A stretch of 64,000 nucleotides of DNA from Phaeosaccion multiseriatum (Eukaryota > Protista > Ochrophyta, other classes): NCBI GenBank assembly GCA_965112735.1, contig OZ218950.1, forward strand, positions 7,130,001 to 7,194,000, written 5' to 3'. The position numbers and the translations under genes are program-made. Under the pieces are notes generated by a model, which was given only the letters and a program-made list of their open reading frames with translations, made no database searches and was not told the origin of the DNA. The stretch's first letter is position 1. The number at the start of each line of letters is the position of its first letter. Positions 1-64,000 of this stretch are shown here, piece by piece.

Positions 1-221
1 ACCCCTCGATGTCTCGCCACACGCAGCACCCCTAGTAGTGCCGGTCTCCCGCGTTAGTGTCACTCTCCTCCCCTTGTGACTGACCATACCGCGACCTGCA
101 ACCACCCTCCGCCTCCCTCCCTCCCTCCCTCCCACCCACCACCCCTCCCTCCCTCCCCCTCTCTCTCTCTCTCTCCCTCCCTCCCTCGCTCCCTCCTTCC
201 CTCCTTCCTCCCTCCCTACAG

Positions 222-436
222 ACTGCCGAAAGTGTAAGCGGGCAGTCGTCAGCTGTGACTCTCTCAAGACGACTAACTACCCCCTGTGGCTGCACCGCCA
301 CGGCAAGCGCCCCCGAGGGGAGGACGGCAAAGCGGTGCCTGTGCGCCCCTCCAAAGTGGAGGTGCATGCATGGGCCAGGCTGACGCGCGAGTCCCCAACC
401 CCCGTCAAGTTCAAGAATGTGTACGAGCTGCCCTGA
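222..436 (+). CDS. Probable terminal exon of a gene starting before the window; product unknown
   Basis: A polypyrimidine tract and CAG acceptor (219-221) precede an open frame (x)CRKCKRAVVSCDSLKTTNYPLWLH...KFKNVYELP ending in TGA 434-436. It is absent from the ORF track because it has no ATG. Confidence 0.45.
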
Positions 437-916
437 GAGACAGACACGTGTCTCGGCGCCGCGTCTCGACCCCGCAAGCCACCGGTTCAGTCGGGCTTCT
501 CTTTGCTACTAGAGAGAGAAGGAGAGGCGTGTCTGAGGCTTAATTTTGGTTTCAGTTTCATGTATTAGACCTCGCCCCTGAGCTGGCCCGAAGGGAGCTT
601 TCCGCTATTCGGCTTTTGTGTAAGAGGACGGAAATTAGGCGAATAGAATAGCCTAATCTTGTTGATAGACCAATCAATCAATAGGAAAGAGCGCTCTGTG
701 AAAGGAGGGTAGAACAAGCTATCGCATCGCTACCCGACAAGTAGCACGCTTAGCACGCTCTCTCTCTCTCTCTTCCCCTCCTCCCTTACTGCATACGCCT
801 TACAGACGGGGCCCTCTCCAGTCACCCTCCTTGCCTCCACAGAGCGCCTCTCACCTACCGGCCTCTTAAGCTGCAGCTGCTGGCCTCTCAGCTCCTTCTT
901 AGCTCCTCTCCCCTCC

Positions 917-2707
917 TTATCGCATGATCCGGCGCGACACCCACAACATGGCCTTATCAATGCCGGCCAGCGTGAGCTCCACGCGGCTGTCGAACAGGGG
1001 ATCCTCCGTCCGACCCTTCCGTGCGTATGTGATGATGCGACGCGTCAGGTCCTCCGTGGTGATGGAGCGATCGGGGGCGTCCATCTGCTGCCATTCAGAC
1101 AAGTTGTTGATACGTTGTGTTGCAGGCAGGGTGAGAGAAAGAAGAGGGGAATTGAATGAGTGGGTGGTGTGGTGTGGTGTGGTGTGGTGTGGTGTGTGTG
1201 TATGTGCGCGCGGGGGGGTATTGTATGTGTGTGAATGGTGCCTTGAAGTGCGGCAAAAGAAAGAGCCCAGGCAAGAGGGAGGCGCGGTGCGTGGAATATC
1301 ACACCGACTGACCGGTTCATCACACCGACTGTGGAATATCACACCGACTGACCGTTTCATCACACCGACTGACCGTTTCATCTCTCTTGTCTCTCCTCCC
1401 TTCTCCCTCCTCCCTCGCCCTCTCCCTCCCAAGAAAAATTCCACGAATGACTCCTCAGATACTTGTGTCCTTCCCTCACACTACCCTTCCCTCCCCTCGC
1501 GCTCCTCGTCGCCCCCGTCCCCGCGCCCACCCTTGCTCCCCATCCCACATCACCCCCCCTCCTTCCCCTCCTCCTATGCACCCTTCCCCCCTCCCCATAC
1601 CCGCGCACCACCACAGCCGCACCTGCCGCTCCATGCCGTGATCTTTCGCTCCAAACTCAAAGTCGTGCCTCTCGTAGCGGCCCGATCTCCTCCTCACCCC
1701 GCAGGTAACCACAACGGTCTTGCCGAGGCCGAACCCAATGGACCCCTCGAGGCCCTTCCGAATGATGATGCAGGCAGGGAAGGAGGAGCCTCTGTCCGCC
1801 ATGTCGAACATTTTGTCCGTGAAGGAGGGGTGGAACGCGCTCGAGATGAGGATGCTTTTTGTGGATGAGAAGGGGGGGGAGGAGGGTGGACGGGAGAGAG
1901 AGGGAGAGAGGGAGAGAGGGAGAGGGAGGAGAGAGAGGTCATACTCCATCAGTACGCAGTACAAGTAGATGAAGAGGTAAATCCTGAATACAGCCTGACA
2001 CCTGACACCTGGTACCACTCACTCTGCGCCGATGGGGTCGATGAGCTTCTCTGAAGTGGCGAAGCACGGCCGCTTGATAATGTTCCTCCGCAGAGTCATC
2101 CACTCGTGCAGGAACGGGGCCGCGTGACGCTGGTCCATGTACCACCCAAACTCGGGCATATCTATACCCCGGTCCGTAATGTCCGAGTTCTTCTCGGCGA
2201 AGGGAGCGGTTTCACTGCCTAAGTCAAGGGCAACGTCTCGGAGGTTGGGGCCGTATTTGGGTCCGGAGCTCTCGCCGCACTGACTCACGGCAAGCATCCG
2301 CCACTTGTTCTGGAGGTGCCGTGCGATGAGGGGCGTGAACATGTGGCTGCGGTTGACGCCGTCGAAGGGCTCGGACAGCTGCACCACCTTCCGCCGCTCC
2401 CCACTGAGGTACGAAATACACGATACATAACACACCATCACAAGATGGGAGCGGGGAGAGAGGAGAGGGGAGAGGTGAGGTAGATGGGTACGGTGGGAGC
2501 GGTGGGAGGGAGGGGGTGGTTGGATTGGTGCCGGGTTTGGCGTTGTCTCATGAGAAGGAGACAAGCTCTGTAAATGCAGAAGTGAGCAGGCCGCACCAAG
2601 AGGCCTCTTCCCTCCTGCGTGAAAGAAAGACACACTCTGTCTATCAATGTCAAGTCCACCCCCCTTCGAGTGGATCTCGATCCCCCCCCTCCCTGGCCTC
2701 GACACCG

Positions 2708-2744
<37 letters not shown>

Positions 2745-3635
2745 CCCCTCTTGTCCCCACCTCGGGCTGTTCGCCTGCTTCGCTGAAATCTCGTGGAACT
2801 CATCCCGATCGAAGTTGGACTGCGCCTTCACGGCCTCATCCTGCGCCGCCAGCAGCCCGAGCCACTCGTCCGGCGTCTCATAGCGCACCCGGAGAATGTG
2901 TACACACAGAGAGCGCAGCGGTGCGGGCTCGTCCGAGTCGAAGAGCCGCTGCCCCAGTTTCTGTGCCTCACCTCGGGACAGCTTCTTTCCATCGAGGAGC
3001 ATACGAGCGAACTCCGTGAGCTCCTTGCTAGCAGGGCGGACCGTATGCTTCCCGATGGACGAGGCCAGCTCCTCCCGCTCTACCAAGTCGAGGATCTGCT
3101 CACTGCTGCAGCCCCCCCGCTTCACCCCCTTGGTGCCCAGCTCGGGCCGCCGGAGGGCCACAGCCTTGAGCACAGCGGTATCGGTCTCCGAGATAGCGCG
3201 CTTCACAAACAAAGTGCCCAGGAAGGAGGCCAGCCGCTGCTCTGCGAGTGGGTTTGCACCCGGATCCTCCAAGTCTATGGTTTGCATGGCCTCGGTGAGG
3301 GGCTCGACGAGCTCCACAGGGATGGGCTTGCTGCCCTTCTCGCCCACGGCTACGGCCTTGATCCCCTGCCGAAGAGTCCCCATGATGCCCAGCTCGATGT
3401 TGGGGTCCTGTGCTTGGTTGGGCAGACGGACAAGGTGCACGTAGCAGAGCGAGATGAACCTTTCGGAAAATAAGAGCGTAGAAAGGGAGCAGCATAAATT
3501 GGCGTCGACGGCCCACGTACCTCCGCCAAGGACAGACGTGACCTCGGTCGCCGGGATGAGCTCGCGCCCGTAGCGAAAGATCCTATTCGTTCGAGGTGGG
3601 GGGTGCCTCGGTGTGGTGTGGGCTGTATTCGCCGC

Positions 3636-3670
<35 letters not shown>

Positions 3671-3829
3671 GTGCCTCAGTGAAGTTGCTGCTACTGGTCC
3701 CGAGAAGCCATGGCACGAGGACGGAAGGTAGGCCAGACCACCGCAGAAGCTGGCCAGCAGTAGCGCCGCCTTCGTCGGTCGACACATGTTTTGTGGGGGC
3801 GAGGGAGATTTTCGGGAGCGGGTCACCAT
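917..3829 (-). CDS. TrpD/YbiB-like (glycosyltransferase family 3 fold) protein with a putative bipartite plastid-targeting leader; 5 exons
   Basis: Exons 3829(or 3787)-3521, 3407-2761, 2403-2023, 1854-1623 and ~1084-917 join in frame at GT-AG introns. The helical bundle LSRGEAQKLG...ILRVRYETPDEWLG resembles the TrpD N-domain. EPFDGVNRS and SSGPKYG resemble the YbiB/TrpD2-like group. Leader: MCRPTKAALLLASFCGGLAYLPSSCHG-F followed by an S/R-rich stretch. Confidence 0.7.
1293..1382. repeat. Intronic minisatellite, five copies of core ATCACACCGACTG
   Basis: Visible tandem units lie inside the last intron of the TrpD-like gene. Confidence 0.8.
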
Positions 3830-3898
3830 CTTGGCGTTGTGGTGATCCGAGTCACAGCGCCGTAAAACGCCAAGAGAGGGGCCGCCAAAATTCGCAAA

Positions 3899-5298
3899 AT
3901 GATGGTGGCTGTGCGGGAGGAAGGGGGAGTGGATGAGCAGGAGAAGGAGAAGAAGGAGGAGGGGGAGGAGGAGGAGGAGGAGGAGGAGTGGATGGCTGTG
4001 CTATCTCCGCCTCCCAGCGGCCCCCTCTCTCCCCCCCAGACCGAGACGCTTCTATACTCCTCTTTGGGACAGGAAAGCAGCGTATCGCAGTACTCGGAGG
4101 CACGCTCTGAAACCAAGGGGAAGACCAAGCACCCAAGGATTGGTCCAAAGGCGCAGGCGTTCTTGCAGGCAAGGGATGAGGAGAATCGGCGCATGGAGGC
4201 CATTGTGGTGGACAAGATGAAGAAGCTGAGACGGCGGCAGGTACTGATGCTCCGGCGAAGGAAATTTGAAGGTAGTCCACCACGTCAGCAGCAGCGAAGC
4301 CCCCGGCAGAAGAGCGAGCCGCCGTGTGCTGGTGGTGGTGAAAGTGAGGCGAAAAGACGATGGAGAATGGTTGCAGCATCAAACACTATCGCCAAACCTG
4401 GTATTCAGAGCGCTGCACTCAGTCGGACGCAGATGAGAGATGACACGGCATCAACTGACCAGCAGCACCCGGATAGAAGACGACAGCGGCCTGAGGTGTG
4501 GGCAAAGCCACCGACCAGGCCAATGTCGTGTCCAAGCTATGGCCGGAGCAGTGGCTACGGCCAGCCTATCGTGGCCCACAAGTCCCCATCGAGGAGTACC
4601 CCTTACGACAGGGAAGGGAAACAGGAGCAGCAGCAGGAGGAGGGGCGGGACTGGCTGCGAGAGGGAGAAGAGCAGCAGCACTCAAAGCACGGCAGCAGTG
4701 TGATTCGTGTGCCCGCCCCGCCCAGGCCCCGGACGGCATCGCCAGCAGCAGCAGGGGGGACGGAGGTTAGCGGACAAGCGACGCATCAGGTATTGAGAGG
4801 GACTCCGCCCCGCCCGTCGTCCTCAGCGCCCTGCACAAGACAGCAGGGATCGGGGAAGACCTCGAAGGAGGTCTCCATCTCTAAGGGGCCCCTTCGCCGC
4901 CGGCTGATGGCAGAGCCCCCGCTAGAGGAACGGCCTCAGGGGTGGTTGTGCTTTGGAAGAGGTGACTCGGGCCCGCCGAAGCATTACCCGATCAAGGCAC
5001 CTAGAAGGGCCGCAGCGAAGGATGTGCAGCGACCGCACCAGAAGGGAAGACGCTCCATTCGGGATTGGAGAGGAGTGAGTGGGAAGAGAGGGGGGCGGAA
5101 AGGAGCGGGCACAACAGGAGAAGCACCCCCCTCCCCTATTGCCGCAGTGCTCACCAGTGGGAGGATCGCTCCCGTCTCTCCGCAAGCCTTCGCCTTTCCG
5201 CTTGGGGAAGGCTCCGTCGTGGCCGCTTCTTCTTCCTTCATCTCCGCGGTGCCCCTCTCCTCTCCGTGCATCTCCTACGCACCAACGCCCCCTCCACC

Positions 5299-5362
<64 letters not shown>

Positions 5363-7819
5363 CCAAGGCGGGCCAGCAGCGGCTATCGCAGGACACGAGA
5401 GCGAGGGGGCTCGAGGCCGGGTACACGGAGTGACTCTTGTGCAGCAAGGGAGAGGGAGAGAAGACGCCGCCCCCGGCTCGGGCCGACGTCGAGCCCTCGA
5501 GTGCGGCGGGCAATGGGTGGGGCGGACGAGCTGGGCAAGGGACAGGGCGTACGATGGCTCGTTGCGCCCACATCAGCAGTAGCAGCAGTTGGTGATACAG
5601 CGTCAGCAGGAGCAAGAGGAAGAGGGCGTGGCGGCGGCGGAGGTGACCCCACCGCTTCGATCAAGAGGCGCTCTTCTTTGGTGCGGCCTATTTTCGTTGA
5701 CTTATCTGGCCCGGCGAGGGCGAAGCTGCTTCGCCACATCAAGGAGAGACATATCGTGGAGCAGCTCATTGTTTCCTCCTCCTGGGCTTGCCAGAGCTAC
5801 AGCAGTAGAGGAGGAGGAGGGAGAAGTCTCACTGCGATAGGGCCCGGTGGGGGTGTGGGGTGCGAGGGGCGCCATATTGAAGAGCCTTCGGGGAGGAAGG
5901 TGGAGGCGTCAGTGGGGAGTGTTGAGGACGAAGGAGTAGGCGGGAGAAGCGGAGGGGGAGGAGCAGGAGGAGGAGGAGGTGGAGGAGGAGGAGGAAGAAG
6001 AGGAGGAAGAGGAGCAGGAGGAGGAGCAGGAGGAGGAAGACGAAGAAGAGGAGCAGGAGCAGGAGGAGGAAGAGGAGGAGGCGAAAGAAGAAGAGGAAAC
6101 GGAGAGAGGAGAGCAAGCTGCTGGGCAGGAGGGGCGGGTGGCAGTGTCGTCATCAGCGAAGTGCGAGCATCCACAGACACGCCGCCGCCGAGAGCAAGGG
6201 GCATCCTGGTGGAGTTTCGGGCACAGCAGGTAGGGTATCGGGCCCATGGCGAGGAGTATCGGGGCCAGGAGGTGGGGGGAGGAGAGGTTGAGCGTCGGTT
6301 AGTTCGGCAACACGAGGGTGGAGAGGAAGGTCATCGAGCAGACGAGCAGGACGAAGGGGGCGAGGAGCAAGAGGAAGAGGAGGAGGAGGAGGAGCAGGAG
6401 GAGGGGGGGCAGGGACAGGGGCAGGACGAGGAGGAGCAGGAGTATGAGGAGGAGAGAGTGAAGCCGCAGCGGCAGCAGCAGCAGCAGCACGAGGAGGAGG
6501 AGGAGGAGGAGGAGGAGGAGGAGGAGGAGGAGGAGGAGGAGGAGGAGGAGAAGGAGGAGGAGGAGGTGGAGGAGGAGGAGGAGGAAGAGGAGGAGGAGGA
6601 GGAAGAGGAGGAGTATGAGTATGAGGAGTTTGATGAGGAGGAGGACGAGGAGGAGGAGCAGATGTCTCAGGAGGACTGCGTGGAGTTTTCCGACGAAGAC
6701 TATGAGCCCCAGGAAGGAGAGGATGGGCCTCTGCAGGAGGGGGAGGAGGGCGATGTGTCTCAGGAGGATTACGTGGAGTCTTCCGAGGAAGAGTATGAGC
6801 CTCCACAGGGAAGAAAGAAGGAGTCGCAGCAGAAAGAGGAGGATGAGGAGGAGGAGGGGGAGGAGGAGGAGGAGGAGGACGAGGAGGAGGAGGAGGAGGA
6901 GGAGGAGGAGGAGGAGGAGGAGGAGGAGGAGGAGGAGGAGGAGGAGGAGGAGGAGGAGGAGGAGGAGGGGGAGGGGGAGGAGGGAGAGGAGGAAAGCGAC
7001 GCGAGGCAGGAGCAATGGACACGGCAGGCGGCGCGAGTCGTGTACTTACCCCTGCATCTCCTCCCCCATGTGACGGCCGCTTGCTACCCCGGCCTAGGGT
7101 GGAAAGTGGCGCACAAGCTCCGCCAACAGAGGGAAAGCGCGAACTCCAACTCAAACTGTGCGCCGCTGCAGGAGGTGCTGTCTCGTAGAGAGTTGTGGGC
7201 CTGTGGACAGAGCGTGCTCCACTGGCTGGGGGGCAGGGGAGTCTATCCTCCCTTGCCTTCGGAGGACCAAAGGGGGGCGCGTGGCAGGGCAGCACGAGTT
7301 GGTGATACAGGACTTGCACAACCGACGAGAACATTGCCCTCCCCCGAGACGAAGCAGAGAGCGGCGGCCAGGCAGCAGAGCAAGCGCAGCAACGGCAGCA
7401 GCAGCCGCCGCAGTCGAGTCACATCAAGTTATGGGAGCAGAGTTGGAGCTGGCATAAGAGCCAGAGGCCCTCCACATAGCACCTTCGCCCGGCAATGCCA
7501 GAAGGAGAAGGAGGAGGAGGGGGGGGGAGAGACTGGAGCAGGAAGGGTCCGGGGGGTGTCTTTCGTCGCCCCTGTAGATGGCGGCGTCCTGGAGGGGCGT
7601 CGAGCAGGAGAGCAGTTGGTGATACAGCAGCAGCGGCAGCTGCAGCAGGAGGGGTTTCGAGTCGACGTTCTGCGGATGCTGCGAGACGACGCCAGGGGCT
7701 TCGCGGCAGAGCTGGCGAGGAAGGCTCAGTTGGGGCAGCCGTTACAGCCCCGGCAGAGGCGCAGTGCTCCCATTAGAATAGAGGTAGAGGGGGGCCAAAG
7801 GGGGGGGGAGAGGTGGTAG
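3899..7819 (+). CDS. Large low-complexity hypothetical protein (poly-E, poly-Q, G/R-rich)
   Basis: 1306-codon uninterrupted ORF starting at an ATG 70 bp from the divergent TrpD-like gene. No recognisable domain. Confidence 0.55.
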
Positions 7820-8428
7820 TGTCGCCACAGTAGAGGGGGCGGGTGGCACCACCACCACCACCACCGTCGCTCTCCTCTTTCCTCCTTTGAGCGAATTATC
7901 TAACCATCCATTTTGACAAACTGGGGGACCTATCCTACTGTTTCGTGCCCGTTGACGGCCCCTATCGCTTGGGAGCCGTCTGACGGCTGTGGAGTTGAGA
8001 AGATACGGAGGGGAGTGGGAAGAGGAGAGCCCTTTCACACTGAATTGAAATTTGAAATGCCGGAAACGACCGAACCGACGCTCTCCTTCCCTTCTTCTTG
8101 AAAAACGGAAGAGCTGCCTTCTTGGCCTTCTTGCCCGACGAAGGCGCCGTGGGACGGCACCTTGTGTTCCTCACGATGGTCTTTCCACCGTTGGATTGGG
8201 CAGAGCCTCCAGATTGCCCAATCAGACAATCATGAAGACCTCCTCCCCGTCCTCCTCCTCCTCCTCCTCCTCCTCCTCCTCCTCCTCCTCTTCCACTTCC
8301 TGCTCCTCCTCCTGCTGCTGTATCACCAACTGCTGCTGCTACGTATGCTGGTGGTGGTGATGGTGAGACTCATTCCTAGGCGATGCGTGTGTGTGGCCTC
8401 CCTCCTGCTACACAAAGCGCTACACAAG

Positions 8429-9731
8429 TCATGACAACACGCAGCCGCCCTCCTGCCTCTGCTCGTGCCGCTTCCGTGAGCTCCCCAGAGCCTCCTCCGC
8501 GAAAGTCGGCAACACAAAGGCCGCCGAGTGAATGGCCGTGCTGTAGTAGCGCAGGTGCTGGGCCACCTCTGGTCGGGGCACTCTCACTGGCTTGGACAGA
8601 TCGGTTAAAGTGTTGGAGGCCAGCACGAAGCCGATCTGGCCAGACGGGTAGGAGGGAATGGTGGTATACGCGTAGTCCACCGTGTCGAAGATACCCGTAC
8701 AGGCCTTGAGCACCGTTTGGATAAAGTCGAGGTGCAGCCACAGGCACTCCCCCTGTGTGCAGATGATGCCCCCCGGCGCCAGGGCCTTCTTCATATTCTC
8801 ATAGAAGGCGGGCTTATAGAGACTCTCCGCGGGCCCCACGGGGTCGGAAGAGTCCACAATGATAATGTCGTAGCCGTTGTTGCCCTCACGCTTCACGAAC
8901 TCCGCCGCGTCCTCGTGCACAAGGTTGAGGCGGGGGTCTCCGAAGGCGGTGGAGGTGCAGAACGCGAAGCGCTTCGACACCTCGCACACCTTTGTGGGGG
9001 GAGGGAGTGCGTGTGTGCGTGTGTGTCACGCATGGAGTAGGGCCACCAGCAGCAGGCAGCGGAGTCGCAACACCCGCGGGGGAGAGGGAGATCAGACTGA
9101 GTTCTCCTATCGCCACTCGCGTGGGTTCGAGTGGGTGAGCAAGCAAGGCCCAATCCTATCAGAAGGGCCAGATGAGGACGACATTTCGAGAACCAAGTTA
9201 AAGGCAGTCGTCGTCGAGCACCACACGCACGTACCACGGGGTCGATTTCGCACATATCGATGCTAGAGATGTTGGGGTCCCGAGCCACTTCCCTCAGAAC
9301 GCCCCCATCCCCACCCCCCACGATGAGCACCCTCTTCGGTGCGGGGTGGCAGTGCATGGGTATTTGTGTGAGCATCTCCTGGTAGCTGAACTCATCCCTC
9401 TCCGTCACCTGGATCACACCGTCCAGCACGAGCACCTGAGGGCGAGAGGGGTCGAGTCATCGCATGTAAGTCAAGGCTGTCTCGTTCCCCCTCCACTCCC
9501 CCCAACCCCCGGTCCTGGAGACCTGCTCCCTCTCCAAGCAAGGAGACAAAGCAGGTCCCATCCCTCCGTTCGGTCGTCAGTGCTCACCTTGCCGTAGGTT
9601 GTGCTCTTAAACACCTGTACATCCTGAAACTCGCTCCTCTCATGGTAGAGCTCCTCCTCCACTTCTAGCGAGAAGCGCTGTCCCGGCCACATTTGCTCGT
9701 GCTCAGAAAACCACCCATCCTTGATACTCAT
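8429..9731 (-). CDS. SRM: Spermidine synthase; 3 exons
   Basis: Exons 9731-9588, 9435-9235, 8989-8429. Motifs: DGWFSE...[63 protein letters not shown]. Confidence 0.97.
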
Positions 9732-9958
9732 AGCTTCCTTCTTCTTTCTCTAATTCCTCTTCTCAAAAATCTCTCAAACTCACAAACTCACCCCACCTAG
9801 GTTCAGTTTCAGTTTCAGTTTCAGACCCCCCGATAGCTCTTTCATTTCCCCCCCCTCTTCGGTGCCCTCACTCTAACAAAAGGATACAGGGAGGGCTGAG
9901 AGGCTGCTGGGAAGCTTGGTGTCGAGGAAGCAGCAGAGAGAGAGCAAGAGCAGGCTCG

Positions 9959-11362
9959 ATGCGAAGACCCTGTGCAGCTCGCAGGCGCTCTCTCGCAGGC
10001 GCAGGCTCTGTCTCGTGCGCGAAGGCGGCTCTTCTCCTTCTGACCGTGCTTGCAGCGGCAGTTGCATGGGCTCCTACGATGCCACTGGCAACCTCCAGGA
10101 GGGTGCTGCCTCAAGGGAGGAAAGCACCAGCCTCTCGATGCATTCGTTCTTCTCCCCCCCCATCAACACCAGCAGTACCAAATCGTCCACGCTCGAGGCA
10201 GCTTCTCATGTCTCCTCCGTCAGATGGCAAGAGTAGCAATGATATGGAAGAGGTCCCATCGGCACCGACGGCGATAGACGCGGCTGGTGGAGGGGCAGTT
10301 GTGGCCGGGGAAGTGCCAGCTGGCGAGCCGCAAGGGAGGCTTGCCAAGTTCAAGGCAGAGGCGAAGAAGTTCTTCAAAGGAGACTCCGCCTTTCGCAAGA
10401 AGTTAGAGAAGGCCGGTCTGGCTGCCGCCCTCAGCTACGGCTGGGTTAGCAATGCCTCGTACGCCATCTGCATCAGCGTGGCTTGGTACCTGGCCACTGT
10501 GCGCTCTGGCGGCGTGTCCCCTCTCGCCCCTGGGCAGGTAGGGGGAGTGAGGGGAGGGAGGGAGGGGAGGGGAGGGGAGGGAGAAAGGAAGGTTCAGTCC
10601 CTCAGTCACGAACGTAGGAATTAAAGTGTCTCTCCTTAGCCTGAACCAGAACCCCTCTAACCCCCCCCAACTCTCTCCATCCTCTATCCCCAGTGGCAAT
10701 ATTTCTTGGGCGTTTATGCCGGGGTGTTCGCCCTCAACAACATCATCAGGCCCTTCAGGTACATTCAGGGACTTGAGTCGTGGAGCCGAGGAACCGCGCA
10801 GTGCGACGGCTAGAATGATTCGCCCCCGATTTGTATTCAACTGGCTTGGTGTACATCAATCACTCGCAGCACGCCCAACTGACTTGCTCCTCACTCGTTT
10901 GCCACGTACCTTGGCTCCGCTTCGGCCCTCAGATTCGCGCTGAGCATCACCTTGGCCCCCTTCTTTGAGAAGTGAGTTGGAAAGGACAGGGACGGGGGAG
11001 GGGGGGAAAGGCAGGCGAAAGAGCGTAACTCCACGAAAGAAAAAAGGCATAGCTCCACGCTTGTGCCGATGCACCGACTCCCCAACTGGAGGAGCCTGCC
11101 CCTTCATCCCTTCTCTCCTCCCTGACCCTCTCCTTCGTCCTCCCTCCTCCCCCGCCTCCCTCCCTCCCTCCCTCCCTCCCTCCCTCCCTTCAGCTTCATC
11201 AAGAGCCTGCAGAGTCGGACGGGGTGGAGCAGGACCGTATGCACGGGATGCACGGTGGTGATATTCAACGTGTTCGGCACCATCTTCCTCATGGGCGGTG
11301 GAGTGTGCCTCGCGTCCTACCTGGGGGGCGCTCCCGTTTGGGTGAGGTCAGTCGCCAAGTGA
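9959..11362 (+). CDS. Putative plastid membrane protein, FAM210/DUF1279-like; 4 exons
   Basis: Exons ~9959-10537, 10694-10758, 10933-10971, 11194-11362. Signal-like leader ALLLLTVLAAAVA-WAP, then AGLAAALSYG...VYAGVFALNNIIRPFR|FALSITLAP and several hydrophobic helices. Confidence 0.65.
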
Positions 11363-11721
11363 TGTACTAGTAATAGTAAGACTTGGAGCTATATAGCGGG
11401 GAGGAACGGGAGGCGCAGCGGCGTATCTGCGTCCATGTAAGGATCGTAAGCCCCACTTACGAGTCTACGAGAGCTGAGCCGAGAAGGGCATTAGCTGAGA
11501 GAAGAGCACCAGCCGTCATGGGGGGGGGGTGCTGAATTTATTGGCACCAGGGAGGTATTGCGAGAGAAAGCATGGGCTTTTTGTTACCTTCTCCTCCCTC
11601 CCACACCTTTTATATTTTATAGCATTTTGCTCTGAACAAAAGTAACGAAAATTTAATTTGAATTTTCTCCTTCTCGTGCAAGTACAGTAGGCACTCCGGG
11701 TCGCGGCCTCCTTGGCACCCG

Positions 11722-12843
11722 TCACCCCTCCCCCTCCCCCTCTGTCGAGCCCCCGTCCCCCCCCTCCTCCTCCAACTCTGTTGAGCTCCCGTCCTCCTCA
11801 TCCCCCTCCTCCTCTGTTGAGTCTCTCCCCCCCCCCCCCTCCTCCTCCTCCTCCTCCTCCTCCTCCTCCCCCTCCGGCACGTGTTCCCCTTCGAAGCAGT
11901 AGGGGCCTTCGTCCTCCACGGCGTTCCTGCCCCTCTTGCCCCAGCTGTGGTAGCCGTCGAGGTTGAAGGTCTTGCCGCAGGCCAAGCACTCCTCATATGA
12001 CTTCTTGGACGTGTCCCACCTCGTCACGGTGTCCGGGTGCCTGACTCTGCACATCCGACCGGATGCAAAGTTTGGGTCGTAAGTCTCCCCACATCTTCTG
12101 CAGTGCTTCTGCACTTTGGCGGGCATTAGGGCCTGAGGAAACACTGAAATTAGCGCTTGCAGACCAGCCACCGTCTGGGTTTTCCCCCACAGCAGCTGGA
12201 CCACCTCAGCGGCACTGAGTTTGCACAGCCCGTGCTCGATCCGCTCTCGCTCGCCGGGGAGCTGCTCATCCTGTGCCTCTCGCTCAGACTTTAGCTCAGC
12301 CCGCAGTCGGGCTTCTTTCTCTTCCGCTTCCCGTTTCGCTTCTGCCGCCCGCTCCTGCCTTTGTGCCATGAATTTGGCGGCGGCAGGGTCATCGACAACC
12401 GATTCAAGAGCAGCCGACGCATGCTTGCAGACACGCAATTGGCCAGAGAGAAGGTTACTAATTCTCTGTCGATCTCCATCCGGGCAAGAACACTGCACGA
12501 CAAGTCGCTTCGAGTCGAAGAGGGGTGTCCCATGCTCATTCCACCCGGTGTGGACCACAGTCCCCTTGGCCATGACTATGTAAAGCTCCGACCCAGACGC
12601 CTCCCATTCAAAGTCGACCGATCCATCCTCCAGAACCTCGGAGCGCACTGGTCTTGGCGTGGGCGCAATGTTACATGATCCTTTCACGAACACATCTCGA
12701 ACCAGCCCAGGGATCGCGACCGACCCGGGGACTACCTCCAGGCTAACCCGTGGAACACGAGGAGCGGGAGATTCGGCGTAAGCGAGACGGCGAGCATTCT
12801 CGATGCTCCGAGCTTTGGCGGCACTGCTTTTTGTTCGCGCCAT
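11722..12843 (-). CDS. Intronless SWIM zinc-finger protein with a second Cys/His cluster and an acidic tail
   Basis: ATG 12843 (MARTKSS). SWIM signature CSCPD...CKHASA, downstream CRRC...CRVRH...CLAC...C-x4-H, then poly-E. Confidence 0.7.
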   Translation of the reverse strand: MARTKSSAAKARSIENARRLAYAESPAPRVPRVSLEVVPGSVAIPGLVRDVFVKGSCNIAPTPRPVRSEVLEDGSVDFEWEASGSELYIVMAKGTVVHTGWNEHGTPLFDSKRLVVQCSCPDGDRQRISNLLSGQLRVCKHASAALESVVDDPAAAKFMAQRQERAAEAKREAEEKEARLRAELKSEREAQDEQLPGERERIEHGLCKLSAAEVVQLLWGKTQTVAGLQALISVFPQALMPAKVQKHCRRCGETYDPNFASGRMCRVRHPDTVTRWDTSKKSYEECLACGKTFNLDGYHSWGKRGRNAVEDEGPYCFEGEHVPEGEEEEEEEEEEGGGGRDSTEEEGDEEDGSSTELEEEGGDGGSTEGEGEG

Positions 12844-12902
12844 GTTTTTTGCAAGATCCAACTGCTTTTTTGGGGGGGCGAGTTGAGGCAGGCAGTCTTC
12901 CT

Positions 12903-13007
12903 GGCGGCGATTGGCCGTCGCGCTCCAGCGGGCCCGACACGAACGATCGATCCGACACAGGATCCTGGCTGGTATCAACTTTGTTCCGATGATATGACCT
13001 CGGGGGC
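12903..13007 (+). mobile_element. Short 3' fragment of the CRE-like retrotransposon family
   Basis: GCGCTCCAG-GGGCCCGACACGAACGATCG..CGACACAGGATCCTGGCTGGTATCAACTTTGTTCC matches ~45798-45865. Confidence 0.8.
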
Positions 13008-13199
13008 GAATATATGAATATATCCATATCCGCCCCCCCCCTCCCGCCCGCCCCCCCTTCCTGTCTTCCTCATCCAAGTCACAGATGGACAAAAAAAAAA
13101 AAAAAAAAATCTCCACCCCTCTCCCCCCCCCCCCCTCCCCCTCCTGCTCTCTCTTTAGGCTCAATCCTAACGAGCTTTCTTCTTCCCAAAGGCACGGGT

Positions 13200-16210
<3,011 letters not shown>

Positions 16211-16319
16211 GCAACAAGAGCGGCTGAACAGTCCAGCAGCCAAGGTATTCATCAAGAGCGGCTGAACAGTCCAGCAGCGCAGCATAGCGTGTCAGGGGTC
16301 GAGGCTGACACCGGTGGAA

Positions 16320-16450
16320 TCGACCCCTGACACGCTATCCGCTAACGCTATCGCCGGCGCCAGCCGGCACGCTATCCGCTATTGGCCGGCGGCCGATGGG
16401 GCGCGATAGCGCGCTATCGAGAATGTGAGCGATAGCGTGTCAGGGGTCGA
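16320..16450. mobile_element. 131-bp TIR element (TCG...CGA) with 6-bp TSD GTGGAA
   Basis: TCGACCCCTGACACGCTATC / GATAGCGTGTCAGGGGTCGA 20-bp TIRs; GTGGAA at 16314-16319 and 16451-16456. A solo right end lies at 16284-16302. Confidence 0.85.
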
Positions 16451-16650
16451 GTGGAAAGGGCAAAAATATAAAAACAAAACAAAAACTTGAAACTCAAATT
16501 ACTATCCACTCATCTCCTCTCTCTCTTCGACCCTCTTCAACGTTCTCATTCAAAGGCTAGGGAGGGGGGGGGGTGGTGTGGGAGATAGTACGTGAGAGGG
16601 CGCCTGTCTTTTTGAAGGCTCTGGTCGTGGTGAAGGCAGCTCTCTGCGAA

Positions 16651-17884
16651 ATGGTCGAGGGACACTCAGAGGCGAAGGTGACAAGCCAATCATGGCACGC
16701 CGGAAAGGGGAGGAGAAAAACGACGGGGGGCGGGGGGCTGATTAGCAGCATGTCTGGGAGGGGAATAGGTGGCAAAGGCGCCCATCCAGATGCTGCTGCT
16801 GATGAGGAGGCAGGGGGGGGGATGCGTCGGAGGGGAGGAGGCGGGGAGAAAAAAGGGTGGAGCGTTGCCCGCTCCATGCCTGCGCTTTTCAAGGGAAAGA
16901 GGAGCTCCTCCACAGGAAACTTGGATCACAAAGCGTGGGAGCTGGAGAAGCAGGTGAGTATGGGTGGGAAGGGCTGATAGAGGAAAGGGTAGGAATTGAG
17001 AGGGAGAGGAACGGAGAGGAGAGGAAGGGAGAAGGGAGGGAAGGAGTCCCTTGGATAGTGTCGGAGTATAGCGCAGGAGCAAAGTATATGGCTACAATGA
17101 GGATATGGCTTAGTATTTTTTCATACACATACACAAACGCGCCCACACACACTCGTGGTTCGAATTGCCTAACTGACACGGACAACCCACGGACCGACCG
17201 GCGGACCGACCGACCTTTCTCGCCCCCCCCCCTCCCTCCCTCTCTCTGTCTCTCCCTCCGTTCCTCCTTCGCGCACTGGCCCTCACTGGCAGGGCCGACT
17301 GGCTGAGGCGGAGATGCTCTACTCTCGCCATGCTCTCCGCTGCGAGAAGCGCTTCGGCCAAGACAACTTGACCGTGGCTGCCGACCTCGATCAGGTGGTG
17401 CGGCTTCTCCTCAAGGAGGGTAAGCTCGAGCAGGCAGAGCCTTTGTGCCGGCGTTCGCTGGAGATCAAAGAGAATCTTCTCAGGGCACAAGAGGTGGAGG
17501 CGACAAGAGGCGGTGGGAGTGAGAGTCAGCGGGAGGAGGCGGAGCAGAGCCTCAAGCTCGCCAAGGGGAGGGTAGCCACGGCGCTGATCACGCTCGGGAA
17601 GCTCATGGAGGACACGGCGCGGCTCGGGCAGGCCACAGAGCTCTTCGAGAGCGCGCACGAGCTGAGAAAGGTGTGAGGAAGCGGACGGGTCGGTGTGGGT
17701 TGAGGCGGCCTTTTCGATCACGCTTCTTGCACCCCACTGTAATGGCAGAGGGGGAGAGCGGTGCGGTGTCCTTGTGCTGGGCTCTCTCCGGACGGTGACG
17801 GTGGCGCGTCATGCTTTGCCCCCCCTCTCACTCTGCTCTGCTCTGCTGCCCCGCCCCCCCCCCCCCCGCACACACCCTTCTTAT

Positions 17885-17934
<50 letters not shown>

Positions 17935-18797
17935 CAATGGCGCTGCAACGACGCTAACGGCATCGGACGTCTCTCCCTTCCATCTTCCAGGCTTGCCGCG
18001 GTCCCGACCACGAGGAGACGGTAACGGCCCTGGCGTGGATGGGCGACGCTCGCCTTAAGGTGGGGGACCTCGAGGGCGCTCAGACGGTGTTCGAGGACGT
18101 GGTACGCTCCTACGAGCGCTTCCTCGGTAAGTGCGTGTGTGCGTGCGTGAGCGAGTACGTGTAGATTCCTGCCTCAACGCGAGGGGGGGTATTTCTCCCG
18201 TGTGCCTCTCTCTCTCCATGTAAGGGGGAGGGGGGTGGTGTGTTTCATCCCCTTCCCGCCCCACCCACCACCCTCTCCCCTCTTCGCGTTGTTCGCTGTG
18301 CGCTGTTCGCTACAGGCAAGGACGACATCAACGTGGCCTCTGCCCTCAACAATCTCGCAGGTCTGCATGCCGCACGGGGCAATCTGCCCGCAGCTCTCCC
18401 CCTCTTCGTTCGCAGCCACGACATTTACGTGTCCCACTTGGGGGAGGATCACCCCCACTCACTCGCCACGGGCACCTGGATCCAGCAACTGGAGACGACT
18501 GAGGCGGAAGAGAGCTCTCCTCCCAAGAGGGACAGCATCTCCAGCTCGAGAAGGGGCAGAGGGGTGGAGGACGTCATTGAGGAGGGCAAGGAGGGGGAGG
18601 AGGGAGACGAGGAGGAGGAGGGGAAGCGGGACGACAGCGGCGATACGAGTGAGGCAACGGCTGCCAGTGCCGCTGCTCCTAGCGCTGCTGCTGGTACTGC
18701 TGTTGCTGCTACTACCACTGCCGCTGCTACTGGTGGTGCCTCTGTTTCAGATTCCACAGCGCAGCAAGTTGGGGGCGGGGGCGACGCCGGAGTGTGA
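16651..18797 (+). CDS. Kinesin-light-chain-type TPR protein; 4 exons
   Basis: Exons ~16651-16953, 17293-17670, 17991-18126, 18316-18797. Repeats: GKLEQAEPLCRRSLEIKE, GPDHEETVTAL, VASALNNLAGLH...LGEDHPHS. Start codon uncertain. Confidence 0.8.
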
Positions 18798-19073
18798 GGC
18801 AGCGCGCGGCCCCCACGCTGACCAATCGGCCACAGCCCGGTCCTGAGGCGGCCTCCTCCTCCTCCTCCTGCTCCTTCACAGAGGTGCGCATGCTTGGGTC
18901 TGTAGAAGCATCGGACCCCCAAGCAATGCCCGGTAGCCGGGGAGGGGGGGGGGGGGGAAAGAACAGTGCCCTGACGCTGCTTTAGGGGCAATGAAGGAAT
19001 TTGTTACATAAAACTAAGCCATGTACATAAGCTTGTGAATTGTGAAAAAAAAAAGGAATTTAATTTTTTTTTA

Positions 19074-19460
19074 CTGTGATTTCGCGGTTGAGTGGCTACG
19101 CCCCATTAATTTTTTTTTACGCCAAATGACGATTTTTTTGACGACGTTTGACGCACTTTGACGACGCTTTAGCCCCCTATTTGACGCCCTTTGACGCCCT
19201 TTGACGCACTTTGACGCCCTTTTATCTTTTATCTTAATTCGCCTTAATTTCGTCTAAAAAAAATCACGGAAAAAAAAATCACGGAAAAGGGCGTAAAAGG
19301 GCGTCAAAGAGCGTCAAAAGGCGTCAAAGGGCGTCAAATAGGGGGCTAAAGCGTCGTCAAACGTCGTCAAACGTCGTCAAAAATATCGTCATTTGCCGTA
19401 AAAAAAAATTAATGGGGCGTAATTGGGCGTCAAAAGTGCCACTCAACCGCGAAATCACAG
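19074..19460. mobile_element. Foldback MITE with TA TSD (Tc1/mariner-type inferred)
   Basis: TA|CTGTGATTTCGCGGTTGAGTGGC ... GCCACTCAACCGCGAAATCACAG|TA. Internal TTTGACG units are mirrored by CGTCAAA; AT-rich relative to the flanks. Confidence 0.88.
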
Positions 19461-20417
19461 TATTTTAATTTTTTTTTAATTTTTTTTTGGACACTTGGTG
19501 ATACAATACATACTCTCCTCGGATAGCTGGGGTGGGTGCACCTCGTAGGCCCCTCGTTGCAGCTATACAGGGTGGGTCTTCGGTTACCTCCTCAACACCG
19601 CCCACCCAAACCCACCCCAACCCAACCGTACTCAACCGGACGGGGCAGCATTGACACGCCACGCACGGTACACACACACCATCCGGCAGCTCCTCCACGC
19701 TGATCAACACGCCCATCCCAAAACAAGGACTTAAGTGTCAGGACTTGGTGTCAGGACTTGGTTTCGTCATCTCTCTTGCGACCAATCCTAGTTTTGGTGG
19801 TGGCCTGGTGTGGCCTGGTGACCCGCTGGGTTGGGTTGGGTTGGGTTGGGTGAGGCTGCCCCCCCTTGGGTTGAAGGCGTGGGAGTCGCCACCTCCTGAC
19901 CTTTGTCCAGCGCGGTGCGAGCACGACATTCTCCGTAGCTGCCCTCATAGACATGAATGCAGAGGTTGACGAAACGCTCACACCATCACTCCAAAGCGAA
20001 AGCTCCCCTCCCATGCCCCTCCATCTGAGCCCTCCAGTTGGGCAGCTCCGCAGCTACAACAAAGCTTCACCTTCGCCGTTCACACCCTCGCCCCAGACCA
20101 TAGCCGGAGCGAGAAGCGCCAAGTGGGGCCTCCTCTGTCCTCAGCTAATCTAGCGCAAGTCAAAGCAGCACACATACGATAGGCACGTGTGGCTGCTCCT
20201 CCTGCTTGAGGGCAGAGCCGCCTCGAGAACGGAGGTCGCCCCCCCGATGGCTCGATGCGTGGGCCTCAGGAGGCGAAGGGCCAAGAGAATAAATGCGAGA
20301 CCAACAGGGTGGGCCAAAGCGCGGTTAGCCCCCCCCCCCTCGCCCCTTCTCCCCCCGACCAAGCCCTCTTCGCCGCCCATGACCCCTACCTTGGGGCCTT
20401 GTTCGTTCCCACGGCCC

Positions 20418-21065
20418 TCAAACCTCCGTTGCCTCTCCCGCTGCCATCTTCACGTCTTCCTCTCCGTCTGCAGCCATCTTCGCATCCTCCCCTCCTTCTG
20501 CTTGGTCGTCGGCCATGTCCTCGTCTTGCTCTTCCTCGCCCTCCTCACCACCGCCCGCCGTAGAAGCAGCTTTCCCTCCCTCCGCCTCCAACTTCCGGGC
20601 AGCATCCGCCGCCTCTTTGGCCTTCCTGACCTTATTCCTCGCCTCTCTTAGCAGCGTTTGCTTCTCCCTCAGGTGCATTCCCTCCTCCCTCGCGCGTGTC
20701 TCAATCTCCTCCTCCATCTCCTCGAGGGACTTGGCGGCGTGCATTGGCACCAGAGACTGCCCCTTCGACCCGCACCAGGCGCAGCACTTGTCTGCCTTGG
20801 CACAGGGCTGGCAAATGGTGTGGTAGGCCGCCAGCACCGTCCGCTGCAGACACCGATTGCAGGTGGAGGGCATCTTGAGAGGCTTGTACTTGCGGTATTT
20901 CTTCTTCCACTCTATCTTGTCGAAGCAGCGCTTGCAGAGCCCCCCATTCACACTGGCAAGGATAGAGGCTGTCTTCTTACTTTTCGGGTTGTGCTGGAAG
21001 GCAAAGCTGTTCTGGTGCCGCGGCTTGCGAGAGCGGGACTCCCCAGACCCCCTTCGAAGGCTCAT
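20418..21065 (-). CDS. C9orf85: C9orf85/DUF2039 zinc-binding protein homolog
   Basis: HQNSFAFQHNPKSKKT...GLCKRCFDKIEWKKKYRKYKPL...CNRC...AYHTICQPCA...CAWC. Confidence 0.85.
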   Translation of the reverse strand: MSLRRGSGESRSRKPRHQNSFAFQHNPKSKKTASILASVNGGLCKRCFDKIEWKKKYRKYKPLKMPSTCNRCLQRTVLAAYHTICQPCAKADKCCAWCGSKGQSLVPMHAAKSLEEMEEEIETRAREEGMHLREKQTLLREARNKVRKAKEAADAARKLEAEGGKAASTAGGGEEGEEEQDEDMADDQAEGGEDAKMAADGEEDVKMAAGEATEV

Positions 21066-21386
21066 CTCGCCCGCCGCCTCTTTCTCTGCTACTGCTGCAG
21101 CCGGACCCTAGACAGCTGACGTTGGTGGTGGGGGGGTGTGGTAGAAGGGGGACCGCGGATGGTGGAAGGTTGCGGACACCAAGTACTGTTGACTTACGGA
21201 AAATTGTCTTTTTCTCTTTTTCTCTTTTTCTTTTCTCTTTTGCTGCTTTCCTGCTTTGCGCCTTGCACCTTTGATATCCACCTTTTGGACGACGCTGTGC
21301 CCCATTGGGCTCAGATCTTGGTATTTTCGTCACTGCAAGAGCGAGAGAGCCACCATTAGTAAAGAGCAATACAGAAGGAGGGGTAT

Positions 21387-23036
21387 ATGAAGGGGGGGGA
21401 AATGCCGCGATCTTCAGTGCAGGACGAATCGGGCACGGGCTCTGAAGCCGTAGAAGCAGGAGCAGTAGGGAGGGGTGGCGATTGGGCTGACGTGGGTCCT
21501 CTGGCCTCTGGCGCGGCGCCTTCGAATAAGTCGGCCAAGGCCCAAAGCTGGGCGATCCGTCTGCTTTGCTGCTGCTGTGGAGAGGGCCCAACTTCTTCTC
21601 GTGTCACGGTGTATCTGGCGGTCGTGGTGGTATCTCTGACCTCCGTTCTGCTGGGATATGGTGAGTGCCGAGAGTGGTATGGGGTCTCTCTTGGTTGGGA
21701 AAGAAGACTCCGTTCCCCGCCAGTTGAAGAAGAGCTTTGAGAGGACTGCCCCCGTGCCCTTGGTGTCGGCTCTCCCTGCGCATCGCCTTCAAAATAATAC
21801 TACCGCCTGCACAATGATGCTACCGCCTTCACAATGATACTACTCGTCCTCTCCTTGTGTATTGCCCGCACAATGATACTACTGTTCCTCTCCCGTCTTT
21901 TCTCCCCTCCATTCTTTCCTTGTTCTCTGCTCTCCTGTCCATGTCCTTTGTTGTCTGCTTCCTCTCTCTCCGTCTCTGTTCTCTTTCTCCCCCCCCCTCT
22001 CACCCCCTATGCTCTGTTGCGTCTCTCTCTCTTCTATCCCTTTCCTTGGTCTCTCCCTTGTTCTCTGCTCTCTGTTCTCTCCCTCCCCGTGTTCTCTATT
22101 CTCCCTTCTTTCTCTTTCTCTCTCTACCTTTCATTCTCCCTCTTTCTCCTCTCTCTCTCTGTTTATAAGACGTTGGCGTCATGTCAAGCGCAATTCTCTT
22201 CATCTCCAAAGATCTCGACCTAAGGTACGGCCAACTCAGACTCCAACTCCTCCTCCCTCACGTCCTAAACACAGGGCCTGCCCTTTGCAATCATCCCCAC
22301 TGTCACTAACGTACCCCGCCTCCTCCTCCCCCTCCCCCGCCACCCATCATGCCGTGTTGGTTCTTCACAACAACGCAGCACTCTACGTCAGTCCGTCATT
22401 GTCGCCTCTCTCAACCTCGTGGCCGCCCCCGGGGGGCTCTTGGCGGGCTCTGTGGCCGACACGTTGGGCAGGAAGCGCTCCATCGCCCTCGCGTGCTGCA
22501 TCTTCATCACAGGAAGTCTCATCAAGATTGTCTCCACCAACTTCGGGTGAGTGAATGTGTGAGTGAGTGAGTGAGTGAGTGGTGTGGGTTGGTGGGTGAG
22601 TGGGGGAGGGAGGGAGGGAGGGAGGGAGTAAGTGAGTGAGAGAGGAGTAACAAGAGGCCTAACAAGAGGAGCTCGATTTCTTCTCCCCGTTGCGCTCTCT
22701 TCCTACCCCCCCCCCTCCTCCTCCTTTCCTGCTGCTGCTGCTGCTGCTGCTGCTGCGTCCCTACAGCTCCTGATGCCCCCCCCCTCTCCCCCTCCCTCGT
22801 AGCCTCCCTCCTCCATCTCCCTCTCATCCCTTTCCTCCCTCCTACCCTTCTCTCTCTCAGCATGTTGTTAGCAGGACGCGTGGTAACGGGAGTGGGCGTG
22901 GGCTGCGGGTTCGTCGTGGCCCCCGTCTATGTGTCAGAGATCGTGCCGAAGGTCGGTCCACCACGGCTCTCGACTACAATTTCAATACGATACGTGGATG
23001 TGTGGAAGTGCCTGCTACAGCGTTGTTGTTCCTTGG

Positions 23037-23091
<55 letters not shown>

Positions 23092-24421
23092 ATTGTTCCT
23101 TGGTGTTGTGTTGTCACTTTTAACGCCGTCCACACATGTACACATGTATTGATTGCCATGGCCCCTTCTCTCCCCAACTCAAATGCCCACCCGCTCAGAG
23201 CATCCGCGGCGCGCTGACGTCCATGACAGACATCATGATCAACTTCGGTATCGTTTTGGGATACGTTGTGGGCTACATCTGCGCCGTCTCTCTCCCCACG
23301 GACGGTGCGTGAGGGCACGGAGGATGGCACTGGATGGTACATCTCAGGTCGCCCCCATGCCCCAGTGTCTCAGTCAGTCCCAGGCAGCTCCATGCATACT
23401 ACTCTCGCCTCAGCTGCAACGAAACGAAACGAAACGAGCGTCTCCATCCTCTTGCTTGCTCGGCTTTCCCTGCAACACCACCACCGCCAGCAAACACACA
23501 AGCCTTCACGCCTCACGACCTCTCCCGTCCGCTGCCATCCCCCCTCTGCCTGCAGGCACTCGCTGGCGAGTCATGCTGGGCATCAGTCTCTTCCCGCCCT
23601 TTGTCATTCTCTGCTGCCTCGTGCTGCTCCCCGGTGAGTGATTGAGTGCGTGCGTGAGTCAGTGAGTGAGTGAGTGAGAGTCGGGCCTTTTACTGCAGCG
23701 TAGCAAAGGAAGAGGTAGTTGTCTCCACGTCAAGCAGGAGGGGACTGATGACGTCATTAGTTCCGAGGAAGAGTCACATCTGTTGTCCTGCTGCTGCTGC
23801 TGCTGCGATGCTTTGTGAAATGGCGTGAGCGAACGGAGGGAATGTTGAGGCATATGGGCGAGTCCTCTTTCTGCTGCCTGTGCTTAGCGTACAACCTACT
23901 CCTCCTACCCCCCACTTCCCCTCCCAATACCAAACCACAGAGAGCCCTCGCTGGCTACTGCACAACGGCAGACATACCCCCTCCCCTGAGAAACAAGCTC
24001 TCCGACGGCGGCAGGCCCGACAGGTGCTTGATCGCATCACTGATGACCCTCGAGAGGCAGAGGCCCAGCTAGAAGAGGTGGAGCAAAGCATCGAGGCGGA
24101 TGTCCTCTCCAACAGCAGCGGCAACACGTGGAGCCACCTGCTGCTCTCACCGAGCCCTCGGCTGCGAGCGACGCTGTGGTTGGGCGTGTGTCTCGGGGCG
24201 GCTCAACAGCTCTCGGGCAGTGAGGCGGCGGTCTACTACTCACCGAGGGTGCTCAGCGCGGCAGGTGGGTGGGTGGATGGGGGGTGGATGGATGGGTGGG
24301 TGGATGGGGGGTGGATGGATGGATGGGTGGGTGGATGGGGGGTGGATGGATGGATGGATGGAAGTGTGGGGGGTGGGGGGGTGCATCTTACAGAAGCAAA
24401 AACCTGCGCCATGTTATGTGC

Positions 24422-24462
<41 letters not shown>

Positions 24463-25921
24463 CTGGGGTGTTTCGGAAGACATGTAAGGTGAAGAGGGAG
24501 GAACCAGGGGGCTGGAGAGGAGGGAAGGAGGGGGAAACTCGTGTGTTTGCCTCGCCTGCGGTCCATTCTGGAGGAGTGCGAGGAGGAGCGGTACCTCTCT
24601 CTCTCACACACACGCACACACACACCCCTCTTCCCACCCCTTTGCACAGGGCTTACACTCTCTTCTGAGATCCTCGCAGCCAACATCGCGGTGGGTTTGT
24701 TCAAGCTGCTTGGCGAGGTGGTAGCCGCGGGACTCACAGACCGCACAGGCAGGCGGCCGCTGTTCATGCTCTCCTCTCTTGGCTGCACAGGGGCGCTGCT
24801 GGTCATCGGCCTTACATTCACCACGGGTACGTGCAAAAGGCAAAGGGTTCCAGTTTGAATTCAAATGGCAGGGCCATGAAGGGACGCGGTGTGTGTCCTC
24901 CGCACCTCTTACGAATGAGACCCCCCCCCCCCTGTCAACTGCCATCCTCCCTCTTTGTTCCCTCTGCAGATGCATCCCCCTGGGTCACGCTTGCTGCCCT
25001 GTGTACCTTTATGTTCGTGTTCTCCCTCGGTGTGGGACCTCTCACCTTCGTTGTGGCCAGGTGAGTAAGTGAGGGGGTGAGTGAGTGAGGGAGTGAGCGA
25101 GCGGGTGGATGCGTGCGGGAGTGAGTGAGTGAGTGAGGGAGGGAGTGGGGGAGTGAGTGGGGGAGTGAGTCAATGGGTGCGGGAGGAGGGAGTGAGGGAG
25201 TGAGGGAGGGAGGGAGGGAGTGGGTGAGAAGGTAAGTGAGGGAAGGCGTGAGTGAGTGGGTGAGTGAGTGAGTGCGTGCACCCAGGAGGGAAGATGCGTT
25301 GGTGTGTGTGTCTCTTCGAATGTGTATCTCTTGCCTCTCAGTCTCGCCCCCTCTCTCTCTCTCTCTCTCTCTCTCCTTCTTGTCTTCGCTCCTCTCTCCC
25401 TCTGTAATGCCACTTGCAGTGAGATCTTCCCTCTGCACCACCGAGGCAAGGGGGTGGCGGCCACAGTGTTCGCCAACCGTCTTATGAGCGGGAGCATCGC
25501 TCTCATCTTCCCCCTCATGCAGCGGGTAAGTGCGCGAGTGCGTGAGTGAGTGAGGGCATGAATGAGTGAGTGAGCGAGTGGTGTGGCTGCCTGTGGCTGC
25601 CTAGGGCTGCTCTTGCTCAGCCCTTCTCTGTCAAAACAAATCATCTCCTCCCCCCCCCTCTCTATCTGTCGCACCTACAACCCTCCAAAGGGCATCGGCG
25701 GGGGCGGGGCGTTTTACGTGTTCACTCTGTGCTCTCTGGCGACGGTTGTATTCTACTATACCATGCTGCCCGAGACCAAGGGAAAGAGCCTCGAGGAGAT
25801 CTCCGGCCTGGAGGACTCCATCTCGGGCCGCACTCCGCCCTCTGGGCCCTCTGGAGTGGAGCGGGGTGGGGTGACGGGAGGCGCACCTTTGGAGGTGGAG
25901 GTGGATCAGTCGAGGCTGTGA
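21387..25921 (+). CDS. MFS sugar porter (polyol/monosaccharide transporter-like); many exons
   Basis: SVLLGY|DVGVMS, ADTLGRKR, GRVVTGVGVG...PVYVSEIVP, WRVMLG, P|ESPRWL, QQLSGSEAAVYYSP, DRTGRRPL, EIFPLHHRGKG, LPETKGKSLEEI. Confidence 0.92.
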
Positions 25922-26149
25922 TGAGCGTGCTTGGGGCACCAAGTTGACACCCAATAAACCCAAGGGGAGACAGCGCGCTGCCGACGAGGCTGCTTTGCAG
26001 GCCGGAGGGTAGCAGCAGCTGCAGCAGTTGGTGATACAACAGCAAGGTACTACAGTACAGTACAGTACAGTATAGTACAGTAGATGGAGCCTTTCCGCTG
26101 TGAGTCGAAGGAGCACCGCTGCCACGGCAGAGGAGATCGCTTCGTCAAA

Positions 26150-26331
26150 AGCAGTGAGTCCGACAGCAGCGACGACGACGACAGTGATGCTGCGGCGGTG
26201 CCGCTCAAGGGAAAAGCAGGGCCACTTAAAGGGAAAGGCCAACACGAGTGAGAGCGATGCGTCCTCCACTCCTTGAGCGGCACCGCCGCAGCATCACTGT
26301 CGTCGTCGTCGCTGCTGTCGGACTCACTGCT
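26150..26331. repeat. Inverted repeat: perfect 61-bp arms, 60-nt loop
   Basis: 26150-26210 is the reverse complement of 26271-26331. Imperfect pairing extends to about 26110/26382. Confidence 0.9.
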
Positions 26332-26678
26332 GGACGAGGCGATCTTCGTGGCAGTGGAGCTCCCCCTGGCGGCTGCTGATGTGCGTGGCCTTGGCCCTCC
26401 CAAGAAGGAGGGAAGGAAGGAAGGAGATGGACACCTCTCACATGTGATGACAACTTGGAGATCGGAGGATGGAAGTTAACTCGAGGGAGGCGATATATAT
26501 GCGGGGAGCGAGGGGGGCGCCGTATCGTGGTTACTGCTTCAAGCAGGATTGGTTGGAGGAGCAGAGCGGGTAAGCAGCGGTCTTGGCGCAGAAGTCCCAC
26601 CCAAGGCCAGAGAGGCTCTCTCCATATGCGGGAGGAAGGCACGGGACGGCCTGCGTGCAGTCGCGTTCTGCCCACGAC

Positions 26679-26856
26679 GGGGGGCTCTTGACTCCCTCCG
26701 TCCGGTTGGGTGCGAGGTATTGGGTGTCAGGTGTCAGGTGTCAGGTGTCAGGTGTCATGAGTCGGGTGTTGGTCGCTCCTGTGCTCCCCACGAAGCGCTC
26801 TCCGCCTGCGAGAGTGGATGGCAGTGTACGGCTCTGCAGAGAAGAGTGGAGGAAAC
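26679..26856 (+). repeat. Upstream segment shared by 7TM-RGS copies 1 and 3
   Basis: Near-identical to the reverse complement of ~59324-59501 (GGGGCTCTTGACTCC...GTGTCAG repeats...GCAGAGAAGA). Confidence 0.9.
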
Positions 26857-27181
26857 AACCTAACTTAAATGAATGCCGTTTGTGTACAAGGCTCTTCTGT
26901 GATAGGGAAGGTGTGTATATAAGATCGGCTCCCGGCGGGGCAGGCCAGCGGTCTGGGCTTCGGGCTTCTCAGGCTGGGAGAAAAAAAATAAAAATGAGGG
27001 GGAGCCACGCGCGCACACACAGGCCCACCTTGATGCAGCTTAAGCTAGGAGATGACCTGACCCGCCTTGATGTAGCTTTAGGCAGATGACCAGACCAAGT
27101 TGAGTAAAGAAAGAAGCTGTCACCATCTGCGCCACTTCGCTCCCGGGTGGGCTGGCCTTCAGCCGGCTTCATGCTGAGAGA

Positions 27182-27332
27182 GCATCGGAAACAAAACCAG
27201 GGTTCGCTCTCGGGTGGGAGGCTAGGCAGTGGTGGATCAAGGCAATAAAGATGGCATCGCTCGCGGCACTTCGGACCATCGCACTTGAGAATGAAGTGCC
27301 TCCTCTTGGCCGTTCCTCTGACATTTTGAGCA
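27182..27332 (-). pseudogene. Frameshifted PHD finger inside the TIR element
   Basis: CSKCQRNGQEE, one extra base near 27300, then HFILKCDGPKCRERCHLYCLDPPLPSLPPESEPWFCFRC, giving the C4HC3 pattern with LxPPL and WxC. Not in the ORF track. Confidence 0.85.
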
Positions 27333-27517
27333 GCGTGTGCTGACCGTGGGAGCTGGCGGACACGAGCTGCTTGTGGGGCTCAGGAGATGCGTGAGACTAT
27401 CACACCCGAGCTACAGATACACCAGGGGGGTAGAACAAATGCTTTGATAGTGAGGCGTGTAAGCAGTGTATCGAGAGAGGAAGGGATGGCAGCGAGCTGC
27501 TCTCAGAGAGGTGAAAT

Positions 27518-27923
27518 TCGGCTCCAGACTACTCCAGACTGGCCTAGCTACAAGCCTATGCTCTAGGCCTAGGCCGGCGGTTCTAGGCCTAGGCCTCGAC
27601 CTATCTGATTACTGATTACGGCCGGCGCAGCCGGCCTGATTACTGATTATGGCGCCAGCCCGAGGAAATGGCCGGCGCCAGCCGGCCTGGTTGCTGATTA
27701 CAGCCGGTGACCAGCCGGCCTGATTACTGATTATGCGGCTAGTAGGGGGCTGATTACTGATTACGGCCGGCGCACACCGTAATCTTGTCCAGCAGGGTCT
27801 CTAGGCCTACTAGGCCGGGGGGGCTGCGCCAATAAAAGGCCTAGGCCGGGGGCCTGCGCCCCCCCTGCTAGGCCGGCCGAATTTCGTCTCTAGGCCTAGG
27901 CTTCTAGGCCAGTCTGGAGCCGA
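27518..27923. mobile_element. Nested 406-bp TIR element (TCG...CGA) with 6-bp TSD TGAAAT
   Basis: TCGGCTCCAGACT / AGTCTGGAGCCGA; TGAAAT at 27512-27517 and 27924-27929; internal CTAGGCC and TGATTACTGATTA units. Confidence 0.85.
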
Positions 27924-28157
27924 TGAAATGAAGAGTGTATCAATTTCGTGTATCACTTTCCGCGCGAAAACGGGGCTTCTCACTACTTTCCTGCAGGCTT
28001 CTGGCCGCAGGCCAGCCCCGGGCTTCTTGCTTTCGGCCGCAGGCCGCCTCAGGCTTCTGCTTATCGGGGGGCCCGAGAAGCCCCGCCGGGAGCCGATATA
28101 AGACGGGGGAAGTTACGAAAAGCTGATCAAAAGCTGCAGCCCAAAAATAAAAACATA

Positions 28158-28174
28158 TCCGGCGGCAGTTTCGT
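28158..28174 (+). promoter_or_regulatory. Candidate cis-element TCCGGCGGCAGTTTCGT upstream of the 7TM-RGS genes
   Basis: Identical 17-mer upstream of copy 2 (54745-54761, minus strand) and an 11-bp core upstream of copy 3 (59245-59255), while adjacent sequence differs. Confidence 0.4.
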
Positions 28175-28261
28175 TTTCTTCACCTTTTTTTTTTTTTTTT
28201 TCCCTTTCTAATAATCGGCCAATGTATTACTAGCGGCCCAAGGAAGAGGCTGGACCGAAGG

Positions 28262-30158
28262 ATGCACGCCGCGAGCGTTGCGCTCCTGGTGCTAAATGCG
28301 GCCCACTTGAGTGCCGTCTTTCGGAAGAGTCGGCAGCTTTGGCAGAGAAGGAACTGCCCCATCATCAGGGCTCGCTACCCTGGCCTTCTCCTATTCTCCG
28401 TCGCGGGACAATCGGCTTCTGTGTACATCGTCGTTGCCGAATGCATCTGCAGGTTGGAGGGGGTCCCCTTCTCGTGTGACTTCATCATATTCTCATCCTT
28501 TTTGGTGGTCGCGTTGGGTGGTAAGTGACTTATTGAGCCTTGTTGCACAGCTGTTTGTGCCTGGTTTACTTTGTGTCCACGTCTCCTCACACACGGCGGA
28601 GCTGACACCTTCTTGCTTGTCCTGCCACCTCTCGAGTCCAGGTATCCCCGCTTTAATGCGAGCTCTGAAGATGATGATAGCGATGGCAGAACAGGAGACC
28701 CGTAGAAAGTATGCCTTCATTCTGGCGCCATTCTGGGCGTGGAAGCAGGTAGCGGGCGGCTTCGTGCAGAATATGGTGATGGCCTCGTTGGTGGCGTGGT
28801 TCAGACCCTTCCAGTCCGGGAGCGACTACTACTGCTACGTGATGCAGCCTTGGCAACTGCAGATCGGTCCCATCGCCATAATGGTTGGCTTCGGAGGGTA
28901 TTGGAGCAGACGGATTGTCCAGGCCAACGACCTCCTGCGCATCGGAGAGGAGAATGCCTACATTACGATGGGCTTAATAGTCACGTCTATCATCCACTTC
29001 TTCGTCCTCGTGGTGCAGGAGACTACGAACGCATGGAAGGTGTCGACGGAGCTGAACTTCGTGCTCGCTTCCCACTGCACCTTTAGTACACTTGCTATGC
29101 TGTATTGGTGGGGAGACCTCCGGTGGGTGCGCGATCCCATAGCCAGGAGTGCCTACTTGAAAGTCAAAACAGAGCCAAGCTTCCGAGCTCCGAACAGCAA
29201 ATCGGGACGACATGTGGTGCCGCTTTCTTCTTTGACAGAAACATCGCACAGCGCGGGGGACGGGATTGGTGGAGAGGTGGCCGCAATCATGGCCCATCCG
29301 GTCTTGGACAGGCTGTTCTACGACTTCATTCGCCGAGCGCTCTGCCTCGAGAGTTACGACTTCCTTCGGGCAGTGGAGGGGTACGACGCTCTCATGCGCC
29401 GCGAGCAGCAGAGGACGGAGGGCGGGAGTCGAGAAGAAGAAGAAGGACAGGCACCACCGCAAGCCGTGCAGCAAGGGGGCGAAGGAGCGGCCGGTGGAAG
29501 CGAGGAGGGCCCTCCTGCTCCGCTGCTTGAGCAGGTGTACGAGTGCTACACCTCCATCTGCCGCACGTACATTGAGCAGTTCTCGGACATGGAGGTGAAC
29601 ATCAACACCAAGATGCGCACGCAGGGGCTGCGCCTCATGGACAGGGACGTCTTCATGAGCGCCGATCAGGTGCGCTCCCCGTGCCCTTCTGCTGCTTCTG
29701 CTGCTTGCCTGTCCCTCGCTGCCCCTGCTGGCTGGACTACCCACCAGGCATGCCTGCTCCACCGCCTCGATCCTTCCTTCTCATTTTCTTCTCACGCGTC
29801 CCTCTGCCTGTCCTCGGCCGCCTCGCCCCACCCCCTCCTGTCGCTCCACTGTCGCTCCACTGTCGATCTGGCCTGGCAGGCGGAAGCTCGCGCCAGCGTG
29901 TTCCACCCCTCCGTCCTGGAGGTGCGGCACATGCTGCAAGACAACTTCCTCGCCAAGTTCCGTGAGAGCAAGGCATACCTCGAGGCCAGGGAGGCGGAAC
30001 AAGCGGCCGCAGCCCGGGAGGGGGAGGAGACGACGACGAAGGATGACCACAACGCGCTAGACGATTTCAACAAGGCCATCACCACCATGAACTCGCCCAA
30101 GGACCTTCCCCCGAGGGAGAGTCTCTTACGTTTGGCATCCACAACTCTTCAATCATGA
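28262..30158 (+). CDS. 7TM-RGS protein, copy 1; 3 exons
   Basis: Exons 28262-28520, 28642-29669, 29880-30158. Seven hydrophobic segments precede an RGS domain: IMAHPVLDRLFYDFIRRALCLESYDFL...ICRTYIEQFSDMEVNI...VFHPSVLEVRHMLQDNFLAKFRES. Confidence 0.88.
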
Positions 30159-30189
30159 TTGTATGGTATCCCTCCGATTTGTCACTCAG

Positions 30190-30334
30190 CCCCAGACACG
30201 CCTAGTGGCCTTGGCTCTGGGCTGCCAGGCCGCTCAGCGTTCGGGGCGTTCGGCCGATGTAGACCTAGGCCGGAGCCCCCCGGCCGGTCTAGGCCGCTCA
30301 TTTTTCAATCCTAGGCGGCCTCTAGCCCGCCTCT
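30190..30334. mobile_element. Truncated copy of the TIR element that lies 3' of the RGS genes
   Basis: Matches the reverse complement of ~57030-57151 (CCCCAGACACGCCTAGTGGCCTTGGCTCTGGGCTGCCAGG). Confidence 0.7.
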
Positions 30335-30354
30335 GTTGTGGAACTCTTGAGGCT

Positions 30355-30655
30355 CCGCACAGCCCAACATGACGCCGTGCAGAAGGGCCTCGTCACGATG
30401 GTGAAGGAAGAGGGCCTTGCACTTGCTTGTCAGGGGGATTGTGCACAACACCGGATTCCCCTTCTTCATGCGGGTACGGACGGTAACAGCGAGACGGGGG
30501 AGGAACAACAGAGAGAGGGGTGACGCCCACGTGGCCACACAAATGGGATGGACATAGCTAACTCCTCCTTGAACGTTTCAGCTACCAACCCACCACTAGT
30601 ATGACTATTTATCAACATCACGCTCACTGATGCCACCAACGCCATCAATAATAGG
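30355..30655 (+). mobile_element. Degenerate internal fragment of the CRE-like retrotransposon (endonuclease region)
   Basis: QHDAVQK, FPFFMR, GGTGACGCCCACGTGGCC and TCACGCTCAC-GATGCCACCAAC match ~45200-45500, with indels. Confidence 0.8.
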
Positions 30656-30718
30656 GGACATTTAATAGGAATCACCTAAGAAACTGAAAGTGTGATTGTG
30701 AGTGTGTGTGTGTGTGTG

Positions 30719-30751
<33 letters not shown>

Positions 30752-31054
30752 TGTTTGCGTGCATGTATCTCTGTGTCTCCAAACCCTCGAGGGGCCGGTT
30801 ACTCCCCCTCTTGTGCGGGGAGGGGGAGTGCAGGACCAGCTCCGCGGTTGAGCCGGCCCAAAGAAGAATATGTATTACCCTTTTAAGTGCCATCTATGAT
30901 TGTCCAAAAGGTGAGAAAAGGGCCATGCTCGTCGCCACCTGTGAATCCACGAGAAGAACCAACGTCTCACCCCTCCAACCACTGTGCCGTCTTGATCAGG
31001 GCGGCCCCTCACCCCCTGCCTCTCCTCTACGGGGCAGGGTAATAGCATCTTTAC

Positions 31055-33705
31055 ATGTCCCTCAAGCTAAGCGTGCCGATGGAGGTATGCACGCAGCTGC
31101 TTCCTCTCCGTCAACCCTGTAACCCTCTCCCAATACCAACACCATCTCTTTCTTTAAAATGCCCCTGGCGATGTCCCCCCCCCCCCCCCTTGCCATGTCT
31201 CACTGTGGGCGTTTGCAAGCCTTTCTATCGGCCCTGCTCTCCCCTCCGGCTGCTGACATCCTCCGCTCCCCCCCTGCCCTGTCTCACTGTGGCACTTGCA
31301 GGCCTTCCTCTGGGGCTTGCTCTCCTCCTCTTCGTTGGTGGTGGGCGCCGCAATCGCTCTTTACCGTCTGCCTAGCGAGCATACACGAGCTGTGCTTATG
31401 GCCTTTGGGGCCGGGGCGCTGCTTTTCGCCTTGTCCATCGAGCTCTTCGGTCACACGCTTTTCGAGAGGGAGTTCGAGTTTGAGATGAAGCAGGAGGAGG
31501 AGGTGAGAGAGCGGGGAGTGGCCCAGAGCGGTCTTATTACTATCTACCAAGCGTAGGGGGGGGAGTGGGAGTGTCCATGAGTGTGCACTCTGGTACTTCA
31601 CGCAGTGTCGCACAGGGGGGAGGCCACACGGACAGCAAACGGGCCAGGGGAAAAGGAGCAGGCGCGGCGCTTGCAGCGGTTTCCAGTGTGTGGCGAGGGA
31701 GGAGGGACAAAGTTGAGGAGGTTGGAGAGAACGGACGCAAACTCAAAAGGGAAGACGTTTCGCAATTCCTGGCGTGCTACCATAACTCGATACCCTCCCC
31801 GGGCACGACAATCGGTGCTCCCCTGGGACCTCCAACTCAAAGCCTGTGCCTCCGAAGTGCCTGGTAGCTCTGCATGCAGGGCCAACGCCCTCTGACTCGC
31901 CTGCCCCTTGCTGCCTCCCTCTGCCTCTGGCTTTCTTGCTCATTTCCTGCACCTATATATATATCCCTTACACGTTTTTCAGGTAGGTTCCTGTAAGTCA
32001 CTCTAATAATTCTCCCACCCCCCTCCCGCCCTTCTCTCTTGCGGACACACTCACACAAACATACGAATACACACACACACGCACACACACACACGCACGC
32101 ACACTCACACGCACGCACACACACTCACGCACACACACTCACACACACACTCACACGCACACCCACAGGGCCACCCCGGGGGCTACAACTATGCCCTGAT
32201 GCGGTCCGTGCTAGTCATGGCATCGTCCGCTGCCCTGGGGGGGGTCATCTTTGTCGCCATGGACAAGTGAGGTGGTGGAGGTGGGGGTGTGTTGGTGTGT
32301 GAGGAAGAGAGGAAGACAGCTGTGGTGAGAGAGGGAGGGGGGATGGTGGGGATGGTGGGCATGGTGGGCATGGGGGAAACGTGCGGTGGAGGGAAGGGAG
32401 GGATGGATCTTGTCTTGTCGCTGTGGAGGTGTGAGCAGCTGCCCCTTGGTGCTGACCTTTTGCCCGTCCTTTCCGACAAAACACACACTCACTCCTTTCA
32501 GAGCGTTGTCGGAGAAGGGAGGCTTCATGCGAAGGCAGTCCACGCTGGTGCTCAGCTCCAAGGGCCGGGCCTGGCTAGGCAGACTGAAGGACTCGCTTGG
32601 GGTGAGTGGGATGCCGGCCCAACTGCACACTCTAGCATCAGAGAGGGAAGGCGCAGGCAGCACTGCCCACTATCCTGCTATCGTTCGTGCTTGTGACACG
32701 TGTGCCAGAGGCGGAACTCGAGCTGCACAGCCACAGAGCGCCAGACAGTGTGACACTCTCTCGAGCTGCACAGCCACAGAGCGCCAGACAGTGTGACACT
32801 CTCTCGAACAGTCAGTGCCGCTCCTCTTGCCCTCCTGCCCTTACACGTAAACCACGCCCCCCCCCCCGGCATTTCCATCTATCCTCTCCTCTCCTCTCCC
32901 TCCTCACCCTCCCCTCAGACCCGTGCGCTGAACGTGCTTCAGAACGAGGAGCGCCTCTTCGGGGCAGCCCACCGTAAGGTCCTTGCGGAGATGTTGCTGC
33001 CGTTCGTGGTGGTCAGGGACTTCAAGCCCGGGGAGGTCATCCAGGTACGTTGTGGGTACGCGGCATTTGTGAATATGAGTAGTTGTACGCCAGTTGTGAA
33101 TGAGTATATGCCCTCTTGTGACTTTTAGTAGAAGGAAGTGACGTCAGCTCACCTAGTGCTTACGTTCTGTTCTATATTGTCCACGCCTCCTCACCCTCTC
33201 CTTTGCTGACGTATATACACTTACGCTGCTTTCGGCTCTTCTCCCTCCCTCCCCCCCAACACCCGAACGTCCAACGCGAGCAGCTGCAACAAAACGCACG
33301 GAGCCCTCTCTTCATCGTCATGAGTGGCTCCGTACACATTGTGTTTACGGAGGACCCAAGGGGAATGTCCGGGAGCGCCGACGACGGCTGGAAAGAGAAA
33401 GAGGCAACACACACGAGCAAGGCGGGCAGTAAGGCAAGGAGCAGCAAGGCTCTGATCATGGGCGGGCGGGGGAGGGGCGCGGGGGAGGAGGAGGAGGGGG
33501 AGGAGGAGGAGGAGGGGGACACAGAGGGGAACACAGAGGAGGACGCAGAGGAGGCGGATGGGCGGGAGGAGGGCGTGAGGGTGGGGGCCGTGCTCTGTGG
33601 GCAGGGGGAGGTGGACGGGGTGTGGCGAGGGGCTACGCCGGTCATTGTGAGGTGAGTGATTCTAAGGCCAGCCTGCAAGGGGTTGCTGAAAAAGCCCCCC
33701 CTTAG

Positions 33706-33740
<35 letters not shown>

Positions 33741-34566
33741 CGTGGTTATGGCTGGTTTTCTTTCTCTTCCCTCTCTCCTCTTAGCATCGCACTGAAACTC
33801 ACGCACACCTCCCTCTGGCTGGCTCTTACTGGCTCTCACTGGCTCTCACTGGCTCTCAGGGCCGACGAAGTGTTCGGAGAGATGAGTCTCGTGTGCGGGC
33901 GGCCCGTCAACTGCGTCGCCTTGGCAGCACCCCCCGCGAATGACCAACAGCACCAGAACGAGCAGCAGCAGCAGCAGCGAAGAAGAAGAAGAAGAAGAAG
34001 AAGAAGGAGCCTCTTCACCCCCTCCCGCAGTGCGAGTTTCAGTGCTGATGCCGGCGCCAGCGCGGGGCTCTCGTCCGCCAACGGCACCAGCGAGGGACCC
34101 GTGAGTCGCACGTCTGTATTAAAGCAGCACAAGATTCGCTCGGGCAGCAGCTTCGGCAGGAGTGTGGGCACCCACTCGACTATGATGGGCCGGCGGCCTA
34201 GCGGGGGGGGGGGGGGGGGCTGCTCGGCAGGACGTTCGGTATGACAAGGGAGGAGGGAAGAGAAGAAGCGGAAACCTTGGCCGGTGAGTGAGGGAGGGCG
34301 TTGGGGTTGCTCGGTTGGGAGTGAGTGAAGAGTGAGTGAGTAAGTGAATGAATGCGTGAGTGGGTGAGTGAGTGAGTTTCTCTGACTGCCTCCCCTCACT
34401 TCACTGCCCTCCCCGCGTCACAGGCGGGGCCAAGTGCTTGATGATCGATCGGAGACACATCGATCGCTTCTTCCGAGCGAGTCAAGCCGCCATGGCTGAG
34501 GTCACGCGCACACGCGCCGCAGTCGACGTGTTGCTCTACGACCACGTGAGTGAGTGCGTGCGTACG

Positions 34567-34598
<32 letters not shown>

Positions 34599-36617
34599 TG
34601 TGTATGTGTGCGTGTGTATGTGTGCGTGCGTGTGTGCATGCGTGCGAGGACTTGAGTGTTTTTGCGCTTTCATTTGCTTGGTGGGCTTTGTTGCGCACAC
34701 ACTTCGCGCCTTCCGACTCCTCCTCCTTACCCCCCCCCCCCCCCCTCTCCCTCCCTCCGTGCCTCGATCGCTGCTACATCTCTCCTCATTGATGATTCGA
34801 TGGCAATCAATGGCAACCAAAGGACGGAGACGGATGCACAGAGATGGTGGGGGTGGAGGTTCCCAGGGCCGAGGTGATGAGTCTGTTGTCCGTGTCGCAG
34901 GTCACAGAGTATGCCAAGGGAGACGTACTGTACAATGAGGTGAGCACGAAGGGGAAGGGGAACGGGAAGGGAGAGAGGGAGGGAGGGAGGGAGGGAGGGA
35001 GGGAGCAAGAGTGAAGGGGGGGGGGAGGTACTGAGTGGAGCGAGTTGCGTGCGTGCGTGTGTGGTACCATACCAACCCCAACCCCCATTTGTCGACTGTC
35101 CCTCGTATCACCAACAGGTGGACCGCAGCAGTCCGCTGTGGGTGGTGTGCCAGGGCGGAGTTCGGCTGTGCACTCCGCCAGACGAGCAGCAGCCCCCTTG
35201 GGACATCGGAGAGGGGGGGGGAGGGGGGCAGGGAGGACATGCTGCCAGCGACGGGCAAAACGACCAAGTGAGTGAGGGAGGCGAGGGAGGTGACGGAGGC
35301 GAAGCTCAATCAGGAGGAGGAGTCCAAAGAGGCCTCTCTCATCCCACCCCCCTCTCTCGTCTCCCTCACTCTCTGCTCCCCTCTCCTCCCCTCTCCTCCC
35401 CTCTCCTCCCCTCTCCTCCCCCCTCTCTCCTCCTCTCTCTCCTCCTCTCTCTCCCTTCCTCTCTCCCTCTCTCTCCCTGCCCCCCCCCCTCTCCTTCACA
35501 TACACCCACCCACCCCCCTCCCCTCCCCTCAGCGCCCCCCCCTGGAGAGCCCCCGTGGACACCAAGTGGTGTCTCGGGCAGGACCGAGGAGTCTACTCGG
35601 GGCCTCTTCTCTCCGCCCAGGTAGAGGTATATGGGCAGGGTAGGGGTATATGGGCAGGGTAGGGTAGAGGTATATGGGCAGGACCGCGGAGTCTACTCGG
35701 GGCCTCTTCTCTCCCGCCCAGGTAGAGGTATATGGGCAGGGAAGAGGTACTTGTGCAGGGCAGGGTAGAGGTGTATGGGTAGGGTTGGGTAGAGGTACTT
35801 GTGCAGGGCAGGGTAGAGGTACATGGGCAGGGTAGGGCAGGGCATGGTAGTCTATATCTCTGTTTTGTTGCATGTGACGAGGCCGTCCGTCCCCGCGGTA
35901 TGCGAACGCTCCCTCGCTCTTGTGCGATAGGGATAGCTTGCTCACGCACTCACTGATGTGTCGCTTCGTGTCGCTTCGTGCCTGTACGACAGGGGTAAGT
36001 CGGCAGATCTGTGAGGCGCTAGAGACCCCGACCATTGTGATGATGCTTCCTCGCAAGCGGAGGGAGCGCCTCTTCGATAGCGCCCCCAACCTCGCCACGG
36101 CCTTCCAAGCTGCTGCTGACCTACAGCCAGGTGCGTGTGTGGGTGTGTGGGTGTGTGGGTGTGTGGGTGTGTGGGTGTGTGCGTGTGTGCGTGTGTGCGT
36201 GTGTGGGTGTGTGGGTGTGTGGTTGTGTGGGTGCGTGGGTGGCTCCCTTCCCTTTCTGTCTGTGACCACCCTTCCACCCTTTCCCCCTTTCCCTTTGTCC
36301 GATCTCTTTCCCTCTCTCTCTGTTACCACCTTTCTCCCTACGACCCCCACACCCCACCACCCGCCAGGCACTTACACGAGGTACAAGGAGAGGTCGGAGA
36401 GGGCATCAAGGGCTGTGGAGATGAAGCCCTCTGAGGTACACACGCCCGGTAAGGACAGGGAGGAAGCGAAGGGAGGAGGGGCCCAGGTAGGCCTGTCCGG
36501 AGGGGAAGTACAGCAGTTGATGGTACAGCAGCAGGAGGAGACGACAGAGGAACCCGCGGCGGAGGCTGCCGCACGCGCCCCCGCAAAGGAAGAGGACAGA
36601 GACGAGGAGGAGCAGCA

Positions 36618-36654
<37 letters not shown>

Positions 36655-38780
36655 GAGGAGGAGGAGGAGGAGGATGGTGATGATGAGGATGAGGGGTGGC
36701 ACTACGAGAGAATGCGAGCAAGGCGCGTGGGGTCAAGCATTTGCCTACTGGAGGATGAGCGGCCGGACGTTGTGGGGCTGTTGGACCTCTCGCACAGCTC
36801 ACAGGTTGACGACGCCGACGAAATCGCGCACCTCTTTGAAGATGATGTGGACTTGGAGCCCGTTGCAGCAGCCGCTGTGGGTGCGGTGACTGGCGCGACG
36901 GAAACGCACGCACACACACAGGCGGCAGAGGGAACGACGGAGGAGAAGGCGTCGGGAGGGCAAGGCGGAGGCGGAGGCGGAGGGGAAGGGGCAGGCCAGG
37001 GACCACGGGAGGGGGTGGGCAGTCCTCTCTTTCGGAGGGGTCTGCAGCGGCGCAGAAGCAGGAGCTACGGGAGCGTTTCCGACCACGACGGTGACGCCTC
37101 AGCAGCTGTTGGGTCTTGGAGGAGGGGCAGTGCGAGCGCTGCAATGGGAGCGGCGCAAGGCACTAGCACGACTCGACGCGTTCGCCTCAGCGGCAATGTG
37201 GTGGACCTTGCTGTAACCGCTCCCGGCACGGAGGAGGGGAGGCGAAGTTCCGAGTCGACATTCGGGCACGATGCTCGGAAGGGGGTTCGGTTCCTGCACG
37301 AACGGGGTGGAGGGGGTAGTGGCGGGGTGGGAGGGGGAGGTGTAGGGGTATATGGGGCAGGGTCGGCGGCGAAGAGCAAGGGCACCATAAGGAGAGCTTC
37401 GGACCTGCAGGCAGGGGAGGTCACGCCGTCCGATCGAGGAGCAGGAGAAGGTGGAGGGGGAGGGGGAGGGGGAGGAGGGGCGGCGGAGGCAGTGGTGGTG
37501 GTGGCGGGTGAGGCAGGCCCTCTGCAGCAGCTCACGGACGAGCAACTCGTGGCGGTGGAGGGGCGTGTGCTGCACACCGGGGAAGGGGGTAGGGGCGAGC
37601 ACGTCAACGCTACAGACAAGAACACTGCCATCGTTATCTGGGTGGGCATCAATTTGTGAGTGGGGCTTGCTTTTGCTTCTGCTTCTGGCCTCTTTTTGCT
37701 TGGGGTAGGGGAGGAGGCTTGCTTGCTTGCTGGCTTGTTGGCTTGGGGTAGGGGAGGAAGAGGACGGAGGACCCACGCAAGGCTGCTTACCAGTCTCATA
37801 TTCCTTGGTGTTGGGCTGCTTGGGGTAGGGGAGGAGGGAGGACCCAAACTTACTCACCACTCTCTCCTCTTGCCCGGCACACTGCGACTGTCCCTATTAT
37901 GCAAAGTCTCGCGGAAGTTGTTGATACGCGCAGCTTTCTTCTGACACCCCCTCTTATCTCCGTCTCTCTCTGCCTCCCTCCCTCTCCCTTCCTCTCTTTC
38001 CGCCTCCCTCCCTCTCCCTCTCCTTCTGCCTCCCTCTCTCTCAACACTTCATATCGCATTCATCGGCCGCACAGCGACGCTATTCCAGAGTCCCTCGTGG
38101 TGAGTGCATGTATGTGTGCCAGTTGTGCAAGGCAGGCGCTGGATTCGACTGTCGAGTCCATCACTGCCATCCAGTGCTGACTAGCCCCCCCCCCCCCCCC
38201 TGCCCACAGATCGGCTTTATTGTGGCCTCGGGAAAAGGCTCAGATGCCCTTGTACTTGTGCTGGGCGTGTTCCTGAGCAACTTCCCTGAGGTAAGGAGGG
38301 AGGGAGACTAGAGAGAGAGAGAGGAAGGGAGGGAGGGAGGGAGGGAGGAGGAGAGGGAGGGGAGCGAGGAGGGAGAGAAGGAGGGAGAGAGAGAGAAGGG
38401 GGCAGGGAAATAGAGGGCAAGGCATCCACCTCACATCTGTGCATACATCTCCTCCCCCCCTCCCCTCGCAGGCCATGAGCTCCGCCGCCACGATGAAGTC
38501 AACAGGCATGAGCAGCAAAGCCATCATGCTCATGTGGAGCAGCACTGCTATAATGACCGGCTTGGGGGCGTGTCTAGGAGCTGCCATCCTCCCCGACGAC
38601 CCCTCCGGCACCTTCGATCTGTTGGTGGAGGGCCTTCAGGGCTTGGCTGCAGGAGCTATGCTTACCTTGACGGCTCAGACCATGCTTCCTCACGCCTATC
38701 ACTACGCCGAGCAGTGGACCGGCCTGGCCACGCTTGCAGGCTTCCTCAGCGCGCTGCTGGTCAAGCTCGTGCCGGTGTGA
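31055..38780 (+). CDS. ZIP (ZupT/GufA-like) metal transporter with two cNMP-binding-like domains in the TM3-TM4 loop; many exons
   Basis: N-part AFLWGLLSSSSLVVGA...LMAFGAGALLFALSIELF. CNBD1 DFKPGEVIQ|...LFIVMSGSV...FGEMSLV; CNBD2 EYAKGDVLYNE|...LWVVCQGGV. C-part WVGINF|DAIPESLV|IG...FLSNFPE|AMSS...AAGAMLTLTAQTMLPHA. Some internal exon borders are uncertain. Confidence 0.82.
35575..35845. repeat. G-rich intronic minisatellite (GGGCAGGGTAGAGGT units plus a ~60-bp duplication)
   Basis: Visible tandem units inside the ZIP gene. Confidence 0.75.
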
Positions 38781-38784
38781 TGGT

Positions 38785-38803
38785 GCGATGATGATGATGA
38801 TGG

Positions 38804-38867
<64 letters not shown>
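38785..38867. repeat. (GAT)n microsatellite
   Basis: Visible tract just after the ZIP stop codon. Confidence 0.95.
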
Positions 38868-38868
<1 letters not shown>

Positions 38869-39411
38869 TGATGATGTGATGGGGTCATACAGGGTTATTT
38901 GGGATCATGTGGGGTCCTGTCGTGGGGAGGGTGTCTGTCTCTGCTCCTCTTAAGTGGTGAGGGTGTGTCCTCCTCCTCCTCCTCCTCCTGCTTTAGGCGC
39001 GCGAGATGGCAGCAGATGGAGAGGCAGCTCACTCACGCAGAGTGAATGAGAGAGCAGCAGCATAGAGCAGCGGCAACATGACCCACGGCACGCAGAGCTC
39101 TGCAGGTAGTGAAGTAGTGAGAAGCGGCACACACGCTCCTCGACAGTTACTTAACAGTTACTTAACAACACGCAATTGTCTCGAAGAGGGCACACCGTTC
39201 GTGCGTGCCCCGTGGAGGACGAAGCTCAACAAATACAACTTCAACATCAACAATACAACTACTTACTCATCAACAATACAATAACTTACTCATCATTTCG
39301 TATGGGACATCTTCGTGGAGCGAGCCAGTTAACAGTTGCAGTTTCGCAGGTTTTGTAACTGACTAAGGCTAGCCCTGCCACTCCAGCCACTCCCCAGGCA
39401 ATATGGCTTGA

Positions 39412-39584
39412 AACGAGAGATCGGTTCGACACAGGGTTATGGCTGATACAAGGTATCAACTTTGTACCGATGGGGAGCACCGACGAGTTGGAGGGATACG
39501 ACCTCGGGGGCTAAGTCCCCGGGGGCGGGTGAAATGTTACTTTTAGGCAAACCATAGATGGCACTTAAGGGGGCTATCCTCCTT
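39412..39584 (+). mobile_element. 5'-truncated 3' end of the CRE-like retrotransposon family
   Basis: GATCGGTTCGACACAGG...GGTATCAACTTTGT...ACGACCTCG...TTACTTTTAG...AACCATAGATGGCACTTAAGGG matches ~45824-45966. Confidence 0.85.
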
Positions 39585-40337
39585 TGACTTGAGACTGCAC
39601 CCTTCCCTTGCCTTGCTTGGAGGGAGTGTGGCTTGGAGGGGTTCCTTCCCTTGCCTTGCTTGGAGGGAGTGTGTGTGTGTGGCTTGGAGGGGTGAGGCAC
39701 ACGTGCTCGACGTGCGCTTCTTCCACAGGCCCAACGACGCGGGTGTAGAGCTGTGGAGCGGAGTGATGGGAGAGACACAGCCGGAAGCTCAAGCTCAAGG
39801 CCGACAGCCAAGGCAAGCTGCACAGCCAAGGCAAGCTGCTTGCAAGGGACAAGACACCTCATCCTGTCCTCCTCGTCCTTGCCTCGCTTCACGAGGACTA
39901 CATCCAGTCGGCCCTGGTCAGTCAACCTTCCCTCCTGCTGCTCATGCTGCTCTTCCTGTCCGTCCGTCCGTCTGTCCAGCTGGCCATGGCCTGTCGCCGC
40001 CCGCCCCCCCTCCCCTCTAGCTAGGCCCCTTCTTCCTCCTGCCCTCCAGCTAGGCCCCTCCTTCCTCCTGCAGGAGCGTCAGAGGCACGTCTGCGAGGCG
40101 TCTGCTCTGCTCGGCGCTGGAGCGGCGATGTCTCCACGCACGACACTCTGCACGGCGCTTTTTTCGGCCACCCGGCACTGCTGGCACTGATGACACTGGC
40201 ATGGGCATGGGCGAGCTGTGGCGGCGGCTGCCGGACTGGGAAGGAGGTAATGGAGCGTCATCACAGGACGCATCTTGCCCTGCCCCATGCAATGCCTCTG
40301 CCTCTACACCTGTTGCGCCTCCTCGCCCCTCCTCCTC

Positions 40338-40388
<51 letters not shown>

Positions 40389-40655
40389 GCTCTCTGTCGC
40401 AGGGGCAGAGGGTCCGCTCAGTTGGGGCTCGGCCTTCTTCGCCCCGCTTTGGTCCCCCCCCTCCGCCTCCGCCTCCTCTTGAGCCGCCCAAAACACTTTC
40501 CACGCATCTTCGATGTTCGGGTACACTTTGTTGTGTTGGTCATGATGCAAGTGGCACAAAGAGAGCATGCGGGAGTCAGCTTACCAGGTCAAGGCCTCGC
40601 TCACAACAAGACAGAGAGCGGATCGACTGAGGGAGAGAGAGAAATCTTTGATAGA

Positions 40656-43600
40656 TTACGATAGCGTCACTTTCCTTCCCTTCTTTCTCTTGAGCATACC
40701 TGCCAAGTATTCTCTCTCCAGGTCCGCTTGCGAGTGTAACGGCAAGCCCCTCTCGGCCACGAAGGTCCTGACCCTCTGTACCACGTCCATCACGCTGTCC
40801 GTCTTGGCCAGGCGCCCGGCCATGGGACGGCCTCGGCTGTTCACCTCCAGCGCAGAGAAGATCAGGCTCTTGTCCCAAAACTCGCTTCCTGCAGGGAGGA
40901 GGGGTCGAGGGTGGGGGCGTACGTGCGTGCGTGCGTTGTTGACATACTAGGCAGTCCGAGGACTGAATCGCACACTTCCCTCTTCGCCTCTCTCCATCTG
41001 TCCCTCCTTCCCTCTCCCTCACCTCCCCCTCGCCCCCTCCCCCCTCCCCCTCCCCCTCCTTACCCCCCTCTCTCTCACTCTCCCTCTCCCTCGCTCAGCG
41101 CACCATAGAAAATCATGGGTATCTCCTCTCCTGACTCCGAATAGTGATTGCGGCACGCGGCCTGGAATACTTCCTGTTCGAGACAGGGGACAACATTTCA
41201 GTTTGAGTTTTGATGTGTTAGCGGGGAGGCAGTTTCAGTTTGGATAGGCCTCCCGTGCAGGAGAGGGAAGAGAGCAACATAAAGTAAAGCAAAGGGCCAC
41301 GTCTTGCCTGCCTGGTTCCGGCGGCTCCTGGGAAGTACACGATGCCGGCGTTGCCGATTGCGATCAAGCCGTCTTCTCTTACGGCGTTGGAGAACATCTT
41401 GGCATGCCAGCTTGGAAACAGGGAGGGCGGCTCGTGGCCGTAGAAAAAGCTGGGGGGAGGGGGGCGGAAGGAGGAAGAGATACATAGCGTACGCCATTTG
41501 TTGCATGGGGATGGGTCGTCACTGCGGAGGCAGTCAGGTGTCTGTCAGTCATTTAGTCAGTCGGGCTTGACGCCGTCAGTCAGTCAGTCAGTCAGTCAGT
41601 CAGTCAGTCAGTCAGTCAGTCAGTCAGTCAGTCAGTCAGTCAGTCAGCCAATCAGTTAGTTAGTTAGTTAGTCAGTCAGTCAGTCAGTCAGTCAGTGTCA
41701 GTCAGTCAGTCAGTCAGTCAGTCAGTCGGGCCTAAGGCTTGAAGGGGGGGAGGGAGGGCTGTTTATCAATCGATGGATCTTGCCAAGGAGTGTCGGGAGT
41801 TGAGGAGAGCGTTGCATCCCGTTCAGCTTCAGTTTCAGTTTCAGTTTGCCTGGCCCATCACTCACGTTGGGAAGCCCAAGCTTGCCTGCCATGTGGGGAC
41901 CCCGTACTTTTCGATGACCCTCTGCGGGGTTTCCGTGTCGAGATACTCGTGCTCGGGCCTCTCTCCGCCCTGCAGGGCCATCATTTGCAGGGCGTCCTCA
42001 AGCTCGTCCTCAGAGCGATGGCACATGTACGCCCCCAGGTTGGTCGCTTCCATGCTGCCCGGCCCCCCCCCAGTCGCCACAACCAACCCCGCTTGGGCCA
42101 ACAAGTACCCCAACTTAGCGGCCACCGCATAGTCCTGACACCACGCAGTCGGAGAGAGGAAGTCAGCGAGGCGGCCCTGACTGCAATTGTGAACTACTTC
42201 GTAGTACAACGAGTAGGACTTCCCTCTCCTCCTCTCTCTCGTGTAGACTCATTCTGCCTAGCTAGCTACTCACCGGTGACGCTCTTGATACGGCGTGTCC
42301 CCCCATCACCACGATCACACTCTGTGGAGGGAGGGAGCAAGAGAGGGAGGGAAGGAGGGAGGGAGGGGGGGAGGGAGAGAGAGAGAGAGGGAGGGAGGGA
42401 GGGAGGGAGGGAGAGAGGCAGTCAAGCAGAGAGGGAGGCAGGGAGGACGGAGTGCAGGGATTCCGAGCTTAGACATTAAGAGGCAGGGGCATTCGCACGG
42501 CACTGCCTGCATTAGCTCACGCACGCACCTTCCCTTCGAGATAGTCTGAGCACCAGGGGGGCGGGGTGCCGGGCAGGGAGGGAGGGGGGGGGGGGGAATG
42601 TGCGGGGTGAGAGCGTGAGAGTGAGAGGGACGAACGACGACAACCCCCAGTCACCAGTCACAGAGCGAGTGAGGATAAGCACTTGTTTTCGTTTTTCGAC
42701 TCACCGTACAGGGCGTCTCGAATAGAGAAGTCGTGCATCGATTGCATAATGGTGCTGGGGCAGAGGGGCAGAGAGGGGCGACAAGCAGCACCAGCAGCGG
42801 TGAGTCTCTCTCACAGAGCCTTTCTCTCTCGCTCTCTCCTTCTCCCCCACCCTCTCTCTTTCTTTCTCTCCATCCGTCCCTCCCTCCCTCTCTCCCTCCT
42901 CCCCCCCCCCCTTCTCTGCCCATCCAATGCGGGGGTCCTCTACAATACCAGGCCTACCATTTGATGTCCTTCTCTTCCTTGTACCACTTGTACATGGCCT
43001 TGTCTCGGGCCTGCAGCTCGGGGTTCCTGCGCAGACAAAAACGTCGAGCTCAGCCAGGCACATCAATCTCTTGCTTTCTTTGCTCTCTTATCTTTCTTCT
43101 TTCTCGTCAGTCACCTGTACATGTGAGCGCGGATGGGCAAGAATGGGAGCCCTTCGGAGGGGGCCAGAGGGGGCACGAACACACACACACACACACACAC
43201 GAAAGAGATAGAAGATGGAGGTAAGAGAGAGAGAGAGAGAGAGAGGGCTCTTGGCAGGGGTGACTCGAGAGCACCTGAGCTGCATTGAATGATGTTTCAC
43301 TCACCCCGGGGCTGCATCACCACAGAAGCCCCCGCCTGCTCCAACTCTAGCTTGCTGGTGTAAGAGGGAAGGAGGCATCCCCACAGAGTTGCCTTCGACC
43401 AGTCTAGAAAAGCCCACACCTCTTGTTCCATCTGAGTGACAGCAGCAGCCAGCAGTGAGCGGACGTTACGCGCGAGACTCATCGAGCCAATGAAACGGCA
43501 GAAGGGTCAACCGAGGATACACAACCTTGGAGAGATCGACTTGTTGGAGCACCCATCCTGACAGAGCCTTCTTGCCGGATTGGGGATCCCTCTCGAGCCC

Positions 43601-43844
43601 TCCGACCTGGGGAGAAGCAGAGACATTGGTGCTGCTTGTTATTCTTTCGGGTGCATAGTTAGAGGTATCCCAGTATACCCCCAGCAACAAGCCGGCAGCC
43701 ACCAGCCAGTACCCCAGGGCCCGGAGGGTGGGGGGAGCTCGCCCATCGCGCACACAGAAGTACCTTCTCCTCAAATTCCTCTATCGTTTCGATCTCGTAT
43801 TCTTGATTAGAGCCCTCGAACGTGGTCTTAATGATAGATTCCAT
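40656..43844 (-). CDS. LOG/SLOG-family (lysine-decarboxylase-like Rossmann fold) protein, long bacterial type; multi-exon
   Basis: EYEIETIEEF, SMHDFSIRDAL, VVATGGGPGSMEATNLGAY, SLGFPT|FFYGHEPP...AKMFSNAVREDGL...YFPGAAGTRQ|EVFQ, where the last motif is PGGxGTxxE-like. Confidence 0.85.
41576..41727. repeat. (CAGT)n microsatellite in a LOG intron
   Basis: Visible tract. Confidence 0.95.
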
Positions 43845-43981
43845 TGATCTGGTCTGTTGTGGCTATATATATTATTGATCTGGTCTGGTGTATTTCTCGA
43901 TTGAAAAGCGAGTTTCAAGGTGAAGTTTGCGCGTTGGTTATTCGTTTCCACCTGTGACTCCATTTTTCCCACTTGACTTGT

Positions 43982-45981
43982 CCTGGCAGGGGCGATGCAA
44001 GCCCTCCCCTTCGCCCTCAGGGAGGTGGGACCGCGGAGCAGACAGGCCCTGTCCCAGTGTGGGCAGGGACCCAACGGATACCATATCCGAGTCATCCACA
44101 CAGCAGCACGTGTCTTTGACCAACTCCCCAGCGCGCCCAAGGCAGACGCAGCCCAAGGTGCTCTCAGTCAACAGGAGCGCTTCCTCAAGTCCCTTCCGCG
44201 AGGATGGGCTGTGTTGCTCGCCCACGGCCACATCAGCAGACCGGAGGCCCTTCTCCTCCCCAAGGGGGGAGGCTTGCTGCCAGGGGCGCTCGGGCCCACA
44301 TACTGTGACCTCCCCCCATGGGCAATCACAGCATCCCTGTACAGCGCGGCGCCAATCATCTCCCACCTCAGTGACAACAGATGGAGAGAACCATGGCTGA
44401 TCACCACGCTCTTCCCGGAGAGAGACGACACCCCAGAGCATGAAGGGCACACACCTGTCAGAGGCAGAGGGGACCAGCCGGCTGCGAGTGATGCCCCCGG
44501 GGGGGATGTGATACAATCTGGGGGTGAAGGAGCAGACTTAAGCGAAGGTGATAATGTTGGGGCCGCAGGGATACACCCTGGGGTGGGTGCGGAAGGGCGC
44601 GACGCGGCTGCAGGGCAGCAGGGGACCGCAGATGGACCAACCTCTGATAGCGCGGCAGACCCAGGGGGGGGGAGTGATGAAGACCCACAGGGTGAAAGTG
44701 ACGAAGACCCAGATGGTGGCAGTGACGCAGCCCCTGAGGATGAGCATGACGTGGAACCAGGCGGTGGTGATGACGATGATGAGGACGGCCGGCCACGCTG
44801 GCGGTCAGAGGAGACCAAGATGTTGGACGAGGGAGGACCCTCCATTCCACACAGCCGACACGGAGAGCGGCGAGGCGCCCAGAAGCGTTACACCAAGCTC
44901 CTCACGTCGAAGGCGAGGGCGGACTTCTTGGATCGATTAAAAGCCATCCCACAGCAGGTCCAACGGGAGAAGTACCTGGCCAGAGCCCTCAGCCACAGCG
45001 TGAAAGGTGCTGGTGCGTGGCTCCACCTTCAGCCGACCAGGACGGCAGGGGGAGCACCACTCCACCTCACCGACGCCGAGCACAAGAGTGCCATTCGGCG
45101 AAGACTTGGCTTTGACCCCACCTACAGCAAGGACTGTCATAAGTGCCCTAGCAAGGCGCTGACGGAGGGGCACATCATCACCTGCACGAAGACGGGGCTC
45201 AGCACACCCCAACACGACGCTGTGCAGAAGGCACTTGTCGCCCTGCTGAAGAGCGAGGGCCTGGGCAGAGGGATAGTCCAGAACACCAGCTTCCCCTTCT
45301 TCATGAGGGCAAGAACGGTCACCCCGCGACGAGGGAGAGGGGGGAGCAACGCCGTGAGAGGTGACGCCCACGTGGCCAAGCAGATGGAGATGGACATCGT
45401 GACTCCCCCCAGGATGTTTGAGCTTCCATCCGATCATGAATATGGGGACGGCCACAAGTCCCTCATGATCGACGTCACGCTCACGGATGCCACCAACATT
45501 ACCAATCGGGCCAAGGCATCGAAGGAGGCACTCGCTGCAGCCAAGAAGGCTGAAGCAACCAAGCGCACCAGGTATGGTGTGCCACATGGAGGCATGGAGG
45601 GCCAGGGTGGAGACATCCACTATGACCCCACGAGGTATCATCTCGTCCCTTTTGGGATGGAGCAGCAAGGTGCATTTGGCCCGTCAGCACAGATGTTTAT
45701 CAAAACACTCGCCACCCACATGGCTGGGGGGCACGAACATCTTGACACGAGGGCTTACGCGAGAGCTGTTTGCGTCATTCGGCGACGATTAGCCGTAGCG
45801 CTCCAGAGGGCCCGACACGAACGATCGGTTCGACACAGGATCCTGGCTGGTATCAACTTTGTTCCAATGGGGAGAACTGATGAGTCAGAGGGACACGACC
45901 TCGAGGGCTAAGTTCCCCGGGGCGGTGAGACATTACTTTTAGACAACCATAGATGGCACTTAAGGGTGTAATATATATTAT
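43982..45981 (+). mobile_element. 5'-truncated CRE-type non-LTR retrotransposon with 11-bp TSD
   Basis: ACTTGACTTGT at 43971-43981 and 45982-45992; AT-rich 3' tail; encodes the post-RT region plus endonuclease; three related fragments occur in the window. Confidence 0.85.
43995..45911 (+). CDS. Retrotransposon ORF remnant: post-RT region, CCHC knuckle and restriction-like endonuclease; no RT core
   Basis: LLLPKGGGL, AGAWLHLQP...AIRRRLG, CHKC-x8-H-x3-C, QHDAV, MDIV...IDVT, AEATKRTRY, PFGMEQQGAFG. No YxDD motif. Confidence 0.8.
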   Translation: MQALPFALREVGPRSRQALSQCGQGPNGYHIRVIHTAARVFDQLPSAPKADAAQGALSQQERFLKSLPRGWAVLLAHGHISRPEALLLPKGGGLLPGALGPTYCDLPPWAITASLYSAAPIISHLSDNRWREPWLITTLFPERDDTPEHEGHTPVRGRGDQPAASDAPGGDVIQSGGEGADLSEGDNVGAAGIHPGVGAEGRDAAAGQQGTADGPTSDSAADPGGGSDEDPQGESDEDPDGGSDAAPEDEHDVEPGGGDDDDEDGRPRWRSEETKMLDEGGPSIPHSRHGERRGAQKRYTKLLTSKARADFLDRLKAIPQQVQREKYLARALSHSVKGAGAWLHLQPTRTAGGAPLHLTDAEHKSAIRRRLGFDPTYSKDCHKCPSKALTEGHIITCTKTGLSTPQHDAVQKALVALLKSEGLGRGIVQNTSFPFFMRARTVTPRRGRGGSNAVRGDAHVAKQMEMDIVTPPRMFELPSDHEYGDGHKSLMIDVTLTDATNITNRAKASKEALAAAKKAEATKRTRYGVPHGGMEGQGGDIHYDPTRYHLVPFGMEQQGAFGPSAQMFIKTLATHMAGGHEHLDTRAYARAVCVIRRRLAVALQRARHERSVRHRILAGINFVPMGRTDESEGHDLEG

Positions 45982-46107
45982 ACTTGACTTGTTGAGCTTG
46001 TTCAGGGAGCTGCACGCCCACCACGATAGACTGCTGCTGCTGCTGAGTAGCGGCAGCAACAGGCAAAAACTACCTCCGGAGGCTTCCTTCGGAGAGATGT
46101 TCCTCAA

Positions 46108-47384
46108 ATGATTGAAGGGAAGAACTCGCGTGCTCACATCATGGTTCCCATTATAAGTCTGAAATGCCTGCTGGAGGAACCGGTTGAGGCCGAATCGGAA
46201 AATGGGATCGGAGCAGGAGTGGCGGAGAAAGCCAGAGAATGGGACGAGATCATGACAGAAGTGGGTTTTGTAGTGGTGGTAGACCATGGTGTGCAGCAGG
46301 AGGTGATGGACTGCATGTTCAGGGCCAGCAAAGGTAGGCGAGGCGCTTGGCTTTCCATCCCAATTCTGCGTCCCTCCTCCTTGACTTGGCTGACAGTGTC
46401 CGTCCTCGTGTCCACTCTGCCGCCCTGATGCGTGTGTGCCTCCACTCAGAGTTCTTCAAGAGGCCTCCTGAAGAGAAGGTACGGGCAAACTACTCCTGTC
46501 CTTGTGTGTGTTTGTGTGTGTGTGCGTGTGCCCAGGACGGCTCTCACCTCTCCCCCTTCGTGTCTCTTGCCTCTGTCTGGTGTTCCTCCCTCTCTCTGTT
46601 CTACCTTCAGGCCCAATTTAACTATGGGCCCTACGGCAACGCCAGGGGGGGCTTCACGGCTCAGGGAGTCGAGGCGGTGGCGAGGTCCAACGGAGGAGAC
46701 TCAAAAGATGCCCCACCCGACCTGGTGGAGAGCTACGTGTTACGCTCTAGCTGCTTGATGAAGCAGACTGGGGAGGGCTCAGAGGACGACGGCCACCCTG
46801 ACCACCCGGCAGAGCTGTTTCGCGCCGCCAGGGAGTACGCGGCTCAGCTCGAGCGCCTCTTGCAGCGGATACACCATCTCAGCGCCAGGGGTTTGGGCCT
46901 CGCGGATGTGACCTTCTTCGACGACTTCTACGGCCCAGGCCCAGGCAATGCCAATATACTGAGGCTGGCCTACTACCCAGCTGTGGCCGAGGTCCTGCCG
47001 CGGCAGCAGAGGTACGGGGCCCACACAGACTACCAGGGTTTGACCCTCCTGGCGTTGGAGGACGAGGACCAGTGCCTTGAGGTGTGGCTCCAGGAGCGGT
47101 GGCAGAGGGTCGAGTGTCCTCGGGGAGGCATCGTCGTCAACGTTGGGCAGCTCTTCACCACCTGGACGAAGGGAAAGTGGCCCTCCACGCTGCACCGAGT
47201 GGTGCCCGCCAGTCCAGGGGTCGAACGCTTCTCGCTCCCCTTCTTCACCGGCCCTTCATTCGGCGCCACCATCTTCCCCATTGGGAGCGACGCTTCTGAC
47301 CCGAGCAATGGCGTCAACACTGAAGAGCACCTCATGGCCCAGCTCAGAGCCACCAATACGAAGAGCGAAGAGCTGACGAGCTGA
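46108..47384 (+). CDS. 2OG-Fe(II) dioxygenase (IPNS/DIOX_N type); 3 exons
   Basis: VPIISL...VGFVVVVDHGV, EFFKRPPEEK, LRLAYYP...GAHTDY, VVNVGQ...STLHRV...RFSLPFF (HxD...H...RxS). Confidence 0.92.
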
Positions 47385-48141
47385 CGAGCTGACAGGTGCT
47401 GGCCACTGCGTCAAAGAACGGCGTACAGCGTGGACAGCACACCGGCCAATTTGACGAGAGACTTGCGTGGGGCCGAGCACGTGGACAAGCCGTACTGTAA
47501 GTCAGCCATTTTTGAGGGGGGGTTTGGCGGTTTTTTGCGATGGCGGGAAGGAGAGAGGGTCAGAGGGAGTGCGAGAGAGACAACAAAGCAGAGACATGAT
47601 GAGGCGAGCGAGTAGCACGTAGGCAAGACAGAACGCAGGCATGACTGTAAATAATTGACTTGTATATATATACATACTCACCCACAGGACGAGTACTACT
47701 ATGATGGTCTTCGCCTTGTCCTGTACAGCAGAACCCGCCTGGCTGCTTGGCCGTGGACCGTGATGACCGATGGTACCGTGGTTGGTGGTTGGTCCGCTGA
47801 TCCCCCGGCCAGCAAAGAGAGCCCCAGCTGATGATGAAGGAGGGAAGGAGGAGGGGGTGGAGGATTTAGCCCCAGCGGGAAGCAGCGACGTGCCTGAGGA
47901 GGTGTTGGTTGTTTAGTGTGTGAGGATATGAGAATGTGGACTGTGAATTTCAGTTCTTGGGCCTCTCCACCCGTTTACAACAATTTCTATCCAAGTGCCA
48001 AACAATTGCCTCCAGCATTTGCCCACAGCGAGGCTGACCCGGAAAGAGCGGTAGAACAGAGAGGAGAGGTAGTAGCGAGGGACACAGGCTGGGCGGCGGC
48101 CCTCGCTTCCTCCAGGCAGCGGTGCACTCCTGCTGGTGGCG

Positions 48142-51028
48142 ATGAGTGACTACAAGGATATTTTGCCCGAGGATGTCCTCACCTTCTCCAAGCCGACCGA
48201 CTGTGAGTGGACGCTGATGTACATTCTTTGTGGGGCTCCTGTAGGGGCTGGGTGGGCAGCGCTGCGGGGGTCGGGCCGCTCTGCCGGGCCACGCTCTTTG
48301 CTGGCCCACGGAAGTCCTCGTCCGTTTCAATGAAGAGAAGGAGGTTGGGCGTTGCAAGGGGGGTGAGGAGTGCTGCTGATTGACAAAGTCAAGCTGTACG
48401 ACTGACGGGTAGAGTCAGGTTTTGCTGCTGCTTGTGTGCTGGTGATGAAAGGACGACTGACTGACTACATGCCTCAATTAGAGAACATGTACACAGAAGC
48501 AATAGGGAACAAGGAGAGAGATATGTGCGGAGGCAGCAGGAAGAGGAGCACCCTACAGTAGTCAAGGTGCAACGAGATCCGACGCTGACCCTCTGTCCCC
48601 AACCCGACCGTCTGCCCCCTCTGCTGCTGCCGTTCCTCTCCGCAGCGTTTTTGTGTCCTCTATCGGCCAACCAACACGCCATCGAGTTTCTGGAGTTTAC
48701 CATCAGCGACTATGACACCAAGAACGTCCTCTTCAATGTAAGAGCGCATAGAACGCAACGTAGGGTTGCATGTTGCGTGTTGTAATGGCACAATGGGCCT
48801 ACCTGTTCGCAGAGAGGAGGCAACAGCTCCTCTCCTGCCCCTGCCCCTGCCTCTACTGCCGCGCCTCCCTCGCAAGCGGCAAAGTCTCTCTCGGGTGCTT
48901 TGGGAGCTGTCAGGCAGGCCTACGTGTGTGCGTGCGTGCATGCATGCGTGCATGCCCTCCCTCGCCTTGCCGCTCCGCCGCTCTGACCTGTCTGTAGCAT
49001 TGCCTGTAACAAGGCCACTGACCGTGCCTCTCTCGTCCGCTCCTTCCCTTCGCGCCCCTCCCCCTCATCTCAGGTGGGGCGGGACAACCCCCCACCGATG
49101 GACCTGGACCTGGACCTTGCCAACTTAGACGAGAACTCGTACCGGTGAGTGAGTGAGGCAGGGGCAAGGCCGTGTCGTGGTGAGGGTGCTGTGCGCCTCT
49201 AGGGCCGTGTATCTGCTGCGGATGCTTGCCTTCCTGTGCTGCTGCGGTTGGGTCTCTACCGTGCCGCTGTTGTCCACTCTGCTGCTGCTTCTGCCCTACT
49301 CTGCTGCTTCCAGCGCGCTGCTTGGTCCCAACATGTTCCACCTGTGAGCCTTGCGTGCATGTCACAACGACTACTCCTTGTGCCTTGCGTGTGCGTGAAC
49401 AATCCTCGTGCACGCAGGTCTATCAAGTACGCCTTCAGTGAAGACGTGCTACGGCTACCGGCCATCCAGACCACGCTGGTGTTCTCGGTTGGGGAGCGGG
49501 AGGTACCTAACTTCCGCATGATCGAGCGGCACTACTTCAAGGACCAGCTCGTCAAGAGCTACGACTTCCAATTCGGTGCGTGTGTGCGTGCGTGCGTGCG
49601 TGTGTGCGTAGGGGGCGTGTTCGCTGTGCCTGCTCTATGCTCTGTGCTCTTGCCTAGGGTAGGGCCTGTCGTCGATGTGCGTGGCCTCTACCGTCCAAGG
49701 AGGGCTCCTCTACCTCTCGGCGCTTCGCTTTGCCTCTCTTGTCCCTCTCTGACTCGATCATGCCCGCGTCCACTCCCCCCCCCCCCTTGCTGGCCTGCGT
49801 GCGCCCTGTGCTTTGTGCTTTGTACCTGGTGTCAGGCTTCTGCATCCCCAACAGCACCAACACGTGGGATGCCGTCTATGCTGTGCCGCCCCTGGACGAG
49901 CAGCTCGGTGAGCAAGTGGCAGCGGTTGGGCCTCGAGTATTGGGTGTCCACACGCAGGAGGGCGAGAGGGCACCCGGAGGGACATGCTCACACCCGCCGA
50001 AGCACCAACACCGCAGCTGTGTGCCATTTGTGCCTCTCCCTGGTGCTTAACCCTCCTTGTCCTCTCTCCGAACCCCTCTCAATCGAGTCCCCCATCCACT
50101 GCCTTCCCTGTCCCCCTCCCGTTCCGCCCCCCTTCCTCCCTCCCTCCCTCCCCCTCCCTCCCCCTCCCTCCCTCCTTTCTGCGCAAAAGTGAGTGATATG
50201 ATAGCGAACCCCTACGACACTCGGTCAGACAGCTTCTACTTCCTGGAGGGGCAACTCATGATGCACAACAAAGCAAGCTACAGCTACTTCAGAGAGGACG
50301 CGGCGCAGGCAAAGAAGAGCTACGAGCAAAGGTGAGTCGAGTTAGGCGGGGGATATTGGGTGGATTTGGGTGCATCTATCTACCTCTATTTTTGTATGGG
50401 CAGAGCTTCGGAGTCTAAATCTGGACGCTCCCTCCCCACCCTCTGATGGACCTTGACCCCTGACTGGATGGCACTGAATGGCAGGTACGGGGCGAAGGGC
50501 TCCAAGCGCGGCCCAGCCACAGGCAGCAAGTACGACTCCGACGACGAGGGGGACGATGGCAGCGGACGGCAGGGGGGAGACGCCAAGGCCGAGGGCAAGA
50601 CACAGGAGGGGCAGGGAGAGGGCAAGTACGGGGACGGAGACGACCCCGACGCTTGGTCCAAGGATGAGGTGAGAGGGGGAGAGGAGGAGGAAGGGGAGAG
50701 GGAGAGGCAGAGACACCGACGTGCACAACAGGCAGGCGCCACACACGCACCTGCACATCCACATCCACTAACACACACTCACATGTACCCACAGTGGTGC
50801 CTCCAGTGCCTCCAGGCCGAAGGGAAAGGGAAGTGGGTCTGTCTGTACCCACTTGCTGCTCGAGCACACCCCCCGGGGCACACCTCCTGGGGCACACCCC
50901 CTGGGGCACACCCCCGGGGGACGGGCCCTTCCTCCTCACCCGCACACTCATTCGTCCCTCGCATCTGGCCCTGTTTGGGTATCGTGCTCCTCCCTCCCCC
51001 TCCCATGCACGCACAGGACTACTACTGA
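48142..51028 (+). CDS. UNC119: UNC119 homolog (lipidated-cargo carrier, PDE-delta family); 8 exons
   Basis: PEDVL...[42 protein letters not shown]|[27 protein letters not shown]...MHNKASYSY. Confidence 0.95.
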
Positions 51029-51054
51029 ATGTATCTCTGAGCCCCTGCGGCTCT

Positions 51055-51377
51055 CTCGCTTCGTCCCACTATAGTAGCATAGAGGGGGGAGGGGAGGGAG
51101 GGGAGGGGAGGGGAGGGGAGGAGCCGCTCACCTTCAAGGAGGAAGGAGGTGTGTGCTCTGAGCGGGGTGGGCATGCGGACGAACGGGTATACGCGGCATA
51201 TATGGGCCTATGGGCCGGCTCGAGCCCGAGGAGCGACACACAGCCTTGGAGGCCAGCGTGGAGAGTCGATCGCCAGCTGCAGTAGAGCAGTGAACAACCA
51301 ACGCCCTTAGCAGCAGAGCAGAGCCGCACGTATCGCCTTGGTGGAGCATAGAAGGGCAGCAGCCGTTAGTGAGCCCC

Positions 51378-51409
<32 letters not shown>

Positions 51410-52298
51410 TGGTGATACAGCAGCCGCAGTGGTGGCAACAGCAGAGTGTACAGTACACGGCAGCCACTTGCTCCACTGGGGCGGACAAAGGATGAGCGTT
51501 GTGGGTGGGGAGGAGGAGGGAGGAAACATAGAGAGGGTTTCAGGACAAAGAGAGGGGGTGAGGAGACTTTTGTTTTTTAAATTGTCCCAGGGGGGTGGGC
51601 AGTAGCACACAAGTGGCCCGACTTGGGTCTTGGAAGGCTACCCATGTGCCCGTATATAAAGAGGGCAGAGCTCCTTTCCCGTGTCTGCGTGAAAGCGCGT
51701 GGTGTGTGTTAAGCTCACCAAAGAATGACAAGCACCGACCCGCCTCCTCCCTCTCTCACTATTCAACGTAAGGCCCGAGCCCCGCTGCTCCAGTGCGTGC
51801 CTACCCCTCGCCTCCCCCCCCCCCCTCCTTCTCCTCCTCCTCCTGGACAGGGGAGCGCCCCTCCTCCTCCTCCTCCTCCTCCTCCTCCTTGGAGTCTGCA
51901 GCCGAGGCGAAGAGGGCCTGCAGCACAGGGGTCACAGCTGACAGCGACGCGCAGGGCGGGAGAGGACCACTCCTGGCCTTCGAGACACTGCTGCTCGCGT
52001 CCTTGTCCTTGCTGCTGCCGTCGCTCCAGGCAGCCCCCGTACTACCTCTCTCCGCTGGCGCTGAATCACCAACTGCTTGGGATGCCTGCCGCGCCCCGTC
52101 GAACGCTACACCCACCTCCAGCGGACACGCTCCCCCCTTGCTTGGGCCCCCTTCCCCTCCTGTACACCCAAGCTCACCCCCCGCCCCCCCGGCCTGCTCC
52201 TGCCCCAGCACGGGTACCTTTGGATACCTTTGGCTGAAGTGCGTGAGGATGACGCGCTTCACAGCCATCTGTGACGCCACCCTCAGGGCCTCCCCTAC
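51055..52298. repeat. Segment A, duplicate of 60112-61380 (RNase Z 3' end plus 3' flank)
   Basis: Near-identical from CTCGCTTCGTCCCACTATAG to CTCAGGGCCTCCCC, with a 30-bp deletion near 52090. Confidence 0.95.
51801..52298 (-). pseudogene. Orphan RNase Z C-terminal fragment
   Basis: VGEALRVASQM...ILTHFSQRYPKVP without the upstream HxHxDH core; in-frame 10-codon deletion. Confidence 0.88.
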
Positions 52299-52317
52299 TA
52301 TGGGGAGGACTGACTGA

Positions 52318-52699
52318 TCGGCCGCAGATACGCCAAGCGGCCTGGGCCTATTCTGGACAACTGTCCGGCCTAGACGGTGGCATTGCCCAGAGTGCAAAGA
52401 GCCACTATGGCGCCCATAAGCCAATGAATGGGATTGAAAGCGAGAGCTTCCGTTGTCTCTTTCCGCCTCGCCTGCCCTGCGAGAAGTGCATGCCCAGGCC
52501 TACAGGTGTGCTGCTGCCACTGGCTAGGCGGCCCCACGCACGCGCCCGCGGTCACGGGGAGGCTGCCTAGAGGCTGCCTAGAGGCGGGCTAGAGGCGGGC
52601 CAGAGGCCGTCTAGGATTGAAAATGAGGGGCCTAGGGTGGCCGAACGCCGAGCGGCCTGGCAGCCCAGAGCCAAGGCCACTAGGCGTGTTTGGGGCCGA
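52318..52699. mobile_element. 382-bp TIR element (TCGG...CCGA) 3' of RGS copy 2
   Basis: Imperfect ~30-bp TIR: TCGGCCGCAGATACGCCAAGCGGCCTGGGC versus reverse-complemented right end TCGGCCCCAAACACGCCTAGTGGCCTTGGC. Only CTGA is shared by the flanks. Confidence 0.7.
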
Positions 52700-52727
52700 C
52701 TGACGCATCCGGAGGGATACCATACAA

Positions 52728-54606
52728 TCATGATTGAAGAGTTGTGGATGCCAAACGTAAGAGACTCTCCCTCGGGGGAAGGTCCTTGGGCGAGTTCATG
52801 GTGGTGATGGCCTTGTTGAAATCGTCTAGCGCGTTGTGGTCATCCTTCGTCGTCGTCTCCTCCCCCTCCCGCGCCGCGGCCGCTTGTTCCGCCTCCCTGG
52901 CCTCGAGGTATGCCTTGCTCTCACGGAACTTGGCGAGGAAGTTGCCTTGCAGCATGTGCCGCACCTCCAGGACGGAGGGGTGGAACACGCTGGCCCGAGC
53001 TTCCGCCTGCCAGGCCAGATCGACAGTGGAGCAACAGTGGAGCGACAGTGGAGCGACAGGAGGGGGTGGGGCGAGGCGGCCGAGGCGAGAGGGACGCGTG
53101 AGAAGAGAATGAGAAGGAAGCATCGAGGGTGGAGCAGGCATGCCTGGTGGGTAGTCCAGCCAGCAGGGGCAGCGAGGGACAGGCAAGCAGCAAAAGCAGC
53201 AGAGCACGGGGAACGCACCTGGTCGGCGCTCATGAAGACGTCCCTGTCCATGAGGCGCAGCCCCTTCGTGCGCATCCTGGTGTTGATGTTCACCTCCATG
53301 TCCGAGAACTGCTCAATGTACGTGCGGCAGATTGATGTGTAGCACTCGTACACCTGCTCAAGCAGCGGAGCAGGAGGGCCCTCCTCGCTTCCACCGCCCC
53401 CTCCTTCGCCCCCTGGCTGCACGGCTTGCGGTGGTGCCTGTCCTTCTTCTTCTTCTCGACTCCCGCCCTCCGCTATCTGCTGCTCGCGGCGCACGAGAGC
53501 GTCGTACCCCTCCACTGCCCGAAGGAAGTCGTAACTCTCGAGGCAGAGCGCTCGGCGAATGAAGTCGTAGAACAGCCTGTCCAAGACCGGATGGGCCATG
53601 ATCTCGGCCACCTCCGCACCAATCCCGTCCCCCGCGCTGTGCGGTGTTTCTGTGAAAGAAGAAAGCGGCACCACATGTCGTCCCGCTTTTCTGTTCGGAT
53701 CTGTTTTGACTTTCAAGTAGGCACTCCTGGCTATGGGGTCGCGCACCCACCGGAGGTCTCCCCACCAATACAGCGCAGCAAGTGAAGTAACAAAGCTGTG
53801 CGAAGCGAGCACGAGGTTCAGTGCCGTCGACACCTTCCATGCGTTCGTAGTCTCCTACGAGGTCGAAGAAGTAGATGACAGCCATCACTATGAAGCTCAT
53901 CGCCGTGCAGGCCATCTCCTCTGCGATGCGCAGGAGGTCGTTGGCCTGCACAATCCGTCTGCTCCAATACCCTCCAAAACCAGTCAGTATGACGAGGGGA
54001 CCGATCTGCAGTTGCCAAGGCTGCATCGCGTAGCAGTAGTAGTCGCTTCCGGACTGGAAGGGTCTGAACCACGCCACCAACGAGGCCATCACCATATTCT
54101 GCACGAAGCTGCCCGCTACCTGCTTCCATGCCCAGAATGGCGCCAGAATGAAGGCATACTTTCTACGGGTCTCCTGTTCTGCCATCGCTATCATCATCTT
54201 CAGAGCTCGCATTAAAGCGGGGATACCTGGACTCGAGAGGTGGCAGGACAAGCAAGAGGGAGTCAGCTCGGCCGTGTGTGAGGAGACGTGGACACAAAGT
54301 AAACCAGGCACAAGCAGCTGTGCAACAAGGCTCAATAAGTCACTTACCACCCAACGCGACCACCAAAAAGGATGAGAATATGATGAAGTCACACGAGACG
54401 GCCCCCCCCTCCAACCTGCAGATGCATTCGGCACTGACGACGTACACAAAAACCGATTGTCCTGCGACGGTGCATAGGAGAAGGCCGGGGTAGCGAGCCC
54501 TGATGATGGAGCAGTTCCTTCTCTGCCAAAGCTGCCGACTCTTCCGAAAGACGGCGCTCAAGTGGGCCGCATTTAGCACCAGGAGCGCGACGCTCGCGGC
54601 GTGCAT
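52728..54606 (-). pseudogene. 7TM-RGS copy 2, frameshifted
   Basis: Colinear with copy 1, but GTGGTGCAG is reduced to GTAG (5-nt loss, ~53857) after TM6, shifting the frame. There is also a 15-nt in-frame deletion. An assembly error cannot be excluded. Confidence 0.8.
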
Positions 54607-55604
54607 CCTTCGGTCCAGCCTCTTCCTTGGGCCGCTAGTAATGCGCTGGTGGAGACGCCCTGCTGCCTCTGCTCTTGTGATAATTTCCCTTCATATTTTT
54701 TTGTACTTCGTTGTGATGTCCATCATAAATACCAATTGATAAATACGAAACTGCCGCCGGAGAAGGCTGTTGTAACCGCAACCCACGGCCCCACCTACGC
54801 CCCCAGAGCCCCACCAACCACCACCACCGGACGGAGCAGGCACACCCCCACGCAGCGACCCCGCGGACAGCCCCCCACCCTCCCCCCTTCATGGGCCAGG
54901 GAGAGGACCCCCACCAGGAAGCCCACCAGGGAGCCCACCCCCCAGTCCCCCCGCCTCGCCCCCCGGCCGGTAGCCCCCCCGGAACCCCACCCCATGAAGA
55001 CCCGGACGACAACGACGACCAAGACCCCCCCCACCCCGAGGACGAAGGAGAGGACCGCTGCCTGCACTGCCTGGAGCCGCTTAACAGCGCGCCCACTGCC
55101 CCCACCACGCATGCGCACAGCACCCCCATCTGACGCCATCTTCCACAGCGCTACAGATCCACCGCACTTCCCCACCAGCTCCGACTGCGCCTACTGCCGC
55201 AGCTCGGAAACCCACGAGGACCTCATCTCCCACCTTCCTCCGGACACTGCTAGCTACACGCCTGGCCAACCCGCCTTACTAACGACCGACTCGCGTTCCC
55301 TCCTGTTGTAGGTCGATGCCATTTGTGATATGCGAATTACTGACGCACGTCGCTCAGGAGCCTGGGTTCCCCTCTCAGAGCCTGGTTGTGTAAGGACAGA
55401 GCGGCCAGCAGGCTCGCTCTCGGGATAAACTGTATTAGCTAATACACGAAACTGTCTAGCTAGTAGTCTAATTGACTATTTACACTCCACCTGGCCCCCC
55501 ACGCGATCGTGCACGCCAGATCTGCCACATCTGTGCCGAAGTCATCACTGCAGGAGAGGCGATCTCCTACCCCTGCGGTCACAGCTTCCACCCCCGCTGT
55601 CAGG

Positions 55605-56025
55605 TGTTGGAAGGCCTCAGATGAGATGGGCCATAAGTCAATGGCCCAGGCCCAGGCAGATGCGGTGAGAACGGGTGGCGTGGCTCTCACTATCCTATGT
55701 GCGAAGGTGGTCGTTTAGGACTAGCATGCGATACGTAATAGAGGCAAGGCTGGCTGCTTGGCTGGCTTTGGGGTTGTAAAACGACATGCGCACGACTGAC
55801 ATGCGCTGTCGCCTACAGATAGGATGGAACTAGACACACGGACAAGGTAACAGCAACCCCAAAGCCAGCCTAGCAGCCAGCCTTGCCTCTATTACTTATC
55901 GCATGCTAGTCCTAAACGACCACATTCGCACATAGGATAGTGAGAGCCACGCCACCCGTTCTCACCGCATCTGCCTGGGCCTGGGCCATTGACTTATGGC
56001 CCATCTCATCTGAGGCCTTCCAACA
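55605..56025. repeat. Long inverted repeat: 172-bp arms, 77-nt loop
   Basis: 55605-55776 pairs with 55854-56025; three mismatches seen by eye. Confidence 0.92.
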
Positions 56026-56280
56026 TCCCCAATGCCTATCCCGGGGCCTTCCAACATCCCCAATAGCTATCCGCCACTTCCAACACAGGCGGGCAGCATG
56101 GCCGACAGGGTGGCCACCCCCGCCCTGCAAGACCTTCACCTCGACGCCCGTGGCCGACTCCGCTGCATCAGCGTCCTCGAACAACGCGCCGGAAACGAGC
56201 CCTGCCTCACTCGCTTCCGGCCGCTCATCACCGTCGACAACATCAGGACCCACTACGCAATCAGCTCGCCGCTCACGACC

Positions 56281-56749
56281 TCCTGGACAGGGAAGCGCCC
56301 CTCCTCCTCCTTGGAGTCTGCAGCCGAGGCGAAGAGGGCCTGCAGCACAGGGGTCACAGCTGACAGCGACGCGCAGGGCGGGAGAGGACCACTCCTGGCC
56401 TTCGAGACACTGCTGCTCGCGTCCTTGTCCTTGCTGCTGCCGTCGCTCCAGGCAGCCCCCATACCACCTCTCTCCGCTGGCGCTGAATCACCAACTGCTT
56501 GGGAGGCCTGCGGCGCCTCATCGTCCGGCGGAATGCTCACCACGAGCCCGTCGAACGCTACACCCACCTCCAGCGGACACGCTCCCCCCTTGCTTGGGCC
56601 CCCTTCCCCTCCTGTACACCCAAGCTCACCCCCCGCCCCCCCGGCCTGCTCCTGCCCCAGCACGGGTACCTTTGGATACCTTTGGCTGAAGTGCGTGAGG
56701 ATGACGCGCTTCACAGCCATCTGTGACGCCACCCTCAGGGCCTCCCCTA
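56281..56749 (-). pseudogene. Second orphan RNase Z C-terminal fragment (partial segment A)
   Basis: Matches ~60890-61378 with a shortened poly-E tract. Confidence 0.88.
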
Positions 56750-56769
56750 CTGTGGGGAGGACTGACTGA

Positions 56770-57151
56770 TCGGCCGTAGATACGCCAAGCGGCCTGGGCC
56801 TATTTTGGATAACTGTCAGGCCTAGACGGCGGCACTGCCCAGAGTGCAAAGAGCCACTATGGCGCCCATAAGCCAATGAATGGGATTGAAAGCGAGAGCT
56901 TCCGTTGTCTCTTTCCGCCTCGCCTGCCCTGCGAGAAGTGCATGCCCAGGCCTACAGGTGTGCTGCTGCCACTGGCTAGGCGGCCCCACGCACGCGCCCG
57001 CGGTCACGGGGAGGCTGCCTAGAGGCTGCCTAGAGGCGGGCTAGAGGCGGGCCAGAGGCCGTCTAGGATTGAAAATGAGGGGCCTAGGTTGGCCGAACGC
57101 CGAGCGGCCTGGCAGCCCAGAGCCAAGGCCACTAGGCGTGTCTGGGGCCGA
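56770..57151. mobile_element. 382-bp TIR element (TCGG...CCGA) 3' of RGS copy 3
   Basis: Near-identical to 52318-52699; co-duplicated with the RGS gene. Confidence 0.7.
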
Positions 57152-57179
57152 CTGACGCATCCGGAGGGATACCATACAA

Positions 57180-59071
57180 TCATGATTGAAGAGTTGTGGA
57201 TGCCAATCGTAAGAGACTCTCCCTCGGGGGAAGGTCCTTGGGCGAGTTCATGGTGGTGATGGCCTTGTTGAAATCGTCTAGCGCGTTGTGGTCATCCTTC
57301 GTCGTCGTCTCCTCCCCCTCCCGGGCTGCGGCCGCTTGTTCCGCCTCCCTGGCCTCGAGGTATGCCTTGCTCTCACGGAACTTGGCGAGGAAGTTGTCTT
57401 GCAGCATGTGCCGCACCTCCAGCACGGAGGGGTGGAACACGCTGGCGCGAGCTTCCGCCTGCCAGGCCAGATCGACAGTGGAGCGACAGTGGAGCGACAG
57501 GAGGGGGTGGGGCGAGGCGGCCGAGGCCAGGCAGAGGGACGCGTGAGAAGAAAATGAGAAGGAAGCATCGAGGCGGTGGAGCAGGCATGCCTGGTGGGTA
57601 GTCCAGCCAGCAGGGGCAGCGAGGGACAGGCAAGCAGCAAAAGCAGCAGAGCACGGGAAACGCACCTGGTCGGCGCTCATGAAGACGTCCCTGTCCATGA
57701 GGCGCAGCCCCTTCGTGCGCATCTTGGTGTCGATGTTCACCTCCATGTCCGAGAACTGCTCAATGTACGTGCGGCAGATGGAGGTGTAGCACTCGTACAC
57801 CTGCTCCAGCAGCGGAGCAGGAGGGCCCTCCTCGCTTCCACCGGCCCCTCCTTCGCCCCCTTGCTGCGCGGCTTGCGGTGGTGCCTGTCCTTCTTCTGCT
57901 TCTCGACTCCCGCCCTCCGCTATCTGCTGCTCGCGGCGCACGAGAGCGTCGTACCCCTCCACTGCCCGAAGGAAGTCGTAACTCTCGAGGCAGAGCGCTC
58001 GGCGAATGAAGTCGTAGAACAGCCTGTCCAAGACCGGATGGGCCATGATCTCGGCCACCTCCGCACCAATCCCGTCCCCCGCGCTGTGCGATGTTCCTGT
58101 CAAAGAAGAAAGCGGCACCACATGTCGTCCCGCTTTGCTGTTCGGAGCTCGGAAGCTTGGCTCTGTTTTGACTTTCAAGTAGGCACTCCTGGCTATGGGG
58201 TCGCGCACCCACCGGAGGTCTCCCCACCAATACAGCATAGGAAGTGTATTACCAATGCAGTGGGCAGCGATCACGAGGTTCAGCGCCGTCGACACCTTCC
58301 ATGCGTTCGTAGTCTCCTGCACCACGAGGACGAAGAAGTAGATGACAGTCGTGGCTATGAGGCTTATCGTAATGTAGGCATTCTCCTCTCCGATGCGCAG
58401 GAGGTCGTTGGCCTGGACTATCCGTCTGCTCCAATACCCTCCAAAACCAGTCAGTATGGCGAGGGGACCGATCTGCAGTTGCCAAGGCTGCACCGCGTAG
58501 CAGTAGTAGTCGCTCCCGGACTGGAAGGGTCTGAACCACGCCACCAACGAAGCCATCACCATATTCTGCACGAAGCTGCCCGCTACCTGCTTCCACGCCC
58601 AGAATGGCGCCAGAATGAAGGCATGCTTCTTACGGGTCTCCTGTTCTGCGATCGCTATCATCATCTTCAGAACTCGCAAAATAGAGGGGATACCTGGATC
58701 GAGAGGTGGCAGGACAAGCAAGAGGGAGTCAGCTCGGCCGTGTGTGAGGAGACGTGGACACAAAGTAAACCCAGGCACAAACAGCTGCAACAAGCGTCAA
58801 TGAGTCACTTACCACCCAACGCGACCACCAAAAAGGATGAGAATATGATGAAGTCACACGAGAAGGGGGCCCCCTCCAACCTGCAGATGCATTCGGCACT
58901 GACGATGTACACAAAAGCCGATTGTCCCGCGACGGAGAATAGGAGAAGGCCAGGGTAGCGAGCCCTGATGATGGGGCAGTTCCTTCTCTGCCAAAGCTGC
59001 CGACTCTTCCGAAAGACGGCGCTCAAGTGGGCCGCATTTACCACCAGGAGCGCGACGCTCGCGGCGTGCAT
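57180..59071 (-). CDS. 7TM-RGS protein, copy 3; 3 exons, apparently intact
   Basis: Same exon structure and motifs as copy 1 (MHAASV...VALG|GIPSILR...SADQ|AEARAS...TLQS*). Confidence 0.88.
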
Positions 59072-60420
59072 CCTTTGGCCCAGCCTCTTCCTTGGGCCGC
59101 TAGTAATGCGCTGGTGGAGACGCCCTGCTGCCTCTGCTCTTGTGATAATCTGGCTCTTGTGTTGTGACTACAGCTGTATGTATATACAGCTGTGCAACCC
59201 TCTTTTGTCTTTTGTCCTTGAAGGGGAAAAACGAAAAAAAACTGCTGCCGCCGGATTTTTTGGGGACTTGATGTAACTGCCCCCCACCCCCAAGCTCTCT
59301 TAAAGGACCGGCCTTCTCCCCATTTTTCGTCCATTCTTCTCTGCAGAGCCGTACCCTGCCCTCCACTCTCGCAGGCGGAGAGCGCTTCGTGGGGAGCACA
59401 GGAGCGACCAACACCCGACTCATGACACCTGACCCATGACACCTGACACCTGACACCCAATACCTCGCACCCAACCGGACGGAGGGAGTCAAGAGCCCCC
59501 CATATCGGGGTCCTCAGTTGACCCAAGGGGTACGTGCCTACGAGCAGCGCGATGACCTCGGGGTTGGGATGAGGGGACGCCATGGCACTGCCGATCACCG
59601 CCACGTCCTCCACCGTCGACGAGTCCAAGTTGGCGTCGTTCTGACTCAGCAGCTCCAGCACTAGCAGCTGAGGGAGGGAGGGAGGGAGGGAGGGAGGGAG
59701 GGAAGGGAGGGGACGCTTAAGCAAGGGTGACATGGTCGGCCCCTAACAAGCTTCTGAGGCGACCCAGGCCAGAAACTGGAACCTGGCCCGCTGGCGAGGC
59801 TTGGCAGAGCAGCGTTGGCCCTCATCATTGCCTTATTACATGGCTTTCCCCAGAACCTGGAACCTGCCTGGCCGATTGGCTGCTGGCGCCGGTCAGAACC
59901 TGGACCTGGGTCGCCTCAGAACCTTGTCAGGGGCCGAACATGGGAGCAGCTGGGAAGGGAGGCGAGCTACACCACAGATCGTACAGTACAGTATCCTTAG
60001 CGACAAGGTGAGTGGGTGGGTGGGTGAGTGACTCGAGAGCGCCGGGAGTGGGGAGGGCAGAGTAAGGTCCATACGCACAGGACTCCTACTGAACCCCGAG
60101 CTTGGGGCTGCCTCGCTTCGTCCCACTATAGTAGCATAGAGGGGGGAGGGGAGGGGAGGGGAGGAGCCGCTCACCTTCAAGGAGGAAGGAGGTGTGTGCT
60201 CTGAGCGGGGTGGGCATGCGGACGAACGGGTATACGCGGCATATATGGGCATATGGGCCGGCTCGAGCCCGAGGAGCGACACACAGCCTTGGAGGCCAGC
60301 GTGGAGAGTCGATCGCCAGCTGCAGTAGAGCAGTGAACAACCAACGCCCTTAGCAGCAGAGCAGAGCCGCATGTATCGCCTTGGTGGAGCATAGAAGGGC
60401 AGCAGCCGTTAGTGAGCCCC

Positions 60421-60458
<38 letters not shown>

Positions 60459-60849
60459 TGGTGATACAGCAGCAGCAGTGATGGCAACAGCAGAGGGTAC
60501 AGTACACGGCAGCCACTTGCTCCACTGGGGCGGACAAAGGATGAGCGTTGTGGGTGGGGAGGAGGAGGGAGGAAACATAGAGAGGGTGTCAGGACAAAGA
60601 GAGGGGGTGAGGAGACTTTTGTTTTTTAAATTGTCCCAGGGGGGTGGGCAGTACCACACAAGTGGCCCGACTTGGGTCTTGGAAGGCTACCCATGTGCCC
60701 GTATATAAAGAGGGCAGAGCTCCTTTCCCGTGTCTGCGAGAAAGCGCGTGGTGCGTGTTAAGCTCACCAAAGAATGACAAGCCCCGACCCGCCTCCTCCC
60801 TCTCTCACTATTCAACGTAAGGCCCGAGCCCCGCTGCTCCAGTGCGTGC

Positions 60850-62375
60850 CTACCCCTCGCCTCCCCCCCCCCCCTCCTTCTCCTCCTCCTCCTGGACAGG
60901 GGAGCGCCCCTCCTCCTCCTCCTCCTCCTCCTCCTCCTCCTTGGAGTCTGCAGCCGAGGCGAAGAGGGCCTGCAGCACAGGGGTCACAGCTGACAGCGAC
61001 GCGCAGGGCGGGAGAGGACCACTCCTGGCCTTCGAGACACTGCTGCTCGCGTCCTTGTCCTTGCTGCTGCCGTCGCTCCAGGCAGCCCCCGTACCACCTC
61101 TCTCCGCTGGCGCTGAATCACCAACTGCTTGGGAGGCCTGCGGCGCCTCATCGTCCGGCGGAATGCTCACCACGAGCCCGTCGAAAGCTACACCCACCTC
61201 CAGCGGACACGCTCCCCCCTTGCTTGGGCCCCCTTCCCCTCCTGTACACCCAAGCTCCCCCCCCGCTCCCCCGGCCTGCTCCTGCCCCAGCACGGGTACC
61301 TTTGGATACCTTTGGCTGAAGTGTGTGAGGATGACACGCTTCACAGCCATCTGTGACGCCACCCTCAGGGCCTCCCCCACGGTGCAGTGGCGCTTGGCCA
61401 GTGCATCTGCCTGCAGAGTGTCGTCGAAGGTTGCCTCGTGCACAAGAAGGGACGCGCCTCTGCCTGCCGACACGAGCAGGGGGCAGGGCCGCGTGTCTCC
61501 GCTGTACACAAGCGTCTTGCGAGGGGCGTACTGCTGCTGCTGCTGTATCACCAACTGCTGCTGCTGATGGTGGTGGTGGTGGTACTCCTGCTGCTGCTGC
61601 TGGTACTGCTGGTGGTGCAGTTGCTGCCCATATGCCTGCTGCCGATGGTGCTTGTAGGACTGGTGCGTCAGCAGGAAGGCCTGTGCATGTCCGTTCAGAT
61701 GCCCATTCACGTGTGGGTGTCCACGGCCCATATGCCCGAACTGCGTCGCTTCCCAGGGGGGCTGCCCAACAAAACCCCAGGGGGGCTGCCCGTGCTGCGA
61801 CCACTGCGGTGGAGGAGGCGGAGGAGGAGGGGGCGGAGGAACCCCCTGCCCCTGCTCCAGGTGCTGCTGTATCACCAACTGCTGCCCCCCCCTGTTGGCG
61901 ACCCCCTTGGTGAGCAGCACCAGGCCGAAGGCGTCTCTACAGTGATCCACAGCCACGCTGACGAGGTCGTGCAGAGGCGAGAAGGGCCCGAGCAGCCAGT
62001 TCCGAGCCCGACTCACGCCCCACGTCAGCTCGGAGTCCTCGCCCCCAGAGGAGGCCCAACCAGACGTACTACCCCGCGGACGCTTCACACCCCTCCTGCC
62101 GTGCTGTTGCTGCTGTTGCCCATGTGCCTGGCCATGTGCCTGCCCATATGCCTGCCCATATGCCTGCCCATGCCCCTGCTCCTGCCCCCTGTTGAAGCTG
62201 CTGAAGGCCTGGCAGGTGATGCCCGTGTACACGTGTGGCCCGACGGAGCAGGGCCTACACACGTCCGAGAGATAGCTTAGCACCGCAGAGGGAGCGATGA
62301 CCACCAGGGGGGGGAGGGGGGGGGTGTCCACTGCCATCGGAGAGGGAATGGGGGAGGGAGGAGGGGGGGGGGAGT

Positions 62376-62412
<37 letters not shown>

Positions 62413-64000
62413 AGAAAGAGAGGGAAGAGTGAGAGGGAGGGATAGGGATGGCGTCTCCCAAATGCCCCCAAGCCGAATAGCCCCGTCCACCCGCTCGGAG
62501 GCCGCCCTGCTCCCCTCGCCCGAGGGCGGCCCGGACAGACGCCAGCAGGTCCAGGTACATCATGCTTACCTTTCGTCCTCCCCCCCCGGGCTCTGCTGCG
62601 CACGTCAATGAGGGCAAGCAGGCCGGTGCTGTGGTCCGCGTGTTTGTGCGATACCCACACGCAGTCCAGACGCCCTGGGAAAGGACGGGTGATGGCACAC
62701 ACACACACACACACACACGCCCATGCACACGTGACGACAGCGTTCAGAGATCAGAGGTCAAGGAACTTAGGCATGCAGGCACGTAGGCACATCTGAGCTG
62801 CCCGCTGTCCCCTCCCCGACCCTCCCTCCCTCCCTCCCTTCCTCCCTCCCTCCCTCCCTCCCTTCCTCCCTCCCCCCCCTCCCTCCCTCTCTCCCTCTCC
62901 TCCCTCCCTCCCTCCCTCCCTCCCTCCCTTCCTCCCGCCCTCCCCCTCTACCCCCCTACCCCCTCACTCACCGATCTCCCTCTCTGCCCTCTTCCGTCCG
63001 AACTGCCTGCACATCTGTCCAAAGGTGCCCTCCCCTGCATCCAGGAGGATGCGAAACACGCCGGGCGGTCTCTGTTTCGGTCCATTCCCCTGTGACTGGG
63101 CCTCAGGGGGGCCATGTGCCCGCGAATGGGCCTCCGGGAGGGCCGGAACGTGCACGAGAATGGCGCTGGAGCCTCGATTCTTGGAGGGCTTGGCACATCC
63201 CGTCCCCAGAAACCACAGCCGAGGTCTCTCCTCCTCCTCCTCCTCCTCCTCCTCCTCCTCCTCCTCCTTCTCCCCCTCTTCCTCCTCCTCCTCCTCCTCC
63301 TCCTCCTCCTCCTCCTCCTTCTCCTCCTCCTCCTCCTCCTCCTCCTCCTCCTTCTCCTCCTCCTCCTCCCCCCCCTCCTCCTCCTCCTTCCCCTCCACCT
63401 CATCCTCCTCCTGCTGCTGTTGCTGCTGCTGCTCCTCCTGCCGCTCCTCCTTCCTCCTCAGTGAAGGCCTACATGCCATCTCCCTGTCTCCGCTCCTCGT
63501 CCCTGACCCATGCCCCGCCCGTGCCTCTGACTCTGCTGCGACTCGTTCTCCAGCCGCCCCTCTTTTGCCCTCCCTCCCTCCCCGTAACTTCTCCCGCAGC
63601 AGCGCGGCGGCACTGCGATTGCCATTCTCAACCCCGGGGGGTGGGGTTATGAGGAACGGTCTGGGGGGGGGAGGCTGTACTGCCAAAGGAGGAGGGGCAG
63701 GAGGGGGAGAAGGAGGGGCAGGAGGAGGAGGAGGAGGGGCAAGACAACGGGGAGGACACCGCCGCGCCCGCCCCTCCCCGCAGGCGTGCCTCTGAACACA
63801 TGAATGCCCCTGCTCATAAGACCGCCGCTCCAGACCGAGGGCTCGGAGGCGCCTTCTCGTGTCCTTGCGAAGAGAGCGCACGTCTCGAGGGGCCCAGCGC
63901 CGCACGACCTGCGCTGAGCACCAGCCGCGCTCCGCAGATGGCAGCAGACGGTACAGGCCCAGTGGCTCCCCCTGCACGACCCTCACAGCCCCGGAGTCAT
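60850..64000 (-). CDS. ELAC2: RNase Z long form (ELAC2/Trz1-like), C-terminal half; 5' part outside the window
   Basis: FLGTGCAKPSKNR, LLDAGEGTFGQ, WVSHKHADH, VDHC, VYSGDTRP, VHEATF, KRHCT, LTHFSQRYPK; low-complexity E/Q inserts. Confidence 0.92.

Follow-up and report, generated by a model that had tools for sequence, protein, structure and literature searches.

A young tandem family of predicted 7TM-RGS receptor-GAPs in Phaeosaccion multiseriatum with positive selection in TM6 and TM7

The window analysed here is a stretch of 64,000 nucleotides of the ochrophyte Phaeosaccion multiseriatum (contig OZ218950.1, positions 7,130,001 to 7,194,000 of the forward strand), and positions are counted from its first letter. 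It carries three copies, each of about 2 kb, of a gene that joins a predicted 7TM bundle to an RGS domain. The copies are roughly 93-95% identical at the DNA level (93.3-95.5% in self-BLAST, with extents of 28226-30244 on the plus strand and 52641-54642 and 57093-59107 on the minus strand) and have a common gene plan of three exons and 521 codons. The features are as follows.

28262-30158, plus strand: copy 1 (A), intact 7TM-RGS gene of 521 codons; exon 1 28262-28520, intron 1 28521-28641, exon 2 28642-29669, intron 2 29670-29879 (210 nt, in frame), exon 3 29880-30158 with the stop included
28953-28994, plus strand: hypervariable TM6 patch of copy 1, codons 191-204 (NEB)
29064-29099, plus strand: hypervariable TM7 patch of copy 1, codons 228-239 (NEB)
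29268-29987, plus strand: RGS domain of copy 1, codons 296-465, split by intron 2 (29670-29879)
52728-54606, minus strand: copy 2 (B), pseudogene by alignment and translation; exon 1 54348-54606, exon 2 53219-54226, exon 3 52728-53006
53874-53915 and 53774-53809, minus strand: TM6 patch and TM7 patch of copy 2
57180-59071, minus strand: copy 3 (C), intact gene whose 521 codons form an open frame once spliced; exon 1 58813-59071, intron 1 58694-58812, exon 2 57666-58693, intron 2 57459-57665, exon 3 57180-57458
58341-58382 and 58236-58271, minus strand: TM6 patch and TM7 patch of copy 3
51878-59149: tandem duplication carrying copies 2 and 3 (self-BLAST)

The splice sites of copy 3 are conserved, and the GT..AG intron borders are kept in all 11 paralogues that we found in the genome. 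Intron lengths among these paralogues differ by non-multiples of three, a stop is present in every intron 1, and both exon junctions are crossed without a break in the alignment to Tribonema and Ectocarpus homologues. The two units of the tandem duplication, 51878-54684 and 56300-59149, are 94.2% identical in self-BLAST. A minus-strand ORF of 207 codons, for which no Pfam match was found, is also present in both units (51801-52424 and 56253-56876).

The family is young and duplicates in tandem. Its 11 young copies lie in four clusters, with five on C1 at 7.16-7.20 Mb, three on C1 at 6.20-6.21 Mb, two on C16 and one on C11, and the genome has at least 20 further paralogues that are more distant. 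In copy 2, a 5-bp deletion between 53856 and 53857, just after TM6, shifts the frame after codon 210, so that the product lacks both TM7 and the RGS domain. A second deletion, of 15 bp and in frame, is found between 53699 and 53700; start codon and splice sites are undamaged. The RGS half of this copy has a dN/dS of 0.25-0.39 versus copies 1 and 3, so either the copy was inactivated recently or the assembly is in error at the deletion. With three of the 11 members dead or dying (copy 2 and K are broken, H is without a start ATG) and the family lying in tandem clusters, the birth-and-death history with a dead copy 2 that a preliminary description of this stretch had proposed is borne out.

The RGS domain is genuine by profile, motif and fold. 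The natural read-through of copy 1 (window 28644-30155) matches Pfam PF00615 at 26.5 bits against a cut-off of 23.9; exon 2 by itself scores 19.5 bits, under the cut-off, and the Tribonema and Undaria homologues score 24-37 bits. A family profile matches RGS2 over the whole domain (E=2.4e-11), and in HMMER alignments the family's E-V-N-I aligns with E-I-N-I of RGS2 and E-V-N-I of RGS5. The motif is invariant wherever the exon-2 piece of a paralogue extends to it (17 of 19 in alignment A1), and from knowledge of RGS4 we take the asparagine of E-V-N-I/L to be the catalytic contact with G-alpha. The RGS region of the AF2 model of copy 1 has a pLDDT above 90, and its fold superposes on RGS4 (1agr) with a VIA Z of 14.4 and an rmsd of 1.6 Å over 116 of 116 residues, Z reaching 14.5 for RGS16 and RGS3. 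At least six G-alpha loci above the PF00503 cut-off are found in the same genome.

Structural modelling predicts that the transmembrane part is a GPCR-fold 7TM bundle, closest to class C transmembrane domains (TMDs). Seven TM helices and a helix 8 are seen in the AF2 model of the paralogue L048 (pLDDT 77, pTM 0.73), which was folded as a natural read-through with two in-frame introns, and the seven-helix count for the window copies rests on this 35%-identical paralogue and its alignment. Mapped onto copy 1, the helices span residues 3-28 (TM1), 40-65 (TM2), 72-101 (TM3), 116-139 (TM4), 157-180 (TM5), 187-214 (TM6) and 222-243 (TM7), and TM3b to TM7 are also seen in copy 1's own AF2 model. The bundle matches the GABA-B TMD at VIA Z 20.3 (rmsd 3.2 Å over 235 residues), mGlu4 at Z 19.6 and the GPR158 TMD at Z 19.2 (rmsd 3.2 Å over 236 residues); class C TMDs make up nearly all of the roughly 40 best VIA matches, class A structures reaching about 17, a margin of only some 3 Z units. 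At the level of sequence, Pfam 7tm_3 (PF00003) gave no match, either for the window pieces (E up to 1) or among ten homologues (E up to 0.01), and the family profile found GABA-B1 marginally (E=0.23). A large extracellular ligand-binding domain is absent, TM1 beginning at residue 3 and the homologues starting within about 20 residues of TM1. Two cysteines, C72 at the top of TM3 and C151 in ECL2, are kept throughout the young subfamily, the latter in all 19 paralogues of alignment A1. The 7TM-RGS architecture first proposed is thus one on which Pfam, profile and AF2 folds agree, and the seven helices it presupposed are predicted.

How the copies differ is uneven along the gene. Among the three window copies, pairwise nucleotide divergence is 10.3-16.5% in the TM6-7 segment (28931-29105), compared with 2.3-4.0% in the RGS part of exon 2, 0-3.5% in exon 3, 3.3-5.1% in intron 1 and 2.0-4.0% in intron 2. 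It is concentrated in two patches, codons 191-204 in TM6 and 228-239 in TM7, with lesser variable spots in TM3 and TM5; the TM6-TM7 loop between the patches (codons 205-227) is almost invariant, and the extracellular loops and short N-terminus are invariant or nearly so. All 11 paralogues in the genome show this divergence pattern, and in the older subfamily, too, the hot zone of TM6 varies. These figures agree with the preliminary description, in which the copies were alike elsewhere and heavily different in the last helices, and the TM6 and TM7 peptides it quoted for copies 1, 2 and 3 match fresh translations exactly. Its placing of the divergence in TM5-TM7 holds for TM6 and TM7 but not for TM5, which is moderately variable and as a whole shows no positive selection (omega 0.77).

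TM6-TM7 is positively selected, and purifying selection acts on the RGS output. Fitted on its own tree, the TM6-7 segment has an omega of 2.04 (against omega=1, LRT 10.7, p=0.001), and the dN/dS above 1 expected at the outset therefore holds there; the RGS domain, described beforehand as a fixed output, has an omega of 0.40 and an M2a/M1a LRT of 1.0. Repeats with IQ-TREE gave 2.07 and 0.40, respectively. M2a is favoured over M1a with an LRT of 99.65 for the whole 7TM domain, and of 72.5 with intact copies only, in a gene where recombination is detectable (PHI p=0.0005) and can inflate site-model LRTs computed on a single tree; within the TM6-7 segment there is no recombination signal (PHI p=0.87), and its own tree gives an LRT of 67.9. 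The site models assign an omega of about 6-7 to 10-28% of sites, and NEB P(omega>1) is at least 0.98 at TM6 codons 194, 197, 199, 201 and 202 and at least 0.96 at TM7 codons 228, 231, 232, 233, 235 and 239. The three window copies alone give a TM6-7 dN/dS of 1.6-2.5, none individually significant (Fisher p ~0.2). Across four independent sister pairs, pN/pS is 2.89 in the hot patches, which were picked after the data were seen, and hot-patch pN (0.168) exceeds the pS of the whole CDS (p=1.6e-6). The pattern is beyond chance, because it recurs in 11 paralogues and the codon models reject neutrality.

Could such a pattern arise with no adaptation at all? Gene conversion might homogenise the rest of the gene, leaving TM6-TM7 with older divergence or relaxed constraint. 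The recombination across the gene and the three decaying copies would suit this account, as would the synonymous divergence between clusters, which is 2-3.7 times lower in the RGS half than in the receptor half and fits homogenisation of the 3' half. However, relaxed constraint gives an omega of up to 1, not the 2.04 seen over a stretch of 60 codons, 24 of them almost invariant, and an older history would raise dS, yet in the sister pairs pS is the same in the hot patches (0.058) as over the whole CDS (0.064). Given this equality, a gene-conversion mosaic does not account for the pattern, and a search of the rest of the genome found no donor for the TM6-7 of any copy, so a single conversion tract, which had been named as a possible source of the divergence, does not explain it. 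The signal also persists without the pseudogenes and on the tree of the recombination-free segment. We therefore regard a non-adaptive origin as very improbable.

The selected sites lie at a relative depth of 0.25-0.86 from the outer surface, that is, mid-membrane to the cytoplasmic half rather than near the outer surface, at similar depth on TM2 to TM7 and reaching the cytoplasmic half of TM3, TM6 and TM7. This is deeper than in typical pockets for external ligands. The sites show no significant helical periodicity, occupy no single helical face and do not exceed other TM positions in polarity. Class C receptors, to whose TMDs (GPR158 included) the fold is closest, are obligate dimers that make contact through TM6, and the selected TM6/TM7 surface could be a protein-protein interface instead of a ligand site, between two bundles or with another protein, for instance a kinase or G-alpha. 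Paralogues would then have been pushed apart after duplication so that they do not cross-pair, each new copy being insulated and not given a new ligand. The wrapping of the variable positions around more than one helical face, their unremarkable polarity, their extension into the cytoplasmic half and the invariant extracellular loops all favour an interface, but the similar depth on TM2 to TM7 is easier to reconcile with a central belt than with one outer surface, and TM3, TM5, TM6 and TM7 are the helices that line the internal pocket of known GPCRs. On balance we think an interface unlikely. Less probable again is an antagonistic co-evolution in which a virus, parasite or toxin targets the receptors and TM6-TM7 changes to escape it. 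High omega at a sizeable fraction of sites together with rapid gene turnover, as seen here, is typical of arms-race genes; the parts exposed to an antagonist, however, namely the short N-terminus and three extracellular loops, are the ones that hardly vary, and the variable sites are buried where they could hardly be reached from outside.

The reading that we favour is one of internal retuning. The genes would encode receptor-GAPs in which a GPCR-fold 7TM bundle with almost no extracellular part is fused in cis, through helix 8 and a linker of about 40 residues, to an RGS domain; the latter most probably accelerates GTP hydrolysis by at least one of the alga's G-alpha subunits. The family grows via local tandem duplication and shrinks when copies suffer a frameshift or deletion or lose their start codon. 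Each duplication would be followed by positive selection that swaps residues in a belt running from mid-membrane into the cytoplasmic half, chiefly in TM6 and TM7 but also at a few positions of TM3 and TM5; linker, RGS domain, TM4 and loops are retained. Each paralogue would most likely thereby answer a different small or membrane-borne signal, or set a different coupling between bundle and GAP, with 'switch G-alpha off' as the output common to all. We put the probability of such a receptor-GAP family, its TM6/TM7 belt retuned after duplication and its G-alpha-off output constant, at roughly 0.55; GAP activity, ligand binding, a sensory role and expression are properties that we infer for it. 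A more specific proposal, which we advance tentatively, is that of an ochrophyte chemoreceptor-like repertoire of receptor-GAPs, not receptor-GEFs, whose copies are retuned at a mid-membrane pocket of the class-C-like bundle so that small or lipophilic signals are told apart by switching G-alpha off. If true, the family would give the first evidence from evolution that the 7TM of a 7TM-RGS protein is a true, tunable ligand-binding module.

Several known systems resemble parts of this arrangement. Plant RGS1-type 7TM-RGS proteins act as receptor-GAPs for G-alpha. The AtRGS1 type has, as here, a 7TM with a very short N-terminus, a cytoplasmic linker and then a C-terminal RGS domain, with G-alpha genes in the same genome; plants, however, usually have one copy, in contrast to the 11 young and about 20 older paralogues in tandem arrays found here. 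The architecture is reported to be widespread in bikonts, and 47 RGS were counted in Ectocarpus (Urano et al. 2012, PMC3386157; de Mendoza et al. 2014, PMC3971589). Of the 39 hits of our profile search, the 20 whose source was looked up by name are all ochrophyte or environmental proteins, from Tribonema, Ectocarpus, Undaria, Chrysoparadoxa and environmental contigs. In the literature using the term '7TM-RGS' we found no report of positive selection on TM6/TM7 for any such protein. GPR158 with RGS7-Gbeta5 likewise pairs a class-C-like bundle without a Venus-flytrap domain with control of an RGS that ends G-alpha signalling (PMC8611064), but there the RGS is a separate polypeptide recruited in trans, and GPR158 is a single conserved gene, whereas the present family is expanding, fused in cis and without a Pfam 7tm_3 match. 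Fusion of a 7TM to an RGS is also seen in MoRgs7 of Magnaporthe (PMC10184898) and in the 7tm_3+RGS clusters of Zoopagomycota, and the class C type (7tm_3) bundle of some fungal clusters is in line with the class-C-like fold here. These fungal proteins differ in having no sequence kinship with the family that our profile search detected and no comparable tandem diversification reported.

Animal olfactory, vomeronasal and bitter-taste GPCRs evolve by birth and death in tandem arrays with frequent pseudogenes, under positive selection on residues of TM3, TM5, TM6 and TM7 and with a conserved signalling end. Their repertoires are far larger, most of their variable sites are found in the bundle's outer half rather than from mid-membrane to the cytoplasmic half as here, and they activate G proteins as exchange factors, whereas the family described here would inactivate them as GAPs. 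The evolutionary mode is nevertheless the one seen in these animal chemoreceptors, with tandem arrays, pseudogenes, selected TM sites and a signalling end that is kept.

Phaeosaccion multiseriatum has a eukaryotic genome of 67 Mb on 22 contigs with ~60% G+C, and the window lies on a chromosome-scale contig (OZ218950.1, here C1). Self-comparison of the window revealed a ~2.0-kb unit present three times at 93.3-95.5% identity, each unit carrying one 7TM-RGS receptor gene, and copies 2 and 3 are themselves carried by a larger tandem duplication. The features are as follows, in window positions.

28226-30244, + strand, ~2.0-kb unit of copy 1
28262-28520, + strand, copy 1 exon 1
28521-28641, + strand, copy 1 intron 1
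28642-29669, + strand, copy 1 exon 2
29670-29879, + strand, copy 1 intron 2, in frame by chance
29880-30158, + strand, copy 1 exon 3 (spliced total 521 codons)
52641-54642, - strand, ~2.0-kb unit of copy 2
57093-59107, - strand, ~2.0-kb unit of copy 3
51878-54684 and 56300-59149, larger tandem duplication carrying copies 2 and 3

The GT..AG intron borders are preserved across all paralogues, and intron 1 contains a stop in every copy and varies in length from 102 to 130 nt, the differences being non-multiples of three. Both introns are confirmed because proteins of Tribonema, Ectocarpus and Undaria align unbroken over both junctions. Searches and folds were run on single exons or on natural in-frame read-throughs, never on a joined spliced protein, namely window:28644-30155 for copy 1 and L048:1060-2937 for L048, a more distant paralogue (35% identical) in which both introns are in frame. 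Only for local dN/dS computation were codon columns from all three exons set side by side.

A whole-genome DNA search found 11 close copies at 86-95% identity, grouped as follows.

C1, 7.16-7.20 Mb: five copies, three in the window and two just past its end
C1, 6.20-6.21 Mb: three copies
C16: two copies
C11: one copy

Full conventional frames are found in six of the 11. Copy 2 has a 5-bp deletion between bases 53856 and 53857 that shifts the frame after codon 210, and it lacks a further 15 bp in frame. Copy K is interrupted by a stop codon and has lost ~190 bp, and in copy H the start ATG is replaced by ATA and the C-terminal tail is shifted. The tail is also altered in copy G and diverged in copy J.

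The preliminary description placed the divergence of the three window copies in their last helices, and this was borne out: the TM6-7 segment diverges by 10.3-16.5% at the nucleotide level, versus 2-5% in the introns, RGS domain and exon 3, and the TM6 and TM7 peptides it quoted are exact translations of copies 1, 2 and 3. Among the window copies alone, dN/dS is 1.6-2.5 in TM6-7 versus 0.49-0.65 elsewhere, and with 2-4.5 synonymous changes per pair the excess over 1 is not significant by itself; a claim of dN/dS above 1 needs the genome-wide set, and pooling the 11 copies supplies power that a single cluster does not have. Sliding windows over the 11 copies gave pN/pS above 1 in codons 41-60, 81-100, 181-215 and 221-245, with pN reaching 0.37 in codons 181-215 and pN/pS reaching 3.1 in codons 221-245, and values far under 1 in TM4, the linker and the RGS core.

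We then fitted codon models with our own GY94/F3x4 likelihood program, with which IQ-TREE agrees (omega 2.07/0.40/0.93 against our 2.04/0.40/0.91; identical RGS log-likelihood). A PHI-type test detected recombination both over the full CDS (p=0.0005) and within the 7TM domain (p=0.03), and gave no signal within TM6-7 (p=0.87). Since recombination was detected gene-wide, we relied on results per segment, each on its own tree. Over codons 1-250, M2a was favoured over M1a (LRT 99.65, p=2e-22) with omega 5.8 at 11.7% of sites, and the LRT was still 72.5 in the eight intact copies. Under M0, codons 186-245 (TM6-7) had omega 2.04, significantly different from 1 (LRT 10.7, p=0.001), compared with 1.28 for TM2-3 (not significant), 0.42 for TM4, 0.77 for TM5, 0.52 for the linker, 0.40 for the RGS domain and 0.50 for the tail. 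The corresponding M2a/M1a LRT was 67.9 in TM6-7 (p=2e-15), 21.9 in TM2-3 and 1.0 in the RGS domain. Sites with posterior of at least 0.95 are 82, 90 and 91 in TM3, 164 in TM5, 194, 197, 199, 201 and 202 in TM6, and 228, 231, 232, 233, 235 and 239 in TM7. Between the TM6 and TM7 sites, codons 205-227 (outer end of TM6, third outer loop and start of TM7) are almost invariant. In the older subfamily positions 193-202 of TM6 are variable too, and 231-233 of TM7 far less so.

Two simpler explanations were considered for this pattern, a single gene-conversion tract and relaxed constraint. We compared four phylogenetically independent sister pairs over two hot patches, codons 191-204 in TM6 and 228-239 in TM7 (copy 1 numbering), for which pN/pS is 2.89 (binomial p=0.024, the patches having been picked post hoc). 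Synonymous divergence in the patches (0.058) equals that of the whole gene (0.064), so the patches are no older than the rest of the gene, and their non-synonymous divergence, 0.168, is higher than the synonymous divergence of the gene as a whole (p=1.6e-6). A whole-genome DNA search found no donor locus elsewhere in the genome for the TM6-7 of any copy; on this and on the equal synonymous divergence we rejected a single conversion tract. Relaxed constraint was rejected in view of an omega significantly above 1 and the persistence of the signal in intact copies. Our data support the evolutionary reading of the preliminary description, birth and death of receptors on a fixed RGS output, through the decayed tandem copies and the contrast in omega between TM6-7 and the RGS domain.

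Between clusters, synonymous divergence is 0.12-0.17 in the receptor half versus 0.04-0.07 in the RGS half, 2-3.7 times as high (copy 1 codons 1-250 against 296-465, all clusters), and yet the copies differ by 6-13% in intron 2, which is located within the RGS domain. Gene conversion in the 3' half, constraint on synonymous sites and fast slippage in the CT-rich intron may each play a part.

The AF2 model of L048 (mean pLDDT 77, pTM 0.73) is confident outside the two intron-encoded loops and shows the RGS domain preceded by seven transmembrane helices and a helix 8. Because of these two loops, Foldseek matches of the 626-residue model were weak (E of 0.04 and above), and re-alignment of the bundle with VIA gave clear Z-scores against GPCR transmembrane domains: 20.3 for GABA-B (rmsd 3.2 Å, 235 residues), 19.6 for mGlu4 and 19.2 for GPR158, with class A receptors lower at about 17. 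Although the fold is that of class C, no Pfam 7tm_3 sequence match was found in the window pieces and homologues searched and there is no extracellular domain, TM1 beginning at residue 3; the family therefore lies outside class C. The young subfamily retains C72, at the top of TM3, and C151, in the second outer loop, without exception (C151 in 19/19 paralogues of the family alignment), and the two cysteines correspond to the usual GPCR disulphide pair. Mapped from the L048 model, the helices fall on copy 1 at these residues.

3-28, TM1
40-65, TM2
72-101, TM3
116-139, TM4
157-180, TM5
187-214, TM6
222-243, TM7
252-259, H8

Variability in TM6 and TM7 has no significant 100-degree periodicity, and the selected positions are no more polar than the remaining membrane positions. 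They lie at relative depths of 0.25-0.86 from the outer surface, clustering near mid-membrane on TM2 to TM7, and on TM3, TM6 and TM7 they extend into the cytoplasmic half. In GPCRs, the deep central belt is the region that links the pocket to the G-protein side. The selected positions fit this belt, and fit an interface on the helix surface about as well. A putative ligand pocket at the variable sites, as the preliminary description proposed, is plausible.

The output domain is recognisable at both sequence and structure level. Pfam RGS scores 26.5 bits on the copy 1 read-through against a cut-off of 23.9 (19.5 bits on exon 2 alone), and the family profile matches RGS2, RGS5, RGS16, RGS8 and RGS4 across the full domain (best E=2.4e-11), the family E-V-N-I motif aligning to E-(I/V)-N-I of RGS2 and RGS5. 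A phmmer search of the copy 1 RGS region against PDB sequences gave no match at E up to 1. The AF2 model of copy 1 from TM3b onward has a mean pLDDT of 75, with RGS helices above 90, and superposes on RGS4 from its G-alpha-i1 complex with Z 14.4 and rmsd 1.6 Å over 116/116 residues. Candidate substrates exist, since G-alpha loci exceed the Pfam cut-off at six or more places in the genome.

C8, 802 kb
C8, 2.11 Mb
C14, 2.03 Mb
C1, 5.49 Mb
C11, 2.165 and 2.245 Mb, 80 kb apart

For an alga this G-alpha set is large, and it parallels the large RGS set.

A protein search of the genome found a further paralogue on C7 at 59% identity; C10, C11 and C15 bear tandem arrays with about ten more at 30-39% identity, and C2, C4, C5, C8 and C13 have weaker ones. 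Outside this genome the family is rare, judged by sequence matching: a profile of 19 paralogues gave just 39 matches among 1.84 billion representative proteins (E up to 0.001, best 3e-16), and a word-index protein search with exon 2 gave none. P. multiseriatum itself is absent among the 39 weak relatives, and all matches with a named source are from Tribonema, Ectocarpus, Undaria or Chrysoparadoxa, a distribution that marks the alga as an ochrophyte. The homologues share the 7TM and RGS layout, Pfam RGS exceeding its cut-off in most, and in Tribonema three of the genes carry neighbouring accession numbers on one contig.

The DNA around the receptor genes is also repetitive. A 177-bp segment at 59325-59501, 254-430 bp upstream of the copy 3 ATG, recurs with 96.6% identity at 26679-26855, 1407-1583 bp upstream of the copy 1 ATG; this greater distance implies ~1.15 kb of extra DNA close to the copy 1 start, and an insertion there may have separated copy 1 from its promoter. 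Other features are listed below.

51801-52424 and 56253-56876, - strand, 207-codon ORF duplicated along with copies 2 and 3; no Pfam family
60143-61377, third copy of the surroundings of this ORF (95% identity to 51100-52295)
55605-55776 and 55854-56025, perfect-looking inverted repeat between copies 2 and 3 (172-bp arms, 98% complementary, 77 bp apart)
43995-45911, 638-codon ORF; no match in a Pfam search
30338-30523, short ORF just downstream of copy 1, sharing a motif with the 638-codon ORF by eye
46347-47384, + strand, ORF with a 2OG-Fe(II) oxygenase domain (PF03171, E=2.7e-16)
15069-15617, long minisatellite-like tandem array
5890-7015 and 63224-63460, second repeat family, in inverted orientation

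The inverted repeat may represent a foldback or the termini of a mobile element, and the 638-codon ORF may be a mobile element, fragments of which flank the receptor genes. The oxygenase ORF appears to be an ordinary neighbouring gene.

To conclude, the architecture is known already, and what is new is the evolutionary mode: the array is young, evolves by birth and death, and experiences positive selection at specific sites of the bundle, with its RGS domain frozen. That such selection is restricted to the bundle, beside a frozen RGS output, is an evolutionary argument for a specificity of consequence residing in the bundle, and about 20 residues (82, 86, 90, 91, 164, 194-202 and 228-239), with their natural variants, are identified as swappable and testable. 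To our knowledge, ligand binding by the seven-helix part of 7TM-RGS proteins and the identity of any ligand are unsettled, the well-studied plant protein included. The '7TM-RGS' literature searched reports neither selection nor tandem diversification in such families. 7TM-RGS proteins occur in plants (AtRGS1), many other bikonts, early fungi and some unicellular animal relatives, and are thought to be receptor-GAPs for self-activating G-alpha (PMC3971589, PMC3386157); 47 RGS proteins were reported in Ectocarpus (PMC3971589), and stramenopiles go unmentioned in Urano 2012 (PMC3386157). GPR158, a class C orphan receptor, differs in that RGS7-Gbeta5 is docked in trans (PMC8611064), and a protein-atlas look-up pointed, as a lead only, to fungal clusters uniting 7tm_3 and RGS. 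If our reading is true, 'receptor-GAP' G-protein signalling can evolve repertoire dynamics like those of animal smell and taste receptors.
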